IMG/VR virus record: IMGVR_UViG_3300028888_000061
Span: 74,362 to 138,361 of that record
Length of the DNA stretch: 64,000 nt
From: a virus
Lineage: Duplodnaviria > Caudoviricetes
Direction: 5' to 3' (one strand)
Shown here: positions 1 through 64,000 of the stretch, one piece after another
Position numbering within the stretch: the stretch's first letter is position 1
Layout of the letters: each line of letters opens with the position of its first letter
Program-made: the position numbers and the translations under genes
Notes under the pieces: generated by a model
What the model was told of the DNA's origin: nothing
The model's input: only the letters and a program-made list of their open reading frames with translations
Database searches by the model: none

Positions 1-176
1 CCAGAACCATGCGTAACCATAGCATCCGTAAAGCTGTTGTCCGCAAGACCACGCAAAGCACGCAGTAATGTGGACTTACCGGAAGAGCTTGCACCAAGAA
101 TAAGATTGACTCCTGGAACAAAAGACAAGCTCGCCTCGCGAATAATACCTACGTTTGTCAATTCAACTTTAAACAC
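1..176 (-). CDS. SMC/SbcC/gp46-like recombination ATPase, N-terminal part (runs off window; absent from ORF track)
   Basis: Manual translation from GTG at 176: MFKVELTNVGIIREASLSFVPGVNLILGASSSGKSTLLRAL; Walker A in typical SMC-family N-terminal context; GGAGAG upstream. Confidence 0.8.
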   Translation of the reverse strand, partial: MFKVELTNVGIIREASLSFVPGVNLILGASSSGKSTLLRALRGLADNSFTDAMVTHGS

Positions 177-285
177 TGCACTCTCCAAAAACAAATACCA
201 CGCAAGGTGCGTAAAACTTAATACGGGTACGTTTTACCACAAAGTCGATATAGAAAAGAGTACAGCACCACGACAAGTGAGACAC

Positions 286-322
286 AAAAAAAAAGCGTTC
301 TGTGATTAGCAGAACGCTTTTT
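286..322 (-). terminator. intrinsic terminator ending the candidate ncRNA
   Basis: AAAAAGCGTTCTG...CAGAACGCTTTTT hairpin, with the longer U-tract on the minus strand. Confidence 0.8.
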
Positions 323-910
323 CATGCAATTCGACACGGAGGGCACAAAGCCCTTACAATCAATGATGATACAAGTAACATCATAAACCTGAGACTTTAA
401 GGGTAGGAGTATTCCCCACACGAAACGTGCGCTCTGGCGATTCTGCCGTAAGTCACAAGGTGTGACCATCCAAGTAGGTTACATGGCTTTCCAACGTACA
501 GCCCTTTACGGGAATTGTGTGCAACGAATCTCCCACATCTAGCCATCCACTCACCACCGGTTTTGTACCCCGGTGATGAACTGTGCGAGCAAGCCCGTAG
601 GCCCGTTTTCCCTCGTCACAGTCAAGCGTCAAAACGAAGGTGCACGCCACGATCAATCCGTGTTAGTCATCTCACCCAATAAACACTTCTTCAGAAAACC
701 TACCACAACCGTGATAACCTTTCTGAAGAAGTGTGTAGAGGAAACGTAAGTCAAGTTAAGACAGCCGCGAAGCCAATCTTTGCTTTTTTCTTGCTCGGAA
801 ACAACCCACAAACTCAACACATATAAGATCCTGTACGTTGGAAAGCCATGTACCAAACCCTTCTTCACCTGTCAAATAACTGCGGCAGGTCTAATGTGCC
901 GCAATCTTAC
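286..910 (-). ncRNA. candidate large structured non-coding RNA (~600 nt)
   Basis: No credible ORF; many hairpins whose imperfect pairs are G-U only on the minus strand; cUACGg tetraloop; 22-bp and 15-bp perfect inverted repeats; bounded by promoter-like and terminator signals. Confidence 0.6.
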
Positions 911-914
911 TGTT

Positions 915-943
915 TAGATAACACAGAAATAAAAACCGTGCAA
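915..943 (-). promoter_or_regulatory. sigma70-like promoter candidate for the ncRNA
   Basis: Minus strand TTGCAC-N17-TATCTA; also overlaps an ATCTAAA motif. Confidence 0.4.
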
Positions 944-966
944 CGTATTTGCTCAACGAAATAAAC

Positions 967-1362
967 TCAGCAACAACAGTCAGAACAAATCCGGCTCCAA
1001 TGAAGAGGGTCAATCTCTGCGTAACCTTCCCAATCAACAAGGAAATGTTTGCCTTCCTTGTAAAAAATGTCACCTAGCACATTGAAGAACCCTGGATGGA
1101 TAACCACAACGCCGGTATAGTCCAAGAGGAATGAAAACAGCACCGTATCATTCCTGTTCATAGGCAGTTCAGAAATGACAAGGAAATGTCCGTCAATCAC
1201 ATCATAAACCACACGTGACATCACACAATGAAGCGACAACCACTCACGCATGATGCAAGCATACTGAAAACAGTTGCCTGTAAGCCATGTGGATTCGTCA
1301 GGGAAACGTCTGGAACGGTAACTAAAATATTCAGATTCTAGTTCAGAGAGGCATTGAATCAT
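967..1362 (-). CDS. hypothetical protein, possible Cys-His-Asp (papain/transglutaminase-like) fold
   Basis: GNCFQYA...DGHF...DYTG pattern; overlaps upstream ORF in operon fashion. Confidence 0.5.
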   Translation of the reverse strand: MIQCLSELESEYFSYRSRRFPDESTWLTGNCFQYACIMREWLSLHCVMSRVVYDVIDGHFLVISELPMNRNDTVLFSFLLDYTGVVVIHPGFFNVLGDIFYKEGKHFLVDWEGYAEIDPLHWSRICSDCCC

Positions 1363-1685
1363 TGCAGTAACTCACGAAGATTCTTATGACGCAGAAATTT
1401 GTACGCCAAATCCTGTGCATAATGCCATAACAATATGTCCTGCGTTGGATAAGGAAGCTGAACAATCCAGTGAAATTCGTCAGCGTCTTCGTCTGTAAAC
1501 GGACAAGGAACACCGTCAAAACATGCTTTCATCCATGCATCGAAACGCATGGAAATGTTTGCGAAATTAGAGTGGTAAACAATCCCACTACGTTTATCCG
1601 TAATGGTCAATAAAGGTGCATAAAACGAATCTACCGACAGAACAAAATTCGTCATTTCAAACGGAAACACGAAATTCATATACAA
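1359..1685 (-). CDS. hypothetical protein
   Basis: 108-aa ORF in a tightly packed minus-strand run. Confidence 0.6.
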   Translation of the reverse strand: MYMNFVFPFEMTNFVLSVDSFYAPLLTITDKRSGIVYHSNFANISMRFDAWMKACFDGVPCPFTDEDADEFHWIVQLPYPTQDILLWHYAQDLAYKFLRHKNLRELLQ

Positions 1686-1694
1686 CCCGAATCG

Positions 1695-2165
1695 CTAAAA
1701 AACTTCATCCCAACCCAAGCCGTCATTTGAGTAAAGCGTCAGCCCGTAATCGTCAAACACATCGCCATCAATTTCCTTGCGATACGTTATCATGTACTGA
1801 TGCACATCAGACTGTAAATCCTGCATCAGATACTTCATACAGGACAGTGCATCATCGTAAGTGACCAACTCTCCGTGGTCTCCGAGAATGCTTGCGAACA
1901 CAAGCTCACGAGTTGCACAAGGGAACGAAGCTACGATACGAAAAAATCCTTTTAACGCGGAAACATCTTGCTCAGAATGAAAAACGCGGCAAGCAATGTC
2001 ATCGAATGTTCCTGCATCATAGCATATACCGTGAAGCAATTCATCATCAGTTTCTCCACCAGTACACCAGCCACAATGGCATTCGTCTTTACGGCCACAA
2101 CGCTCAGTGAAAAAAGCGATTGCTTTTCTATTCAGCCTTAAAACCTCTTCTTCATACCATGTCAT
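1695..2165 (-). CDS. hypothetical protein
   Basis: GGAGG SD ahead of ATG (MTWYEEE); Cys cluster CHCGWC. Confidence 0.65.
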   Translation of the reverse strand: MTWYEEEVLRLNRKAIAFFTERCGRKDECHCGWCTGGETDDELLHGICYDAGTFDDIACRVFHSEQDVSALKGFFRIVASFPCATRELVFASILGDHGELVTYDDALSCMKYLMQDLQSDVHQYMITYRKEIDGDVFDDYGLTLYSNDGLGWDEVF

Positions 2166-2271
2166 GGCTGATACCTCCAAAAGAATGTAACCCAAACAAA
2201 ATCAAAGCACTCTCTTTGATAAGAGGGAATCAAAACAAGACAACAACTACATGTATCATAAGGAGGAAGTT

Positions 2272-2502
2272 ATGTCGAAATCACTTAAAGTTCTAGCACT
2301 ATCATCATTATGTGTTATTCTTGTTGGGTGTTCAACAGCATCCAACTGGAATAATGCACAAAACTGCAAAAAACTGAAGAGTGACGACCGGTATTACTCA
2401 TGTTATGTCGTCATCGACGGAAAGGTTAAAACATTCAAGAAACCGATTATAGAAGACAAACAAAGGAGAAGTGAAACAGATGAACTTGAACATACTCCAT
2501 GA
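2272..2502 (+). CDS. small lipoprotein
   Basis: AGGAGG SD; signal peptide with lipobox MSKSLKVLALSSLCVILVG-C. Confidence 0.6.
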   Translation: MSKSLKVLALSSLCVILVGCSTASNWNNAQNCKKLKSDDRYYSCYVVIDGKVKTFKKPIIEDKQRRSETDELEHTP

Positions 2503-3055
2503 CCAATTCGTGCATACGGTACAAAACGACATCCACAGAAATGGTACCGAGAACTTGCTTTCATGGCTTGAGACAACGGACTTTTTCACGGCACCTGCAT
2601 CCGCAAAGTACCACAGCTGCTTTCCTGGCGGACTGTGCTTACACAGCCTGAACGTACACAAGCGGATTATGACAAAAGTATCAACAGGTGACGGTATAGA
2701 CAGAGAAAGTCTGGCAATCGTATCCCTGTTCCATGACCTATGCAAAGCAAACTTTTACAAGCAAGATTTACGCAACACGAAAGACGAAAGCGGTCAGTGG
2801 ATAAAAGTTCCTTATTACACGTTTGACGACCAGTTTCCATTGGGACACGGTGAAAAAAGTCTGTTTCTGATACAGCGGCATATTGAGCTTACGAACGAAG
2901 AAGCACTGGCCGTCCGATGGCACATGGGTAACTTCGGTCTGATGATTGGTTCAAATGAAATGATTGCTTTGAACAATGCAATGCGTAAAAGCCGCTTACT
3001 TATCATGCTTCAACAGGCAGATACAGAGGCGGCTTTTTGGGACGAGACTGTGTGA
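2471..3055 (+). CDS. HD-domain phosphohydrolase
   Basis: FFTAPASAKYH...GGLCLHSLNV...LFHDLCK...LGHGEKS...RWHMG...QQAD motifs. Confidence 0.9.
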   Translation: MKQMNLNILHDQFVHTVQNDIHRNGTENLLSWLETTDFFTAPASAKYHSCFPGGLCLHSLNVHKRIMTKVSTGDGIDRESLAIVSLFHDLCKANFYKQDLRNTKDESGQWIKVPYYTFDDQFPLGHGEKSLFLIQRHIELTNEEALAVRWHMGNFGLMIGSNEMIALNNAMRKSRLLIMLQQADTEAAFWDETV

Positions 3056-3056
3056 G

Positions 3057-4214
3057 TTATCGAATACGAGAAAAGAATCGAACGCCGATAGGTTTGTTAT
3101 TGTCTGGCGACATACGTCGAAATCCGTTCCCTAAATCCTGAGTATCGACCGCATCAAGGCATACGCACATATATCGTTTTCCGTCGCTCGTGTCCTGATG
3201 CAGGTAGACAAGACCACTGAAACCATTTCTGAAAAAGTCAATGATTGAATTGTGGTATGAACCGAGCGGCTCAATGTCGAACCATAAACGATCAGCAAAA
3301 GGTGCATCGCACATAACAGTTTCAATCACATTATCGTTTTCGTCGTAGTAGCACAGTTGCATTTTTCCATCGACAAGACCATGAATCAGTTTCATGGATT
3401 TCGGAAACGGAATGAGTCTGCCACCGGCTGATTCATTCCCGGCTTTCGGCACACGAATCGTAAACCCACACATGAGCGACAGATTAGTGCCGAAGAACTC
3501 TTTACGTGGAGAACCCAGTTTGTCAGCAAGCAACCCACGTCTGTCGGTATAAATAGACATAGGTGTTTCACTTTTATCGCAAGCAACGAGCCAGTTGTCT
3601 TCCATATAGGCGTAGAACCCATAATCTCGACAAACAGGAGAAACACTTACCTTTGGAAACGGAGTATAAACTTCGACATCGCCCTGAACATAGGACACTT
3701 CAAGACCGTAATACGTATCGTAATAACGGACACCATGCTCGGACAACCATACGATGTTTCGTTCAGGTGACTTCGACAACGACGACAGAAAACTGTGCAT
3801 GAAACCGACAAGCGGGATATTATGAAACACAGGATAAACACTCTGAATCTTGTCGAACACGGCAACCGGTTGGTCTGATGCGTGTTTCTTGAGTTCGTCC
3901 AAACTCAAACCAAACCGATCCGTATCATTGCAAAAAGCTGAATGGTCACATGTCACACGAAAGATTTCCTGTTCTGAAAAGTTCTCATTACCATCCATCA
4001 CGTCCAGATACGGGATAACGCCACTATATTTAAAGTACGTACACGGAACACGGGATTTCATCATAACCGAACCGATGCCGGGTTTCTGGAACTTAAACAA
4101 GTATTGCGTTGTTGCATCGCCTGAATACCGGTAAAAGTCCGTTTGAGCTTTAGAAAGTGCAATGTCGAAGTCACGAGCATGTTCAATAAGCGAACGTGAA
4201 ATGTATGTGGTCAT
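3057..4214 (-). CDS. hypothetical protein (385 aa)
   Basis: Long ORF with GGAG SD. Confidence 0.7.
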   Translation of the reverse strand: MTTYISRSLIEHARDFDIALSKAQTDFYRYSGDATTQYLFKFQKPGIGSVMMKSRVPCTYFKYSGVIPYLDVMDGNENFSEQEIFRVTCDHSAFCNDTDRFGLSLDELKKHASDQPVAVFDKIQSVYPVFHNIPLVGFMHSFLSSLSKSPERNIVWLSEHGVRYYDTYYGLEVSYVQGDVEVYTPFPKVSVSPVCRDYGFYAYMEDNWLVACDKSETPMSIYTDRRGLLADKLGSPRKEFFGTNLSLMCGFTIRVPKAGNESAGGRLIPFPKSMKLIHGLVDGKMQLCYYDENDNVIETVMCDAPFADRLWFDIEPLGSYHNSIIDFFRNGFSGLVYLHQDTSDGKRYMCVCLDAVDTQDLGNGFRRMSPDNNKPIGVRFFSRIR

Positions 4215-4232
4215 GTTAGCAAAACTCCAAGA

Positions 4233-4631
4233 TTAGAAAAACCCGTTATCCATAGCTGCAAGGTGTTCGTTAAGTTCTTCCTCACTTTCATATTCGGAAA
4301 CAATTTCATTCACATCATCATCATCTTCGTCATCCTGAAAGTCTTGAACAGCCTTGTTTAAAGATTCCTGATGCTCTTGAGCATCAGGTGACACAGGAGC
4401 TCTTACAGGCATCGTGAAAGAAAACAAACCGCCAAGCGAAGACACATGTTCACCTCTCTGGGGTGGAATACGTGTGTTACAACCAATAGAGTTACCTGCA
4501 TTTGAGGTGACTGGTAAGGTTACGTTGAGACAGCAAGACAAAACAAGTTCCTCAAGTGTAACATTACGGTCAGAAGCAGCTTTGCACAAGTCAGCCATTT
4601 GTTTTTCAGAAAAGGAAAGAACAATATTCAT
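4233..4631 (-). CDS. hypothetical protein with acidic C-terminus
   Basis: AGGAG SD before MNIVLSF; acidic tail. Confidence 0.6.
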   Translation of the reverse strand: MNIVLSFSEKQMADLCKAASDRNVTLEELVLSCCLNVTLPVTSNAGNSIGCNTRIPPQRGEHVSSLGGLFSFTMPVRAPVSPDAQEHQESLNKAVQDFQDDEDDDDVNEIVSEYESEEELNEHLAAMDNGFF

Positions 4632-4633
4632 AG

Positions 4634-4921
4634 TCAGCTCCTGAAAGAAAGGGATGAAGCATTGAGGCGTTCTCTCGTTGCAGAATCCAAAAGAAACCAA
4701 GCATCGTCACCATTATCATCAACAGCGAGCACAAACGAGAAGGCTTCCTCACTCCGACTTTTATGATGGGATTTCATCTCTTCAATCATCTGAGAGAAAA
4801 ATACCGGTTGTGCAGAAATAGCAGCATCAATCGTGTCGTAATCCACGCAACTCGAATCAAATGGTCGCTCATTACCGTTCCTGTCAAACTCACGGATTCC
4901 ATAATGTAATTCGTATCTCAT
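4634..4921 (-). CDS. hypothetical protein
   Basis: AGGAGG SD; 95-aa ORF. Confidence 0.65.
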   Translation of the reverse strand: MRYELHYGIREFDRNGNERPFDSSCVDYDTIDAAISAQPVFFSQMIEEMKSHHKSRSEEAFSFVLAVDDNGDDAWFLLDSATRERLNASSLSFRS

Positions 4922-4999
4922 CGGTACCTCCTAAACGAGAATTTTGAAGCATCGTCAAGATACCATAGACACACATGAGTGAAACAAACAGCACCATGA

Positions 5000-5031
5000 A
5001 AAAAGGGACAAACCAAATGGTTTGTCCCTTT
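5000..5031 (-). terminator. intrinsic terminator downstream of HU
   Basis: AAAGGGACAAACC-AAAT-GGTTTGTCCCTTT. Confidence 0.75.
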
Positions 5032-5057
5032 AATGTCACACCTGCAAGTCGCCGGTA

Positions 5058-5405
5058 TTACTTCTTTGAGGATTTCTTGGCAGGTTTCTTATCTGCTTTT
5101 TTCTCGCTTTTACCTGCACAATTTAACGCATTCTTGATAACTGTGGACTGCTTGAACACAACTGCTTTCTGAGCAGGGATGTGAAGAGCTTCGCCAGTTC
5201 TCGGATTGCGTGCTTCACGTGCAGCACGTTCACGAACTTTGAGGATGCCAATCCCGTTCAACGCAACGTCTTCACCTGACTGAAGAATTCTTGCGAACTC
5301 CTTGATGATTGCATCGTAAACGAGTTCAATGTTCCTCTTGGAAAGGTTTGCTCCGTCTATCACTAATTGTTCGGATAAGGATGAAATGATGTCAGCTTTT
5401 TTCAT
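5058..5405 (-). CDS. hup: HU/IHF-family DNA-binding protein with Lys-rich tail
   Basis: MKKADII...LNGIGILKVRERAAREARNPRTGEALHIPAQKAVVFK signature. Confidence 0.95.
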   Translation of the reverse strand: MKKADIISSLSEQLVIDGANLSKRNIELVYDAIIKEFARILQSGEDVALNGIGILKVRERAAREARNPRTGEALHIPAQKAVVFKQSTVIKNALNCAGKSEKKADKKPAKKSSKK

Positions 5406-5542
5406 AAGATGCCCCTATGATATGTCCTGTCGGACGTGTTAAATCAAGGACTAAACCAGGCGTCCTTGTGCGAATGCTTTGATACTCCGTGTTTCGTAAA
5501 CACGCAAGAAAATTTCGTGAACAACACAACGAAATTCAGATT

Positions 5543-5755
5543 TCACGCTTTTTCAGTTTCTTTGTTTTGCTCAATACGACTGATTTCGTGTTGAAGATAA
5601 TCAAGTGCCTTTCTCAGGTCTGGCAATGGGTCATCGGTTTTTACACCGGCTCGTAGCAGGTATTTCAACGTATTGCCCAAAGAAAAATTCAAGCCATACG
5701 CTTCAATAATGTCTATCGCCTCATACCCTTGCTTGCAGTAATACGGATTTTTCAT
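5543..5755 (-). CDS. DUF3310 (SaV-like) phage protein
   Basis: PYY...YEAIDII...FSLGNTLKYLLRAGVK...DLRKALDYL. Confidence 0.85.
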   Translation of the reverse strand: MKNPYYCKQGYEAIDIIEAYGLNFSLGNTLKYLLRAGVKTDDPLPDLRKALDYLQHEISRIEQNKETEKA

Positions 5756-5770
5756 TAAAAACCCCCCTCT

Positions 5771-6187
5771 TCAATTACGAATTACACAACATGGGAATCC
5801 ATCGAAAATATTGAGGATTTCTATGGAGTGCCCAAGAAAATTACGCAGCGAACTCACTGTGCCCCATCCATTGTCGGCATCGTATTCCGACAGCATTTCA
5901 TTATGTTGAAGTACAAATGTGTTTGCTTCCCTGTACATCCGCAACAAATCTTGTGTCGTGTAACCATGTTCATCAATACACCAAATCGCATCGTACAGAG
6001 ATTCCGTTTCGCTTACAGGAACATGCTGACACATCGTGACAAGATTGCCTGTGATGTTGCCTATCTCAACACATCCGTCAGAAATGCAGGAACAATACCC
6101 AGACTCAAGAATGTATTTCGGTATCACATAGCATGGAAAACCGCCGTAATGAATTTCAGGAAACTTAATGTATAACGTAGCACTCAT
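5771..6187 (-). CDS. hypothetical phage protein
   Basis: NITGNL...YDADNGWGT pattern seen in phage hypothetical families; GGAGAG SD. Confidence 0.65.
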   Translation of the reverse strand: MSATLYIKFPEIHYGGFPCYVIPKYILESGYCSCISDGCVEIGNITGNLVTMCQHVPVSETESLYDAIWCIDEHGYTTQDLLRMYREANTFVLQHNEMLSEYDADNGWGTVSSLRNFLGHSIEILNIFDGFPCCVIRN

Positions 6188-6242
6188 GCGCTCTCCAAAT
6201 CAGAAAGGTGAACGAACAAAATAAAAGAGAGAAAGGAATATT

Positions 6243-6659
6243 TCAAACGGCGAGTTCTCGATATCCTTCACATTCAAATATGGCTTCCATCAGAAAACCA
6301 CCTTCCGTTGTTTTAACGATTCGTGATGATTTGAATCTCGTTTTCATGCATTCATATTTGCTTTCGACCTTACAGTCTTGTCCGAAACCCCAAATCGTTG
6401 CATCATCCACAAGAAAATCAACGTCTTGAGTTCTCTGCATCTGCTGAGCCAGAGAAAATAGAACGTCTTTTTCTATGTCACTCTTGTCGATTGGGTACAA
6501 GCATTGGATGCTCTTAAGCGTGAATGTAGAGCACTCTTGAGCACACGTCATGCTGTTGATCATATAACGAAACAAATGCTTTCCATCGTTATATGACGGA
6601 ATACGGATAGCAAGCTCATAGTACAGTTGATTGTGTGTCCAATTATCGTCTAAACTCAT
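6243..6659 (-). CDS. hypothetical protein
   Basis: 138-aa ORF, GAGG SD. Confidence 0.6.
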   Translation of the reverse strand: MSLDDNWTHNQLYYELAIRIPSYNDGKHLFRYMINSMTCAQECSTFTLKSIQCLYPIDKSDIEKDVLFSLAQQMQRTQDVDFLVDDATIWGFGQDCKVESKYECMKTRFKSSRIVKTTEGGFLMEAIFECEGYRELAV

Positions 6660-6674
6660 TTCAAAAACCTCGTT

Positions 6675-7241
6675 TCAAAAAGTCAATGTTTTCAAGTCCA
6701 TTCCATGCGTATTCAGGTAATGGCAGATGTACAGAAACGCTTCACAGCAATCATGGCACGGAGGTCGTATCTTTCCGGTTTTTGAAACGACAGGAACACT
6801 CCATCCGGCAGCATGGAAACGTTCAAGTAACTTCGTGGCACGGTTCACGGAGACGGTTTTTGTGTAGTCTCGTTTGGAATGAATCGTCCGCAGGGTGGAC
6901 GGGTTGTACGTTTGCAACACATGGTCTTTAATACGCTCAAAAATCAACGAATCCAAGCAGTACAGTGCAGGGGACATAGAACTTGCAGGTAGCGGTTCTT
7001 CCATTACAACACGTACAGGGTCAAACGACATAACCCAAGATGCAATGTCATTAGCCAGTGCAAATGCAGACTCGAACACGGAATGGAAACCACGTTTGAC
7101 CGTACCGTCAACAGACGCCTTCCCGGTTATTGGATGGGATAGGTTATGGAATACAACACGCTTCGACCCGTCTTGCATAACACAACAAAGTCCTGTTCGA
7201 GAGAATGACGGATCAATTCCAACCAGATTGTATGGCAACAT
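6675..7241 (-). CDS. RuvC-like Holliday junction resolvase
   Basis: VGIDPSFSRTG, VVMEEP, HDCCEA acidic catalytic motifs of the RNase H fold. Confidence 0.8.
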   Translation of the reverse strand: MLPYNLVGIDPSFSRTGLCCVMQDGSKRVVFHNLSHPITGKASVDGTVKRGFHSVFESAFALANDIASWVMSFDPVRVVMEEPLPASSMSPALYCLDSLIFERIKDHVLQTYNPSTLRTIHSKRDYTKTVSVNRATKLLERFHAAGWSVPVVSKTGKIRPPCHDCCEAFLYICHYLNTHGMDLKTLTF

Positions 7242-7327
7242 GAGAACTTATCCACCAGAAAACAAAAAGGAAAGAACAAAGAAACGAGCATGTGTTATCA
7301 CTACAAAACAAACGTAGTGATAACACA

Positions 7328-7816
7328 TCAAGATAGGAAACGTCCAGATTCTTCAAGATACGCAAAGAATTGAGTGTCGTTCATGCCTACAGTTTTCAGC
7401 GGATTATATTCCAACGTATGTGCTTCATCCGCATCGTATTCGTCCATCAGCAAATCAACGATTTCGTTGTACGCATTAACCTGATGGACACCATGATGTT
7501 TTCTCCACGAGCATTCAATCCAAAACTGATTTTCGACGATGATGTAAGTATGCGTTGCAATCATGCGTCCGTTTTTATGCAATCCCGTGAAGTAACAGCG
7601 ATATTCGAGCCAATGACGCTGTATTGCACTCGCTTCTGCAACCACGAAATCCCAGCACACGCCGCCACCCGCTTGCTTCAGTTCCGATGGAGATTTGATG
7701 TGGTCGAAACCAACATCATCGTAATCGTATGCGACAAGACGATCATGCAAGCGTTTGAGGTATTTTGAGATTAAGTGCATTAGAGGATGCTCCAGGAAGA
7801 AACTCAAAATGAACAA
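7328..7816 (-). CDS. transglutaminase-like hypothetical protein
   Basis: GGVCWDF...THT...WIE Cys-His-Glu pattern; true start probably MHLISK. Confidence 0.55.
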   Translation of the reverse strand: MFILSFFLEHPLMHLISKYLKRLHDRLVAYDYDDVGFDHIKSPSELKQAGGGVCWDFVVAEASAIQRHWLEYRCYFTGLHKNGRMIATHTYIIVENQFWIECSWRKHHGVHQVNAYNEIVDLLMDEYDADEAHTLEYNPLKTVGMNDTQFFAYLEESGRFLS

Positions 7817-7917
7817 ATAAAAAGTCAGGTCTCTTTGTAATTTCGACAGACTTCAAATATCCTGACACACTTGCATTGATAAACTTCAAGGTAACAAGTA
7901 TGCCTTCCACATGTCCA

Positions 7918-8301
7918 TTACGGCAGCACATCACACGAAGATAACACGTGCTGCCGTATGGCAATCCAATCCACATGACCGTCAACCATAGGAATGCCTA
8001 ACCCATGGTCGTCAATGTAAAGGTCGGCACCTACTTTTGTTTGTCCACCATATAGTTCACGTGACTGTGGATTGTCGTTTACTGCGTATAGTTGGATTCC
8101 ACGTGATTTACACCAATCGACGGCCTCTGAGAGCGTGTCATGTCCGTCATGCAGAACATGCGTCCTGCATGTGTGAAGAATAATCTTATGACCAAGGCTC
8201 ACAAAAAGTTTGAGAACCTCAACCGCAAATGGAATTTCTTCACCGATACGAGGATAATCCTCTTTCACGAGGGTTCCGTCAAAATCAACAGCAATAATCA
8301 T
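7918..8301 (-). CDS. HAD-superfamily phosphatase
   Basis: IIAVDFDGTL, ILHTCR, KVGADLYIDD. Confidence 0.9.
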   Translation of the reverse strand: MIIAVDFDGTLVKEDYPRIGEEIPFAVEVLKLFVSLGHKIILHTCRTHVLHDGHDTLSEAVDWCKSRGIQLYAVNDNPQSRELYGGQTKVGADLYIDDHGLGIPMVDGHVDWIAIRQHVLSSCDVLP

Positions 8302-9061
8302 ACTCCAACTCCTCTTCTTCACAAGATTCCTCGTCTTTACAAGATTCCTCTTCGATACAGTCCCGAAGATGTTCAGACAAATCTTCTAGGTCATCAGCAA
8401 ACGAACGTAGTTCAGAAATAAAATCCTGAATACACTCCAAATCACAGTCTTCAGGAGTATTGCCTCTCGCAAACTGAGACAAGGCTAAAAAAGTTCCATT
8501 CTCTCCTTCCATACTGTGCATGTTATTTAACAACGGAATGTTGCTCACTCGTTTTGAATAACGATTATAAACGTCAAAAAGCCGTTTCAAATCATCGACA
8601 GTGACAACAACCGAATGACGCTTATAACCACACATAACATGTTCCATCTTTGTGATGGAACCTATCGGACGTAACACGTATCCATCGACCGCAAGAACGT
8701 CCAGAGTGTTCGTGCTTTCATTGAAAGACACAATCACAGGGTGGTCAATGTCTGCGAAAATGTCCGAACGGTGACATCCCCCGTGAACATAAATTGCACT
8801 ATGTTTAAGGTTTTCGACAAGGGACGCATCATCAATCTTACGGATATAAACACCACAAGAAGACGATGAAACAAAGCCATCAATGATTGTGGAGAATGTG
8901 TCTATGTGCTCCAAATCGGAGAACTTGAGTTCGTGATTGAACACGTACTCTTGTTTTGCATTATGTACTGTTGGAAAGTCATCAAGAAGACGGCTTTTTC
9001 GGAGTGATTCATTATGGTTTCTGGTGTAGGACTTGATGATGTTCTCAAAGCTGTAGTTCAT
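8285..9061 (-). CDS. hypothetical protein
   Basis: 258-aa ORF, AGGAGG SD, acidic C-terminus. Confidence 0.7.
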   Translation of the reverse strand: MNYSFENIIKSYTRNHNESLRKSRLLDDFPTVHNAKQEYVFNHELKFSDLEHIDTFSTIIDGFVSSSSCGVYIRKIDDASLVENLKHSAIYVHGGCHRSDIFADIDHPVIVSFNESTNTLDVLAVDGYVLRPIGSITKMEHVMCGYKRHSVVVTVDDLKRLFDVYNRYSKRVSNIPLLNNMHSMEGENGTFLALSQFARGNTPEDCDLECIQDFISELRSFADDLEDLSEHLRDCIEEESCKDEESCEEEELEYDYCC

Positions 9062-9159
9062 GGTTGCCTCCTTATGGCATCATGTTCGACGGACACCCTA
9101 TCCGTCAGACAAGCCCTTTATACCACAAGAGACAGAGCACAAACGAAACAGCACCACGA

Positions 9160-9190
9160 AAAAAGGGATGCAGAATTGCATCCCTTTTTT
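9160..9190 (-). terminator. intrinsic terminator
   Basis: AAAAAGGGATGCA-GAAT-TGCATCCCTTTTT. Confidence 0.75.
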
Positions 9191-9211
9191 CGACAGGAAA
9201 ATGGACTACGA

Positions 9212-9946
9212 CTACATCACGAAGTTTCCTTCAAGTGCTTTTGTGTCAACCGGCGCGGCAGGAACTGCAGGAGCAGATGCCTGTACGTTCGACATCTGAC
9301 CACCGTTTATGAATGAACGGTATTTGTCAATGTTAAACCTGACACCGACCGCATCAAACAACTCATTAACATGAGCACTCAGCGTATCAGACACCCATTT
9401 TTTAAACTCAGGAACCTGCTGATAGAGACATGCAGAAGAACCTGCCATGGATTCAAGACCACCGGCGAATTGTCCAGTCGTAGGTGTAAGAATCCAATCT
9501 CGTGTCATAATATCGCCGTTCGCAAAACTGTCTGCCATGCGTTTGTTGTACGTCTGGAAATGAACACTCCAAACGTAGATACGAAGGTTTTTCAGACTAA
9601 TATCGCTCACGATGGCACGAACAGGGTCAGCAAGACCTTCATACGACAAAACAGGGAACAGAATACGACGTGTGGTATCCACATCAGGATTACTTGACAT
9701 GTGTTTACAGCATTCACCCTGGTCGCACAAAATCGTACCGAACCCTTTGAGATAGTGCTGCTGATATCCAAGACCACCGTCAGTCAGGAAGGCAATACGT
9801 GTTTTACGTTGAGGGTCAAGTTTGAGCTTGTTAATGGAAAATTCGTCAATGACAGAACCTGCCGGGATATACGATGCAATCCCACCAAAACCGATGCTGT
9901 CTGAACTGAGAAGCGATTTGACATCTACCATAGTGTTTTCGGACAT
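9212..9946 (-). CDS. probable ssDNA-binding protein (gp32-like)
   Basis: HY...C-x4-CC putative Zn site, beta-rich core, flexible C-tail, replication context. Confidence 0.5.
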   Translation of the reverse strand: MSENTMVDVKSLLSSDSIGFGGIASYIPAGSVIDEFSINKLKLDPQRKTRIAFLTDGGLGYQQHYLKGFGTILCDQGECCKHMSSNPDVDTTRRILFPVLSYEGLADPVRAIVSDISLKNLRIYVWSVHFQTYNKRMADSFANGDIMTRDWILTPTTGQFAGGLESMAGSSACLYQQVPEFKKWVSDTLSAHVNELFDAVGVRFNIDKYRSFINGGQMSNVQASAPAVPAAPVDTKALEGNFVM

Positions 9947-10185
9947 TTCTTTTTCTCCAAGCGAAAGTTAAGTTTTGTGTACTTATACGTGAGTAACCAA
10001 ACAAAATCACGTACCCTGTCCAGAATACTGGAACTCGGACGACACCGTAGCAAAGACCCGTGTGCCTCGACGTTTCTATGCGCATTCTCGAAACGTCTCA
10101 GCGAACACAAGAGGGGTTATAACACAGATTTGAACAGATGTGAACAACAGCACCACGACAAATGCATTTTCTTTTCACACACGCA

Positions 10186-10617
10186 TCAGACACCCGTATG
10201 ACCGAATCCTCCTGAACCACGCTCCGTGGTTTTATCGACAGAAACCACCTGATGAAAATCCACGGTCTCATGCTTCATTACGACCATCTGTGCGATACGG
10301 TCTCCTATCGCAATGATAAACGGCTTCTGGCTCACATTGCACAGAATGACACCAACCTCACCCGTGTAATCAGAATCTACCGTTCCAGGGCTGTTTAAAA
10401 CAAACACACCGTGTTTTGCAGCAAGACCACTTCTGGAACGTATCTCGACATGATAACCTTTCGGAATGTCCATACGCAGTCCTGTACGAACGACACGAAA
10501 CTCATTTGGTAAAAGCATCACTGCCTCGGCAGAACACAAATCCGCACCTGCAGCTTCCTCTGTCGAATAAACCGGCAGCTTGGCTGTCCCAATCATTAAC
10601 TCAATTCCAATGTCCAT
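10186..10617 (-). CDS. dut: dUTPase (trimeric)
   Basis: AAGADL, RSRSGLA, GTVDSDYTGE, RIAQMV, RGSGGFGHTG. Confidence 0.97.
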   Translation of the reverse strand: MDIGIELMIGTAKLPVYSTEEAAGADLCSAEAVMLLPNEFRVVRTGLRMDIPKGYHVEIRSRSGLAAKHGVFVLNSPGTVDSDYTGEVGVILCNVSQKPFIIAIGDRIAQMVVMKHETVDFHQVVSVDKTTERGSGGFGHTGV

Positions 10618-10635
10618 GAAAATCTCCAAAAATGG

Positions 10636-10745
10636 AACACGTCCGTAAAGGGGTCTAATTTGCGTTCTGACGCATTTTTTACTTTAGACGTGTACTTACT
10701 AGGGTAAGGTCGTAACTTTTTAGTACAGGGCAAATTTGACCGCTC
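10636..10745. repeat. dispersed intergenic repeat, copy 1
   Basis: AACACGTCCRTAAAGGGGTCTAATTTGC and GTGTACTTACTAGGGT (10690-10705) shared with 11672-11772; core also at 29200-29215. Confidence 0.8.
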
Positions 10746-10758
10746 TGTGTTTGAAATG

Positions 10759-11499
10759 TCACAGGGTTATCTGACAGGGGATGGTCATCGTCTCTCTGAT
10801 ACGTTTTATCTGCGTCCACAAATTGCGTGCTTCCTGTTCGATTTCATCTTTTGTTCTGTCCTTGTTCCAGTCAAGGGTAATAACATGAGAGAACCGTGAC
10901 AGATTTGAAGTGAGCTCTCGGTACTCTGCGATAAGTCCTTCCATGTACTCACGCGGTATGCTGCTCTCGCACTTCCGTTTTTCTTTCTCGCTGATACGCT
11001 GTGCAAGACGGCGCATCGAAGTGTCCGGTGAAACATCCAGGTAAACAAAGCATTGCGGGTACATAATCTCCCGAGACATGTTGTGGAACAGCTCAAAGTA
11101 GCAGTCTGCTTCATCATGCGTCATATCGCCGGACTTTTCGAGTTTGCACACAAAAATCGAATCCGACCAGATAGAGCTGTCGGCGACAGAGTTTTCTCCG
11201 TTCATTGCCATCGACTGAGCAAGACGTGTCTGCTCCAAGCGTTTGTTCAAAAGGTAAATCTGAATCGTAAACGCCCATCTCGGAACGTCCTTGTAGTACA
11301 AAGCAAGGAATGGATTCTTTGACCCCTCATCGTCTTCGGTAGCAGGCTCAAACATTGTCCTGCATGGTTTCCCTGTATCTTCTGCAATCGCTTTGGCTAA
11401 AGCACGACAAAATGAGGTCTTGCCGGAAGCAATGCACCCGATGACAGGAATATGAACTCCTGATGGATAAACGGCGCAGCGAAAATTTGAAATGGTCAT
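10759..11499 (-). CDS. deoxynucleoside kinase
   Basis: GCIASGKT P-loop, FLALYYKDVPRWAFTIQIYLL, DSSIWSD, VYLDVSP. Confidence 0.9.
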   Translation of the reverse strand: MTISNFRCAVYPSGVHIPVIGCIASGKTSFCRALAKAIAEDTGKPCRTMFEPATEDDEGSKNPFLALYYKDVPRWAFTIQIYLLNKRLEQTRLAQSMAMNGENSVADSSIWSDSIFVCKLEKSGDMTHDEADCYFELFHNMSREIMYPQCFVYLDVSPDTSMRRLAQRISEKEKRKCESSIPREYMEGLIAEYRELTSNLSRFSHVITLDWNKDRTKDEIEQEARNLWTQIKRIRETMTIPCQITL

Positions 11500-11671
11500 T
11501 GGAATCTCCTTGCTTTGCAGTGAACAAAACAGCGAACAGTGTGTCCGCAACACTATGCCTGTCTGATACGAACAATGTGGTTTTAGCGTCAACAATAACA
11601 GGTGCATTCGTTCGACAAACACGATTAAGACAGAAAGTCATTTTCGTCAACAAAGAACAGCAAAAAACAAA

Positions 11672-11772
11672 ACACGTCCATAAAGGGGTCTAATTTGCCC
11701 TGTATGCGATTTTATGACACAGACGTGTACTTACTAGGGTATGTTCAAAATCGTCGTCAGAACGCAAATTTT
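11672..11772. repeat. dispersed intergenic repeat, copy 2
   Basis: Same leader and GTGTACTTACTAGGGT core (11725-11740) as copy 1. Confidence 0.8.
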
Positions 11773-11800
11773 GGCTGCCATGCTGCGAAGTTTAAGGTTT

Positions 11801-12232
11801 GGTGCGGGCAGAGGGTTAAAACCCCACCAAAGAATTCGAGGTGCATATCCACAGGGTGCGGGCAGAAGGTTAAAATCAAAGTAACGACCACAAACAGGAG
11901 CGAAACAAGGGTCACGACTACGTTCTTGATGACAGCATTGTTCAAACCATGACTATGTTTTTCCACAGGATAATTTTTCAGGATGCGATGCTAGAGCATA
12001 AGTTACGACTACGATCTTAACGACAGGATGCTGATGCTTACGCATGACATGACTTGACTACGTTCTTGATTACAGGTGAAGACTTTACAGGAATTCGAGC
12101 TTGAACGCTCTTTGACATGACTATGTTCTTTACTACAGGATGTGATGCTTACGCATGGCATGGCATGACTATGTTCTTTCAACAGGATGATTTCAGGATG
12201 TGATGCTAAAACATGACATGGCATGACTAAGA
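11801..12232. repeat. iteron-like direct repeat cluster
   Basis: GGTGCGGGCAGARGGTTAAAA x2; multiple GACTAYGTTYTT and CAGGATG..ATGCT units. Confidence 0.75.
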
Positions 12233-12311
12233 ACGTCACTTTAAGATTTTTGCAAACCTTCAAAAATACGTTCATCTCCTTGATTTTATTGACATTTTAA
12301 ATTTATTTCAC

Positions 12312-12450
12312 TTTGGCATGTTTTGTGCAATATATTATATAATCAAAGTTAATACAATCTAATCTTTCTCTCTTTCTCCTCACTTTCTATCGAAAGTGAT
12401 TATATTGGATTACTTTTGATTATATAATATATTGCACATAGTATGCCAAA
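12312..12450. other. AT-rich long imperfect palindrome, probable replication origin core
   Basis: ~53-bp arms (TGTGCAATATATTATATAATCAAA / TTTGATTATATAATATATTGCACA perfect core) at the point where gene direction and apparent strand composition switch. Confidence 0.65.
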
Positions 12451-12714
12451 ATTTAAAAAATTTTTAAAAGTGTTGAAATTGTTGAAGTTCAGACAGTTTT
12501 CAGAAAATTTTGAAAGCTGAAAAAGCTGAAGAAAAAGTGCGAATTTTGGTTGAGGACAAATTTTATGGAAGTTAATACGGCTGGCATGATTTTTGCTAGA
12601 AGACTTGTACGTAAGTACTCATCCACCTGTGAACTATGATTTTGGTTAAAGACCGATTCAGGCATATTCCTGTTTTGCTTTACTTTGAATGGAATTTGCT
12701 GTATCAGAAAATTT

Positions 12715-12810
12715 GTGTGGCTAGGGTAGCTACCGAAAAGACGTAAAGCCTAACGTCCGCCACACTCTCTTTTTAGAGATGACTCAGGCACGTATTTGAG
12801 GCTGAATACC
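12715..12810 (+). promoter_or_regulatory. structured leader RNA (related to tnpB leader)
   Basis: GTGTGGC/GCCACAC outer stem, GAAAAG, inner stem with AAGCCT loop, then AGGCACGTATTTGAGGCTGAATACC. Confidence 0.6.
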
Positions 12811-12826
12811 GTTAAAATTTCACGCC

Positions 12827-13690
12827 TTGAACTTTAACAGATGCGATTGGGAAACCCACCGCTTTCGTATTTCCTGTATGGAGTGTTTTATGTTCGAGAC
12901 TGCACGCACAGATACTTCCTGTGCATCAAAGACTTTGTTTTCGATGGCTGTAAAGATTTGTGGTATACAGACATTGATAACTGAGTTAGGTACTTTGGTA
13001 TCATCCAAGGACGTTGGAGCTTCCTGTGACGATAATGCTGATGAACTGTTTACCTCGGATGTTCAGTTTGTTGGAATCAAGCAGAGGCCATTGAATGAGT
13101 CTGTCTGTTCTGCATTACGGAGAGAATCCTGGTGTCTGTTGAATCATGTTCCAATTCCTCTGTCGCTTGAATTTTACAGAGACCTTCAAAGTGCTACTTT
13201 TGAGTTTGGTTCTTTTCTGAACGATACCAGGACTTCATCTGTTTCTTCTTGTCCCATTGGAAAATTTCGTTCGTCGAAGTTGTTTTTCTCTCTTGACCTT
13301 TATCGTGATTTTGCCATTTCTCGTTCCGCTTCTGAGAATGGCGACTGTCGCCTTTATCTGTCGATTTCCAACATCTTGTCCCAATGGGATACCTCAATTT
13401 TTGAAACGCTTCTTAATGAATCGGATGTCACCTCGATATCTTACGCGCTCTCGCAGCTTGTCGGTAAAAAAGAATCTGCTTTAGAACTCAGTAATGGAAC
13501 GCAGAAGGCTCTTTATCGTTACGTGCTCGCTTTCCGCTCGGCTTTACCTGATAGTTATCTCCGCCTGTTCTCTTACCGGTCAAAGTACGTTGCGTTCTAT
13601 CCGTACAAAACTTTAAAGCTCCTTGGATTTCCTCCTGTTGTTGAATTTGAAGGGATGATTAAGAATAACTTACTTGGTATTGTGGAGTAA
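12827..13690 (+). CDS. hypothetical protein adjacent to origin
   Basis: 287-aa ORF; start uncertain. Confidence 0.6.
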   Translation: MNFNRCDWETHRFRISCMECFMFETARTDTSCASKTLFSMAVKICGIQTLITELGTLVSSKDVGASCDDNADELFTSDVQFVGIKQRPLNESVCSALRRESWCLLNHVPIPLSLEFYRDLQSATFEFGSFLNDTRTSSVSSCPIGKFRSSKLFFSLDLYRDFAISRSASENGDCRLYLSISNILSQWDTSIFETLLNESDVTSISYALSQLVGKKESALELSNGTQKALYRYVLAFRSALPDSYLRLFSYRSKYVAFYPYKTLKLLGFPPVVEFEGMIKNNLLGIVE

Positions 13691-13798
13691 GAAGGATTTT
13701 GTTTGGCTTGTGGCATTTGCTTTTATCAGACTGATGGTATGGGTTTTTGCCCAATCAAAGTTGTGAGCAGGAAACCCCCACGTTTGGAGAATTTGAGT

Positions 13799-15328
13799 AT
13801 GGCAAAACGTAAAACGAAGAGTGATGAAATTGTGAGTACGGTTGCATTGGAAACCCCTGTGGAGAACATGGAAACCTCTGTGGAAACCCCTGTAAGGAAA
13901 TCGAAAAAGGTTAAGACCGAGAAAACGGAGAAGACCGAGAAGACCGAGAAGACAGAGAAGACAGAGAAGACGGCATGTCAGTCATCTGATGTGGAGTCTT
14001 TATCTCTTGTTGCTGATTCAGAAGTTCAGGCAACTGAACCTCAGGAGTCATTGCATGACGCTACGGAAACCGCAACCGAGGAACCTGAACCTTTCCGTAT
14101 TGCTGCTGTTCCCGGTAAACCGCAAGAGTCTAACGATGATGATTCTGTGATACAGCTTGTACCAGATACGGATGCTCAAACACAAGCAGAGGCGGATGCT
14201 GAGCAGGAACCTTTCCGTGTGGTTGATGTTCCGCCAAACAGCATATCGTCGGATGATTACGATGCACGTCAGAGCATTAGCGTACCTGTTACGGAGAAAC
14301 GTAAGGATGAGGGTTATCTTCGGTTAAACAAACCGAAACTCGGTATGCTTATGGTTAAACCAGAACTTGAGGATTCTGTCGAAAGCAATGATGTTTCCTT
14401 AGTCGGTGAGTCTGATGAGAATGATTCCGATGAAAATCAGCCTGATGCAGAGGATGCTGCACAGCAGGATATGGATGATTTCTTTGTCGTTCACAGGCAT
14501 GTGTCTGCTGATGATGTTCCGCAGGATTGTGCTGATTCGGGTGAACCTGATGAAATGATTCCTGATGAACCTGATGAACCTGATGAACTGGATGATTTTA
14601 CTGATGAGCCGAGTGATTATTTGGATGACGATGACGTGGAGGATGAACCTTGTGACCAGGATAATTCCTCTTATCCATCGTGTCTTGAACCACCTGCCTG
14701 TCCTGTGTTTGTTTGTAAGGGTGTTTTTGACTTACCGTTCGTCAAAAAATCTTCGTCAGACAAGTGTTATCTTGTACCTGATGGAAAGAATGAAAAGTTG
14801 CGTTTCGAGCGTTCTTACACGGTGAAGAAATCACGTCCTTACAGACGTGATTTGAACTATGAGCTTGAGGATACGTGTATCGCTGATATGCCTTATTACT
14901 GCTTCGACGGTCACGTTGTAGGCATGGCTCACGAGTTCGACCCACTGTCCGGGATGTACATGAATGAGGTTTACACGACACGCGGTGTGTATTCTTTCAG
15001 AACGTGTTCAGAATTACCTGAGCGTTCAGGTTCGTATGATGACTTTTTTCAGACGATTTTGAACACCCTCATTCTCTACGATGCAGAGTTTACTCCGTTA
15101 TGTGATTTGTCTGGGTATGACTGTACTTCTGTGGACAGTGAATGCGATGACATTTCCGTTGTGTGTATGGGTGTGCTTGAGGTGTGTGGTGTTCGTTATG
15201 GTATGCGTTCCGACTGCACAGTTGATTTTGAAAGCGTGATTAGAGCTTTGTGGGAAATCATAAATACAGATGACTCCGATGAAGACCTTGGATTTTATCG
15301 TGCGTATTTTAAACTTTTAGGAGACTGA
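13799..15328 (+). CDS. acidic low-complexity protein with Cys-rich C-terminal domain
   Basis: GGAG SD before MAKRKTK; KTE and PDE repeats. Confidence 0.75.
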   Translation: MAKRKTKSDEIVSTVALETPVENMETSVETPVRKSKKVKTEKTEKTEKTEKTEKTEKTACQSSDVESLSLVADSEVQATEPQESLHDATETATEEPEPFRIAAVPGKPQESNDDDSVIQLVPDTDAQTQAEADAEQEPFRVVDVPPNSISSDDYDARQSISVPVTEKRKDEGYLRLNKPKLGMLMVKPELEDSVESNDVSLVGESDENDSDENQPDAEDAAQQDMDDFFVVHRHVSADDVPQDCADSGEPDEMIPDEPDEPDELDDFTDEPSDYLDDDDVEDEPCDQDNSSYPSCLEPPACPVFVCKGVFDLPFVKKSSSDKCYLVPDGKNEKLRFERSYTVKKSRPYRRDLNYELEDTCIADMPYYCFDGHVVGMAHEFDPLSGMYMNEVYTTRGVYSFRTCSELPERSGSYDDFFQTILNTLILYDAEFTPLCDLSGYDCTSVDSECDDISVVCMGVLEVCGVRYGMRSDCTVDFESVIRALWEIINTDDSDEDLGFYRAYFKLLGD

Positions 15329-15329
15329 G

Positions 15330-15563
15330 ATGAAAAAAGATAACGTGTTTTCCTATGTGTATGAGAATACCGACTTGTCTGTGTTCCATGAGTATCCGAA
15401 TAATGTGTCCATCGTGTGTTCTGACGGTAGTGTTCAGAACATTGTGAACATGCACTCAAAGTCTCTTGGCGAGGTGATTACTAATGTGAACGCTCAAGAC
15501 ATTACGTTTTTTGAGTTTGACCGAGAGGGTGTTCAGACGGTAGTTGTGCTTCCTGATAACTGA
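15330..15563 (+). CDS. hypothetical protein
   Basis: AGGAG SD; 77 aa. Confidence 0.65.
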   Translation: MKKDNVFSYVYENTDLSVFHEYPNNVSIVCSDGSVQNIVNMHSKSLGEVITNVNAQDITFFEFDREGVQTVVVLPDN

Positions 15564-15676
15564 CTTTCGTGGTGCTGTGTGTTCTGGTTACTTTAGTTTT
15601 GTGTTAAAAGGCATGATGCGGTAAAGGTGTCATGCCTTTGTTTTTACTGTCCCATTTACTTTTGTTCGGAGAAGTT

Positions 15677-16972
15677 ATGCCAAGAGTGTCTGCAAAAAGT
15701 ACGGTAAAGAAGAGTTCATCACGTGGTGCGAAGAAGGAAACGTCATCTGCTGCGGTTGAAAAGAGAACCCGTAAATCCAGTAAACCAAGCAAACAAGTCG
15801 CAAAGGAAGTTGTAAATGACACAGAAGAAATCATTGAGGAGACTCTTACAGAAATAACAGAAGACGGTGAGCAGGTTTCGGTTCGTGTAACGAATGATTC
15901 CAATGCCGGTAAGGATGTTCAGATTGAGGATTCTGAGTGGAATGAGGATAATCAGAGAGACTTGGAAGCCTTTAACGCTATGCCAGAGGCACGCAGGAAG
16001 TACTATGACAATTTGACGGCTGCGGTGCTTCGAGACCGTAAGTATATCAAGTCTGGCAGTTTCGTTCTCGACGCAATCCTGTCTGATGGTCAAGGAATTC
16101 CTACAGGAACGTTCATTGAGCTGACTGCACCGTATGCCGTCGGCAAATCAAGTCTTCTTTTGTTCATGTGTAAGAATCTTTGTGACCAAGGATATCGTTG
16201 TGCTTACATCGACACAGAGCGTGGACTGAACGACAAACAGATTGCGAGTTTTGGGCTTACGAATCATACCAAGTCTCGTATGTTCCTGCCGATGACTATC
16301 GACACGTTTGAAGAAATTGACGAGTTCTTATGCAATGCTTTGACTGATGATACGTTGAAATTTATCGTTGTCGATTCTTTAACGGCTGCTTCTGCGTCCG
16401 ATATGATTGAGAAGGAAACTGGTCAGAATCAGACATTGGCTATCCATGCACGTACAATTTCTGCGTTCTTGCGACGGTTTAGGTCTAAGTTCGGCACATC
16501 CGACAAGACTATTTTCTTTGTGGCACAAAACCGAAAGCAGTTTACTCAGTACGGTGCACAGGACGGTGCAGCCGGTGGCGAGGCACAAAAGCATTACATG
16601 GACATCACTATCCGGATGAAATTAAAGGACAAGCTGACCAGAAAAATAAAAGGCTCTACCGAGAAGCAGCAGTATGGAACGATATGCACGATTATGTGTG
16701 ACCCAAAGAACCGTTTCTGCAGTCCACGTATTCCGATGAGCATCGCTATCGTGTGGGGCAAGGGTGTTTCAAATGCAGCCGCTCTTTATGACGCTTTAGT
16801 GAGTCAGGGAAAAATCACGCAGAAAGGTTCTTTTTATGTGATTGAGGGCGTCGATGGACGTGAAGAGCAGTTTCGTGGTCAGGACGCCGTCACGTTCTAT
16901 ATCTCACAGCATTCGGATTATTATTTAAGGCTTGTTGAACGTCTTGGTGGTATCCGGCTACCAAAGGTGTAA
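15677..16972 (+). CDS. recA: RecA/UvsX recombinase with long N-terminal extension
   Basis: SGSFVLDAIL..GIPTG, APYAVGKSS Walker A, YIDTE, IVVDSL, QNR, GGEA motifs. Confidence 0.9.
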   Translation: MPRVSAKSTVKKSSSRGAKKETSSAAVEKRTRKSSKPSKQVAKEVVNDTEEIIEETLTEITEDGEQVSVRVTNDSNAGKDVQIEDSEWNEDNQRDLEAFNAMPEARRKYYDNLTAAVLRDRKYIKSGSFVLDAILSDGQGIPTGTFIELTAPYAVGKSSLLLFMCKNLCDQGYRCAYIDTERGLNDKQIASFGLTNHTKSRMFLPMTIDTFEEIDEFLCNALTDDTLKFIVVDSLTAASASDMIEKETGQNQTLAIHARTISAFLRRFRSKFGTSDKTIFFVAQNRKQFTQYGAQDGAAGGEAQKHYMDITIRMKLKDKLTRKIKGSTEKQQYGTICTIMCDPKNRFCSPRIPMSIAIVWGKGVSNAAALYDALVSQGKITQKGSFYVIEGVDGREEQFRGQDAVTFYISQHSDYYLRLVERLGGIRLPKV

Positions 16973-16987
16973 TTAACGTATCAGTCA

Positions 16988-17019
16988 GAATCCCATCGTT
17001 TCGTCACGGTGGGATTTTT
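16988..17019 (+). terminator. intrinsic terminator after recA
   Basis: AATCCCATCGT...ACGGTGGGATT followed by T-run. Confidence 0.7.
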
Positions 17020-17091
17020 CGTTTATCAAAGGAGTGTATTGTCGCTGTGCATGGTGCACTTCTTTTTTAACTTTGTTCATTGAGTTGGACG

Positions 17092-17742
17092 ATGGCTGAG
17101 AATTTGTCTGCTTCTGTTGTGTCTTCATCTGTTTCTTTACCGCTTTCAAAAACATGCCTCTATATGGCTCATGCTTTTATGTCAGGAAGGCCACACCCTG
17201 TTTCTTACGTGAAATCTGCGATAGATACAGGTTCCGTGAGTATCGACACAGAGACCTCCGATGTGTGTATGGAGAAAGCCAGGTTATGCCTGAATGACCT
17301 TGATGCTTTAATTTCACGTCTGTCGAAAGATGGAAATGCGGAACGATTGCTGACACGCTTAGTTGAGATGGCTAAGTTTGTTGGAACAGAACACGCAGTA
17401 CGAGAGTCTGATTTGGGTGTTCTTGCTTTTATGTTTCGTCAGCATTTTGGTTGTCGGAAAAAAGACAGGAGACCAAAAACCCAGTGTTATGAATTCGCCC
17501 CGTATGGTAAAGTTTCCGTTGTTCCGTCTCAGGTTTCATTTATGGCTGATGGCGTAGATGTTTACGGTAAGTACTTCAGACTGTATTCTGTTACTGATGA
17601 AGACGCAAAGGTACTTTACGTGGTACGGTCGGATGAATGGATTGATGACTTTCTTGAAGCCGATGTGCTGACATTAAATGTCGAAAAGCGTGAGACCCGA
17701 AAGGGTGTCAATCAGTCTTTATGCAGTCTTGTGATAAAGTAA
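17092..17742 (+). CDS. hypothetical protein
   Basis: ~216-aa ORF with beta-rich C-terminus. Confidence 0.65.
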   Translation: MAENLSASVVSSSVSLPLSKTCLYMAHAFMSGRPHPVSYVKSAIDTGSVSIDTETSDVCMEKARLCLNDLDALISRLSKDGNAERLLTRLVEMAKFVGTEHAVRESDLGVLAFMFRQHFGCRKKDRRPKTQCYEFAPYGKVSVVPSQVSFMADGVDVYGKYFRLYSVTDEDAKVLYVVRSDEWIDDFLEADVLTLNVEKRETRKGVNQSLCSLVIK

Positions 17743-17757
17743 TTCAGGAGGTGTACT

Positions 17758-18858
17758 GTGCAGCAGTTTGAAAATGAGGAGTTTTACGTCGAGGTTTATG
17801 ACAGATACAGCGAAAAGCCTTTGTTTGACGCAGCGTGCATTGTGTTCAGTCTGGGGCGTAAGATGCTTGATTGGGCTTTAGCTCGTGTGCCCAATGAGGA
17901 GAAAGTCCTTTCAGAGCATCCATGTGGACGTAACTATTTGACGCTTGGTGGCGTTAGGACTTTGTGCAAGAAATCGAATTCGAAGAAAAGTCGCCGGTTT
18001 CGTGATTGGTTTGAGAATGTTGTCGTAAGCAGTGTGTTTCCGCAGGATGTTGTTGATGCAGCAGACTTGTTTGTCAGTGAAAATGATTTGTCCACTTCTG
18101 ACGATTCGTCATGTAAGGCACAGAAAAAGTCTGTTGAAGTGTTTGATGAGCAAAACGACGTTGCGACGCAATTACAGTCTTCAAACACGTGTCAAGAAAC
18201 AGAAGCCTCGAATAATCTCGTTAAGTGTTTCGACAATGGTGTTTTCAGTGTTCGTACTGTTATGCGTGACGGTGAAACGTGGTTTGTTGCAAGTGATGTG
18301 TGTAAGTGTCTTGGACTGGCACAGGTAAGTCGTGCATGTGACAGGCTGGATGAGGACGAGAGAGTCTTACTAAAAGTAACCCACCCCCAGAACCCTGAAA
18401 AAGAGTTGGATGTGTGTGGTGTTTCTGAATCTGGTCTCTATGCTCTGATTTTGCGCTCAAATAAACCAGAGGCAAAGCCATTTCGTAAGTGGGTGACTTC
18501 GGAAGTTCTGCCTACCATACGAAAAACCGGCATGTACGTTCCGCAGCATGTTATGGACAGGATAGCGGTGCTTGAACAGATGGTTCTTGAAATTCGTGAT
18601 GTATTACCGGTTCAGAATCAGCAGTCATCGTTTAGAACTGCACGTGATGTTTGTGAAGAACTTGGTCTTGATGTTGTTGACACGACGTTCAAGTTTATTG
18701 TGTCGTCTTACATGAAGAATCTTTGTGATCAGCATCCAGAGCGTGAGACATACAGTCGTGGGTTTAACGGGATACGGGTTTTTCCTTCCTGGGTAACTGA
18801 CGAGTTTATATCTATGTATCGAACCAATCCAAAGATACTTGACCCTTATCTTCCGTGA
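17758..18858 (+). CDS. BRO-N domain (antirepressor-like) protein
   Basis: VRTVMRDGETWFVASDVCKCLG...VSESGLYALILRSNKPEAKPFRKWVTSEVLPTIRKTG; second degenerate BRO-like domain at the N-terminus. Confidence 0.9.
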   Translation: MQQFENEEFYVEVYDRYSEKPLFDAACIVFSLGRKMLDWALARVPNEEKVLSEHPCGRNYLTLGGVRTLCKKSNSKKSRRFRDWFENVVVSSVFPQDVVDAADLFVSENDLSTSDDSSCKAQKKSVEVFDEQNDVATQLQSSNTCQETEASNNLVKCFDNGVFSVRTVMRDGETWFVASDVCKCLGLAQVSRACDRLDEDERVLLKVTHPQNPEKELDVCGVSESGLYALILRSNKPEAKPFRKWVTSEVLPTIRKTGMYVPQHVMDRIAVLEQMVLEIRDVLPVQNQQSSFRTARDVCEELGLDVVDTTFKFIVSSYMKNLCDQHPERETYSRGFNGIRVFPSWVTDEFISMYRTNPKILDPYLP

Positions 18859-18869
18859 CATGATGCGTG

Positions 18870-18878
18870 CAATCTAAA
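18870..18878 (+). promoter_or_regulatory. candidate late-promoter motif CAATCTAAA
   Basis: Same 9-mer upstream of portal, 33041 and 59661 genes. Confidence 0.4.
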
Positions 18879-18915
18879 CTTATTAGTTTGCGTTTCGTAG
18901 CATTGGAGGTTTTTC

Positions 18916-20538
18916 ATGGCAGGACGCACGGTTCCAAAGACAACAAGGGTTAGTTCGGACAACGAGAATCCGCAGGGCGTCCATCCGTCTGTGTCATCGG
19001 ATGGCGTCATAGAGAAAAAGAGTGGTGGTCTTTTTCAGTGGGTCAAGAGTCTGTTTGGTGGGCGTGTTCGTGTTGTCGATGACCCGCAAGATTCTCGTGA
19101 CGATTTTCTGAAAGACCTTATTTCAAGAACAGATTGTTCCATTCTCGGCGACCTTCACAATTATGCAACTGACCGAGAGGGCATGATTGCTGATTATAAG
19201 GAAATGCTTACAGATGCAACAGTTATTGCAGCTGTTGAGTTAATCGCAGAGGATTCAAGTATCATCGATAACGATACGAATCTTGCGGCATGGGTTACAT
19301 GTCAGGATGACCCTGACTTCGGCGACATGATGACCCAATGGCTCGCAGATACGGTGAACATCAATGACCTTATTTATCCGATAGCTTTCAATATCGTTGC
19401 TTTCGGAGAGTGTTTTCTAAATACGAATTTTACGAATGAAGTGTACCGTGAGAATTTTACTCTCGGTGATTTCTTTTCCATTGCTGACCCGCTTGAGTGT
19501 ATTCACCTGTTTCGTTTTGGTGCTCCTCTTGGGTATGCCATACGAGAAGGTGATGGTGTTTACACGTATGGCGAGAATGACGCGATTCTTCCGGAGAAGT
19601 CTTACATACATTTCATTTCTGACCGTGGGCAAGACCAGGCAGTAGGCGACCCTGATGACGGTGTTGTTATCCGTTACGGTACAAGTTTTCTGGATGCCGC
19701 AAAGTACCTTTTCAGACAGAAGAAATTATTGGATGACTTATTGATTCTCGCCCGTCTTACTAGAAGTGCTTTTTATCGCATTTTCAGTGTTGAGGTAGGG
19801 AACGCAACAAGTCAGGATACCGCCAGGATGATGCGTGAGGTACGCACAGCCATCAACTCAAAACAGTCTCTTAATGTCGCACAGGGTGTTTTCAGTTCTG
19901 TGAACGCTCCAATGATAACCGGCGGTAATGTTTACATTCCGGTTAGAAACGGTGTTGGTAATGTGAGTGTCAATGAGGTTTCTGCTCCGACAGAGATTGG
20001 ACAGCTTACGGATGTGAATAATATCTTAAAGAGCTTTATGGGTGCTTTAGGTGTTCCGCCTCAATTTCTTGGTTTCGCAGATGAAACAGGAGGCGGTCTG
20101 AATGATTCAACGCTTACGCAGCTTGATATCCGTTATGCAAGAAAAGTCAAACGTGTGCAGCGTATTTTGCGTGAAGGTATCAAGAAGCTCGTTATCTGGA
20201 AATGTCTTATTGACGATATCATGCCGCCTGAGTTTACAATTCAGATGCCGACCATTCTCACAGGTGAAGACGAAAAGCGTGCTACTGCGATTACTGCAGA
20301 AGTTGACCGTATGAATACAGCACTTGACATCGTTGCAAAGATTGACCCTGAATACATGAACGGCGTGAATAAACGTGAACTGATTTACTTCATTCTGCAC
20401 AAGGTGTTCAAGAATGATGACCTGCTTGACGCTCTGGGTTACAACAATCCGCAACCGGAAACACAGGGAAACGGAGAAGAGGGCGGTGAAGATGAAGAGG
20501 GTGGATTCGACAGAGGTGGCGGATTCGGCGCTGTGTAG
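18916..20538 (+). CDS. portal protein (T4 gp20-like)
   Basis: YGTSFL...DLLILARLTRSAFYRIFSVEVGN...ALGVPPQFL...DIRYARKVKRVQ resemble gp20 motifs. Confidence 0.85.
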   Translation: MAGRTVPKTTRVSSDNENPQGVHPSVSSDGVIEKKSGGLFQWVKSLFGGRVRVVDDPQDSRDDFLKDLISRTDCSILGDLHNYATDREGMIADYKEMLTDATVIAAVELIAEDSSIIDNDTNLAAWVTCQDDPDFGDMMTQWLADTVNINDLIYPIAFNIVAFGECFLNTNFTNEVYRENFTLGDFFSIADPLECIHLFRFGAPLGYAIREGDGVYTYGENDAILPEKSYIHFISDRGQDQAVGDPDDGVVIRYGTSFLDAAKYLFRQKKLLDDLLILARLTRSAFYRIFSVEVGNATSQDTARMMREVRTAINSKQSLNVAQGVFSSVNAPMITGGNVYIPVRNGVGNVSVNEVSAPTEIGQLTDVNNILKSFMGALGVPPQFLGFADETGGGLNDSTLTQLDIRYARKVKRVQRILREGIKKLVIWKCLIDDIMPPEFTIQMPTILTGEDEKRATAITAEVDRMNTALDIVAKIDPEYMNGVNKRELIYFILHKVFKNDDLLDALGYNNPQPETQGNGEEGGEDEEGGFDRGGGFGAV

Positions 20539-20595
20539 CTGAACACTATCAAAAGTGTTGTCAGATGAGTTAGGGGCCAATGGGGAGATTGTGTC

Positions 20596-21321
20596 ATGTT
20601 GGACGCAACGCATACGCTTTTTTTCATCATCGGCTTCCTTGTGCTTTTCAGTGTGGTGATGCCGTTGGTGGCACGTGTTACGAAAATTTCTTTTACATGG
20701 ACTTTGGTAATCGTTTATCTCGGAATCCTGTTTGGTGTTATACTTGATTTCTCGCATCTTACGAACGAAGTCCGTATGATTCTTGCAGTAGGCTCAATAC
20801 TTGTGTCGGTGGCTTACATTCTTTCACATGTGTCTGAGAAAGCTCGGGCACGTGGTGAACAGTTACGTCTGCCAGAGATGAATTTGAAGAAAGGAAATAC
20901 TCGTGTTAATGTAAAGTTCTCTGATGCTAAGAAGATTGTATCTGAGGATGATGACAATCTTGATTTGAATGAACTTTCAACACTTCCGTATAACAACAAC
21001 GATGCATTCGACACGGAGTTTCCTGTGCAGCAGGATAACACTTCGGTTGTTCAGAGTCAGATGAGAAGTACACAGGAGCGTATTACTGCACAGGAAAATC
21101 CGTATGCCATACGGACTCCTGTTCCTCAGACTTGCGCTCAGTCGAATCGTTCATTACGGCCTGTGTCCTCTGTGAACGACACGGTTGACCAGGACGAACT
21201 TGCACAGTTTATGAGGACTGACAGACGTGTTCGCCGGGATGGAAACACAGGTGTCCATAGAATGTCCTCAAGTCAGGGATTTTCTTCTACACGTTCTGGA
21301 AACTGGAATCAGCCTCAGTGA
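20596..21321 (+). CDS. membrane protein (3 N-terminal TM helices, polar tail), holin-like candidate
   Basis: Three hydrophobic segments in the first ~80 aa. Confidence 0.55.
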   Translation: MLDATHTLFFIIGFLVLFSVVMPLVARVTKISFTWTLVIVYLGILFGVILDFSHLTNEVRMILAVGSILVSVAYILSHVSEKARARGEQLRLPEMNLKKGNTRVNVKFSDAKKIVSEDDDNLDLNELSTLPYNNNDAFDTEFPVQQDNTSVVQSQMRSTQERITAQENPYAIRTPVPQTCAQSNRSLRPVSSVNDTVDQDELAQFMRTDRRVRRDGNTGVHRMSSSQGFSSTRSGNWNQPQ

Positions 21322-21354
21322 ATTACCCACCCGCTAAAACGGTGGGTAATTCAC
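21318..21354. repeat. 14-bp perfect palindrome resembling IS200/IS605 right ends; probable bidirectional terminator
   Basis: GTGAATTACCCACC-N9-GGTGGGTAATTCAC between convergent genes. Confidence 0.7.
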
Positions 21355-21359
21355 GAACA

Positions 21360-24300
21360 TCACACGATTTGGTTGTTGTATGGTATGTCTAACACATAAA
21401 GATGTTCCGTTGAGTTTCCGATAGCCATCAGTAATACCAGGTCGCCGACTTTCAGCAGCACATCATCATCGATGTCGTGGCAGTAGGGCTTCAGGCTCTT
21501 TGGTTTTTCAGTCAGCGACATGTCGTACTCTCCAATGCTGTTGGATAATGACATAGACGGTCCGACCATTGCTCCAAGTTCACTTACGAGTGATGAGTCT
21601 AAGGTACCACTTGCAGCTTCAAATGTGTCATTGACTTTAGTTGCTACATCGCCGAGTTTGTTTAGTGTCGATATTACTTCATTCACACCTTTCGTAGCAC
21701 CGAGCATCGTCATTATTTTTTCTGTTAGTGCTTTCAGGTCTATTGTTTTACCTACGAGTTCTCCTATACCGCCCATTATGTTTTTTACGATGTCGTTGAA
21801 CTCTGATGCGAACTCTGAGATATCTGCTTTGGCATCTTCCATAAACGCTGTCAGCTTGTCCATTACTTTTTGTTCTGCATCAGACAGTAGTGGCTCTATA
21901 TGCTTGAGGGCGTCAAAGTCAACCACATCAAAAGCCTTGTCAATGGCATTTGGAATCGTCTCCGTCACTGCCTGTTTTGCTTTTTTCATATTTTCCAGGA
22001 TTTGTTCAAAGTTGTCTGCCGAGCTTGACTCCGTTTCTGTATTTGCGTCATGCTCTTTTTTGACAATCGTTGAAATGTTGTCACGGTAGACATGCATAGG
22101 AAGTAGGCTATTTGGTACTGCGTTTTTCTTTAGCCGTGCTCTGTCTTGTATTTTATCATTTTTAGGGTCTATGCTGATGAACATCAATTCCTTGCAGGCA
22201 TTGGTCTGTACTTCTATGCTGAAGTCTTTAGTATAGGACATCACATCGCCGTCTTTCTTTTTGTTGTACCTTATTGCTACCTGGCTTTCGTCTTCACCTG
22301 TTCGTGTGAATACTCCTATGCCTGTATCTGTGCCTTCTGTTTTTATCGGTTGCGTGAGGAAGAAGAATGTGGAGACATCAACCGGTGAAGCTCCCTCGTC
22401 TTCGTACCAGAGTATTTGGTCGCATGTGACCGTTACGTCTTTGCTTGCCACGGTATTTAGCTGCTCTCTTTCACGGAAGACTTTATTTCCAGAGTCGTCA
22501 ACTACAGGGTTGTTGTCTTCGTCAAGTTCTGGCTCGTATACGGTATTCCAGAATGTAAACTCTTCAACATTTCCGTTCTTATCGGTTCCGACACCTCTGT
22601 TCACTTCATACAGCAAAATAGGTAATTCCATGTTGCTCGTTGTCATAGGGTATATGTAGTGCAATCCATTTACTGTGAAGAAGCTGTTTTTCTGCATGAT
22701 TAGCGGGTTTTCCATTTCAACGTACTTCCGCATGTTTATAGTGAACTCTGTGTCACTGTAAGAAAACTTTAGTCCGTTTGGGTCTTTATCCACATCGCCG
22801 ATGCTTACCTTTACCTGTGAACGTCCTGATGGAATACCCGCCGGTTTTTTGTATGGGTACTTTGACGTGTCAAATACGAACACAAGCCAATTTGTAAGAA
22901 GTGCTGCCTGTTCTGCATTTAGTGTTATGACCTTTCCTTTCATCTCTGGATGTTTTTCAAGGTATTCTTCACTCACCAGATTTTGTGCCTTGAATACAGA
23001 CACTTCTTTAAGTTTTGTTTCTTGCGTAGTCTTTACGGATTTCTTTTTCTTTTCGGCCTGTATCTCACGTATGTCAATAACGAATGCGGGGCACACTTGG
23101 AATATTATACCTGTCTGGCTGTCAACTCGGATATATCCAGAGTTCGAGTGTTTGTAGCAATAGAACTCATTTCCAGACATGTCTGTGAGTGCTTTCGGTG
23201 TGTATGACCCGTTTGTTTGTTGTTCGTATAACACGCCACCTTTAATGAGGACATGCAGAGATGCAAGCATTTCATTTACGTATGCGCAGAAGTACCACCT
23301 TGCGTAGTTAATCAGAGAACCCATCTTTGAGGTTTCCTGTTCGCTATAAGTTCCTATTTCACTTATGTAGGTAAGATAACTGCCGTATGAGGTTTTACCT
23401 GAGTAGGTACGTGATTCTGTCTTCCATTTCGGAAAGAAATCATTGTTGATGTCTATTTCCGGAAGGGTCATGTTGTATTTGTCTATGTACGTATATTTTA
23501 TGCTGTCTGGCTGTATTCCGATAATGGAACAGATGTAGTTTAGGATTCCGTCATCTACGGTACGTGCATACTTCGTGGAATCTTCGATACCTTGTATGGT
23601 TGCCTCTAAGATTTGTCCGACAATTTCATCTCTGTCAGAACTTTGTACGATTAGTGTTTGAGGTAGCTTTTCAAGTGTTTTGGAAACGAGTTCAGAAGGC
23701 TTGGCTGTCGGATTGTTCAGTGCATCAGCATAAGACACTATCGGAATCATCTTTTTCTGAAGCCATGCCGCAAAGTCGTTAGAGATTCGACTGTAAACTT
23801 TCTGCGTTGCTTGGGTCACAGGGGATGACTTTTTCAGATATGGTGAATCTTTTATGTCGTATAAGCTGACACGTCTCCCACGTATTCCATCCCATAGTTC
23901 TGTACCTTCGTCCGGTTTACTTGTTACTGTACATCCTTCGTACACCGAGTTTAGAAATTCGTTCAGGATTGAATTTACGCTTGTCATTTCTGATGTAGAT
24001 GGCGTCATACGTTCCTCAATCGTTTCGTACACGTCATCCATCGGTTTAAATTGTTCTACGAGCATTCCGGGAAGTGCTTTTACGACATCACCGGCATCAG
24101 TATTCAGCAACCACTGTGTCTTGCTTACCAGCTGTTTTGCTGTTCGCCCTACAAAGCTCTGCATTATTTTTTCTTTTAGCGGTTCAAATGCTTTTATTAG
24201 TAATTCGATGATTTTGTCTTTTCCATAATCGAATGCTTTTTTTAGCGCCTCTTTCACGGCCTTGACTACGAAACCGACAATTTTATCACATATCTTTTCC

Positions 24301-25415
24301 AGAACTTTTTTCACGACTATTGACGCCATGAAGCGTGCTGGCATTGGAAGTTTTGCGATGATTGGCGAAATTGCCTGTGACACTATCTTTGCCAGTTTTT
24401 TCTTTACCTTTCTTAGTGGTGGCTTTAGCTTTTTGTTTACTACGTTGAGTATTTTGTCACGTATTTTCCCTACGGCTTCGTTATAGAGCGCTGTTACCTT
24501 GTTTACGAGAGGTGACACAACGCTCATAATGATTTCTTTTAGTTGACTCTGCACCACACCTACTGCGGAAGCAGCCAGGTTTTTTAATTGCTCTTCGGCT
24601 GTCTTTTGAAGAGCATTTATTTTCTGAACGATTTGTTTTTCTGCATCAGTCAACGCTTCATGTAGTACATCTCGTTTGTTTATCAGTTCATCGAACCCAT
24701 AGGCTTCTTTTAGTCTTGGAAGAAGTCCAGATACGAGGTTTACACCATCAGAGAGCAGTGTTTGCACACTGTTTCCTGGTATCGCAAGGGAGCTAAGGAT
24801 TGAACTCTTTATTTTATCGATTATGTCTGATGCGTCCAGTGATGGGATTAAAGAGTCATTGCTTCCAGGTTCAAGCGGTTTCGTCATGCTCGACAGTGCA
24901 TTCGAGAATGATTCTTCGACGATTTGTCCAACATCTACTGATGTTGCCGGTGCGGGTATTCCAGTTTCAGACAAAGACACGAAAATTGGCGGAATATTGA
25001 CAATACCGATTGCATTCAAGGCTGTGGACACGGTTGTAATCCACGTCATTGTCAGAGGGTCGAACATGTAGTTCGAGATGCTTATGCTTCCGTTTCCTGC
25101 GAATGACCCTTTGTAGTAAATCGTCTGTGGATTTTCCCAGAGGTTGGCTGCCATGACGAGTCCACGTGGAAGCATGGCTCGTCTGTAGCCATAGCTTTCC
25201 AGTTCGTGTTCCATGTCTTTGCCTTTATCCTCGCTTGACTTTGGTTGTTTTATGTCGCCATCAAGTGCATTGAGGTCTACGTACACGAGTCCGTTTTCTT
25301 TCCAGGACGAAGGCATGTAAACGATGCGGCCTATGTAAACGGATAATGGACTGGATGAAATGGCATCCTCGAACGATAATGGTTTTTTTGCTTTTGATTT
25401 AGGCATGGTTCTCAC
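21360..25415 (-). CDS. large putative virion protein (1351 aa), possibly baseplate hub/spike related
   Basis: Long amphipathic helical blocks; C-terminal LKVGDLVLLMAIGN..LYVLD recalls the gp5/gpV OB-fold motif. Confidence 0.5.
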   Translation of the reverse strand: MRTMPKSKAKKPLSFEDAISSSPLSVYIGRIVYMPSSWKENGLVYVDLNALDGDIKQPKSSEDKGKDMEHELESYGYRRAMLPRGLVMAANLWENPQTIYYKGSFAGNGSISISNYMFDPLTMTWITTVSTALNAIGIVNIPPIFVSLSETGIPAPATSVDVGQIVEESFSNALSSMTKPLEPGSNDSLIPSLDASDIIDKIKSSILSSLAIPGNSVQTLLSDGVNLVSGLLPRLKEAYGFDELINKRDVLHEALTDAEKQIVQKINALQKTAEEQLKNLAASAVGVVQSQLKEIIMSVVSPLVNKVTALYNEAVGKIRDKILNVVNKKLKPPLRKVKKKLAKIVSQAISPIIAKLPMPARFMASIVVKKVLEKICDKIVGFVVKAVKEALKKAFDYGKDKIIELLIKAFEPLKEKIMQSFVGRTAKQLVSKTQWLLNTDAGDVVKALPGMLVEQFKPMDDVYETIEERMTPSTSEMTSVNSILNEFLNSVYEGCTVTSKPDEGTELWDGIRGRRVSLYDIKDSPYLKKSSPVTQATQKVYSRISNDFAAWLQKKMIPIVSYADALNNPTAKPSELVSKTLEKLPQTLIVQSSDRDEIVGQILEATIQGIEDSTKYARTVDDGILNYICSIIGIQPDSIKYTYIDKYNMTLPEIDINNDFFPKWKTESRTYSGKTSYGSYLTYISEIGTYSEQETSKMGSLINYARWYFCAYVNEMLASLHVLIKGGVLYEQQTNGSYTPKALTDMSGNEFYCYKHSNSGYIRVDSQTGIIFQVCPAFVIDIREIQAEKKKKSVKTTQETKLKEVSVFKAQNLVSEEYLEKHPEMKGKVITLNAEQAALLTNWLVFVFDTSKYPYKKPAGIPSGRSQVKVSIGDVDKDPNGLKFSYSDTEFTINMRKYVEMENPLIMQKNSFFTVNGLHYIYPMTTSNMELPILLYEVNRGVGTDKNGNVEEFTFWNTVYEPELDEDNNPVVDDSGNKVFREREQLNTVASKDVTVTCDQILWYEDEGASPVDVSTFFFLTQPIKTEGTDTGIGVFTRTGEDESQVAIRYNKKKDGDVMSYTKDFSIEVQTNACKELMFISIDPKNDKIQDRARLKKNAVPNSLLPMHVYRDNISTIVKKEHDANTETESSSADNFEQILENMKKAKQAVTETIPNAIDKAFDVVDFDALKHIEPLLSDAEQKVMDKLTAFMEDAKADISEFASEFNDIVKNIMGGIGELVGKTIDLKALTEKIMTMLGATKGVNEVISTLNKLGDVATKVNDTFEAASGTLDSSLVSELGAMVGPSMSLSNSIGEYDMSLTEKPKSLKPYCHDIDDDVLLKVGDLVLLMAIGNSTEHLYVLDIPYNNQIV

Positions 25416-25465
25416 TCTCGTTTTCAGTGACAGATAAACACCTTTTCGTTTCGATACCTAAAGAA

Positions 25466-25615
25466 AAAGCGGCAAGACTTTCGTCATGCCGCTTTAATGG
25501 GTTGGCTGCTTAGGTGTCGGGGCAACCAAGCAGCCGATTCATTAACCTTTTTGCTCTCATTAGGTCGCCTGAGCGGCCAATCTCGCAAAGCCATAGTGCT
25601 AGTAAGGCTAAGGTG
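25466..25615 (+). ncRNA. candidate small structured RNA/terminator cluster
   Basis: Four consecutive hairpins, including an ~18-bp stem with G-U pairs on the plus strand. Confidence 0.35.
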
Positions 25616-25626
25616 ATGTTTTTGAT

Positions 25627-27016
25627 AAGTATGCGAGTCGCAAACCCATTCGGCTTTAGCCCGTGTGTAAGCGAGCAATATATCTTGAAACAAGATTAAA
25701 ATAATGCTATTTTTATGTTTGGGTGGTTAGTCCGACGGGATGAAAAGTGAGTAAGCCTCTCACCTACCACCCTCTAAAGCAAAAGGCACGTATTCAAGGC
25801 TAAATACCATGTTCAAAGCGTTCAAGTACAGACTCTATCCTACTGCACCTCAAGCAGAAAAAATCAACCAGAACATTGGTTGTGCTAGGTTCGTCTATAA
25901 CCAGTTATTGGACGACAGAATCAAGGTCTATAAGGAAACCAAACAGAAGTCCAAAAAGACTTACAGTGATTTAAAAGAAGAGTATGAATTTTTGAAGAAA
26001 GCTGATAGTCGTGCTTTGCTCCATGCCAGAGAAGCACTGGATGAAGCCTATAATAAGTTCTTCAAAGAACCAAACACAGGATTTCCAAAGTTCAAGGATA
26101 AGCACAAATCCAAATGGAGTTATACCACGGATAACAACAGTGATTCTATCCGATTTGATGGTAATCGTTTCAAACTTCCTAAAATAGGATACGTCAAAGT
26201 TGTTGAACATAGATTGCATGAGGGACGTATTCTTACTGCAACGATAAGCAAAGAGCGTAGTGGAGAATATTACGCATCTGTCCTGTGTGAAATAGAGCAA
26301 CCAGAGTCATTGCCTGTCACAGATAAGTTTATTGGCATAGACTTAGGCTTACATGACATCGTTGTTTGTTCCGATGGAACGAGGGTTGAAGCTCCAAAGC
26401 ACTTTCGTAAAGCGGAACATAATTTAGCGAGGAGGCAACGTGCTTTTTCTCGCACACAGAAAGGCTCTAATGGACATGAAAGAGCACGTTTGAAAGTTGC
26501 CCGGTGTCATCAGAAAATAAAGAATCAACGTAATGATTTCTTGCAGAAGTTGTCCACCAAACTGATACACGAAAACCAAGTGATTTGTTTGGAAGACTTG
26601 TCTGTCAAAGGAATGGAACGAAACCACAAACTGGCTAAAAGTGTTACGGATGCTTCGTTTAGCAGGTTCGTTTCGATGCTTGCGTACAAGGCAGAATGGT
26701 ATGGACGCAAGATAGTCAAGATAGACCGTTTTTACCCAAGCACTCAACTATGCAGTGGCTGTGGATATAAGAATGAGTCTGTCAGAGGACTGAAAGGCTT
26801 AAAAGTCAGGGAATGGATTTGTCCAAACTGTGGAGAAGTCCATGATCGAGATTTGAACGCCGCAAGGAACATCCTCAAAGAAGGAATAAGAGTTTTTGAA
26901 CCTACGGAACGTGGGGGATAGCGAGTTTACTGCATGTCACACTAGCAGAAATAGTTCTATTAGTGGAGATGTGCTTGCACTTGAAGCCAACCCGATAAAG
27001 CGGGTTGGTAGTTCAC
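25627..27016 (+). mobile_element. IS200/IS605-family element, TnpB-only (IS1341-like)
   Basis: TTGAT at 25622-25626 before the left-end hairpin; right-end hairpin CCAACCCG-ATAAAG-CGGGTTGG then TAGTTCAC; no tnpA. Confidence 0.8.
25809..26921 (+). CDS. tnpB: TnpB RNA-guided endonuclease
   Basis: KAFKYRLYP HTH start, RuvC GIDLG / LEDL / DRDLNAARNI, CxxC...CxxC zinc finger; catalytic D-E-D intact. Confidence 0.97.
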   Translation: MFKAFKYRLYPTAPQAEKINQNIGCARFVYNQLLDDRIKVYKETKQKSKKTYSDLKEEYEFLKKADSRALLHAREALDEAYNKFFKEPNTGFPKFKDKHKSKWSYTTDNNSDSIRFDGNRFKLPKIGYVKVVEHRLHEGRILTATISKERSGEYYASVLCEIEQPESLPVTDKFIGIDLGLHDIVVCSDGTRVEAPKHFRKAEHNLARRQRAFSRTQKGSNGHERARLKVARCHQKIKNQRNDFLQKLSTKLIHENQVICLEDLSVKGMERNHKLAKSVTDASFSRFVSMLAYKAEWYGRKIVKIDRFYPSTQLCSGCGYKNESVRGLKGLKVREWICPNCGEVHDRDLNAARNILKEGIRVFEPTERGG

Positions 27017-27036
27017 AACACAGCAGAATTTGTTGG
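26870..27036 (+). ncRNA. probable TnpB omega/reRNA with flank-derived guide
   Basis: Established TnpB architecture: scaffold overlaps the gene 3' end up to TCAC; guide is the following ~16-20 nt (AACACAGCAGAATTTGTTGG); 5' boundary approximate. Confidence 0.6.
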
Positions 27037-27049
27037 TCAATCGTTATCG

Positions 27050-29062
27050 TCAGTAATCATCGTCACGGTACATTACGCTGTCCCAGTCAATCGTGCTGCC
27101 GTACAGGTCTTCCATTTCGTCTTCTGCTGTGTGCTTCGGTGTAAGCGGCATTTTTAATGCATCACGTTCGTCATATCCTGACACAAAACATTCTGATGGC
27201 CGTTGTACGGAGCCGTTACCGTTTGATTTGTCGTCTCTATAAGTAAGTGTCTCTGTCGGGTTGTGCATGGATAAAGACAGAATGTCTTGTGGGTCGTATG
27301 ATGGTGACTGGGTTTCGTATGCGTTGTAAAGTGCACCGACGACGGCGTCCATACGATCTTTCATGCCGCCGTGCGCCGTATCACTCGGGTGATCCACTTT
27401 GTGTTTATCTCTATTCCAATCCAGATTGAACAGCTCGTGTTTTATCGCCTCCGCAAAGTCAGAAGGAAATTTCACGATGTTTCGGTACATGCAATCAACG
27501 AAAAACAGATAGGCTTTGTCTGTTCGATCAACGCTCTGATACCGGCAAGGAATTCTGTGTTCTTCAAAGAGCTGTAACGACGCTTGTGATTGGAAATTAT
27601 CCATGCTGACCATTCCGATAATGAGCTTTTTTGAAAGGAATATAATGAACTCATTGATTCTAGCTATGGAAATCTTTCGTGGTCTGGGCGGAGGGACAAT
27701 ACGTAACGAAAAGTCAAAGGTGTAAACAGGTGTACGCACACCGTCTGCGATGGTCTCTCCAGACTTGTAGCAGCACGCAATACCCGCCGCATCGTTGGTC
27801 AAACCTAAGTCGATGTGGATGAAACGTGGCTTGTTTTTGTCTGCAAAGTCATGTTCAATGTAATACTGAATGCAGTTTGTCGGTGAGTCATTGTTTGTTT
27901 CAATGGTGAACTCGTTTTTGCTGAATATCTGAACCAGTGACTGGTCAATGCATTTGTCAAAAATGTGTCTGTCTTGGAACAGTTTGCCTTGTGCATATAC
28001 AGACATGCCTGAGATGTCTCTTAATGCTAGGTAGATGTCGCGTTCGTATTGGTCTCTTGTGTCCACTGGAACTGCATCCACAAGTCGCCGCATATCCTGT
28101 GGAAGTTCTGATACGATTTCGTTGATGGATTTGTTATGGTCAACGGGGATGTTCAGTTGGCTTTCGATTTTCTCCGGACTGTCCATGATGAACGGTTCGT
28201 ACTTTTCATTTCCGCAGAAGACGAAGAATCGTTCCTTCTTGTGTGCCCACGGTTTGACATCCCACGTTCTTACGTTGATGGCTTTCGAGCGTTTGTCTGA
28301 CTGTGCTTTCTTAAAGAGATGTTCGGTGTACGAGTTGCTTGTTGTTGCTGACGAGATGACGATGTTCATTCCGAATTTTTCACCGTTTAGCGAGAAACGT
28401 GATGCTTGTCGTGACAAAACCGCATTATGCATTTTCTGCATTTCGGTTAGTGAACTTGCATCGCCGGTCGCGTCACCTTTGAAATTTGCCTCGTCAATGA
28501 TACTTGCGATGACATTGTTTCCTATCATATCCCCTTCACCTGTACCGAAGATAACGGATATGTTATTTGGAAACCGAAGTTCAGAGTCTATGTGTTCATC
28601 ACGTGGGAATTTTTCTTTGAAATATGGGATTGTGTCGATGATTTCTCGAAGTTGTGAACCGAGACGAATGGCCATGAATTTCGACACTGCACAGAAGTAA
28701 AGGAAAACGATTGGCGATGTCGGCATAAGACCATAACGTCCCTGTATGTTTTCATAAACGCTCTGCTCATAGAGTTTACGTATGAAACAGTACAGACCGA
28801 ATGTGGTCTTTCCACCTCCGATCCCGCCAGATACAACCAGCATGTCGTACTTGTTTTCATACTCAAACAAGTCGCACATCAGTTCTTGGTAATATGGGTA
28901 AATTCCGGTCGGCACTCCGTCATTCCATTTGAAAATCCCACCGTTCCCTACATAGTACGGGTTTTGAATCCAGTCCTTGATTGGTACGACTGGTTCTTTT
29001 AGTTCTGGCTTTTTTACTTGCAGTTGTTTTAGGGCATTTTGAATTGCTTTGTAGTTAGCCAT
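27050..29062 (-). CDS. terL: terminase large subunit
   Basis: SGGIGGGKT Walker A, SIIDEAN Walker B, IHIDLGLTND and KDRMDAV nuclease motifs. Confidence 0.92.
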   Translation of the reverse strand: MANYKAIQNALKQLQVKKPELKEPVVPIKDWIQNPYYVGNGGIFKWNDGVPTGIYPYYQELMCDLFEYENKYDMLVVSGGIGGGKTTFGLYCFIRKLYEQSVYENIQGRYGLMPTSPIVFLYFCAVSKFMAIRLGSQLREIIDTIPYFKEKFPRDEHIDSELRFPNNISVIFGTGEGDMIGNNVIASIIDEANFKGDATGDASSLTEMQKMHNAVLSRQASRFSLNGEKFGMNIVISSATTSNSYTEHLFKKAQSDKRSKAINVRTWDVKPWAHKKERFFVFCGNEKYEPFIMDSPEKIESQLNIPVDHNKSINEIVSELPQDMRRLVDAVPVDTRDQYERDIYLALRDISGMSVYAQGKLFQDRHIFDKCIDQSLVQIFSKNEFTIETNNDSPTNCIQYYIEHDFADKNKPRFIHIDLGLTNDAAGIACCYKSGETIADGVRTPVYTFDFSLRIVPPPRPRKISIARINEFIIFLSKKLIIGMVSMDNFQSQASLQLFEEHRIPCRYQSVDRTDKAYLFFVDCMYRNIVKFPSDFAEAIKHELFNLDWNRDKHKVDHPSDTAHGGMKDRMDAVVGALYNAYETQSPSYDPQDILSLSMHNPTETLTYRDDKSNGNGSVQRPSECFVSGYDERDALKMPLTPKHTAEDEMEDLYGSTIDWDSVMYRDDDY

Positions 29063-29143
29063 GCTTTAGTCTCCTGAAATGTGTCCCACACTCCCGTATA
29101 TTGTCTGATATCGTGTTTACACTAAGTGCTTCAAGCGCAAAAC

Positions 29144-29250
29144 AAAAAATCGCGTAGAACAGCTCAAATTTGCTCTCTACGCGATTTTTTGTTCCATAGG
29201 TGTACTTACTAGGGTGATGCCGTAACTTTTTCGTACAGGTTAAATTTTGC
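29144..29250. repeat. dispersed intergenic repeat, copy 3, with hairpin
   Basis: AAAAAATCGCGTAGA...TCTACGCGATTTTTT hairpin followed by GTGTACTTACTAGGGT and CGTAACTTTTT.GTACAGG as in copy 1. Confidence 0.75.
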
Positions 29251-29268
29251 TACTCTCGTGAGGATGTT

Positions 29269-29628
29269 TTACGAAGCAACGCCACCTGCATACTTGAGTG
29301 ATACGGTCATCAGGTCTTTATCCACAAGCATGTAAAACTTGAAGTAGATGGAGCGAGACTTTACGTCAACCGTGTATTCGCTCGTTTGCAAAATCATGCC
29401 GTCTATTGCGTTTATGCAGTTACGTATTTCTGCATGAATTTCACGAAGTGTGACCTGATTCAATGGTGCGTATTTGAACTTGTGCAAATTGCTGCCGAAA
29501 TTCGGGTAGTACGGTCTTGTGCCTTTTGGTGTGTTCAATATATACGCAAGGTATTCACGGACGGCATCAGAACCTGTATCCCATACAAAGTTTCTGTTGT
29601 GGTATTTTTCAGAGAATGTACGTAGCAT
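29269..29628 (-). CDS. baseplate wedge protein (gp25/GPW-like)
   Basis: ILNTPKGTRPYYPNFGSNL signature. Confidence 0.9.
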   Translation of the reverse strand: MLRTFSEKYHNRNFVWDTGSDAVREYLAYILNTPKGTRPYYPNFGSNLHKFKYAPLNQVTLREIHAEIRNCINAIDGMILQTSEYTVDVKSRSIYFKFYMLVDKDLMTVSLKYAGGVAS

Positions 29629-29635
29629 AAGATTT

Positions 29636-30565
29636 CTACTCTGTCAGTGACCGGTGAAGCTCCAATAGCTTCCAGAATACATCTTGTTTTGATTGCACGT
29701 ATTTGAGCACTGCTTTTTTTACTCTGTGCCCATACGTTGTTTGCGCTTGTCTGACTAGCTTTCCGTACCCACCTGAGTTTCCCATTACGTCTCCGTCCAT
29801 AACACGTCCAAGAAAGGTCATTATTGATGACTCTACTTTCCATGCTTCCATTGAGTCCATTACTTCAAACAGTGTTTTTGTGAATGCTTCTGTGTCACGG
29901 TCTCCGATTCTGACGAACAGTGGGTAAACACTAACGTCTTTCATCTGCTTCTTTGTCGGCATACCTTTTTTGAGTAAAAGACTTTTCAGCATCAGATTAA
30001 GAAATTCAGGCATCCGTTCTGAAAACTCTTTCTGGAAGTATCCGATTCTGCTGCGTGTTTTTTCATTTTCTTTTGGGTAGAACCATGTGATGTAATCTCG
30101 TATTTTGAAGAATTTAACGACCTTCTCTTCACCAAGATGCTTTTTCAGAACGCAGTTTTCTTTGTCTTCGATGTCGAACATTTCAGTAAGTACGATGTAG
30201 TTCTTTATGAACTCAAGCCGTTCAAGCACTGTCTCTGTAACGATTCCTGTGTAGAGGATTCCGCTGAATGATGGACGGTACTTTTTTATGTCATCTGTCA
30301 GGATGAAGTTTGAGTACAGCAAGTGGAAGAAATCCCATTGAGCTTTCGGTGCAACCACGATTCTACGTACCAGGGAAGTTTCATCAAGAAGTCCGCGAGT
30401 TCTTGTTCTCGTGCTTGCTTTCTGAATCAGCTCTATTCGTCTTTGTTGAGAGTTCACCGACCGTTCTTTTGACAATGTTTTCAGCCGGTCATTGAGCAGT
30501 CTTTGTTGTGTTATTCGTTTAAGTAATTCTGTGTCTTGTTTGTAAAGACGTATTTTAAGACCCAC
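29636..30565 (-). CDS. hypothetical protein (possible clamp-loader accessory)
   Basis: AGGAG SD then GTG; next to clamp-loader-like gene. Confidence 0.55.
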   Translation of the reverse strand: MGLKIRLYKQDTELLKRITQQRLLNDRLKTLSKERSVNSQQRRIELIQKASTRTRTRGLLDETSLVRRIVVAPKAQWDFFHLLYSNFILTDDIKKYRPSFSGILYTGIVTETVLERLEFIKNYIVLTEMFDIEDKENCVLKKHLGEEKVVKFFKIRDYITWFYPKENEKTRSRIGYFQKEFSERMPEFLNLMLKSLLLKKGMPTKKQMKDVSVYPLFVRIGDRDTEAFTKTLFEVMDSMEAWKVESSIMTFLGRVMDGDVMGNSGGYGKLVRQAQTTYGHRVKKAVLKYVQSKQDVFWKLLELHRSLTE

Positions 30566-30575
30566 GATGGTTCTC

Positions 30576-31217
30576 CTACTTATGTTCGAGAATGTACGCA
30601 ATTCTGTCTGTCATTCCTGTCCCCATATCTGCACGATTGCATAATGTGTTGACACGGCACAAGTTCCAGGAATGTTTCAAAACTTCTGTCCTGTATGCAT
30701 CAGAGGTCCTTATCATGCCGACAGTTTCTTCTGCCAATTCTTTTCTCACTTCTTGTGGGTTTGCACTTCCGAGTTTTAAAGCACGTGGATGCTTTTTGAT
30801 ATAAGGAAATCTTGACAGGAACGTACTCATTCCGATGTCCTGCGAAGACAGAACAATGACTTTGTGCTGTGTCTCCTCAAGGAATTTCAGCATCTTTGTT
30901 TGTACCTGTATTGCTGTGTCAGCGTTGTCGATAAACGACAAGTTGAATATGACTGGGTAACGGAGTTCAAAATCAATGTCGTCATATCTGCTGATAATGT
31001 TTTGGAGCTCAGTGAGGGTTGTTTCACAGTAGGTTTGGTCTTTTGTGTCTTCATAGGTTTCATCGTCATTCTCGTTATCTGTTTCCACACGAAGTCCGAT
31101 GTTGTTCACTTTGTTTATGAGTTCAGGGTGTTTCTCTCTTAGTACGGTGAGAAATCCTCTCACGGCGTCTCCGAGATACAGCCTTGGGTAAGGTATTTGT
31201 GTCTTTGTGTCGTCCAT
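30576..31217 (-). CDS. degenerate clamp-loader (DnaX/HolB-like) subunit
   Basis: KMLKFLEE...VIVLSS...TFLSRF recalls LLKxLEE...TIxSRC; no Walker A seen. Confidence 0.55.
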   Translation of the reverse strand: MDDTKTQIPYPRLYLGDAVRGFLTVLREKHPELINKVNNIGLRVETDNENDDETYEDTKDQTYCETTLTELQNIISRYDDIDFELRYPVIFNLSFIDNADTAIQVQTKMLKFLEETQHKVIVLSSQDIGMSTFLSRFPYIKKHPRALKLGSANPQEVRKELAEETVGMIRTSDAYRTEVLKHSWNLCRVNTLCNRADMGTGMTDRIAYILEHK

Positions 31218-31688
31218 TTACACACATTTCTCCAATAAGACTGAGATGTCTTTCGTTTTTGTTGTACGTTCAGTCTCACGTGGGTTGTCACGAATGATAA
31301 GCAGCAGTTTCAGCATACTTTCGAGTATGGAATTTTCAATGCAGTCGCCGATACCAAATTCTTTTTCATACATGCACAGTTCGTATTCTGTGTTCTTGTC
31401 CTGACCAACAAGGACAAGACGTAATGTCAGGCGGCTGTTTCTCCATGTGTCCATAGCATGTTCAATCAGTATGTACACAGGTATATCGCATTTTCTACCG
31501 AACATGCCACAAAACAGCTCGAACCTTCTGTTTCGTGACGAGTACACAGGGTTCACGTACCAGAAGTTTTGTTCGAGCCACTTGTCAATATCGTATGCGA
31601 GGTATCGTATGTTTTTGACAACCATGGTGCCTGTGCCTATTGGCTTAGATTTGAAGAGGTGACAGACGGTAAATTGTTGTGTATCCAT
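31218..31688 (-). CDS. hypothetical protein
   Basis: 156-aa ORF in operon. Confidence 0.55.
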   Translation of the reverse strand: MDTQQFTVCHLFKSKPIGTGTMVVKNIRYLAYDIDKWLEQNFWYVNPVYSSRNRRFELFCGMFGRKCDIPVYILIEHAMDTWRNSRLTLRLVLVGQDKNTEYELCMYEKEFGIGDCIENSILESMLKLLLIIRDNPRETERTTKTKDISVLLEKCV

Positions 31689-32895
31689 TGGTCTGTTTGT
31701 CAGAGCGGAATGTCATCGGTTCGTACATTCCTTTCTCTGGGAATTCCAGAGAAACTTTTGACGGAAGTGCTTTGATGATTTTGGTAAGGTATTTCTCATC
31801 AAAGGCGTCTGCTTTTGATTCTGTCTCCGACGTATTCAAGAGTTCTGTTTTCGATGTTTCTATGGAGTCTTCAATCGTTTTTGATTGTCCGCCTCTCACT
31901 TTCAGACTGTTTCCAATGCTGAAATGAACGGGCTTTATTGTGTTTGAGCCTTTTGTGTAGGTTTCTTTGACGCATTTCAGGAAAGACAGGAATTTCGCTT
32001 TGCTTTTACTGTCTAAGGTGAGTTTGTTTGTTTGTGTTTTATCCCATTCTGTAAAGCACTTTGCGTAGTTCGTTTGTCTGGCGTCTTCGTAAAATTTGCC
32101 AAACTCGAACCATCCATCACCTACTGTGTACAGGCATTTGATTGACGCTACGGTCTCTCGTGTGAAGTTTATCACGGATGCTTCATGTGACAGTATGTAC
32201 TCAAGGCAGCGCGCCGGTATGACGTACAGATATCCGGAGAAGAGGTCTTTTCCGGATACGTGTTCTTTTTTCTGTGAAGTCACGCAGACATGATTGTTTG
32301 TCCACATGAGGAAACCTGTTGATGGACAGTAAACGATTTCTGCTTCTGATGCTAAGTCTGCTCTGGATGCTTTTGGGGCTAGTTTCATCGTATCAATGAT
32401 ACGTTGTTTCACACTGTAATTGAACATAAGGGACCTTGCGACGGTTTTATTCTCACCGTACATGATGTCATAGGCTTCTGAGATTTCGTATGAGTCATTT
32501 ACCAGCACCATCGGTGTTTTTCTAAGTACTTCATCGAACTCGTTCTCCAATGTCATGTACGTGTTTTGTGCTTTGTGTCTGATGGATACACTGAAAGCAT
32601 TTTCTGTGTTTGAAAAAAACGATATAAGGTCTTCTGATTTAATGCAAAAACAGAGGTCTTTGTCTAATTTCTGTGCTTCGTTTTTGCTGAGGTATCTGTA
32701 GATGGTTTTTGTTTCGAGACCATACTTGACGGTTTTCCCTTCAATAATTGCATCGTTTATGAAGTAGAGGGTTGTCTTCTTTGCTTCAGCAAAGGATATC
32801 TGTTCAGCAACATGCAGCATGTCGGTTATCTTGAACGTCAGCAATGTTTTTTCGTTGTTCGTCATGTCTTTTACCTTTATGTTTAGATGTCTCAA
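31645..32895 (-). CDS. DNA polymerase sliding clamp, beta-clamp-like
   Basis: ~400 aa; C-terminus FDEKYLTKIIKAL..VSLEF...PMTFR...LSPLQI matches the DnaN C-terminal pattern. Confidence 0.55.
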   Translation of the reverse strand: MRHLNIKVKDMTNNEKTLLTFKITDMLHVAEQISFAEAKKTTLYFINDAIIEGKTVKYGLETKTIYRYLSKNEAQKLDKDLCFCIKSEDLISFFSNTENAFSVSIRHKAQNTYMTLENEFDEVLRKTPMVLVNDSYEISEAYDIMYGENKTVARSLMFNYSVKQRIIDTMKLAPKASRADLASEAEIVYCPSTGFLMWTNNHVCVTSQKKEHVSGKDLFSGYLYVIPARCLEYILSHEASVINFTRETVASIKCLYTVGDGWFEFGKFYEDARQTNYAKCFTEWDKTQTNKLTLDSKSKAKFLSFLKCVKETYTKGSNTIKPVHFSIGNSLKVRGGQSKTIEDSIETSKTELLNTSETESKADAFDEKYLTKIIKALPSKVSLEFPEKGMYEPMTFRSDKQTNGYTTIYRLSPLQI

Positions 32896-33040
32896 GTCCT
32901 CTTAGTGTTGTTAGCCATCCGTTGCTTACTGTGTCTTTACCATAATTTCACGCTGTTTCCTGTTACAGCACCACATATCCCTGACAATCTAAAAGAGTGT
33001 GTGTCATGGTTATGCTGACTTTTTCCTTTGGTGGGTTGCG

Positions 33041-34432
33041 ATGATACGATTTGAAAAGCATTACAGATATGAAAGTGACGATTCCGTGTATGATGGTGTT
33101 ACAGACACGGATGCGTCTTCATGGTTTACTGCGGAGTTTTTGAAACGCAGGTTTTCAGAGTATAATACTCGGTTTTTCGGCGGTCAGATTCCTGAAGTTC
33201 CAGTTAAAATCGGTCGTGTGTCCCAGAAGGTGTTGGGAAAGTGCGTCACTCGGACAAGCGGAGCAACAGCAGAAGACGCAAGAGAGTTCGTTCTGAAACA
33301 GCTGATGGACAAGAAAATTACGGACGATATGGATTCCATTAAGGGTGCTTTGGAACAGTATTACAGTGAGCATCCACAAAGCGTTCATGTAGAGGAAATC
33401 CATATAACTGATGGTAAATGGACGAATCGTTTTTTCTTGGAAGGCACTCTATTGCACGAGATGTGTCATGCCTATCAGATTGAGGTGCTTTGTAAGAGTA
33501 ACATCATCCTGTATTCAAAGGATTGCAAGCTCGGTAAGGGAAGTGCCGGTCACGGTCCTAAATTCTTTGAAGCCGCTGATTTGGTGAACAGCAGTCGTGA
33601 CAACGTGGAAGGGTTTAAGATAACGCAGTACGGCTCGGCAGAAGAGATGTCTCGAAAAGCATATAAGAAAGCGGACGGGTATCTTTATGTCAGGTGTCTT
33701 GCCAATCAGATGATTGAAGTCTCTTTCGTCAGTGCGAAATCTTCAAGGCAGACCGTTGTTGACATGTCAGGCACGTCATACATGTTCGGGTTTCGGGACG
33801 GTGATGTTAAGGCTAAGTTCAAGGTTACCAGACGAACCCAGTTCAAACTTACGAACAAGTATGTCCGTGATGTTGAAGAAGCAATCGTGAATGGTGACTT
33901 GTTTTTGTACGCCGTGAACGAGTATGGTGTATGGGACCGTTTAATCCTTACGGAGAATGACCGTACTGACATTAGTCAGTTTATAGGTTACAATTCTGTT
34001 GTCGATTGCTCGTTGTTCGGGGTCACAGCGAATTATGGCGACTTGGATGACCTTGTAAAGGGTGTTGCTTCAACGGGTGCCAAGTGGTTGGTTAAACGTA
34101 TCAGTCGTGTAATTGAGCGTGCGGGTATTTCAGAGCAGTACGTTCGCATCTATCCTGAATCTTTTGAGTCTATGTTCGCAATTACTGATGAAGACAGTAT
34201 TTCATTTTATGGACGCTGTCTGAATCAGCCGGAAGATGGTCGTCTTTCGTTCTCAGCACTCAAGCGTCCGTTTACAGAAAGAAGACACCGTAGGTCGTAT
34301 GAGATGAATGCTTCCGATTTATCAGATAAAGTGGACGATGCCTTATTCTCTCTGTTCGATTTTGACAACAGCGATGTGTCAGTAGACAGTAATGGTGACC
34401 TTGTGATGGAAGTCGAACATCACGTTCTTTAA
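33041..34432 (+). CDS. SprT-like zinc metalloprotease with R-x-E leader
   Basis: YNTRFFGG...TLLHEMCH...GHGPKF SprT motifs; leader MIRFEKHYRYES. Confidence 0.85.
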   Translation: MIRFEKHYRYESDDSVYDGVTDTDASSWFTAEFLKRRFSEYNTRFFGGQIPEVPVKIGRVSQKVLGKCVTRTSGATAEDAREFVLKQLMDKKITDDMDSIKGALEQYYSEHPQSVHVEEIHITDGKWTNRFFLEGTLLHEMCHAYQIEVLCKSNIILYSKDCKLGKGSAGHGPKFFEAADLVNSSRDNVEGFKITQYGSAEEMSRKAYKKADGYLYVRCLANQMIEVSFVSAKSSRQTVVDMSGTSYMFGFRDGDVKAKFKVTRRTQFKLTNKYVRDVEEAIVNGDLFLYAVNEYGVWDRLILTENDRTDISQFIGYNSVVDCSLFGVTANYGDLDDLVKGVASTGAKWLVKRISRVIERAGISEQYVRIYPESFESMFAITDEDSISFYGRCLNQPEDGRLSFSALKRPFTERRHRRSYEMNASDLSDKVDDALFSLFDFDNSDVSVDSNGDLVMEVEHHVL

Positions 34433-34448
34433 GTGTGGGCTTTTTATT

Positions 34449-36137
34449 ATGGCAAGCAGATTAAAGGGTAGAGATTACACAACGTTGCGCCGAGAACTCA
34501 TTGAGATGGTTCGTCAGCGTGTGCCTGTGGACTGGAATCCTAATAACATAGCAGACCCGCTGATAGCCGTCATTGAAGCCATTGCTTTAGCCGGGGACCA
34601 TCTGCATTATTACATCGATTCGTGGCGACGTGAATGCGATATGGCAACAGCCACACTTCAGTCGAGTATTTATTCGTATGCACTTCGTGAGGGATACAGT
34701 ATGGTTCTCCCTCGTGGTAGTCGTGTCCGGGCTTTTATTCAGCCTACACCTGAGCGTGACGAACGTGGCGAGATAATTGATGGTCAGGAGCACGTCCCTG
34801 TTCCTGTTGACCTTCCAAGGTTTACCCAATTCAATGCACCTGGTATTTCAAAGTCTTTGTTTGCAGTTAAAGACTTTACAAAGGTCGTTTCTTATTACGG
34901 CAAGACGGTTGTTTCAGAGCAGTGTATTGATTTAGTGTGCGGTGAGCTCAATTCAATCACATTTCGTTACTCTGATATTGATGCGTATTCTCGCATTGAG
35001 CTTCCAGACCCTTACATCGACGGAGAACTTGTTGAGCTCACAAGTACAACACCTACTGGTGGTACAGTCGTTTGGGAGTGTGTCTCTGATGTTGTCACAA
35101 AGGGGTTGCAGGGAAATGTTTACTCTTTAGTTCCGACTTTTGTCTCAGGGGCAACAAGACTTTACATTGAGTTCCCTTTGAATTACAGGAATCTTATTAC
35201 GTCTTCACGTGTTTTGTTTACGTTCCGTTTCGTCTCTGTGTCGAACATTACTCGGCCACTTCCGATTACATTGACAACGGCTGTGATTTCGTCAGACCAG
35301 GTTGAGATTTCAGGTATTGATGAGCTTGGTGGTTATTCTGGATATGAAACTGCTGATGCAGTCCGCCGAAATTACCCGCTGTACACACGTGACTTTACAG
35401 CATTGCTTACTAAGCAGGATTATCGCCTGTACTTGTCTTATCGTTATGGTGGTCGTATTCTTGTGTACGACAAGCAGGACGAATATGACAGTCAGGATTA
35501 TGAGCATGGCGTGTTTGGTTTGTGGGAACGCAGCATGTACGTGATTAGTGAGCTTCCTTATAGAGCGAGGGAACTTGCGAAATACGATTTGGCTTCTCGG
35601 TCTTCTCGTTCAGACATGATATGGATGATTCCTTTCGGGTATTATGCTTATGGTATCCTTGTTGTGGTTAATGTTGATTTAGCAAAGGTGTCTGAGGATG
35701 AGATTTCAACGCTTACGGAACGTGCCTTGTTGAATCTCTATAACGGTACCGATGAAATCAAGGGTCCTATACAGTCGGTTATTTTATCGACCGTTCACGG
35801 CGTCAGCGAACATATTGCGAATGTTCAGGCTATGTTGTTTAAATATCATGGTTCCCAGTTTCAGGGGATAATGACGATGAATAAACCGTCTGCAAAGAAT
35901 CAGGAACTGCAGAAGACGTTAAACGGGTTTACAAGCGATTATGCGTACAAGGTCAAGAACTGTATGCCTAAGCATGTGAGCGGATTTTCTGACTATAACG
36001 ATGCGGTTCTTCACTGGACACTTGGTTATGATTCAGAAGAGATAGACACGTATGAGGAAGGAACACAGGAGTATGAAGATACGCATTTCCTGATTCCATT
36101 CTGTCAGAAAGTGACTGTGTGGGTATATTCCATTTAG
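34449..36137 (+). CDS. baseplate wedge protein (gp6/J-like)
   Basis: RDYTTLRRELI...DW...LHYYID...ATATLQSSI...GYS; GGYSGYET...ALLTKQDY. Confidence 0.85.
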   Translation: MASRLKGRDYTTLRRELIEMVRQRVPVDWNPNNIADPLIAVIEAIALAGDHLHYYIDSWRRECDMATATLQSSIYSYALREGYSMVLPRGSRVRAFIQPTPERDERGEIIDGQEHVPVPVDLPRFTQFNAPGISKSLFAVKDFTKVVSYYGKTVVSEQCIDLVCGELNSITFRYSDIDAYSRIELPDPYIDGELVELTSTTPTGGTVVWECVSDVVTKGLQGNVYSLVPTFVSGATRLYIEFPLNYRNLITSSRVLFTFRFVSVSNITRPLPITLTTAVISSDQVEISGIDELGGYSGYETADAVRRNYPLYTRDFTALLTKQDYRLYLSYRYGGRILVYDKQDEYDSQDYEHGVFGLWERSMYVISELPYRARELAKYDLASRSSRSDMIWMIPFGYYAYGILVVVNVDLAKVSEDEISTLTERALLNLYNGTDEIKGPIQSVILSTVHGVSEHIANVQAMLFKYHGSQFQGIMTMNKPSAKNQELQKTLNGFTSDYAYKVKNCMPKHVSGFSDYNDAVLHWTLGYDSEEIDTYEEGTQEYEDTHFLIPFCQKVTVWVYSI

Positions 36138-36140
36138 CGG

Positions 36141-37385
36141 ATGGGTAGTTCACTTATGAGAGCAATGACGGAATACCTGGCAGAACATCTGCCTATCATA
36201 GAACTTCTTCTTGAGGAGTTCCGACTGTCCATAAAAGACCACGCACGTGAGCTTGCGGATTCATTACAGCTTTATGGTATGGATGCCGACACTGTACGTG
36301 CAAAACTGGACATGCTTGGTATGGATGTCGGTGAACTTGAAGAGACCTGGGTTCCGTCACCACAGTTCTACAAGCTGTACAGAAGGATTATCCGTAACCG
36401 TTCTACGAGTGGTTCTGTTCAGACTCTTGTTCGTACAGGCGGACAGCTTGAGGCCAGTTACCGTACACTGGACGAGATGAATTTCTACAAGAATCTTAAC
36501 GTGTACAGGGATTATCAGAACCCAACGGTCTTTGGTAAAGACGGTTACTTTTATACCGTTTATGACCCGAAGTATCCTGTCTCCTCTAATGCTCTTATTC
36601 GTAACGCTTTGCCCGCAGGATATTCTCTGTTCTTTGTCACTCAGTTTTACGGTCACGAAGACTCTGAGATTTTTCAGTATGATACGATAATCACAAACGC
36701 TCCGCTTTACAGAGACCCATATACGGAACATCTCGACAATGACCGTGTGTACATTTCAGACTTTCCTGATGATGCTGTAAATGAATGTGACCTTGTTTTT
36801 GATTACGTTCTTCACGAAGCTCTCCGGCTGTCAAACGTAAAGGGTATCATGCCACAACACGACATGGGATGGTCTCTTGGAGGTTTGTCTGTTCGCTCGA
36901 AAACTCTTGGAGATTTGTTCCGTGAGCGTGATGTACGTACACAACCGAAGAACAAAACATGGGTTGAACTTCTTAACCATCAAGGTACAGGACTTGTAAA
37001 TGAAGGGCAGCATTATGTTCATGCCGGTGTTGTAACTGGTGTTCAGCGTGTTCGTGAGGACGGACTTGTGATTACCGACTCTATGCAGTATCACAAGGAG
37101 ATGATTGTTTCGGAACGTCAGGAGTTCGACATTCTCCATGAAGCTGTTAATATACCTGTTCCCGATGATGACTCACGCATCTATGTTGACATTGTTGTTC
37201 CAGTTTCTCCGACGGATGTTGTTGATGTTGGTACGTTTGAAGATGTACCTACGGGTGTTATTCCGTTTTCGGTGCGTTCGACGGCAGCTTGTGTTGTTGA
37301 GTCGGATGACGATGTTGTTTCTTGTGATTTGGTTGCAGACGTTGGTACGATTGAGTTGTCAATCTTTGAAATTCCTGAGATGTAA
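36141..37385 (+). CDS. probable baseplate protein (gp7/I-like)
   Basis: Directly follows J-like gene; ALPAGY motif. Confidence 0.5.
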   Translation: MGSSLMRAMTEYLAEHLPIIELLLEEFRLSIKDHARELADSLQLYGMDADTVRAKLDMLGMDVGELEETWVPSPQFYKLYRRIIRNRSTSGSVQTLVRTGGQLEASYRTLDEMNFYKNLNVYRDYQNPTVFGKDGYFYTVYDPKYPVSSNALIRNALPAGYSLFFVTQFYGHEDSEIFQYDTIITNAPLYRDPYTEHLDNDRVYISDFPDDAVNECDLVFDYVLHEALRLSNVKGIMPQHDMGWSLGGLSVRSKTLGDLFRERDVRTQPKNKTWVELLNHQGTGLVNEGQHYVHAGVVTGVQRVREDGLVITDSMQYHKEMIVSERQEFDILHEAVNIPVPDDDSRIYVDIVVPVSPTDVVDVGTFEDVPTGVIPFSVRSTAACVVESDDDVVSCDLVADVGTIELSIFEIPEM

Positions 37386-37387
37386 GC

Positions 37388-37897
37388 ATGAGTTCTAAGG
37401 AAAAACAAGTCGCTGTCGAAGCAGTTTATAGCATGTTTTCTTATGCAAGTTTGCATGTGTGTCTGTTTCATATCAGCAAGTTATTTGAGGGTTTTTCCGT
37501 TTCAAACTTCTCTAGGTTTTGTGACTGTCTTGAACATTATGAGAATTATCGCTCGAATGATTCTGTTGTTATGGCAGAACTTTATACCGAGGAGCGTATT
37601 CAGCAACTTTTTTCAGACTCACGATGTTTGATGAAACCTGATGTGTTTGTATCTAACGGAATAATAACGATTTACACACACGGTGTTGGTTGGTACGTTT
37701 TCCATGATATGGGAACTTTGAAGACTGTCAGTGAATGGGCACTTCAAAAGTATGTGCAGTACGACACTTTGTTTAAGACTTGCGGCATTGACATTGACCC
37801 ATACGAAGAGTTTCGGAAGTGTGTGTCAAACAAGAAGGCAGTAAATTCACGTCGCAATAAGATTTCTCGTTCTACCAAGAGAGTTTGTGATGCTTAA
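37388..37897 (+). CDS. hypothetical protein
   Basis: 169-aa ORF in operon. Confidence 0.6.
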   Translation: MSSKEKQVAVEAVYSMFSYASLHVCLFHISKLFEGFSVSNFSRFCDCLEHYENYRSNDSVVMAELYTEERIQQLFSDSRCLMKPDVFVSNGIITIYTHGVGWYVFHDMGTLKTVSEWALQKYVQYDTLFKTCGIDIDPYEEFRKCVSNKKAVNSRRNKISRSTKRVCDA

Positions 37898-38198
37898 GAT
37901 TGTTATTGAGAGTTTTGAGTTTCTTTCCGACAGTTGCAGTCGTCTTGAAGTGTTTCACTTTACAGACGGCTCTAAGAAACTCTTCTGTGTGTTTGAGTTA
38001 AATGCACTTACGTTGTCGTTTTTTAACACAGCAGACATGATGAAGATTTACCATATTCAGATTTCATCAGAGTATGGTGTTGTTGATGACGGCTCTTTTG
38101 TCTGTACTGAGATTTCTTGTGCTTCTGACAAGGGTATGTCTGTTTGTTTCGTCCCTTATGGTGTATGCCGACAGACAAAGAGGGTATTCCATGACTGA
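37887..38198 (+). CDS. hypothetical protein
   Basis: Overlaps both neighbours in operon fashion. Confidence 0.5.
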   Translation: MMLKIVIESFEFLSDSCSRLEVFHFTDGSKKLFCVFELNALTLSFFNTADMMKIYHIQISSEYGVVDDGSFVCTEISCASDKGMSVCFVPYGVCRQTKRVFHD

Positions 38199-38832
38199 TT
38201 CGCTTTTTGCTTCGTTTCGTAAGGCTGTGTTGGCAGGCTTGTTTATTTCGCTTGGGTGTATTGTCAATTTGATGGTCGGCGGTGCTCTCGGAGCTTTTTT
38301 GTTTTCGTTTGGATTGTTGTCTGTTGTTCTGTATGGTGTTCCGTTGTACACCGGAAAGGCAGGATTCTGTTCGACCATTGATGACCTTAAAAGACTTTGT
38401 GTTATTCTGTTAGGTAATATCGTTGGTGCGTTTCTTCTCGCTGTTTGCGTTCATTTCTGCTTTCCAGAGGTGTCTGTCGCCTCAGAAAACATCTTGTCTT
38501 CTCGTTTGTCGTCAGATGTTCCTCGTGCTGTACTTGCTTCTATTCTGTGTGGTTTTGTGATGACTACGGTTGTTCGGTTTGCACGACGAACAGAATTTTC
38601 ACAAAACAATCAAAAGTATGATGGCAATTTGGTGGTTCTACTACTTGGTATTCCATTGTTCATCTTGTCCGGGTATTGGCATAGCATTGCTGATGCTTTT
38701 TATTATTCCGTGTGTTTGACGTTCAGTGTCAAGTTACTTGTCGTTTACCTTATTACGGTTGTTGGCAACTTCATCGGATGCAATTTGTACAATCTCATTT
38801 CTGGTGGAACTGTCTTTGTCCGTGATAAATAG
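38191..38832 (+). CDS. formate/nitrite transporter (FNT, FocA/NirC-like)
   Basis: AVLAGLFISLG, FSFGL..LYTG, GNIVG, FILSGYWHSIAD, GNFIG; ~6 TM. Confidence 0.85.
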   Translation: MTDSLFASFRKAVLAGLFISLGCIVNLMVGGALGAFLFSFGLLSVVLYGVPLYTGKAGFCSTIDDLKRLCVILLGNIVGAFLLAVCVHFCFPEVSVASENILSSRLSSDVPRAVLASILCGFVMTTVVRFARRTEFSQNNQKYDGNLVVLLLGIPLFILSGYWHSIADAFYYSVCLTFSVKLLVVYLITVVGNFIGCNLYNLISGGTVFVRDK

Positions 38833-38852
38833 TTGTATCGTGGAGAGTTTTT

Positions 38853-39137
38853 ATGATAAAAAAACGAGAGTCTAAAAAATCCTTCAAACGTGAGGGTTTG
38901 TGGGATACGTTTATCGACCACGGACATGAAATTTTACTTGCCACATCCCTATTGGATTCTGTGATAAATAAGACGATTTCCACAAAGAGACAGCTTGTCC
39001 GTGCTGAAGAGACGGGCGAGGATGAAGCTGCCTCAACTGCACTACAGCAGTATATTGACGAAATCCATGAAATTTCTGCTCGCATGGAGGATTTGGACAT
39101 GATAGACCCTACATGGGAGCGTAAGCGATACCTGTAA
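38853..39137 (+). CDS. small protein with basic R/K-x-E leader
   Basis: MIKKRESKKSFKREG then helical acidic body; GGAGAG SD. Confidence 0.65.
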   Translation: MIKKRESKKSFKREGLWDTFIDHGHEILLATSLLDSVINKTISTKRQLVRAEETGEDEAASTALQQYIDEIHEISARMEDLDMIDPTWERKRYL

Positions 39138-39169
39138 TCATTTTTCTTTTTGTTAAGGAGAGATGTCGT

Positions 39170-41002
39170 ATGTTCGACCGCGTTGTTTTGTGTTCTGAAG
39201 GTAAAACTCTTCACGCAGCTTTACGTGCTAAGAATCTTGAACTTGCCAATAATGATTTGGTCAAGGTTTATCTGATAAATGAAAGCACGTTGAACAGCAG
39301 CTTTGACATGGCCGGTGTCACGGCTTCAATGATGAGCGGCGTTCCACAGCTCACGTCTGTTTTCTCGATGCAGACGGAACTTCATGTTGCGGCTTATGGT
39401 TCATCCAGTAATTCATCGGTAGGTGGTTACTATGCCGTTGTCGTGGTAAGTGGCAAGGCTTTGATTTGTGCCCGTTCTGATGAGCGTTTGATTGCTAATG
39501 AAAAATTGGCAATGACCTTTGATGTCGAAGAGACCAACGGTGTTTTGAAAGCTACTGCCGACTTTGATGGAAACATCACTCAAGGTCTTTTGAAAATGCT
39601 TGTTGGTGCCGGAGAAGTGTCAATCAAGAAACACACAGATGATGATGCTGCCATTGGCACTTTTACTGTGAATGATTCTTCTGACACAGAGATTGACCTT
39701 GCGTTGGGTACTGCAGCTGATGCTGATGTTCTTGAGGGTTCGGCTCTTGAGTGTTTCAGTGATTCAGAGTTAATTTCTGACAACGACAAGTTGGTTAATC
39801 TCGAACAGGCTGACGATGTCGCTAAAATGCGTGCTGAAGAAGTTGCCGCTTCTATTGGCGATGGTGAGTTGACAATTAGTGCGGGTAATAACACAGTCAC
39901 ATTCACTGCAAACAGTGATTCTGATGCATCCCTTACGCTTGGTGAAGCGGCGAATCATGGTGTTGATTCTTCGATTACGTCAGGTACGACTTCCAACGGT
40001 CTCCCAACGTCTTCGGCTGTTGATGCTTTCGTTGGTAAAGGTGATTTGTCGATTACCGTTCATCCTAACGGTGCTGCACTTAATACGACATTCAGTGCAA
40101 ATGCTTCGTCCAATGTGAACATTAACCTCGGTTTGGGCGATGCTGCTGATAAAGATGTTGACAGTGCTGTTTCCGACAACTCGACAAACTTGCCGACCAG
40201 TGCTGCTGTTGCCACTTATGTTTCTGACCAGTTGAGCGACCCGGACAATGTTGGTAATGGTACAATCAGTGTTTATGCCGGTTCTGCAAACAACACAGCT
40301 CTTGGGTCTTTCACCGTAAATCAGAAAGCCAATTATAATTTGGTTCTTGGTGCAGCCGCTGAAAAGGGTGTTGACTCTTCCATTCCTACTACAAATGTTT
40401 CGACAAACTTGCCGACCAGTGAAGCGGTTGTTGACTATGTTGGTAAAGCAAATCTTACTATTAAGAAGCATACGTCAGACAACAGTCCTGTCGGTACATT
40501 TAGTGCGAATGCACAGACAGATGTTGCTGTTGACCTCGCATTGGGTACGGCTGCCGACAAGGATGCTTTGCTCGATAACAATCTGACGGATGTCACGAAT
40601 CACGGTGATGACCTTACGTCACTTTCACAGGTGAAGACGTTAGTAGAGCAGGCCACTGCTGTGAACGCTCTTGCACCTGCCGACGCTGCTGTACAAGAAA
40701 TCACACCGGCAGTTGGTCAGATGATGTGGCTTGCAATCAACTTCTCTGGTCAGGTTGGTATCGTGGATTTCACAACCGCCGCTGTCCAGTCTTCGACGCC
40801 TTCTTGGAATGGAACAACGACTTCTGCGACAGATGCTTATCTTGCTGAAATCGTAGACAATGCCGGTGACTTCCGTGCTACACAGAATCGCATAATTGCC
40901 GGTTGTACGTTCCGTACTCTGAACGCTATGGATTCAACAGGTATGACAAGTCCTTCTTATGGATTTGCTCTTTGTGTTTGTACAGCAGTTCCAGAACCGT
41001 AA
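39170..41002 (+). CDS. tail fibre-like protein with internal repeats
   Basis: Repeats of G.LTI...TF.AN....LGxAAxxxVD..I....LPTSxAV. Confidence 0.7.
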   Translation: MFDRVVLCSEGKTLHAALRAKNLELANNDLVKVYLINESTLNSSFDMAGVTASMMSGVPQLTSVFSMQTELHVAAYGSSSNSSVGGYYAVVVVSGKALICARSDERLIANEKLAMTFDVEETNGVLKATADFDGNITQGLLKMLVGAGEVSIKKHTDDDAAIGTFTVNDSSDTEIDLALGTAADADVLEGSALECFSDSELISDNDKLVNLEQADDVAKMRAEEVAASIGDGELTISAGNNTVTFTANSDSDASLTLGEAANHGVDSSITSGTTSNGLPTSSAVDAFVGKGDLSITVHPNGAALNTTFSANASSNVNINLGLGDAADKDVDSAVSDNSTNLPTSAAVATYVSDQLSDPDNVGNGTISVYAGSANNTALGSFTVNQKANYNLVLGAAAEKGVDSSIPTTNVSTNLPTSEAVVDYVGKANLTIKKHTSDNSPVGTFSANAQTDVAVDLALGTAADKDALLDNNLTDVTNHGDDLTSLSQVKTLVEQATAVNALAPADAAVQEITPAVGQMMWLAINFSGQVGIVDFTTAAVQSSTPSWNGTTTSATDAYLAEIVDNAGDFRATQNRIIAGCTFRTLNAMDSTGMTSPSYGFALCVCTAVPEP

Positions 41003-41022
41003 GCGTATTCTTGTTTGTGTTT

Positions 41023-41053
41023 AAAAAGGGACACTGTTCAGTGTCCCTTTTTT
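41023..41053 (+). terminator. intrinsic terminator
   Basis: AAAAAGGGACACTG-TT-CAGTGTCCCTTTTT. Confidence 0.8.
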
Positions 41054-41172
41054 GTTTTCTGCTTTGGTTTAAATCTCTATCAAAGCTAAGAGCTATCTAT
41101 ATCTTTGGGTAGTTTTAACTTTGTTTCTAACGAAGATTTCTTACATACTCTATATGTACAGGAGACCGTCTT

Positions 41173-44100
41173 ATGGCATTTGACTTATGTGTAATACCTG
41201 TATCAACAGTTCCGTACCTGTCTGCATTACAGACCCGTCAGTTTTCGATGACGGAGATAACAGCTCATCTCGTTTCTGAAAAACTGACTCGTGAGCAGTG
41301 TCGTTCGATGACGCCTGAGACGTTTTCTGCTTCTTATGGTTCTTCAGCTTATGCACTGCATGTTCGTAGTTCGGTTTCGTCCGAGATAAACCTTGCCCTC
41401 ACATCGTCTGCTAATGACAACGCTCCGACAGGGTATTCCGTCGTCATTCAGGGTTATCTTGTTTCTCAGGAGCAGCAGGTGGTTCTTGGCGTGTGCGTCT
41501 CTGATGAACCCATTGTGGCTGACATATCGTTGCGTTTGTTCGTGAATATCGAGGAAACGAATAATGTTTTTCGTTTGAGTGCTGACTTTGACGGTATGGT
41601 CACCCAGGGTCTTTTGGACGATATTCTTGAGACGTATGTCACGACTGATACAGACCAAGACATAACAGGCGAAAAAACATTTACAGAAAGCAGTCTGAAA
41701 ATCGGTTCTGACACGATTAAGCATTATTCGTTCAAGCATGGTCAGGAATTTGTCATCGGCACACAGACTGCTTCAACAAATGCATGGACAGGTGTGTCTG
41801 TACAGGATGCATTGTATGACGGCATGTGCATCAATTTCTATCTTCCGTATGCAGGAACTACCGATGCTGCTACGTTGACACTCACGATGGCTAACGGAAG
41901 CACAACGGCTGCAATCCCTATTAAGTATCGTGGTAACAATAACGTCACTACAACGTTCCCCGTCGGTTCAATCATTCAGCTTACATACTGTGAGAACAAA
42001 ACGATAGGTAGTAATACCATCACAGGATGGTTTGCCGATTCAAACTACGTGGCATCTATTACGGTTTCCTATGAACGCAATCGTATCGGCGGTCGTGTGG
42101 TTGCCGGGAGTACAGGTCTTTATGCTTTTCAGCCGAGTCTTCTGGTTGACCGTGACGGTAATAAATACGTATCCATTACGACATCAAGCACAGCACATGC
42201 TTCCGGGACTCCAAAGACGTGTACTACATTGGGATTTTACCCAGAAAGTATCCTCACCAGTGATACATCTTATGCTAGTGGGAGTATTGCGGTTGCCAAT
42301 AAGATTTGGCGTACATACACTTTAACCGTGAATCAGTGTTTCGGCACAGCCTCATTGACAGCTTCCAGACCTGTGTATCTTGTCTGCACGTTTAACCGTA
42401 ATGATGGAAAGTTCTACCTCGACACAGCACAGTGGTGGTCACAGACGATTCCTCAACAGGAAAATGGAAAGTTGTACATTTTCCTCGGCATTACGGCAAC
42501 CGCAACAGCGTTCACATTGGACTCCATTCATCCAATTCTCTGCTATAAAGACGGTCGTGTTCAGGAAGTTACGTATGCTTCATTGGTCACAAATGACCGA
42601 ATTGATGCAATAGAGGAGTCGATACCTCAGAATCTTTCAGACCTTGAGGATGACCTCGGTGTTCTTACTGAGCATCAGTCGTTGGCTGCATACCCGACAA
42701 GCGCATCGTACAATTCTTCTACGAAAAAGATTACGTTCAAGAATGCGAGCAATACAGCACTTCCAAACATGGAAATCGACGCCACGGATTTCATTAAGGA
42801 CGGCATGGTAAGTGATGTAGCAATCCAGAATGACAATCTTGTTGTGTCGTTCAATACGGATGCAGGAAAAGAAGATATCTCCATACCTCTGTCCAGTATC
42901 TTTGACCCCAGTAATTATTACACGAAAACACAGACCGATACACAGATAAGTAATGCGATTGACGCTCTCGGTGAGGCCGCAGAATATGACGTTGACCCGT
43001 TCCCAATCACGGATGCATCATCCGGAAATCTCGTCACGACTATTTCCATGACTCAGTGGGTTCGCAGTCAGAATTATGCAAAGATAACAGACCTTCCTAC
43101 AGTCAATAACGCAGCTCTTACCATCCAGAGAAATGGTGCTACGATTGCGACCTTTACAGCTAATGCTTCAAGCGGTGTTACTGCTGATATTTCTGTACCG
43201 GAGAACACGAGTGACCTTGAGAACGATTCTGGATTTGTTTCTGAAAGTGATTTGGGGGATGCGGCTTTCCGAAGTGTCGATACAAGTATCGTAAACGCAT
43301 CATCAGGAAATCTTCCAACAGTGGAAGCCGTGACAGGGTGGGTTTCGTCGCAGCTTGATGGTTATGCACAGTCTGATGATATTCCTACCGTAGGAAATGC
43401 CACCATTACGATACAGAAACGCTCTGGTACGAGTGCAGGTAACTTCACAACAAATGCCACAGCAAACAAGACCATCAATTTGAGTCTCGGAGCTGCCGCA
43501 GACAAAGCCGTAGACACGTCCATCTCCAACACGTCTTCGACAAATCTCCCAACGACTTCCGCTGTTGCAACTTGGGTGAACTCTCAGACTGGCAATTTCG
43601 TAACTCTTAATACTCAGCAGACAATCACCGCACGGAAGACTTTAAACTCAGGTGATTATAATGCGTATCTTAATGCCTCTAATATTACTGTTGAATATTC
43701 GCCATCCTCTGGGCATACAGCAACGGCTTCGTTGCTTCCGACAGGTCTTTCTGTTGATGGTGTTCATTTTCTGAACAGCTACGGTCGTGCCGGTGATAAC
43801 TTCCTGGTTGCGTCTGTTGAAGGTACGCATGGATTCTCGGAACTTACAGTTAATGGAGGTCTTGGCTTCACGTTCTGCAATAAGGGAATAAACGATGAGG
43901 ATTACAGCTATCCTCTTCGGATAAACGCAAACGATACGACCTTTGACGAAAATCAGTCTCTTTATTTGGCACGTGATACGAATACGTACCTTCGTGTCTC
44001 TGACACGATTACTGATTTCGAGGTCTCACTTGATGACGATAATTCGCCTACACAGTTATGGTTTAAACCTGGTCATGTTTACTATGGTGTTGTTATAACA

Positions 44101-47100
44101 TCACATACGTCTGTCGGCGTGATTCAGTCTTCACAGACTACGCTTGCGTCTCCAACCAATCCACCCTCGTCATTTTTGAATGCCGTTACGCAGAATGGAA
44201 TAAATGATTACGGTTTCTATGCTGAACATAATAGCAATAATGAACCCACAACGATAGGTTTCTGGGTTTCCGTTATGTCGAACTCAAGAGAGTTCGTATA
44301 TGTGTTCCCATTCTATTCCTACAATATTCCTTATGAGTTCGACAGTTATACAACAGGTCAGCAGGGTCAGGGTCACAGAGTCTTGGTGAAGAACTCAAGT
44401 GGTGTGTACACCCTGTCTAATGATGGGTTTGTCCTTAGACAGCGTACAACCATGTCCATTAAGGATTACGTTGACAGACTTGTAAATACAGGCTCAGGCG
44501 GCGATGAAGTTCAGAATCCAATGTTCGTTGTTCAGTCTCAAGGTACAACAGTCGTATCCTCTTTGAGCAATTTGAGTGATTATCGTACACAGAGGGTTAA
44601 TGATTCCGATAATCCGCATTACAAACCGAATGATTTTTCGGTTAGAATCGATGTTCCGTCTGTTCCTGCTAATGGGTCGTCGTATGAGGTTTACATTCAG
44701 AATACCACGTATATTGGAAGTATTGTGGTGGCCTGTAATGGTTCTCATTACGGTTACCCGATTTATTTCCGTGGAGAAACCAACCTTCACTGTCCAACCG
44801 TACCTGGCGGAAGTGTGATACGTCTTACGCTGTACAACAACGCATTTTACGGTGATTTCTATGATCTTGCTGATTTTGGTGATGAACATGAGGCGTATGT
44901 TTATGTCGGAAGAGTCCCTGTAAATCTCTCAGATTATGATCTCAGTAACTTTTCTGGTCTTATTGGCATGGACAAAGCGACTGGGAAATATGCACAGTTG
45001 TTTGATGTATCTGTCACACAGAATGGTGCGTCTGTTAATTCACCTGAATTGAAGAAAGGTACGCCGATTTATGTGTGTTTCTATGGAGAATGCTTTGCTG
45101 CACATCCAAAAGTCCCGTTCGGAAACATCCTTCGGATTTTCGATTCATACTATGTACGTGAGGCGATTTCTACCGACAAACTTCCTTTTACATTTTATCC
45201 GTTTACCTCTGGCGATACGGTTGATGCACATGTCGTGACTAATCCGAACAGCACACAGGGTTATAAGTATTTCCACATGGATAATTGCCCGGTTTACATT
45301 TCTTCTGTTGCGAATCGGGTTTTATTGGGCAATCCTCCTGAGTCTGAGAATGCACGTCTGATTGGATTTCTCTGTAAAGGTGCTGAAAATTCTGGACTGC
45401 TTCATCTTGTGGATAACGATGATGTGTTTTATGTGTCGGACGACGATTACTCCAAGACTTTTGCAGGTGTTTGGGATTACAATACAGTCGATTCAGAGAC
45501 CTACGCTTTGTCTGGTGTGAGTACTTTCGCCAAGTTGTCAGATGCATCGGATAATGTACTGGTAGGTCTGTCAAAGAACTCTTCCAAACTGGTTCCGTTA
45601 CTTGTGTACGATGCCTGCGGTGGCGACTTGATGATAAACGCAGACCTTGACTGGGATTCGCCTGTTTATGCGCTTTTTGAGGGATTCAGGTGCTTCTCTG
45701 CACATCCTCTGGTCGATTTCAGACAAGTTCTTAAATATAACAGCGGTTCTTTCATGTTCACGTTTTCTCCCATGAGTTCCGAGACACCCAGTGTTGCTTA
45801 TGGTAATGACGGAAATCAGTATTTCGGAAGTGCTAATTATCCTGTGTTTATTAGTGATTTTTATGGCGGTTATGAAGGTTATAAGAGTTTCTGTGTCGGT
45901 ATACCTTCCGATGTGAATATTCCGTCCTCGGATATTCACTGGCGGTTGCTTGGTTATACGACAAGCACGCCCGGCTACATTCGTCTGGTTGAATCACATC
46001 CGTTCCTTAAAGATTTCATTCATCAGACAGGCGGGTATGTCAAACTGTCGAAGTTCACAGACACATTTTACGATGCATCCATCGGTAATTACGTAACCCC
46101 TTCGCAGTATGTGGATTATTTCAGAACGAACAACGGGTTATCTCTAAGTGATGCTGTGAATGAACTTGTGTCGAACTATGGCGATACAGTTTTCCACCTT
46201 AAGGACTTGGATTCATCGTCAATTTACGCATCAGAGTCGGATGGAGAGGTGTTTGTTTCCTTGCCGTACATAACAACGGTTGAGTTTAAGAACAGAATGT
46301 CTTTCAGAATTTCGTCGGGTGAGGTTTCATACATTGACCACTATGGTGTGTATCATGGTAAGGCTACAAGTGCCGATTCAGCAACCACATCGACATCTTC
46401 AACGTATGCCAGATATTTAAGGTATGCTTCAACAAATGTGTTGATTGCTGCAAGTACAAGTGTTGTTACAAGTAATGCAACCATCCGACCGGTTGCATCG
46501 AATTCAAGTCTGAATCTTGGTACAAGTGCGTACAAATGGGGTACTGTCTATGCTACCTATCTCGGCGACCTGTCTTACCCATTGACTTCTTCATATTCGA
46601 CATCACTTTATTGTACGAATGTGTATTCGAGTGGGTCTTCGTCTGTACAGTGCTTTACATTAGGAACAAATTCGTCTTATGCGAATGACATTTCTATTCC
46701 AGGAACGGACTCAGATGGAAGTCGTGGGTATTTGCATCCTTCTGTTGATTATGGTGCAGACCTTGGAAGTAGTGCTAGATGTTTCAACAAAGTCTGGACA
46801 AAAGACATCAAGGCTTATGGCACCATTTATGGCAATCTTGATGGTACGGACGGCAATATTACCGTACCAACTAATTTTATAACAGTTGGCACTACCAGTT
46901 TGTCGTTTAGAGTCTGGACTACTTCTGGAACTGGTGGATTTTCAACGGGTTCGTTTAATATTCCAACAAGTGCGAGTATTGGAAATGTTGCTCATTGGGC
47001 GAAACTTAGACAGATTGTTTCTGGCATTATTTCGAGGTCAAGTGGTACCGCACCGAATTCGACTGATTCTTCACATGGTATTGGTTCTATAAGAATCGCC

Positions 47101-47346
47101 GCTATGTATAGAGCTACTTCTGATACCTCATCACAGATTGATACCAACCTATATAATGGATTCCTTGTTGGTGGTGCTAATTTAAGACAAATTGCACTTT
47201 ACTCAAGTTCCACAAATGTTAAATGTCAGTATGTTTCTCAAACATTATCAACTGGGTCTTGGGTATGTTTAATGCCATTAACAAACAATTCAATGTCTTC
47301 TGGCACTACATCATATCCAATAGGTTTGTTTGTTCGTATTGCGTAA
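41173..47346 (+). CDS. long tail fibre / receptor-binding protein (2057 aa)
   Basis: YVTTDTDQDITGEKTF fibre motif; repeats shared with 39170; LGTSAYKWGTVYA and DLGSSARCFNKVW motifs; followed by chaperone. Confidence 0.85.
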   Translation: MAFDLCVIPVSTVPYLSALQTRQFSMTEITAHLVSEKLTREQCRSMTPETFSASYGSSAYALHVRSSVSSEINLALTSSANDNAPTGYSVVIQGYLVSQEQQVVLGVCVSDEPIVADISLRLFVNIEETNNVFRLSADFDGMVTQGLLDDILETYVTTDTDQDITGEKTFTESSLKIGSDTIKHYSFKHGQEFVIGTQTASTNAWTGVSVQDALYDGMCINFYLPYAGTTDAATLTLTMANGSTTAAIPIKYRGNNNVTTTFPVGSIIQLTYCENKTIGSNTITGWFADSNYVASITVSYERNRIGGRVVAGSTGLYAFQPSLLVDRDGNKYVSITTSSTAHASGTPKTCTTLGFYPESILTSDTSYASGSIAVANKIWRTYTLTVNQCFGTASLTASRPVYLVCTFNRNDGKFYLDTAQWWSQTIPQQENGKLYIFLGITATATAFTLDSIHPILCYKDGRVQEVTYASLVTNDRIDAIEESIPQNLSDLEDDLGVLTEHQSLAAYPTSASYNSSTKKITFKNASNTALPNMEIDATDFIKDGMVSDVAIQNDNLVVSFNTDAGKEDISIPLSSIFDPSNYYTKTQTDTQISNAIDALGEAAEYDVDPFPITDASSGNLVTTISMTQWVRSQNYAKITDLPTVNNAALTIQRNGATIATFTANASSGVTADISVPENTSDLENDSGFVSESDLGDAAFRSVDTSIVNASSGNLPTVEAVTGWVSSQLDGYAQSDDIPTVGNATITIQKRSGTSAGNFTTNATANKTINLSLGAAADKAVDTSISNTSSTNLPTTSAVATWVNSQTGNFVTLNTQQTITARKTLNSGDYNAYLNASNITVEYSPSSGHTATASLLPTGLSVDGVHFLNSYGRAGDNFLVASVEGTHGFSELTVNGGLGFTFCNKGINDEDYSYPLRINANDTTFDENQSLYLARDTNTYLRVSDTITDFEVSLDDDNSPTQLWFKPGHVYYGVVITSHTSVGVIQSSQTTLASPTNPPSSFLNAVTQNGINDYGFYAEHNSNNEPTTIGFWVSVMSNSREFVYVFPFYSYNIPYEFDSYTTGQQGQGHRVLVKNSSGVYTLSNDGFVLRQRTTMSIKDYVDRLVNTGSGGDEVQNPMFVVQSQGTTVVSSLSNLSDYRTQRVNDSDNPHYKPNDFSVRIDVPSVPANGSSYEVYIQNTTYIGSIVVACNGSHYGYPIYFRGETNLHCPTVPGGSVIRLTLYNNAFYGDFYDLADFGDEHEAYVYVGRVPVNLSDYDLSNFSGLIGMDKATGKYAQLFDVSVTQNGASVNSPELKKGTPIYVCFYGECFAAHPKVPFGNILRIFDSYYVREAISTDKLPFTFYPFTSGDTVDAHVVTNPNSTQGYKYFHMDNCPVYISSVANRVLLGNPPESENARLIGFLCKGAENSGLLHLVDNDDVFYVSDDDYSKTFAGVWDYNTVDSETYALSGVSTFAKLSDASDNVLVGLSKNSSKLVPLLVYDACGGDLMINADLDWDSPVYALFEGFRCFSAHPLVDFRQVLKYNSGSFMFTFSPMSSETPSVAYGNDGNQYFGSANYPVFISDFYGGYEGYKSFCVGIPSDVNIPSSDIHWRLLGYTTSTPGYIRLVESHPFLKDFIHQTGGYVKLSKFTDTFYDASIGNYVTPSQYVDYFRTNNGLSLSDAVNELVSNYGDTVFHLKDLDSSSIYASESDGEVFVSLPYITTVEFKNRMSFRISSGEVSYIDHYGVYHGKATSADSATTSTSSTYARYLRYASTNVLIAASTSVVTSNATIRPVASNSSLNLGTSAYKWGTVYATYLGDLSYPLTSSYSTSLYCTNVYSSGSSSVQCFTLGTNSSYANDISIPGTDSDGSRGYLHPSVDYGADLGSSARCFNKVWTKDIKAYGTIYGNLDGTDGNITVPTNFITVGTTSLSFRVWTTSGTGGFSTGSFNIPTSASIGNVAHWAKLRQIVSGIISRSSGTAPNSTDSSHGIGSIRIAAMYRATSDTSSQIDTNLYNGFLVGGANLRQIALYSSSTNVKCQYVSQTLSTGSWVCLMPLTNNSMSSGTTSYPIGLFVRIA

Positions 47347-47358
47347 AAGGAGTTGTTT

Positions 47359-47757
47359 ATGCAAGTTTCTCATGCACAGTGGGTCGATACGGAGCACACT
47401 TGTTTTAATGTCATTGTCAGCTCTGATGAGTTTGAGAATTTACCATATAGTGTTTGCTTAAACAGTGATGACGAAGCACCTGTACACAGACAGCTTGTTG
47501 AGATGTACAGGAATGGTCAACTTGAAATACAGGAATGCGATGAAGAAGCATTGAACAATGAAGTCATTTCTTCTGTAAGATTACAGAGGGACGCATTACT
47601 GTCAGAGACCGACAAGTTTATGACGATTGATTACCCAATATCAGACGAAGACCGTAATGCACTAAGAGTATATCGCCAGGCACTTCGTGATGTTCCACAG
47701 CAGGAAGGATTCCCTGACAATGTGGTATGGCCGGAGAAACCATCCTGTCTCAAGTGA
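47359..47757 (+). CDS. tail fibre assembly chaperone
   Basis: VRLQRDALLSETD...YRQALRDVPQQEGFPDNVVWPEKP. Confidence 0.9.
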   Translation: MQVSHAQWVDTEHTCFNVIVSSDEFENLPYSVCLNSDDEAPVHRQLVEMYRNGQLEIQECDEEALNNEVISSVRLQRDALLSETDKFMTIDYPISDEDRNALRVYRQALRDVPQQEGFPDNVVWPEKPSCLK

Positions 47758-47974
47758 TGAACTTTGTACGGAGTCGTTTATCAAATAAGGTAGCTGGCCC
47801 CTATTCTTTAGTGGTTCAACTAGATGTCTATTTGGGCATTTGCAATTCTTTTGGCTCCTTCTGGGGTCAAAAGAATTTTTTGTTTCAGCAAGGTTCAAAC
47901 TGAGTGCCGCCCTCCTCATCGTAACTGACTTTCTTGGCGGTGACATACTTTCGTACTGTTATTGGAGGTCTGCT

Positions 47975-50629
47975 ATGTTCGAGCAACAGGTCATTACAAG
48001 TCGAGGTTTGTTTCTTCTTAATCAGATGAAGACACAAATGGATTCTCGTTTGTCGTTTGTTGGCGTTTTTGGTTCTGACGAACGTGTTTCCAATGAGAAT
48101 CTTTTTCGTCTTGAACCTCATCAGTTGTCTGCTTGGACACAGGGTACTCTGTTTAAGGTATACCCAACAAAGTACGCAAACTTAAATGATACACGTATCG
48201 CTGTGTCATTTAACGATAATAACGGTGAGGGTCGTTCATTAAAGTCTGTTGCATTGCTTGCACGACTTATGCGAACGCAGACTACGAATCCTTCCTTTGC
48301 ACAGGTGTCAATTACACCTGAATTGTCTGTACGTGCTAAACAGGCAGGTGTCGCTGGAAACGATTACTTTGTTCAGTTTGTGTCTGACTCAGAGTCTGCA
48401 CAAGGAGACATTATCGTCTCGTTAAGACGTGGTTCTGACGAATTGGGTTCGTTACGTATTACAAGCGAGATGTCTGTTGAGGATGTTAATGCGTCTTCGT
48501 TGGTTTTAGGTTCAGCCACTGGTACTGCTCCGACAACAGTTCCTTTAAGTGAGCATGTCGAGTTCGTAGGTACTTTCGGAAATCTGTTCAATTCATCCGC
48601 GATTATTTTTAGAGATGCCCTTTCAGGTGGTTCTGATGGTGAAGAGTCTGAGGTCCCTGTTGATGAACCCATTGTGTTTGCAGTAGCAACTACGGACACT
48701 GCCATTACGATTAAGAATGACGGTAAGAACAATATATTCTTTACGTTCCAGTTGTTAATCACGAATGGGTATGCACGTATTAAAGCTGACGAACATGCAC
48801 GTGCTCTGCTTCAGGATATCGAGGACACTTCCAAAGAGGACAAAGGCGGCGTTGCAACCATAATGTTCAATGCTGCGACAAGTGATTTGCAGCTGTTTGA
48901 CCGTGAAGGTCATTTGATTGACCAGGCAAATCTGCCTGCCGGTTTTTATAATAACGGAGAGTTCGTTACCATAAGAAACCGACAGAATGTCTATGACGAA
49001 AAGATTTGGATTTCGCATAAGGATGTCATTGAAAATGCAAACACACTGTATGAGTTTACAGATGAAGAACAGGGCGTTGAGTATGGTATTGTCGCCGGAT
49101 TACCGTTGGTCGATAAAGCATCCAAAGGTCATGCAGACCATTTCGTGTCATACCTTATGGAGACGGATGAGGTAGGTCTTTTCAGTGTTGTTCTGTCAGA
49201 AAACGACGGAATGTCCTTTGAATTGTTCTCTGATTCATATTCGTCTCTCACGAAACTTTCACAGCCTTCTGTTAGAGACTTTTTCAATATCAGTGAAGAC
49301 CGTGATGTGAACACTTTGGAAGATGTCGGTGACGACTCTGTTGCAGTGTTTGACATTGAGTCTGTTTCACCTATTCAGGCTCTTCGTTTATGGCAGGGTT
49401 ATTCTCAACTTGCCTTATCACGGAATGAGGTTCAGGACGCTCTTGCTTCAAGGTTTGTTTCTTTAATCTGTGAGTATGATCCCTCGGAGTTGATTTCCGA
49501 TGAGGGTGACGATGGTTCTTCACAAGAGTGGTTGGTATCGTATCTTTATGATTTGGGTGTCATTAGCAGCAGTACGACAAGTCTTGAAAGTGCAAAGCAA
49601 GAACTTAACCTTCTCATGGAAGCTGCTTCTGATAATGATGAGACAGTGCGTACTAAACGACATAAACTTGCACGTGAATTTGCGACAAGTTTCCCGAATG
49701 CGATTGGGTTCACTCCTGACGATGCTATTGAAGACGTTATTGGTATTCCTAGTGTTGCTGTGTTCCCTGAGGATATACGCAAAGCGTACTCTTTGAACGA
49801 TGTCGCTGTGTTGAAAGAGAAGTATTCCGCATTGGGAACCGAAGAGAATGGTCTTTTAGCTGCCAATGCTGACACGTTGGCAGATGTTCTTCGCGGTATC
49901 TATGAAGCTCAGGTTGAAAATGCACGTAAGGCTTACATTGCAGCTGATAATGCATGGAAATCCATTTACGGCGTTCATGGATTGATGCACAGTGTGGCTG
50001 TATCGTCTGACGGTGTGACATTTAGAAGCCATGAATGGGGATATAGGATTCACCTTAGACAAGAGACAAACGGCGGACAGCAAAAGATTGCATTGTCGAG
50101 AATGGATGGAGCGAATGCAAGTACGTTTGCGTTCATCGGCGACTCAGGCGTTCTTGGTGGTGCACCTTTATTTACTGTTATCGTTGCTGCACATGCAGAG
50201 ATGTATGAAGGCGTTTCTACATGGAGACTGGACAGTTTGAGTTCGTCTGACGGATTCATTCCTGAGTTGTTTGGTGGTACAGATGGTTTGGAGCACGGTG
50301 AGGGTGTGTCTCAATGGGGCGATGAAGTTGTGTTTAACGTAAGGAATGTGGAAACCCTGGTTGTTCGTCTTGCTGATAACCTTTCCAATCTTCCTTTCAA
50401 CCATGTGTCTATGGATATACAGGGTGTTACAGGCGTAAATCGGATACCATGCGAACAGTTCAAGCACTTGAATTGCATTGTTCCTTTGTACATGGAGAGT
50501 CAGGATTCTCGTGGTTGTGCCGTAAATATGACTGAGATTCTTAATTCTTGGGTACAGACTGAGGACATGTACAAGCCTGATATTATCATTATTCGTGGAT
50601 ACGGTTTGTTCATTCAGACACAGAAATAA
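47975..50629 (+). CDS. putative tail/baseplate-associated fibre protein
   Basis: GGAGG SD; N-terminus VITSRG like fibre attachment domains; AGVAGN...LSGGSDG sheath-like insert. Confidence 0.5.
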   Translation: MFEQQVITSRGLFLLNQMKTQMDSRLSFVGVFGSDERVSNENLFRLEPHQLSAWTQGTLFKVYPTKYANLNDTRIAVSFNDNNGEGRSLKSVALLARLMRTQTTNPSFAQVSITPELSVRAKQAGVAGNDYFVQFVSDSESAQGDIIVSLRRGSDELGSLRITSEMSVEDVNASSLVLGSATGTAPTTVPLSEHVEFVGTFGNLFNSSAIIFRDALSGGSDGEESEVPVDEPIVFAVATTDTAITIKNDGKNNIFFTFQLLITNGYARIKADEHARALLQDIEDTSKEDKGGVATIMFNAATSDLQLFDREGHLIDQANLPAGFYNNGEFVTIRNRQNVYDEKIWISHKDVIENANTLYEFTDEEQGVEYGIVAGLPLVDKASKGHADHFVSYLMETDEVGLFSVVLSENDGMSFELFSDSYSSLTKLSQPSVRDFFNISEDRDVNTLEDVGDDSVAVFDIESVSPIQALRLWQGYSQLALSRNEVQDALASRFVSLICEYDPSELISDEGDDGSSQEWLVSYLYDLGVISSSTTSLESAKQELNLLMEAASDNDETVRTKRHKLAREFATSFPNAIGFTPDDAIEDVIGIPSVAVFPEDIRKAYSLNDVAVLKEKYSALGTEENGLLAANADTLADVLRGIYEAQVENARKAYIAADNAWKSIYGVHGLMHSVAVSSDGVTFRSHEWGYRIHLRQETNGGQQKIALSRMDGANASTFAFIGDSGVLGGAPLFTVIVAAHAEMYEGVSTWRLDSLSSSDGFIPELFGGTDGLEHGEGVSQWGDEVVFNVRNVETLVVRLADNLSNLPFNHVSMDIQGVTGVNRIPCEQFKHLNCIVPLYMESQDSRGCAVNMTEILNSWVQTEDMYKPDIIIIRGYGLFIQTQK

Positions 50630-50701
50630 CAAGTGTGGTTAGCTTATCAAACCCCTTGCATCCCTTTGCAAGGGGTTTTTTCATTTTACTCGGAGGTTAT
50701 T

Positions 50702-51004
50702 ATGAACGATATAACTATCATTACCGGTAACAATCCTTTTATTGTTACTGTCATTGCAAGTCTTCTTGGTGCTTTTCTTGCTCTTTGCTTGTTTGGTGTT
50801 TTGCGTGTTATGGTTAAAAAACTTATTGCTGCAAAAGCACAGTCTGGTAAAAGTGAAGAGGCGAAACCTTCTGACGATTCTGGTGATGTTGCTGACAAGC
50901 AGGAAGCTGCGTCTGAGGACGAATCAAAGACTGCTGATAACGAAGCCGCTACTCCTGACGCTTCCGAAAAAGCAGATGACAAAGAAAGCAGCGCACAGAA
51001 CTAA
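50702..51004 (+). CDS. single-TM membrane protein with acidic tail
   Basis: GGAGG SD; hydrophobic aa ~12-38. Confidence 0.65.
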   Translation: MNDITIITGNNPFIVTVIASLLGAFLALCLFGVLRVMVKKLIAAKAQSGKSEEAKPSDDSGDVADKQEAASEDESKTADNEAATPDASEKADDKESSAQN

Positions 51005-51045
51005 GTCTCTTCTTATCCCTCAAATTTTAAACAGTGGTGACATCC

Positions 51046-51672
51046 ATGACAAGACATAAACGTAAAGTACGATGTGAGGCGTCAGACATCTACCAGGAAT
51101 TTGATGACCATCCGATGCTCCAGAGCATTTGTGATACGGTACTCAGCATACCTTCTTTGGTTCCGTTTAGTGTTGACCTCAATCTGTACCTTTATTCAGA
51201 AGAGCCTTTAACTTACGTTATTGACCTTGTCATGGCTGACACTGGATTTCATTTGTTCTCATTGTCCGTTGTTTTCCGTTTTGAAAATACGGTGCATGTC
51301 TTTGATGCAGACATTCTCTATTCATGTGATGATGTTCCATGTTATGAGGATGCTTTTATTGCGTCATGCGACAATATTTCCGATGCAACTTCTGTTGAGA
51401 TGTTCCTTGAGAGTTTGTCTGGGATTGTTGAGTCTTATATGCAGGAGCTTCTTTGCGATATTCCGTTGTATGTATGTGAGGACATGTGCAGTGCAGGTGT
51501 GACTCAGTGTCCTGCATATATACCGGTTAAAACTGTGCTTGGTCTTGGTCAGTTGGCAGAACACACATTGGATGTTCCTGTTGTTCCTGATAAAACAGAT
51601 AAAAAGATGGCAACTCGGGTCAGGCATCTTTTGACTAAACAGCAGAAGACGTTATCCAATGAATTGAAGTGA
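51046..51672 (+). CDS. acidic protein with basic R-x-E leader
   Basis: MTRHKRKVRCEASD leader. Confidence 0.7.
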   Translation: MTRHKRKVRCEASDIYQEFDDHPMLQSICDTVLSIPSLVPFSVDLNLYLYSEEPLTYVIDLVMADTGFHLFSLSVVFRFENTVHVFDADILYSCDDVPCYEDAFIASCDNISDATSVEMFLESLSGIVESYMQELLCDIPLYVCEDMCSAGVTQCPAYIPVKTVLGLGQLAEHTLDVPVVPDKTDKKMATRVRHLLTKQQKTLSNELK

Positions 51673-51684
51673 TTTTCATGGAGT

Positions 51685-52119
51685 GTGTTTATGCGCAGGC
51701 AACGAACCAGATATGAGCATATTATGAAACATCGATTGTCATTTGGCAGACGGTATGAAGCTGACGGTGAGAGCGATGACGGTGCTTCGACAAAAACGAC
51801 AGGCATGGCTTATCGTTTTTACTCGCTTCTCTATGGTGAGCGAACGTTGGCACAGTGTATGGAATACCCTGATGTGGAAAATAATGTCCATGACTTTGAA
51901 ATCTTTGCAATGAGTCAGTCAGGTGTGAAGGCTGCTCTTAAAGAGACTACTTTTTTAAAAAAGCAGGACTACGCAATTATAAACCGTTTGAGAAGCGGAT
52001 TTCTGGATGTTATTGTCGGGTATGTGATTCCTGAATCGGTTAAATATACGAACACGTGGGAGTATGCCGAAGTGTCCGTTGGTATGGACCAGGATATCAA
52101 GGTTACATGGAGACATTGA
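51685..52119 (+). CDS. protein with basic R-x-E leader
   Basis: MRRQRTRYEHIMKHRLSFGRRYEAD. Confidence 0.7.
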   Translation: MFMRRQRTRYEHIMKHRLSFGRRYEADGESDDGASTKTTGMAYRFYSLLYGERTLAQCMEYPDVENNVHDFEIFAMSQSGVKAALKETTFLKKQDYAIINRLRSGFLDVIVGYVIPESVKYTNTWEYAEVSVGMDQDIKVTWRH

Positions 52120-52203
52120 TGGTGCTGTACCAGTCTCATTCTCCTTATTGTGGTATACTCGTCAAATCTACGGTTTGAACTAAACTTCTAATTTGGGGCA
52201 ACA

Positions 52204-54108
52204 ATGAAAAATTACGGAGACGTTTGTCTTATCAACGGCGGTAAAGTCGAGGCGGTTGACTGCGTTATTGGAGGCAGCCCATGTCAAAACCTGTCTGTGG
52301 CCGGAAACAGAAAGGGTCTTGAAGGGAGCGAGTCACGTCTTTTCCTTGAACAGATGCGTGTGGTCAAAGAAATGCGGCAGGCTACCGGATTTCAGAAACC
52401 ACGTTACATGGTCTGGGAGAACGTTATCGGTTCCCTATCCTGTAACAAAGGAAAGGACTTTCAGTGCGTTTTAAATGAGTGTGTTGAAACTGCGCTCTTG
52501 GGTAAGATAAACCTCAACAAAGGAACGAAAGATGGCGAAGAGAACTTTACAGAAGAAGACAGAGATGGAAGAGAGACGGGAATCCCTGATGTGCCTATGC
52601 CTAAAGACGGAAAGTGGCCAAAATCCGGAATCCTCTACGATGACATGGGAAGATGGAGCATTGCTTGGAGAGTACATGATGCACAATATTGGGGAGTCGC
52701 CCAACGCCGTCGTAGAATCGCGCTTGTCTGCGATTTTGGAGGAATGTCCGCACCAGAAGTACTACTTGAGCAGCAAAGCGTGTCAGGGGATTTTAACCCG
52801 TGCAACACGCAGGGGGAAAGAGTTACCGAAACCTCTGTTGGAAGCTCTGAAGAATCAGATAGAATCTGGGATGCAAGGGGAAATGGAAACGGACAGCTCT
52901 GCGCAACTCTCACAGGAGACCATGACAACCGAATAACGGATTACACGAATGTCGTTGTCCAGAAAGAAGAGCCTTATCTTTTAGAAAGCAATCAGAATCA
53001 TGCTACTGTAACTAATAATGGCGTGTGTTCTACTTTACCGGCATCCATGGGTTTAGGTGGCGGTTATGTTCCGATGGTTACAGAAGAGTCTTATTCAATC
53101 AATGGTGATGCACATGAATCTGGCGTATCGGTTATGAATGAAGTGTCTCATGCTTTGAAGACCACAACAAAAGAATCTGTATTCGTGAAACAGATTTCAG
53201 ATGAAGTTGCATCAGAGCCATCTTATCCGTGTATCTGCATTGGAAATGGTCAGGCTCATGTTACTGAGCATTACACCGAAGAGATTTCACAGACGTTAAA
53301 CTGTATGCACGACCCAATGACTATTCTTGAGCCTTGTGCTTATCAGTTGGTCGGCGTGAACAGTAACAGCATGAAGAGTTCCAATCCGAACAGTGGGTGT
53401 TACGAAACGGAACAGGCAGGTACGATAACTACGAATGGTTGTGTACCGAATAACCAGGGCGGTACTGCCATTATGGAGCCTGTAATACCTCTTGAAGGAA
53501 ATGGGTGCCGTGAATCACATAAAGGTGATGGGTGGAGTACAGAGCAGGTTTCTTATACGTTGAATACTGTAGAGAGGCATGGGGTTGCGTATGGTGAAAC
53601 AGATTCCTCCGCTGAATCTCACCCTGTTGTTGTAGACCGTGCAGCTTTTAACCAAGGTAAGAATGCACAGTTCGACATTAAGATTGAAGAGACGGAAACC
53701 GTACCGTCAATGGTTGCACGTGGACCTCATGCAGTAGCACAGCCTGTTCAGTATCGTGTTCGCCGTTTAACGCCTCTTGAATGTACACGTTTGCAGGGGT
53801 ATCCAGATGGATGGGTCGATATTGGTGATTGGATTGATACGAAAGGTAAGAAGCATAAGGAAGCAGATGCACCTAAGTACAAAGCGTTAGGTAATTCGAT
53901 TGCTCTACCATTCTGGAAATGGCTGTGTAAGAATATTGTAAATGAGTTACAGAAAGATGGTCAGACCACTACAATGGCAAGTCTGTTTGACGGTATCGGT
54001 GGTTTCCCGTTGTGTTGGACAGAAGCGACACAATCAAAAGAAACAGTACTTTGGGTAAGCGAGATTGAAGAATTCCCACTTGCCGTTACACGTCATCATT
54101 TTTCCTAG
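52204..54108 (+). CDS. C5-cytosine DNA methyltransferase, circularly permuted
   Basis: GGSPCQ (IV) near the N-terminus, WENV (VI), QRRRR (VIII), RRLTPLECTRLQG (IX), LGNS (X), then SLFDGIGG (I) and SEIEEF (II) at the C-terminus. Confidence 0.92.
   Translation: MKNYGDVCLINGGKVEAVDCVIGGSPCQNLSVAGNRKGLEGSESRLFLEQMRVVKEMRQATGFQKPRYMVWENVIGSLSCNKGKDFQCVLNECVETALLGKINLNKGTKDGEENFTEEDRDGRETGIPDVPMPKDGKWPKSGILYDDMGRWSIAWRVHDAQYWGVAQRRRRIALVCDFGGMSAPEVLLEQQSVSGDFNPCNTQGERVTETSVGSSEESDRIWDARGNGNGQLCATLTGDHDNRITDYTNVVVQKEEPYLLESNQNHATVTNNGVCSTLPASMGLGGGYVPMVTEESYSINGDAHESGVSVMNEVSHALKTTTKESVFVKQISDEVASEPSYPCICIGNGQAHVTEHYTEEISQTLNCMHDPMTILEPCAYQLVGVNSNSMKSSNPNSGCYETEQAGTITTNGCVPNNQGGTAIMEPVIPLEGNGCRESHKGDGWSTEQVSYTLNTVERHGVAYGETDSSAESHPVVVDRAAFNQGKNAQFDIKIEETETVPSMVARGPHAVAQPVQYRVRRLTPLECTRLQGYPDGWVDIGDWIDTKGKKHKEADAPKYKALGNSIALPFWKWLCKNIVNELQKDGQTTTMASLFDGIGGFPLCWTEATQSKETVLWVSEIEEFPLAVTRHHFS
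52532..52936 (+). CDS. nested alternative-frame ORF resembling the beta polypeptide of two-chain C5 MTases
   Basis: ESRLSAILEECPHQKYYLSSKACQGILTRATRRGKELPKPLLEAL; GGAGAG SD before internal ATGATG near 52676. Confidence 0.55.
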   Translation: MAKRTLQKKTEMEERRESLMCLCLKTESGQNPESSTMTWEDGALLGEYMMHNIGESPNAVVESRLSAILEECPHQKYYLSSKACQGILTRATRRGKELPKPLLEALKNQIESGMQGEMETDSSAQLSQETMTTE

Positions 54109-54117
54109 AGGTGTGTT

Positions 54118-55488
54118 ATGAAAAGAAATCAACCGAGAAGTTCGTATTGCAAGCGGTACGAAAGGAAGATAGACAAGACCAGTTTGTGGGGTCTAAGTAC
54201 AGAGATTCAAAGGTTATTTCCTTGGAAAACGTCTAAAGCGAACAACCGTTTCGATTTAAATGATAAAGTGTCCTTTCGGGTAGTCTCTGAATGTGATATA
54301 GACTTGTTTTATTTGGATGTCAACCGTGTTGAGTTCGTCTCTAAAAATATTAGAACTGGAAGAGAGTTGAAACGTATAACCGTACAGCTCAACGATTACT
54401 CAGTTTCTGATGATTCTATGAAAGCATTACAGTGCATTTATGCAATGCTCAAATCCGGAATGATTCCGGATGAGGACTTTAGTGTGTGCGGATTATTTTA
54501 CCTCCGTCCGGATGGTGTTGTGGTAGAGCATGGTCTTACCGTTCTGTCCAAGAATGAATTGGAGATGTGGTTTAAGCGTGGAGTTCCTGACGACGGTACT
54601 TGGATTCTTGTCACCAATGAAGACCTTTTGAATGAAAATTGGAATCATCCTTATATGTCTGTAACGGATGGTGTTTTCACGTTCAATAGAGGTAATGAAA
54701 AACGCGGTGTTTTACAAAAGAGAACGAGAACAGAAGGTCTTGTTCGTGATGCAGTTGATGCGGAAGGTGTCAAGGCTTTCTGGAAGGAGGCATTCGCACT
54801 TGCTGTGGAAAGTCTTAAAGATAATTATTCTGTCGAAGAGAGCATGGATGGTGTTTACATCACAATGACAGACAAGTTTGGTTATGAACTTAGTTATCAG
54901 GGGTACGTCGTATTTGAAGGTGTTGAAGGCGATGAGTTGATTCTTCACATGGTGTGGCCTGATGATGTGTCTATTTTGCAGGAGGCAAAAGTCTTTTCAG
55001 GTGTGGAGAATGCAGCACCGTTGGATTCAGTAGGCATTGATGATATTTCTAACGCTTCTAAGAAGGAAGCTGTTATGGATGAAATCTCTGAGATTATTGA
55101 CGCCCTCAAGGATGCCAAGAAAGGTGTCGAGGACTATATGTACTCTCAGATTGATATGGACATTGCAGACTCTATGTCTGGTTCAGGTACCGTTGAAGTT
55201 GTTAAAGTTTCGCTTCCTGATGAGGATATCGTTGATTACGACCCTGATTATCACGATGATGAACGTGCTGCGGTTCTTCTTGCCGCAGGTGAAGCCATTG
55301 TTTCGGAAATAGAGTATTACGTTCAAAATTGTGCACGTGATGCGGACAAAATTATTTCCCGGGCACGTGATGAGATTGATGACCTTGAGCAGAGTATTCA
55401 GGACGACTTGACCGAAGCTGAGCAGCTTCTTAAAGAGATTGCTCGTTCTGAACCGTATGAATCAAGAAGGTCTCGCAGACGAAGATAA
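54118..55488 (+). CDS. putative polyprotein cargo with basic leader/linker/tail
   Basis: KRYERK, KRTRTEG, PYESRRSRRRR; very acidic second half. Confidence 0.75.
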   Translation: MKRNQPRSSYCKRYERKIDKTSLWGLSTEIQRLFPWKTSKANNRFDLNDKVSFRVVSECDIDLFYLDVNRVEFVSKNIRTGRELKRITVQLNDYSVSDDSMKALQCIYAMLKSGMIPDEDFSVCGLFYLRPDGVVVEHGLTVLSKNELEMWFKRGVPDDGTWILVTNEDLLNENWNHPYMSVTDGVFTFNRGNEKRGVLQKRTRTEGLVRDAVDAEGVKAFWKEAFALAVESLKDNYSVEESMDGVYITMTDKFGYELSYQGYVVFEGVEGDELILHMVWPDDVSILQEAKVFSGVENAAPLDSVGIDDISNASKKEAVMDEISEIIDALKDAKKGVEDYMYSQIDMDIADSMSGSGTVEVVKVSLPDEDIVDYDPDYHDDERAAVLLAAGEAIVSEIEYYVQNCARDADKIISRARDEIDDLEQSIQDDLTEAEQLLKEIARSEPYESRRSRRRR

Positions 55489-55562
55489 TGGTTCTGTGTT
55501 CAAATCTTATAAGTGGTCTGCATCATCCTGTTTGTTGACCCTGTGGGTTTTAAGGAGTTAGT

Positions 55563-56000
55563 ATGGTTAGAAAATTACGTCGTTTTGAATCCGCTTCTGA
55601 CAGTGTTGTGTACACTGCGAAACTAGCTGATTTTACGTCTGAGGAAGACGATTATCGTCAAGGTGTGATTGGTAGGGGGACAAGTTGGGATATTCCTTTA
55701 AGACTCGAAGCATCTACGCTTGAAGAGCTTTTTCATCGTGTTCAAGAAAAACTTTATATGACAGATAAAGATTACTCGTGGGCTGTTATGGCCGATGAGA
55801 GTTGTTTTTTGGTTTCGTACATGGGTGATACCGATAACGATTTAGCTTCTAAAAGTGAAATAGATGCTTGGAAGCGAGGAAAGGAGCGTCTTTGGTATGT
55901 TCAAGGAAGGATTGCTGTTCAAAAACATTCTAAGTCTTTGGATGTTCCAGAGGAAGAGATGAGGGAGCTTGCCTCATCTGAGCATCTTGACCTTGTGTAA
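55563..56000 (+). CDS. acidic protein with RRFES leader
   Basis: MVRKLRRFESASD; AAGGAG SD. Confidence 0.8.
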   Translation: MVRKLRRFESASDSVVYTAKLADFTSEEDDYRQGVIGRGTSWDIPLRLEASTLEELFHRVQEKLYMTDKDYSWAVMADESCFLVSYMGDTDNDLASKSEIDAWKRGKERLWYVQGRIAVQKHSKSLDVPEEEMRELASSEHLDLV

Positions 56001-56031
56001 GGTATAAAGAAGTTGAAATTGGAGGCTTGAC

Positions 56032-56544
56032 ATGATTAGACGTAACACAAGAAACATTCGCCGGACACGTCTGGAAAAACGTTCTATGCGTAACAATAAC
56101 CGCAACATAGCAATAAACAGACGTTTTGAGTCATCATACAATATGAATGACAGCGAACTCAAGAAATGGGCTGCTGAACATTGCATCGACCGTCTTGATG
56201 AGATGGAAGGCGTTGAAGTCTATATGGACGAGCTTGCAACGGAACTGACCGATAGGGAAAACATGGACGGAACGGTTTTCATGTCCACACAGAAATCATG
56301 GGATTTCATTTCGCAGAACCGTTATGATGCCGGTGACGTTCTTGACGAATGGGTTTCTGAAACAGGTACGTGCAAACCGAACCCGCTTTCTGACCCGGAT
56401 GCTTTTTGCGTTCTTTTGCTTGAGCATTATGTCCGTGAAGTGCTTGATGCTTGTCCGTCTGTTGAATCTTTTGGCTCTGGAAAACAGGAACTCACACGTG
56501 AGATGATTGATGCATTAACGGAAGAGCTTGAACAATTCTGTTAA
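56032..56544 (+). CDS. acidic helical protein with long Arg-rich RRFES leader; DNA-mimic candidate
   Basis: 33-aa basic leader then D/E-rich body; GGAGG SD. Confidence 0.75.
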   Translation: MIRRNTRNIRRTRLEKRSMRNNNRNIAINRRFESSYNMNDSELKKWAAEHCIDRLDEMEGVEVYMDELATELTDRENMDGTVFMSTQKSWDFISQNRYDAGDVLDEWVSETGTCKPNPLSDPDAFCVLLLEHYVREVLDACPSVESFGSGKQELTREMIDALTEELEQFC

Positions 56545-56750
56545 ACAAGAGGGCGTCCATATTATGGACGCCTTCTTTTATTTACCAAAAGCGAACCGCA
56601 AGCCAACGCACTTTAGCGAGTTGGTAGTTGACTTTAGTGTCATGGTGCTGCTTCGACACTTCTACAAAACCTGTGCTATACGTTTTTGTGAAGAGAGGCA
56701 ATGGTTAGGCCACTCTAAGCTAACGGGTTTTGTTTTGGAGGAGTTGAATA

Positions 56751-57167
56751 ATGTCGAATTTGATTATGAAGAAAAGCACTTACGAGACACTTAAAAATGA
56801 CGGGTACACGGATAAGCAGATAAAGGCACTTGCATCAATGGCAACCTTTAACTGTGCGTCGGAATATCATGGTAAAATGGACGCCTATTCATGCAGACCG
56901 TTTCCGTCCGGCAAATGCTGTCTGTGCTTCATCAACCAAGATAAGTACTCTGATGACTGGGAATCCTCCGATGTCAAATATGCTTATGCGAACAAGCGTA
57001 GTTTTAATCAGATACTTGCGGGTGTTCGTCGCAAAGCCTTTAAAGACTGCTGTCCCTATATCCGTTACGAGAAATGGGATAATGACAACCGTTGGTATTT
57101 CGATTATGACATGTTTAAGAACGACATTCCATACACGAAAGAAAACTACGTTGCATTCAACATCTGA
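56751..57167 (+). CDS. hypothetical protein
   Basis: GGAGGAG SD; 138 aa. Confidence 0.7.
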   Translation: MSNLIMKKSTYETLKNDGYTDKQIKALASMATFNCASEYHGKMDAYSCRPFPSGKCCLCFINQDKYSDDWESSDVKYAYANKRSFNQILAGVRRKAFKDCCPYIRYEKWDNDNRWYFDYDMFKNDIPYTKENYVAFNI

Positions 57168-57209
57168 GTAGCCGATTTTTTGTACACGTGATTATGTTCT
57201 GGATGAATC

Positions 57210-57491
57210 ATGTCTAAAATCTCTACTGACAGCACAGCTAAACGTGTTTCGTATGCACGTGACAATCTTGCGTATTCGTTGTTCTATGAGTTTCTGCCGT
57301 TTTATCATACTGTTGTCACTGAGCTTCCGGCGATAATCAAGCTGAAACTTGCACTTAATGACTTTTCTTCTGTGTTTCACGCATGTTCCGTGCTTGTTAA
57401 GGATGTGTCTGATACGAAAATGAGACGTAAGATGACGCAAGACATGCGAAAAGTCATGGTATGGGGAGTGAGTTATGAACCAGAATCCTAA
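57210..57491 (+). CDS. hypothetical protein
   Basis: 93-aa ORF overlapping next gene. Confidence 0.5.
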   Translation: MSKISTDSTAKRVSYARDNLAYSLFYEFLPFYHTVVTELPAIIKLKLALNDFSSVFHACSVLVKDVSDTKMRRKMTQDMRKVMVWGVSYEPES

Positions 57492-58224
57492 ACTGTTTAA
57501 GTCTTGTGCAACATCAGATACGCACGGTTACCGGTTTGATGTACCTCCTTGTGACTTTTTCTGTCATTGTGGCGATTGGTCTCCACTTAACTTCCAGGGT
57601 GACTTGGTTCGTATGCAAAGTTGGTTGGATGCGTTCATCATTGATTTGTGTCATTTGCCGTGTAAGTATGTCGTCATCATTGCAGGGAACCACGATTTTA
57701 TTATGGAGTCTTTGCTCGGTAAGGACATTTTTCGCAATACGCAGTACCGACTTGGATTGACAAGAACCGTTTTTGACAAAGTGGGTGTACCTGTGCAAGA
57801 GTGCAAGGTTCATTATCTCAATAGAGATTCAGTGACTTTGGATGGTGTTACGTTCTGGGGTAGTCCCGTAACGAAACAGATAAATCGTTATGTAAAGCGA
57901 TGGGCTTTTGAAATGAACAATCCGAGTTACGAAATCCCGTCTAATACGGATGTTGTTCTCACACATCAGCCTCCCTCATGTAATGGTCTTGGGAATACAT
58001 ACTGGAAACAGAGTACTCCAAGTAAGCGTTTTGGTTCTGATGCATTGAGGGATGCCGTGTATGGCTCTAATGCAAAACTACTTATGTGTGGACACATCCA
58101 TACAGGTAATCACAAGCTGACTTCGCTGAATAATGAAGCCAAAACACGAGTGTGCAATGTGTCGTTTTTGGATGAGGATTACAAAGTTTCCTACCCGGTT
58201 ACAGAGTTTAACTTGTCTCTGTGA
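57475..58224 (+). CDS. calcineurin-like metallophosphoesterase
   Basis: SDTHG, CGDW, AGNHD, LTHQPP, CGHIH. Confidence 0.92.
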   Translation: MNQNPKLFKSCATSDTHGYRFDVPPCDFFCHCGDWSPLNFQGDLVRMQSWLDAFIIDLCHLPCKYVVIIAGNHDFIMESLLGKDIFRNTQYRLGLTRTVFDKVGVPVQECKVHYLNRDSVTLDGVTFWGSPVTKQINRYVKRWAFEMNNPSYEIPSNTDVVLTHQPPSCNGLGNTYWKQSTPSKRFGSDALRDAVYGSNAKLLMCGHIHTGNHKLTSLNNEAKTRVCNVSFLDEDYKVSYPVTEFNLSL

Positions 58225-59041
58225 GTTTGTTGATGTTTATCACCAACGATTCTCCCCTGTTTCCTTCTTTGCTTCCCATAGAGCATGTACGTATAAGGGT
58301 TCCTTGATTTTCCATCGCCAAGTTTATCAGGTCTGAATCTGTCCTGTCCCAGAGCATGAAACCTTTGCACAGGCTTATGATTTCTTTTGTCCACTCACGA
58401 GCTTCCTGACGGCATTCTGCTGAATATTGTTCCTTGTATGCATGGCCTTTGTATGGTGGGTCGAGAATGATGAAGTCAAATTCATCTGAAAGCTGTACGC
58501 ATTGTGGTTCATTTCTTAGTCGTATGTCACATACGTTTATTCCATCCAACCATCGTTTCGCCATGTTGATATCCGGCGGAACTGTTGGGAGCATATTTCT
58601 CGGAGAGCGTGCGTGATTACCCCATGAGGTTACTGTCACTTTGTCTTCTGCACGTGACAGTATGTCTGTAAAGCATTCATATTGTGCGTCTGTGAATCGT
58701 GTTCTTGTGGTATGGTCAGTCCGAGTCCCTATTTTCTCTTGTGCCTCATGCCATAATGCTACTGTCTGTTCGATTGCGTTAAGTCTTCTGCTGTAAGTTC
58801 CGTCCATGTCGTTTGCTGTGATGCTTAACGTTTCATTCTTGTAAAGCATTATTCTTGACACACTGAATGTACCGGCAAACGCATCGAACACTTTACATCC
58901 TGGTGGTAATAGTGATGCCACGGCTTGTATTTCACGCCACCATTGTTTTGCTTTTGAACCTACTAAAGGGAGAACCGGATGCTGCCAGTTGAAGGTCTTT
59001 TTCTGTGCTTTGCAAAGTTGTTCAAAGTTGTCTGCGTTCAT
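58208..59041 (-). CDS. DNA adenine methyltransferase (D12/Dam-like, divergent)
   Basis: LPLVGSK, FDAFAGT, ANDMD, LDPPY. Confidence 0.8.
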   Translation of the reverse strand: MNADNFEQLCKAQKKTFNWQHPVLPLVGSKAKQWWREIQAVASLLPPGCKVFDAFAGTFSVSRIMLYKNETLSITANDMDGTYSRRLNAIEQTVALWHEAQEKIGTRTDHTTRTRFTDAQYECFTDILSRAEDKVTVTSWGNHARSPRNMLPTVPPDINMAKRWLDGINVCDIRLRNEPQCVQLSDEFDFIILDPPYKGHAYKEQYSAECRQEAREWTKEIISLCKGFMLWDRTDSDLINLAMENQGTLIRTCSMGSKEGNRGESLVININKLTETS

Positions 59042-59138
59042 GGTTATCCTGTGGTGCTGTGCATCAACAATTCTTGCCCTTATGATATAACGGATTTGTC
59101 GGCAATGACGCTGACCAATAACCCAGTGGGGTTTTATC

Positions 59139-59594
59139 ATGTCACATCGTTATGTTTCATTCTGTAATCATTCCGATAACCCTAATCGTTGCTGCAAGCT
59201 GTCCGTGCTTCGTTTCGTCACGTTGACATTGGGTGACGGAAAGATGGTGCGTTGTTACCGGCATGATCAAGAAGATGGCGGGACGGCTTATACGTTTCAG
59301 CCATGTGCAACAGAGACATTTAAAAGCTCTTCTGGAACTGAGTATCGTTGCGGTTATGGACTTTACGTTGTCGATGATGACAACGATTCTTTCTTTTCCA
59401 TTGAGAGCAGAAGTGATGTTCTGCATGAGGTTTTTGATTCTTTCCGTCAAGATGGTATTCCCATCAAGCACGCAACTGTTTGCGATGAGATTATTCCTTG
59501 TAATAGCAGGGGAAACCTTGTGAATAAGAAAATCTATACACTTTCGGCGAGTTTCGAGGTGGATGGTGATTACCAACTCGGACTTGTTCGGTAA
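59139..59594 (+). CDS. hypothetical protein
   Basis: ORF with plausible composition; start probably at MVRCY. Confidence 0.5.
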   Translation: MSHRYVSFCNHSDNPNRCCKLSVLRFVTLTLGDGKMVRCYRHDQEDGGTAYTFQPCATETFKSSSGTEYRCGYGLYVVDDDNDSFFSIESRSDVLHEVFDSFRQDGIPIKHATVCDEIIPCNSRGNLVNKKIYTLSASFEVDGDYQLGLVR

Positions 59595-59660
59595 GTGTAC
59601 GACAATCTAAATAGTGGTGGCCTTGTAGCCGTTGTTTAATTCTTTGTTAGCAGGTGACTT

Positions 59661-60227
59661 ATGATTCGCAAGAAAACAAAATTGAATATTAGCACACGAA
59701 AGTTGACGCTTCGTGAACGTAGTGAGAAAAAGAACTCTTTACGTAAGATTGCACGTCGTAACTTTGTTCGTACTGAATCTCGTAATCGTGTTAAATCCGA
59801 AAAGTTCACCCGTGGATGGGAAGCTCTGATGGATGAATGCATCGATATCGACAATGCTGATATGGCAGATGACTTCTTTGATGAAGTACAGGATACGGCT
59901 CGCAAGCTCGACCTTATTTGCACGGATGGAAAACCTTTCAATGCAAACGATGCAAAACAGGCATGGGACAATGTTGAAAATCATGTGAATGATGAAGTTG
60001 ACAAACTTCTCGAACAGTACGGTGATGACCTTGAGGACGTTCCATGCATTGGTCTGAAATACTTCGGGTATGATGACACGTTGGCCATTGGTATTTACGA
60101 CAGCGGCAACTTTGACCCCGTCTATGGATGGGAGTTCCGTGAAGCTCCTGCGATGGGTCTTGAGAATCGCCGTGTCCGTCGTAACGATGTTAAAACCAAA
60201 GTACGTGGTCGTTACGTAAGACGTTAA
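59661..60227 (+). CDS. acidic protein flanked by basic leader and tail
   Basis: Leader ending RTESRNRVKSEK; tail GLENRRVRR...YVRR. Confidence 0.75.
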   Translation: MIRKKTKLNISTRKLTLRERSEKKNSLRKIARRNFVRTESRNRVKSEKFTRGWEALMDECIDIDNADMADDFFDEVQDTARKLDLICTDGKPFNANDAKQAWDNVENHVNDEVDKLLEQYGDDLEDVPCIGLKYFGYDDTLAIGIYDSGNFDPVYGWEFREAPAMGLENRRVRRNDVKTKVRGRYVRR

Positions 60228-60286
60228 TCGTTATTTTTGTCTCATGGAGTAGCCAATAGACTACTCCTTTTTCTGGAGGTTGTCTT

Positions 60287-61000
60287 ATGGCTACTTTACG
60301 TGGTTACCTTACCAATTTGGGTAAATACAACGAAGGTGATTTGGTTGGCGAGTGGGTTACACTTCCCATTGATGAGGATGAACTTGAAGACGTTTTTAAG
60401 CGTATCGGAATCAGCGATAAGCCTGATGAGAATGGTGTCTATTATGACGAGTACTTCTGGACTGATTGGGAGTGTGACATTCCAGAAGTTTGCGATACGC
60501 TTGGTGAGTATTTGAATCTTGATGAAGCTAACGAGATAGGTGAAAAAGTCGAAAGCGTGGATAACGTGGATGCTTTCGCTGCCGCTTTAGAAATTCTTGG
60601 AAGCGTTGATGAAGCCTTCGAGCATGTTGACGAGATGGTATTTATCGGCGAGGGTTATGATGCCGACCGTGTTATTGGTGAGCATTATGCTTCTGAGATA
60701 GGTTCGTTTGACGATGAAACACTTGATCGATACTTCGATTATGAATCTTTGGGTCGCGATATCCGTCTTGAGTATTATGCTTCTGAGGAAGGTGACCCTG
60801 AGACAGCCGGAGAGTACTGGTGTGGTGATGAACTTGCGACAGATGAAGAAATCGGCGAGGCTGTTGTTTCAGAACTTGGTATTGACGGCATTAAGAACAA
60901 AGATGTTTACTTTGATGAAGTCGCTTTCGGACGTGATATTCGCATTGAGGGTTCCTTCTGTGAACTTGACGGTCAAATTTGGGAATACACTGGACGCTAG
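60287..61000 (+). CDS. ardA: ArdA anti-restriction protein
   Basis: YLTNLGKYNEGDLVGEWVTLP, EYFWTDWE, LGEY, YFDYESLGRDI; highly acidic. Confidence 0.93.
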   Translation: MATLRGYLTNLGKYNEGDLVGEWVTLPIDEDELEDVFKRIGISDKPDENGVYYDEYFWTDWECDIPEVCDTLGEYLNLDEANEIGEKVESVDNVDAFAAALEILGSVDEAFEHVDEMVFIGEGYDADRVIGEHYASEIGSFDDETLDRYFDYESLGRDIRLEYYASEEGDPETAGEYWCGDELATDEEIGEAVVSELGIDGIKNKDVYFDEVAFGRDIRIEGSFCELDGQIWEYTGR

Positions 61001-61017
61001 GTTTCTGGGTGATTGCT

Positions 61018-62796
61018 ATGAAGAAGCAGCATGGACATGTAAACCGTTTACGACACGACGAAGTTACCTCACGTGACATCCCCAATTTGTCTGACCGTCG
61101 AAGTTACGCACGTTCACGTTCATCGAATATCGTTGCACGTTTCGTAGACTTCAACAAAGAGACAGGAGAGGTTCATTACAGCGTTACGTCACAAGCGAAA
61201 GCAGGGAAGTCGTATACGGTAACATTTCGTTTTAAGGACTGGAATCCTGACATGGCACATCTGGATGATGAAATACAGCACGCCGTAAAGGGTAATATCG
61301 AAATAGACTGTACATGTCCTGCTTTCACCTATCAGGGGTACAAGTTTCTTGCTTCTATAAAGGGTGGTAGCGTTGACATTGAACGTCGTCCACCAGATGA
61401 AACAAATCCTGACAGGCATGGGTATGCTTGTAAGCACATATTAAAGGCAATCGACAGTTTTAATCAGGATTTCGATAAATTTCGAGCAGAGGGAAAGGGT
61501 ATGATAAAGAAACACAATTTAAGGGTTCAGCATAAGTATGAACGCCGTCAGACACTAGAATCTTCGTCAAGTTATTCACTTTCAGAGAAACTTGATATGC
61601 GTTTTATGACCTACTGTGATGAAGTTCTCGGTATTCACTTGTCGAGTATTCAGTCTTCTTCACTTAGGTCGTCCATGGCTAAAGCACTCCATGACTACAT
61701 GGAACAGTTGATGGAGCTCTGTGACCTCGGAAATACGTATGACGCTTTGGAACGTGTTTTTGCAACCGGCAATCCGAAAGGTTTTGACGAAAAGAACCAG
61801 GATAAATATGACCGACTGGTGAACACGTTAAAACGCCATTTCAGCAACTTGTCTGGCGGTGTGTTTGAAGTGCATGAAGCACGTGGCGGTCGGGTAGGTC
61901 ATTTCCCTACGGATATTCGTATTGAATTCGGTCTTGATGATGGTGGAACAACGCTTTGGACAAGTTCGTTACGCATTCCGCTCACTTTATGTTTTCCACC
62001 GTTCGGACAGTTCCGTCTTCTCCCTGAGAAACTTATCGCAGATAAAATCAATGATTGGATTGTTGATGAAGTTCAAAACCTTTCGGATGATTGGGACAGA
62101 GCTCGTCGTAACATTTATTCTGATATTGTTGAGGAGTCTAACATGAAGACAAGACGTAAGAATCGTAAATTTGAAGGTGTTCGGAATGAAGACCGTTTAC
62201 AGGCATTGGTCGAGTTCTGTCCGCTTCTTGACACATCAAATGTATCTGTAAACACGGTATCTGGTTATGACGGCCCTGTTACAGAAATCTCAGTAGCCGG
62301 TTCTGAGTTTTGGGTTCTGACAGAAGAAGAAGCAGCACGTGAAGCAACCGCTAGTTTTATTGAGACCTTTAGTGGTCGGGATATTGAGAGTGACTCAGCC
62401 TTGAATATGACCGCTGAGTTGACCAGTGTTCTCGATTATGATGCTATTCGTGAAGTGTATGGAGAGCCAGATTTTGATGACGACGATGAAGATGACCGTG
62501 ATGAATACGTCCCTGATGACGATGACCTGCATGACTGGGCACGTGATAACTTCTCCAATGCTGAGTTGTGGGATAATGGCATGATTGACAAGGAAAAGTT
62601 CTGTGAAGCCCTTTGGGATGTGTATGGGTATGGACAGGAACTTGATATGGAACAGCGTAATGAGTCTGTTGAGGTCAACGGTGTTGTGTTCTACATATTC
62701 CTTCGTGACGGTGAATGGCTTGCACTTGAATCCAGAAGTTTTCGTAACAAATCTTCTAGGATGAAGAAGAGACTTGAGCGAAAGACTTTTCGTTAG
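61018..62796 (+). CDS. multi-domain putative polyprotein: SWIM Zn-finger domain plus acidic domains
   Basis: CTCPAF...CKH SWIM motif; linkers HKYERRQTLES and KTRRKNRKFEG; tail ALESRSFRNK...LERKTFR. Confidence 0.75.
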   Translation: MKKQHGHVNRLRHDEVTSRDIPNLSDRRSYARSRSSNIVARFVDFNKETGEVHYSVTSQAKAGKSYTVTFRFKDWNPDMAHLDDEIQHAVKGNIEIDCTCPAFTYQGYKFLASIKGGSVDIERRPPDETNPDRHGYACKHILKAIDSFNQDFDKFRAEGKGMIKKHNLRVQHKYERRQTLESSSSYSLSEKLDMRFMTYCDEVLGIHLSSIQSSSLRSSMAKALHDYMEQLMELCDLGNTYDALERVFATGNPKGFDEKNQDKYDRLVNTLKRHFSNLSGGVFEVHEARGGRVGHFPTDIRIEFGLDDGGTTLWTSSLRIPLTLCFPPFGQFRLLPEKLIADKINDWIVDEVQNLSDDWDRARRNIYSDIVEESNMKTRRKNRKFEGVRNEDRLQALVEFCPLLDTSNVSVNTVSGYDGPVTEISVAGSEFWVLTEEEAAREATASFIETFSGRDIESDSALNMTAELTSVLDYDAIREVYGEPDFDDDDEDDRDEYVPDDDDLHDWARDNFSNAELWDNGMIDKEKFCEALWDVYGYGQELDMEQRNESVEVNGVVFYIFLRDGEWLALESRSFRNKSSRMKKRLERKTFR

Positions 62797-62805
62797 CACG
62801 TAGTC

Positions 62806-62852
62806 AAAAACGCCGTCAGAGAGCTACTAAATTTTCTCTCTGACGGCGTTTT
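62806..62852. terminator. bidirectional hairpin related to the dispersed repeat family
   Basis: AAAAACGCCGTCAGAGAG...CTCTCTGACGGCGTTTTT between convergent genes. Confidence 0.75.
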
Positions 62853-62915
62853 TCGTCTCAGACGATAAATCATACGACCAAGTCATAAAATCGCGTACAA
62901 CGCAAAATAGACGAC

Positions 62916-63443
62916 TTAATGACTGTGTTCGTTTTCAGCCCACTTCCTCCATTCTCGTTCATAGTATTCTGTATCATGTGTTTGACCTAAAACGAGTAAC
63001 GGAAGTTCGATTCTGATAGCTTCTAAAGCAGCGAAGTACGTAGTCCCGCTTCCAATTACGTTGTCGAACAATATGGTGTTCCGGGTCGTGAGGTCTTTTG
63101 TTATGCGAAAACCGAACTTGTCTTTGCTCAACGGATTTCCGGATTTCTTTGCGTCGTACATCGTTTCGTGCTGAGAACCAACCAGTATGTCGTCGATTGT
63201 GATGTCACGCAGTTTTTTCAAGCGTTTCAGGATTTCCAAGGTGTACTCTGCTTTTCCGCTGTGATTTGGTATCGGTACGATATGGTATCCGTTCAGATGG
63301 TAAAGTGTTACGATGTCGGACAGGCATTCGGCAGCCACTGTCATTGCATCGTCGTTTCGTTGCTTGACTGCATGACATAGCTCTCTAAGTCCTTCTGTTT
63401 CATAGTAAAGTCCGCATGACATAATCATTGGAAGTGGCTTCAT
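62916..63443 (-). CDS. phosphoribosyltransferase-like (ComF-like) protein
   Basis: VPIP and ILFDNVIGSGTT PRPP-binding motif (DN instead of DD). Confidence 0.75.
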   Translation of the reverse strand: MKPLPMIMSCGLYYETEGLRELCHAVKQRNDDAMTVAAECLSDIVTLYHLNGYHIVPIPNHSGKAEYTLEILKRLKKLRDITIDDILVGSQHETMYDAKKSGNPLSKDKFGFRITKDLTTRNTILFDNVIGSGTTYFAALEAIRIELPLLVLGQTHDTEYYEREWRKWAENEHSH

Positions 63444-63583
63444 CTTGAGTCTCCGAAATGTTCTTTGTTCCCGTGTCTTTTGATACTTTGAGGTGTTCTG
63501 GCTAATGGATGTGAGTATCAAAACGGACAGCATCAACTTGTGTTGTCCGTTTTACTTTACGCTTTTTGTGATGTGGTGACGTA

Positions 63584-64000
63584 ATGCCTTTAGCTTATTG
63601 GACAAGAAACGACCGGGATATTCAGTATTATGACTATCTCCTTGGACGGTACAATTCCGTTGATTTGAACATGCTATTCCTCATCGGTTATTCAGCTGCG
63701 ACAGGCCATAGTCATGTATCAGACCATATCTGGATTCCGAACAGCATCATTGACAAAGATGGTGAAGAGCGAATTACGGATTTGTCCTTTTTCAATAAGG
63801 CTCACGAATACCTGGATGACAAGTGGCGTATCGACCTCACGGATGATGGTCTTTACTTTGACATTTGGGCATTTCGGTATCTGCTTGAAGAACTCGGTTT
63901 TGTCTCAGGAGTGAACGGGAAGATTCCTGAGTTTATGTCTTCCTCTGATTACACACCGATTTCCATACAGGAAGCGTTGCAGTTTATCCCTCCGAAACGT
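63584..64000 (+). CDS. hypothetical protein, partial (runs off window; absent from ORF track)
   Basis: Open frame from ATG 63584 (MPLAYWTRND...) to the window end. Confidence 0.6.
   Translation, partial: MPLAYWTRNDRDIQYYDYLLGRYNSVDLNMLFLIGYSAATGHSHVSDHIWIPNSIIDKDGEERITDLSFFNKAHEYLDDKWRIDLTDDGLYFDIWAFRYLLEELGFVSGVNGKIPEFMSSSDYTPISIQEALQFIPPKR

Follow-up and report, generated by a model that had tools for sequence, protein, structure and literature searches.

The locus lies in a 138-kb IMG/VR virus record, estimated to be 72% complete, of which the window (the whole 64-kb stretch of DNA that was analysed) forms the right-hand part. There, about 770 nt without a conserved open reading frame (ORF) separate two genes of the minus strand, that of a 131-aa protein, which ends at position 967, and that of a 438-aa SbcC-like ATPase, which starts at position 194. 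This gap holds a predicted RNA gene of ~623 nt on the same strand (286-908, counted from the predicted start through the U-run of the terminator). The RNA gene heads a recombination and replication module, in which the 438-aa ATPase is followed by a second ATPase piece, an SbcD-like nuclease and primase-like genes. A search of the 138-kb record showed the RNA to be single copy. The window contains no tRNA gene, and the sole tRNA of the record lies 33 kb from the RNA; genes for reverse transcriptase, RNase III or Ro60 were not found in the 138-kb record. The 131-aa protein is tied to the RNA by synteny only. It was considered as an RNA partner and rejected, its papain/transglutaminase-like fold giving no hint of RNA binding, and a Foldseek search of the protein against the PDB returned nothing significant.

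Homologues of the RNA were recovered by using the neighbouring SbcC-like ATPase as a handle, and six further phage lineages were obtained in this way. These are L006, L007 and L017, from IMG/VR and JGI (95% ATPase identity), L018, from Logan (83%), L019, from an ENA gut metagenome (57%), L020, from Logan (53%), L008 and L015, from IMG/VR (49%), and L026, also from Logan (50%), whose RNA is 86% identical to that of L008. In all six, 0.8-1.1 kb immediately upstream of the split SbcC-like ATPase gene are free of genes, and each of these stretches carries four nearly invariant blocks in the same order. The anchors of the new family, namely the long-range helix H2 and the blocks UGAGAUG..UA.CACGG.UUGAUCGUGG and CACAAUUCCYGUAAAGGGCUGUAC, are ordered alike in the window, L006/L007/L017, L018, L008/L015, L026, L019 and L020, and a DNA profile of the RNA core detects each homologue at E <= 1e-75. 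The identity of the RNA core to that of the window is 54-59% in L008, L019 and L020, matching the identity of the ATPase gene; as the RNA core has diverged as far as its neighbouring gene, its conservation does not merely reflect recent common descent. Judged by their predicted ends, the RNAs measure 612-634 nt in five lineages, ~786 nt in L019 and ~836 nt in L020, the last two being longer because of insertions of ~70 nt or more in the 3' domain.

The family is limited to one clade of uncultivated large phages, as far as these sequence comparisons reach. More distant relatives of the ATPase (L023, L024, L028, L029 and L030, 31-45% identical) have packed genes at this place, with no gap and no match to the profile; L021 and L025 were left out of this boundary comparison, as their sequences end upstream. 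When IMG/VR, JGI metagenomes and 185k species genomes were scanned for exact patterns of the invariant blocks, only the same three lineages were recovered, plus L016, which was rejected as a chance match within a coding region. One further sequence, L022, has an ATPase 35% identical to that of the window and, at the same place, a gene-free gap of 742 nt that folds with z = -11.3. This gap contains CUUUGAAACUUGAAUAA, which agrees with the leader motif of the family at 13 of 17 positions, then a hairpin with AUUGAU in its loop (compare H7 below) and a long-range helix, in the same order, and finally GUAAGGGC-N6-GCCCUC some 45 nt ahead of a terminator; the chance expectation of this last motif in 742 nt was estimated by us at ~1e-5. 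The RNA of L022 is thus probably a distant relative. It is undetected by the nhmmer profile of the family, and a search with the L022 ATPase yielded no kin, so it is recorded on its motifs as a lead and not as a member.

Upstream of the RNA, a -35-like box and an extended -10 element (Table 1) are separated by exactly 17 nt in five lineages, the spacer sequence itself being freely variable; L020 has its own version, TTGCAA-N17-TATATC. The hexamers match the consensus at three of six positions each, and a generic consensus scan gave no call. The arrangement TTGCA-N17-TGnTATCTA is probably a sigma-70-type promoter with an extended -10, predicted to be used by the host polymerase, with a transcription start at ~908 +/- 2, just ahead of the 5' hairpin H1 (906-878). 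At the other end, the terminator announced in the preliminary description was located by a consensus scan at 323-289 of the minus strand. Every lineage likewise has a terminator hairpin and U-run at the 3' end of the RNA, with a different stem sequence each time. Between this terminator and the ATPase gene lies a copy of a phage-specific, promoter-like box, GTGGTGCTG, of which the window has 10 copies where 1.0 would be expected, and which follows the RNA terminator in the relatives too. With a predicted promoter and a terminator belonging to the RNA and an RTGGTGCTG-type box in front of the ATPase gene, the two look like separate units with different types of promoter.

Table 1. Coordinates of the predicted RNA gene, its elements and its neighbours in the window
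Feature	Position	Strand	Remarks
131-aa protein, papain/transglutaminase-like fold	967..1362	-	Directly upstream in all lineages whose upstream flank was fetched
-35-like box TTGCAC	938..943	-	TTGC(A/G)N in the window, L006, L018, L008 and L026
Extended -10 TGnTATCTA	915..923	-	Invariant TATCTAAAC after TG-N in five lineages
H1, 5' hairpin GAUUGCGGCA/UGCCGCAGUU	878..906	-	Different sequences in L018, L008, L026 and L019; absent in L020
Purine-rich single strand, motif YUUGAAA-NN-UGAAG	853..877	-	Between H1 and H2; conserved in six lineages, close copy in L022
H2, 5' strand	831..852	-	Pairs with 480-501; covariation
H3, 5' strand UCUUA	824..828	-	Pairs with UGAGA 670-674 and closes domain I; invariant in 7/7
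H6, long hairpin, 16 + 7 bp	683..734	-	16-22 bp in 7/7, same place
Invariant block UGAGAUG..UA.CACGG.UUGAUCGUGG	648..674	-	3' strand of H3, junction strand and H7; nearly invariant in 7/7
Domain II	519..645	-	Closed by H8, GUGCA 645-641 with UGCAC 523-519; three compensatory pairs
Junction strand ACAAUU and H9 (CCC-GUAAA-GGG, 512-502)	502..518	-	Stacked directly on H2
H2, 3' strand	480..501	-	Pairs with 831-852
3' domain outside H2	324..479	-	Several hairpins; looser and less conserved except ACUCCU and 354-340
Intrinsic terminator, 14-bp stem and U-run	286..323	-	Consensus scan (323-289); same place in relatives
GTGGTGCTG box, promoter-like, phage-specific	263..271	-	Between the RNA terminator and the ATPase gene; assigned to the ATPase gene
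438-aa SbcC-like ATPase, N-terminal half, AAA_23	3..194 (start)	-	Downstream neighbour

From position 943 to 286 the minus strand has a minimum free energy of -247 kcal/mol, better than that of dinucleotide-shuffled controls (z = -7.8). The plus strand folds equally well (z = -9.1), so that energy alone cannot choose between the strands and indicates no more than that inverted repeats abound in the DNA. A repeat finder reported a perfect 22-nt inverted repeat, 480-501 with 831-852, with 329 nt enclosed, which corresponds to the two strands of H2. This real long-range helix had been overlooked when the region was first described.

In the proposed fold H2 closes a five-way junction formed by H2, H3, H7, H8 and H9. 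The comparison was made by writing these five core helices on an alignment of seven sequences, representing about four well-separated lineages. Standard pairs occupy 97.2% of the 288 cells, and 16 of the 42 core pairs (31 cells) have compensatory changes on both sides, values that none of 500 shuffles reached; when the 3' partners were slid by 1-3 columns as a control, pairing was 33-43%. The compensatory pairs are distributed as 12 of 22 in H2, three in H8 and one in H7. H2 pairs in 98.6% of its cells, is perfect over 22 bp in the window and has at least 18 bp in all lineages. Its inner 11 bp are kept both in sequence and in pairing and run straight into the invariant junction, which suggests that H2 belongs to the functional core. 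H3 and H9 never vary among the seven sequences, and for them covariation argues neither for nor against. The aligned sequences thus demonstrate the fold, through covariation, for H2, H7, H8 and a hairpin of the 3' domain at 354-340. The preliminary description had proposed a non-coding RNA of ~600 nt, read from the minus strand between a promoter and a terminator of its own, and had named covariation among homologues as one check; the collinear, covarying homologues in six lineages now support that proposal. The strand had been argued from G-U pairs, and this reasoning was borne out: the covariation-supported helices contain 25 G-U cells against 4 A-C cells on the minus strand, which fixes the strand and rules out an inverted repeat acting at the level of DNA.

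Some 75 invariant nucleotides are concentrated in the junction strands and loops; the helices at the periphery show free covariation. The junction strand UGACUAA lies between H3 and H7, and in H7 CACGG (662-658) pairs with UCGUG (652-648) around the loop G(A/U)UUGAU, with a compensatory change from A-U to G-C in L019. The junction strand ACAAUU and H9 fall within a nearly invariant block of 31 nt, CACAAUUCCYGUAAAGGGCUGUAC..UGGAA; there is hardly any variation in the two loops, G(A/U)UUGAU and GUAAA, either. Outside H2, ACUCCU (410-405) is invariant, and the hairpin UAAGGGC-loop-GCCCUC (354-340), seen from the start as AGGGC/GCCCU, is conserved with compensatory changes from G-C to U-A in L008 and L026 and recurs in L022. 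The lineage L020, in which the predicted start lies ~4 nt before H2, has no H1, which places H1 outside the universal core and makes both H1 and the purine-rich strand that follows it accessory. Additional long-range pairs or pseudoknots with covariation were sought in a systematic screen, which returned only overlaps with known helices or weak candidates. Minimum-free-energy folds predicted that the 5' leader pairs either with 404-399 or with the 3' tail; this was rejected, as such pairing is not conserved and does no better than that of shuffled sequences.

The more variable hairpins keep their place and length while their sequences differ, as is seen for H6, the two inner hairpins of domain II (IIa and IIb), the hairpin at 354-340 and the terminator. 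Because MAFFT shifts the register of such hairpins (L008 is one column off at H6), H6 and the hairpins of domain II were judged by single-sequence folds. Besides small hairpins and a conserved A-rich strand, domain I includes the long hairpin H6, whose sequences are unrelated between lineage groups in the folds of the seven sequences; the perfect 15-bp stem noticed at the outset (683-697 with 720-734) is part of it, in a hairpin (734-683) that has 16-22 bp in the relatives and shows compensatory changes there. Domain II has a UACG-capped stem (622-580) and a second hairpin (579-551), each differing in sequence per lineage group. The first corresponds to the stem ACUGUG(A)CGAG/CUCGCACAGU (622-612 with 589-580) around the UACG-capped hairpin 605-590 and the second to AUCACCGG/CCGGUGGU, and both of these early assignments are kept in the relatives with compensatory changes. 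Two others fared less well. The close relatives share the stem GUCACA/UGUGAC (467-451), whereas this region is paired differently in L008 and L026. The helix ACACGGA/UCCGUGU (657-663 with 334-340), which had been taken for the closing helix, must be abandoned: its 3' partner is not complementary in L008, L019 and L020, and the ACACGG of its 5' half sits in the local, invariant hairpin H7 (662-648).

None of the known RNA families accounts for this gene, as had been suspected when it could not be placed by eye. Rfam 15 gave no match at the gathering score in the whole 64-kb window, no RNA-family match beyond plain hairpins at E <= 10 in the interval 150-1100, and no match at E <= 0.1 in six relatives; the sub-threshold matches at E <= 10 were the terminator, as Thr_leader, and H6, as miRNA precursors. 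The RNA is therefore not ROOL, GOLLD, OLE or an intron. The models named for checking in the preliminary description (ROOL, GOLLD, OLE, raiA and introns) thus remained without a match, and no covariance-model match to OLE (RF01071), raiA, HEARO/omega RNA, RNase P, tmRNA, 6S or SRP was found in the window or the six relatives. A BLAST search of the region against GenBank phages and plasmids found nothing similar, and a literature search found no paper describing this RNA. A group I or group II intron was also rejected on the ground that both neighbouring genes are complete and align end to end in relatives, and the promoter and terminator that bracket the RNA count against an intron too. Identity with an omega RNA of TnpB or IscB was rejected in turn, there being no adjacent full-length TnpB or IscB gene. 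TnpB domains are absent from the neighbouring proteins of 131, 108 and 166 aa, and a match to the zinc ribbon PF07282 was found in L018 only, in a 229-aa protein encoded two genes upstream. On this combined evidence we consider it very likely that window positions 286-908 of the minus strand form a real, stand-alone structured RNA gene of a new family.

As to what such a gene does, several explanations were weighed. The RNA could be a processed precursor, in which RNase III would cut within H2 (or H6) and free an inner domain of ~330 nt or small RNAs. Duplexes of such lengths suit bacterial RNase III, H2 forming a perfect 22 bp here and at least 18 bp everywhere and H6 a perfect duplex of 16-22 bp, and processing of this kind would be compatible with the main explanation given below. 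It fits poorly with the inner 11 bp of H2, which are conserved in sequence and continuous with the invariant junction, and with the 3' domain outside H2, which has conserved elements of its own in ACUCCU and the 354-340 hairpin; a phage gene for RNase III was not found in the 138-kb record, but the enzyme of the host would serve. We regard a precursor as unlikely, and somewhat less likely still a self-cleaving or otherwise catalytic RNA with the invariant five-way junction as its active site. Bacterial RNAs of such size and complexity are often ribozymes, and an invariant core with a covarying periphery, as seen here with ~75 invariant nucleotides in the junction strands and loops, is typical of catalytic or ligand-binding cores. 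Against catalysis stand the lack of a match to any Rfam ribozyme or intron model, a location outside any gene, and the absence of a visible candidate substrate or cleavage site.

The constant position of the RNA between the same two genes would also suit a cis-acting leader or attenuator of the SbcC-like operon, or a 3' UTR of the 131-aa gene. Since no terminator separates the RNA from the upstream stop codon (967), some transcripts probably read through. A strong terminator nonetheless precedes the ATPase gene in every lineage, the ATPase gene has its own RTGGTGCTG-type box and the RNA its own conserved promoter, and we know of no precedent for a 600-840-nt leader with a five-way junction; this explanation is accordingly very improbable. 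Rated lower again is an element acting as DNA, whether an invertible segment, a small transposon or an origin with a priming transcript, for which the perfect 22-bp inverted repeat around 329 bp and the adjoining replication and recombination genes could be cited. It is largely refuted by the repeat arms, which covary in L008, L026, L019 and L020 with G-U pairs that would be mismatches in DNA. In addition, the orientation of the inner segment is constant across all lineages, the element is single copy with its arms nowhere else in the genome, no recombinase gene is adjacent, the minimum of cumulative GC skew lies ~11 kb away (near genome position 86 kb), and a terminator at the 3' end is ill-suited to a primer. 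That one or more of the ORFs of 49-83 aa found on both strands is a real gene has hardly any probability left. The gap had been described as free of real genes, and in agreement with this, the ORFs are not conserved among relatives: their position, strand and frame differ in every lineage, indels are not multiples of three, and substitutions track base-pairing and not codons.

The main explanation is that of a folded particle. The RNA would be transcribed by a host sigma-70-type polymerase from its own promoter, and the transcript would stop at the intrinsic terminator. Once made, H2 would close the five-way junction, from which two variable multi-hairpin domains would hang, and a looser 3' domain with the UAAGGGC..GCCCUC hairpin would follow. 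The molecule would then work in trans as a compact particle, made of RNA alone or of RNA and protein. By analogy with ROOL and GOLLD, such a mode of action may apply here, although we give it slightly less than an even chance; a coding function, regulation through base-pairing and a role as leader to the gene that follows are unlikely. No conserved palindromic loop was seen by eye, and no sequence feature points specifically to multimerisation. The invariant ACUCCU was considered as an anti-Shine-Dalgarno-like loop acting in trans and was rejected, as extended targets are not enriched in the genome. Put as one statement, the best explanation, and on balance a probable one, is a stand-alone RNA gene of a new family with a sigma-70-type promoter and a terminator, whose product folds around a five-way junction into a trans-acting particle. 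More tentatively, and with rather more doubt than belief, the family could join ROOL and GOLLD as a third class of large phage RNA, independent of both. It would be a self-contained particle, folded around the invariant five-way junction and with a biochemical role of its own (an RNA-only assembly, a ribozyme, or a decoy that binds a host factor of defence or RNA processing), which the host polymerase would produce early in one clade of gut and rumen jumbo phages.

To our knowledge, very few RNAs of bacteria or phages combine a length above 500 nt with a rich conserved structure. Almost all such classes studied so far have proved to be ribozymes, ribonucleoprotein machines or, most recently, RNA-only nanocages. 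An RNA of more than 500 nt with a clean promoter-to-terminator unit, a strongly covarying core and size variants of 612-836 nt is a ready target for cryo-EM, and it is also suited to studying what large phage RNAs do during infection.

Several known RNAs resemble this one in part. OLE and raiA are abundant chromosomal RNAs of Firmicutes and Actinobacteria, with functions that are partly known or unknown, and OLE works with dedicated proteins. They share with the present RNA a large or mid-size, ornate structure with invariant junctions, and differ from it in that the latter is phage-borne and matches none of their models. The pRNA of phi29, a phage structural RNA of ~120-174 nt, forms a ring through kissing loops and lies at the genome end beside packaging genes. 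It offers an example of a phage RNA that works as a folded multimeric particle and not by pairing or coding, whereas kissing loops and a packaging-gene context are not seen for the RNA described here. The RNase III stems of rRNA operons are likewise long-range helices of ~20 bp that flank a large structured domain; in H2, by contrast, sequence conservation covers the inner half, which passes into the invariant junction, and any cleavage is hypothetical.

The closest comparison is with ROOL and GOLLD. ROOL occurs in phages and prophages, often beside tRNA islands, a context that is typical and not obligatory, and GOLLD, usually of more than 800 nt, is found near tRNA arrays. ROOL (RF03087), of ~580-660 nt, is a multi-domain, stand-alone RNA first seen in rumen metagenomes, with no known protein partner (PMC12286853). 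Both are large RNAs of phages or prophages whose function is unknown and which form RNA-only multimers or cages, and the expression of GOLLD (RF02032) rises during phage lysis (PMC12286853). The likeness to ROOL suggested in the preliminary description holds for size and phage origin, the present RNA being also large, multi-domain, stand-alone and phage-encoded, and goes no further: there is no match to RF03087 even at E <= 10, the architecture is different, with a 22-bp helix that closes a five-way junction, and the gene is confined to a small phage clade and is not near tRNA genes. With GOLLD it shares the character of a large phage RNA with its own transcription unit, and it differs in having no match to RF02032 and in lying away from tRNA arrays. 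Large phage RNAs thus exist also outside the tRNA-island context that is usual for ROOL and GOLLD.

The gene directly preceding the large predicted structured RNA encodes a 131-aa protein without a match to any Pfam or PHROG family, for which structure prediction gave a confident model (pLDDT 91.7). Its top structural matches were arylamine N-acetyltransferases, protein glutaminases, and SseI, with middling Z scores of 6-7.6, and this predicted similarity indicates a papain/transglutaminase-like fold. Residues Cys31, His59, and Asp81 did not vary across six homologues.

On the other side of the RNA, between its intrinsic terminator and the gene of the SbcC-like ATPase, lies a copy of the sequence RTGGTGCTG, a box found 10 times across the window against 1.0 copy expected. 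In relatives the box likewise occurs 3' of the RNA's terminator; it probably serves as a promoter element specific to the phage. The same genome encodes an SbcCD-like nuclease that is split into, in order, an N-terminal ATPase half of 438 aa with a zinc-hook-like motif (CPLCG) at its end, a 100-aa ORF, a 219-aa ATPase piece, and a 302-aa SbcD-like phosphoesterase; the arrangement is identical in relatives.

Features identified around the RNA, elsewhere in the genome, and in related loci
Feature	Position	Strand	Remark
131-aa protein gene	window 967-1362	-	directly upstream of the RNA
RTGGTGCTG box	window 263-271	-	between the RNA's terminator and ATPase gene
RTGGTGCTG box, nine further sites	window 4989, 9149, 10148, 15569, 32503, 32966, 52119, 56642, 59051
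int-alpA RNA (Rfam)	window 12714-12779	+	37.5 bits; inside gap ~12276-12826
tRNA-Lys(UUU)	genome 41847-41920		outside window
Split SbcCD-like nuclease genes	L027:7326-10556 (genome 71325-74555)	-	L027, a stretch of the same genome
229-aa protein gene	L018:630-1319	+	two genes upstream of the RNA homologue
Gene-free gap, 742 nt	L022:1063-1804	+	upstream of 35%-identical ATPase

The only Rfam match at gathering score in the window was int-alpA. The 551-nt gap that holds it coincides with the point, at ~86 kb, where the genome's cumulative GC skew is lowest, and may represent an origin or a region of strand switch. A single tRNA, tRNA-Lys(UUU), was found across the 138-kb record; it is flanked by gaps of 550-570 nt.

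In L018, a relative phage lineage carrying a homologue of the RNA, a 229-aa protein matches the Cas12f1-like_TNB (PF07282) zinc ribbon; its match to the window's 108-aa ORF (1359-1685) is limited to its first ~55 residues. Its length is insufficient for a TnpB.

The more distant locus L022 contains a gene-free gap with a folding z of -11.3, which has three motifs in common with the RNA, in conserved order. This gap, which belongs to a different phage lineage, probably holds either a distant relative of the RNA or a large RNA analogous to it.

Follow-up and report, generated by a model that had tools for sequence, protein, structure and literature searches.

The cargo-loading peptides of encapsulins are short terminal peptides that send diverse cargo inside an HK97-fold shell. 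Mullaney and Black are said to have described, in 1996, the capsid targeting sequence (CTS) carried by the internal proteins of phage T4. In that phage, the CTS present on IPI-III and Alt is removed by the prohead protease gp21 (PMC3012670, PMC9026906), and Alt and gp21 are processed at the C-terminus too (PMC9026906). The internal proteins of the T-even phages form a variable anti-defence set, of which the CTS is the sole common part (PMC3012670, PMC9026906). We checked the T4 sequences and found that IPII and IPIII share a 10-residue leader ending in Glu. Head and ejection proteins of the giant phages phiKZ, 201phi2-1 and SPN3US are processed by gp175/gp245 at S/A/G-X-E (PMC10052503, PMC5694885). 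Finally, phage P1 incorporates its anti-restriction Dar (defence against restriction) proteins into the head while it is being assembled, and they are delivered along with the DNA (PMC9024508, PMC12810830).

The window analyzed here, a stretch of 64,000 nucleotides, lies on a 138-kb contig (G000) of an uncultured phage with a genome of roughly 237 kb. A first-pass annotation had proposed that nine unrelated proteins of the window carry Arg/Lys-rich, Glu-bounded tags that load mostly acidic payloads into the head. The nine open reading frames, with their N-terminal, internal and C-terminal tag strings, were all found where they had been placed. For one of them, assigned a start at 51685, the gene is real but translation most likely begins at ATG 51691, preceded by a GGAG-like site. 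The genes are listed below with the portal gene and two untagged neighbors (an arrow marks the predicted cut).

18916–20538, plus strand: T4 gp20-type portal protein (phrog_213; best annotated match, the portal vertex protein of Bacillus phage SP-15, 29% identity, 2e-35)
33041–34432, plus strand: SprT-like metalloprotease-domain protein (Pfam SprT-like, 1.8e-7); leader of 11 residues (33041–33073) ending at Glu11; possible second site after Glu421 (34303), followed by an acidic 42-aa tail
38853–39137, plus strand: 94-aa orphan; basic leader of 14 residues (38853–38894) ending K-R-E↓G
51046–51672, plus strand: 208-aa orphan, body pI 4.2; leader of 11 residues (51046–51078) ending V-R-C-E↓A
51691–52119, plus strand: 142-aa protein; leader of 23 residues (51691–51759) with two Glu sites, R-Y-E↓H and R-R-Y-E↓A
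52204–54108, plus strand: fused DNA methyltransferase, a C5 methylase plus a second methyltransferase domain (Pfam PF00145, 2e-29; phrog_116, phrog_16427); no leader
54118–55488, plus strand: 456-aa orphan; leader of 15 residues (54118–54162); internal site R-T-R-T-E↓G (ending at 54735); 8-residue Arg tail after P-Y-E↓ (55462–55485)
55563–56000, plus strand: 145-aa protein; leader of 9 residues (55563–55589) ending R-R-F-E↓S
56032–56544, plus strand: 170-aa protein, body pI 4.1; leader of 33 residues (56032–56130), net charge +10, with Glu sites R-L-E↓K and R-R-F-E↓S
59661–60227, plus strand: 188-aa protein; leader of at least 39 residues (59661–59777); basic C-terminal tail of 20 residues (60165–60224) after G-L-E↓
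60287–61000, plus strand: ArdA antirestriction homologue (Pfam PF07275, 2.4e-28)
61018–62796, plus strand: 592-aa fusion of three tagged modules, including a SWIM-zinc-finger module (Pfam SWIM); N-terminal leader (61018–61062); internal fossil leader starting with Met and ending Q-T-L-E↓S (E codon ending at 61560); second internal leader ending R-K-F-E↓G (ending at 62175); basic tail after A-L-E↓ (62731–62793)

The likely start of the last gene, 61018, lies within an ORF spanning 60979–62796. At 38853–39137, a longer antisense ORF (38795–39214) was rejected in favor of the plus-strand gene by GC content per codon position. The nine bodies are indeed unrelated, with no mutual BLASTP similarity at E<1e-3, and they are comparatively acidic, the predicted mature proteins having a median net charge of -6.3 per 100 aa versus -2.9 for untagged proteins (Mann-Whitney P=5e-4).

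The tags are not confined to the window. We count about 18 tagged proteins on G000 and about 9 on a second contig that overlaps its end (G006), or some 27 candidates, about one in ten proteins; several of the genes are placed among those for replication and nucleotide metabolism. Doubtful among the candidates are three that lie outside the window (contig positions 8111, 25158 and 28656); the Glu of the last is not conserved in the related contig G001. The R/K-x-E rule of the first-pass annotation is too loose to be used alone; in the form [RK]-x-E-[SAG] it is only weakly enriched (P=0.018). Stretches with a net charge of at least +3 in the 8 residues preceding a Glu occur in 26 of 115 N-termini, as compared with 45 of 664 internal 50-aa windows (P=1e-6), and no such excess is seen in a relative with a different leader type (G002), which serves as an internal control. 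Many leaders are closed by a sharper motif, [KR][KR]x[N/F/Y]-E↓[S/G/A]. In the form [KR][KR]x?[NFYC]E[SGA], this motif, which was defined post hoc, was found 23 times in G000 and G006 against 3.6+-1.9 in shuffled proteins, and 12 times against 0.74 within the first 60 residues. The sites H-Y-R-Y-E↓S, R-H-D-E↓V and R-T-R-T-E↓G fit it poorly.

Orthologous bodies in related lineages carry the leader of their own lineage, and the homology begins right after the Glu. Sixteen proteins of contig G004 begin with M-V-K-L-K-R-x-x-E, a 9-residue leader with no match in 53 kaa of background, and seven of G002 have a helical leader, L-E-x-R-I-x-R-L-E-K-L. Orthologues of the SprT-like protein in G001 and G004 have an own-lineage leader that abuts the conserved Y-D-G start of the body; G006 and G001 have a paralogue of this protein in their head-gene blocks. 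In the orthologues of the 51691 protein (P0001–P0004, G001 and G004), the body is conserved and the leader diverges, with a basic-x-E↓A junction kept just before the body. The G004 orthologue of the 55563 protein has a G004-type leader, and that of the 56032 protein the short leader M-R-K-L-K-R-N-E. Because orthologous bodies carry all three kinds of leader, charge alone is not the conserved feature. A DNA-level repeat or 5' cassette as the source of the shared leader was rejected, as the codons of the G004 leader vary synonymously and the upstream regions differ.

Tags also come and go, and some have been fused. In G001, the orthologue of the 59661 protein (46% identity over residues 53–174) has neither tag, and members of the 55563 family are found with and without leaders. 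The three parts of the 61018 protein correspond to three distinct proteins in G001, and two of these start with the matching leaders; the AF2 model of 61018 is weak (pLDDT 59) and was therefore used just to note that the module junctions fall in stretches of pLDDT<50. No homologue of the 38853 protein was found in the relatives, and a related-locus search for the 54118 protein found no relatives in viral contigs. Ankyrin-repeat proteins are among those tagged in relatives; Pfam searches with 10 more tagged proteins from G000/G006 and 10 from G004 gave just SprT-like and weak ankyrin matches.

The body of the 55563 protein, the one payload modeled for fold searches, belongs to a domain of unknown function that is widespread in phages, with 78 representative homologues. 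In the AF2 model (pLDDT 93), residues 1-14, which include the leader, are unstructured. Among the 49 short homologues scored, 22 are without a leader (no more than 6 residues before the fold) and 27 have at least 9 extra residues, with a net charge of at least +3 in 14 of these. Foldseek searches of the PDB with the model returned nothing at E<=0.001, and a wide VIA-align search gave a best Z of 4.9, with a few small anti-CRISPR chains at Z of about 4, which is within noise. Searches of BFVD returned uncharacterized phage proteins only, and the ESM Atlas gave no usable match. Judged from these searches, the domain has no known fold.

The gp20-type portal ties the phage to T4-type head assembly. 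PHROGs and Pfam searches with structural-looking proteins of G000 gave no capsid or protease match. A Pfam search of the contig for PF03420 and PF07068 found neither, which we attribute to the missing 40% of the genome. SP-15 head proteins matched the contig by BLAST at the portal, the terminase and the SWIM module only, and megablast retrieved no match to the region among annotated phages. A 518-aa protein at contig positions 3040–4596 was considered as the capsid protein and rejected, since relatives have a separate gp23-type gene. The second contig, G006, overlaps the last 163 bases of the window with 98.8% identity and continues its cut ORF. On these grounds we assign it to the same genome, although it may represent a near-identical strain. 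The gp21-like prohead protease, which the first-pass annotation proposed to look for elsewhere in the genome, was found on G006 and on the near-complete relatives G001–G004 (Peptidase S77 family). The G006 enzyme matches T4 gp21 (PDB 5JBL, E=5.6e-4), and its His85 and Ser140 align with residues that are invariant; G006 also encodes a Pfam Gp23 capsid protein; in G001–G004, the protease and gp23-type capsid genes are both above the Pfam cut-offs. The predicted end of the capsid-protein propeptide, placed by alignment only, reads K-R-V-N-E↓G in G006, while for G001–G004 it is N-E↓S or N-E↓N. The leader-end motif also occurs twice in the C-terminal extension of the protease, where an F-E↓S-R site just past the protease domain is kept in all four lineages with a full-length enzyme (G006, G001, G004 and G002). 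These capsid-protein and protease matches played no part in defining the motif.

What can be read from the sequences is that the tags exist and are enriched, that genes for the protease and the capsid protein are present, that a motif is common to them and that the tags are modular across lineages; together, these observations suggest that the tags are probably propeptides of a T4-type head-assembly system, with loading and trimming predicted. The earlier proposal of modular leaders that would address diverse proteins to the prohead and be trimmed at Glu by a gp21-like protease thus receives strong support from the comparative evidence. A short basic leader, sometimes together with a basic C-terminal tail, would address a protein to the core of the assembling prohead; we would guess that basic tags bind an acidic core or portal surface. 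Inside the prohead, the gp21-family serine protease would cut after the Glu that ends the tag, with a predicted preference for [K/R][K/R]-x-[N/F/Y]-E↓[S/G/A]. Cleavage would free a mostly acidic mature protein, which would be retained in the head and could exit with the DNA.

It also seems possible, if rather unlikely, that the head protease cuts the tagged proteins but that these are mainly core, scaffold or structural components, degraded or kept rather than delivered as effectors. The tag logic would then be right and the idea of anti-defence cargo wrong. G006 (16.5–21.7 kb) and G004 (46–50 kb) each have a run of three tagged genes just upstream of those for the protease and the capsid protein, where gp67, gp68 and gp22 are located in T4, and several tagged proteins encoded in the head-gene block may serve in the core or in assembly and not as effectors. 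Moreover, profile searches matched no tagged body to a known anti-defence family. However, seven of the nine tagged genes in the window, mostly orphans, sit next to ArdA and a methyltransferase in a variable block whose gene content differs between close relatives, a pattern typical of accessory genes and not of the core genes for assembly. The tagging of a SprT-like enzyme and, in relatives, of ankyrin-repeat proteins also speaks against a mainly structural set, and the T4 address system serves both core and ejected proteins (PMC9026906). The ArdA homologues (60287–61000 and a paralogue at contig positions 5644–6474) start directly with the ArdA fold, with no leader. It is genomic context, then, that hints at injection into the host and an anti-defence role for the proteins with predicted propeptides.

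Very improbable, in our view, is a permanent role for the basic ends, as arms that bind nucleic acids or as signals for cytoplasmic localization, in which the tags stay on and the Glu next to them is incidental. Arg-rich tags of up to +12 in the lineage of the window do resemble DNA- or RNA-binding arms, but all 11 basic C-terminal tails listed from five genomes begin directly after a Glu, and the motif that ends the leaders equals the predicted maturation site of the capsid protein. Furthermore, G004 uses a 9-mer of fixed form with a charge of only about +3, and the leader of G002 is of the amphipathic helix type. Nor are the leaders Tat or Sec signals, because what comes after R-R-F-E is in every case polar and acidic, with no hydrophobic core. 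That chance or annotation created the pattern, through commonly basic N-termini and start codons picked to fit, is hardly credible: starts were assigned by eye and from SD-like sites, and the simple rule is weakly enriched, but the enrichment tests with their internal control, the 16 leaders of one type in G004 against none in the background and the conservation of tag status across orthologues all argue otherwise.

More speculatively, and with a low probability, Arg-rich tags might, beyond addressing, mask the charge of very acidic, possibly DNA-mimicking cargo and, once cut, stay in the head as protamine-like counter-ions for the packed DNA. Such masking could prevent the cargo from acting too early or make it compatible with the core of the prohead. 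The cut tags would be comparable to the basic core peptides made by the maturation protease of adenovirus. If this were true, each lineage would have its own address code, and the ejected proteome of uncultured phages would be readable from sequence.

Should the tags indeed mark proteins loaded into the head, sequence alone would suffice to list what is delivered with the DNA across a whole clade of uncultured phages of about 200-250 kb: about 27 candidates in the G000 and G006 phage, at least 16 in G004 and at least 7 in G002, most of them orphans. Since T4 and P1 keep anti-restriction factors among their first-wave proteins, the list would be a good place to look for candidate counter-defence proteins. 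Leaders that differ between lineages would also provide a natural experiment on the co-evolution of an address peptide with its receptor and protease, and short leaders could be used as packaging tags for engineered phages.

Addressing as proposed here works like that of the encapsulin peptides, which, however, stay on the cargo and attach to the shell itself; neither DNA nor ejection is involved there. In P1, loading is hierarchical, via DarA/Hdf, whereas a common cleavable leader is proposed here. With the phiKZ group, our phage shares many predicted N-terminal propeptides, predicted Glu cuts by a gp21-related protease and redundant candidate sites within the propeptides, but P3 is mostly Arg/Lys or variable and does not follow the S/A/G rule. 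The tags are also short as compared with propeptide domains of 100-250 residues, and no phiKZ-type core genes were seen. The likeness to T4 includes unrelated proteins with a common short leader ending in Glu, the same protease family, a gp20-type portal and a gp23-type capsid protein. Yet the IPII/IPIII leader shows no sequence similarity to the basic leaders, and T4 places a near-neutral leader on basic cargo, whereas here strongly basic tags that vary in length (8-39 aa) and frequently contain two or three Glu sites go with acidic cargo. The predicted preference over P2-P5 is [K/R][K/R]-x-[N/F/Y], in contrast to L/I at P3 in T4; there are some 27 candidates per genome rather than a handful; and leaders differ by lineage. 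Frequent Arg-rich C-terminal tails, predicted to be cleavable, are a further difference, so that relative to the T4 logic the new elements are basic tags, acidic cargo, these tails and fused modules.

The nine proteins reported in the first-pass annotation to carry short basic, Arg/Lys-rich tags bounded by Glu (gene starts 33041, 38853, 51046, 51691, 54118, 55563, 56032, 59661 and 61018) and the strings quoted for them are all present in the sequence. SD-like GGAG or GGTG sequences upstream of each proposed ATG agree with the gene starts, except that for the ORF listed at 51685 the SD-like site favours the ATG at 51691. Also, 38853(+) has a codon-position GC pattern like that of real genes, which the longer antisense ORF lacks. 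The bodies were said to be unrelated and mostly acidic. We found no matches among the nine. Once leaders were removed, the median net charge per 100 aa was -6.3 in tagged bodies, whereas 98 untagged proteins gave -2.9 (P=5e-4).

A "basic run then Glu" score was reached by 23% of N-termini and by 6.8% of internal windows (P=1e-6). No excess was found in G002, a relative with a different leader, which controls for the basicity that is usual at N-termini. In the window's phage, leaders end in R-R-F-E/S, R-R-Y-E/A, K-R-N-E/S, R-R-N-E/S, K-R-Y-E/S and similar strings (the slash marks the predicted cut). The motif [KR][KR]x?[NFYC]E[SGA], defined after inspection of the data, occurs 23 times in the window's contig and its continuation G006 (see below); shuffled sequences gave 3.6+-1.9 (at most 12 in any of 300 shuffles). 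Within the first 60 residues there are 12 occurrences, where 0.74 are expected. Similar leaders lie beyond the window at contig positions 12013, 12736, 22214, 43043, 54420 and 54867, with weaker candidates at 8111, 25158 and 28656. The tag pattern is thus genome-wide. Four proteins (54118, 59661, 61018 and contig 22214) have an Arg-rich C-terminal tail directly after Glu, and among the Arg-rich tails listed, from five genomes, 11 of 11 begin right after Glu. Outside the tagged count, 56751-57167 and 59139-59594 show possible short leaders from internal Met residues (M-K-K-S-T-Y-E/T and M-V-R-C-Y-R-H-D-Q-E/D, respectively).

The window covers the final 64 kb of an IMG/VR virus contig of 138,361 bases (completeness 72%, CheckV). 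It encodes baseplate and tail-fibre genes and, after the structural genes, a block of small co-oriented genes at 51-63 kb. Features referred to here are:

18916-20538, T4 gp20-type portal (phrog_213; 29% identical to the portal of Bacillus phage SP-15)
27050-29062, (-) strand, large terminase
47353-47757, tail-fibre chaperone
52204-54108, fused methyltransferase, untagged
60287-61000, ArdA, untagged

The basic N-terminal stretch of the portal ends in S-D-N-E/N and its C-terminal tail is acidic and Glu/Gly-rich; the portal, too, may be trimmed, and the acidic tail is one possible partner of the basic tags. In the methyltransferase, the C5 DNA methylase match begins at Pfam profile position 46 and a P-C-Q motif lies around residue 27; the usual AdoMet motif I at the N-terminus therefore appears to be absent or relocated. 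The C-terminal part of the protein is a second, fused methyltransferase domain. ArdA has one paralogue in the genome (contig 5644-6474), also untagged.

A gp21-like protease had been anticipated elsewhere in the genome. Neither Pfam Peptidase_S77 (T4 gp21) nor Gp23 was detected on the window's own contig. The portal led to four relatives, G001 (227 kb), G002 (204 kb), G003 and G004 (252 kb), in all of which adjacent Peptidase_S77 and Gp23 genes scored above Pfam cut-offs. A profile built from their proteases recovered G006 (98,607 bases, IMG/VR contig 3300028888_000085), which does encode the protease. Bases 1-163 of G006 (locus L076) overlap window positions 63838-64000 at 98.8% identity, the ORF cut at 63584-64000 continues into the first ORF of G006 (93% identity), and the far end of G006 and the start of the window's contig match successive parts of one G001 protein. 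Joined, the contigs make up about 237 kb, and the head genes fall on G006; this length is close to that of a 238.7-kb contig encoding an orthologue of 51691 (87% identical). The overlap, the ORF continuity, the shared G001 protein and the total length argue that G006 is the missing part of the window's phage, or of a near-identical strain. Its head genes include:

G006 24433-25995 (L062:9971-11533), prohead protease, 520 aa
G006 26009-27466, gp23-type capsid protein

In the protease, the positions aligned to T4 gp21 His85 and Ser140 are invariant among lineages, and the T4 prohead protease (5JBL) is the sole sequence match in the PDB. About 310 residues extend the protein at its C-terminus, as in the G001 protease (204215-205807); apparently helical or coiled-coil by sequence, this extension may represent a scaffold fused to the protease. 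The G002 and G003 proteases terminate in R-R-N-(S)-Y-E.

Both head proteins carry the tag motif, and neither was used in defining it. The G006 capsid protein has K-R-V-N-E/G about 12 residues ahead of the first conserved core motif; T4 gp23 is cut at L-T-E/A, about 23 residues ahead of the equivalent motif. The equivalent site is R-R-Q-A-N-E/S in G001, M-K-N-E/S in G002 and G003, and I-S-N-E/N in G004. Moreover, the protease extension of G006 contains K-R-V-N-E/S and K-R-S-N-E/S, and F-E/S-R directly past the catalytic domain is kept in G006, G001, G004 and G002, the four lineages whose protease sequence is full-length.

The tags are modular. In G001, the orthologue of 59661 has neither terminal tag. 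The body of 55563 is a member of a domain family that is widespread in phages (78 representative homologues); among 49 short members scored, 22 lack a leader (at most six residues ahead of the first strand) and 27 have at least nine extra residues, 14 of these with a net charge of at least +3 and many with Glu sites. In the 55563 model (AF2 pLDDT 93) the leader is unstructured and the fold starts at residue 15. This body (55563-56000) is compact and beta-rich with a conserved signature, E-E-D-x-Y-x-x-G...W, matches no Pfam family and has no PDB counterpart in fold; in some phages it is the C-terminal domain of 500-1200-aa proteins. Protein 61018 fuses three modules, each of which is a protein of its own in G001, and its joints retain old leaders: one keeps a former initiator Met (M-I-K-K ... 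Q-T-L-E/S, as at the N-terminus of G001 188495) and the other, R-K-F-E/G, matches leaders of G001 189901 and G006 32159. All four of its tag regions have pLDDT <50 in a weak AF2 model.

Leaders are also lineage-specific. In G004, M-V-K-L-K-R-x-x-E starts 16 proteins and has no match elsewhere among 53,000 residues; its codons vary synonymously and the upstream DNA is not alike between genes, so it is the peptide that is under selection. Three of the 16 genes sit immediately upstream of the protease and capsid genes. Seven G002 proteins carry L-E-x-R-I-x-R-L-E-K-L, occasionally at the C-terminus too, often followed by K-N-E, which also ends the predicted G002 capsid site. Orthologues of 33041, 51691, 55563 and 56032 always have the leader type of their own genome, their mutual similarity beginning just past the Glu, and several tagged G004 proteins match G002 proteins bearing G002-type leaders. 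Among leader-tagged proteins, G004 9310-10524 has ankyrin repeats (Pfam Ank_2 match slightly under the curated cut-off), and G002 149297-149707, 104871-106442 and 191120-192856 are ankyrin-like by visible sequence only.

We consider it likely that the basic tags direct proteins to the prohead and are trimmed by a Glu-specific protease. The further proposal that the tagged proteins are injected and counter host defences was not supported: neither ArdA copy nor the fused methyltransferase is tagged, and the bodies gave no family match except a SprT-like domain (33041 and its head-block paralogue) and the weak ankyrin matches in relatives. Some of the tagged proteins probably belong to the prohead core or are structural.

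As read from these genomes, the system would work on the same principle as the capsid-targeting sequence of T4. A leader of 10 residues with a terminal Glu is likewise common to T4 IPII and IPIII, and the T-even internal proteins are described as a diverse defence-countering set with nothing but the leader in common (PMC3012670). C-terminal trimming occurs in T4 Alt and gp21 (PMC9026906), and in phiKZ-type phages cleavage after Glu affects many head proteins, whose propeptides contain redundant sites (PMC10052503). Compared with these known systems, this one combines basic tags with acidic cargo, shows a different P2-P5 preference, has frequent Arg-rich tails at C-termini, includes far more tagged proteins, and uses an address sequence that has diverged among sister lineages.
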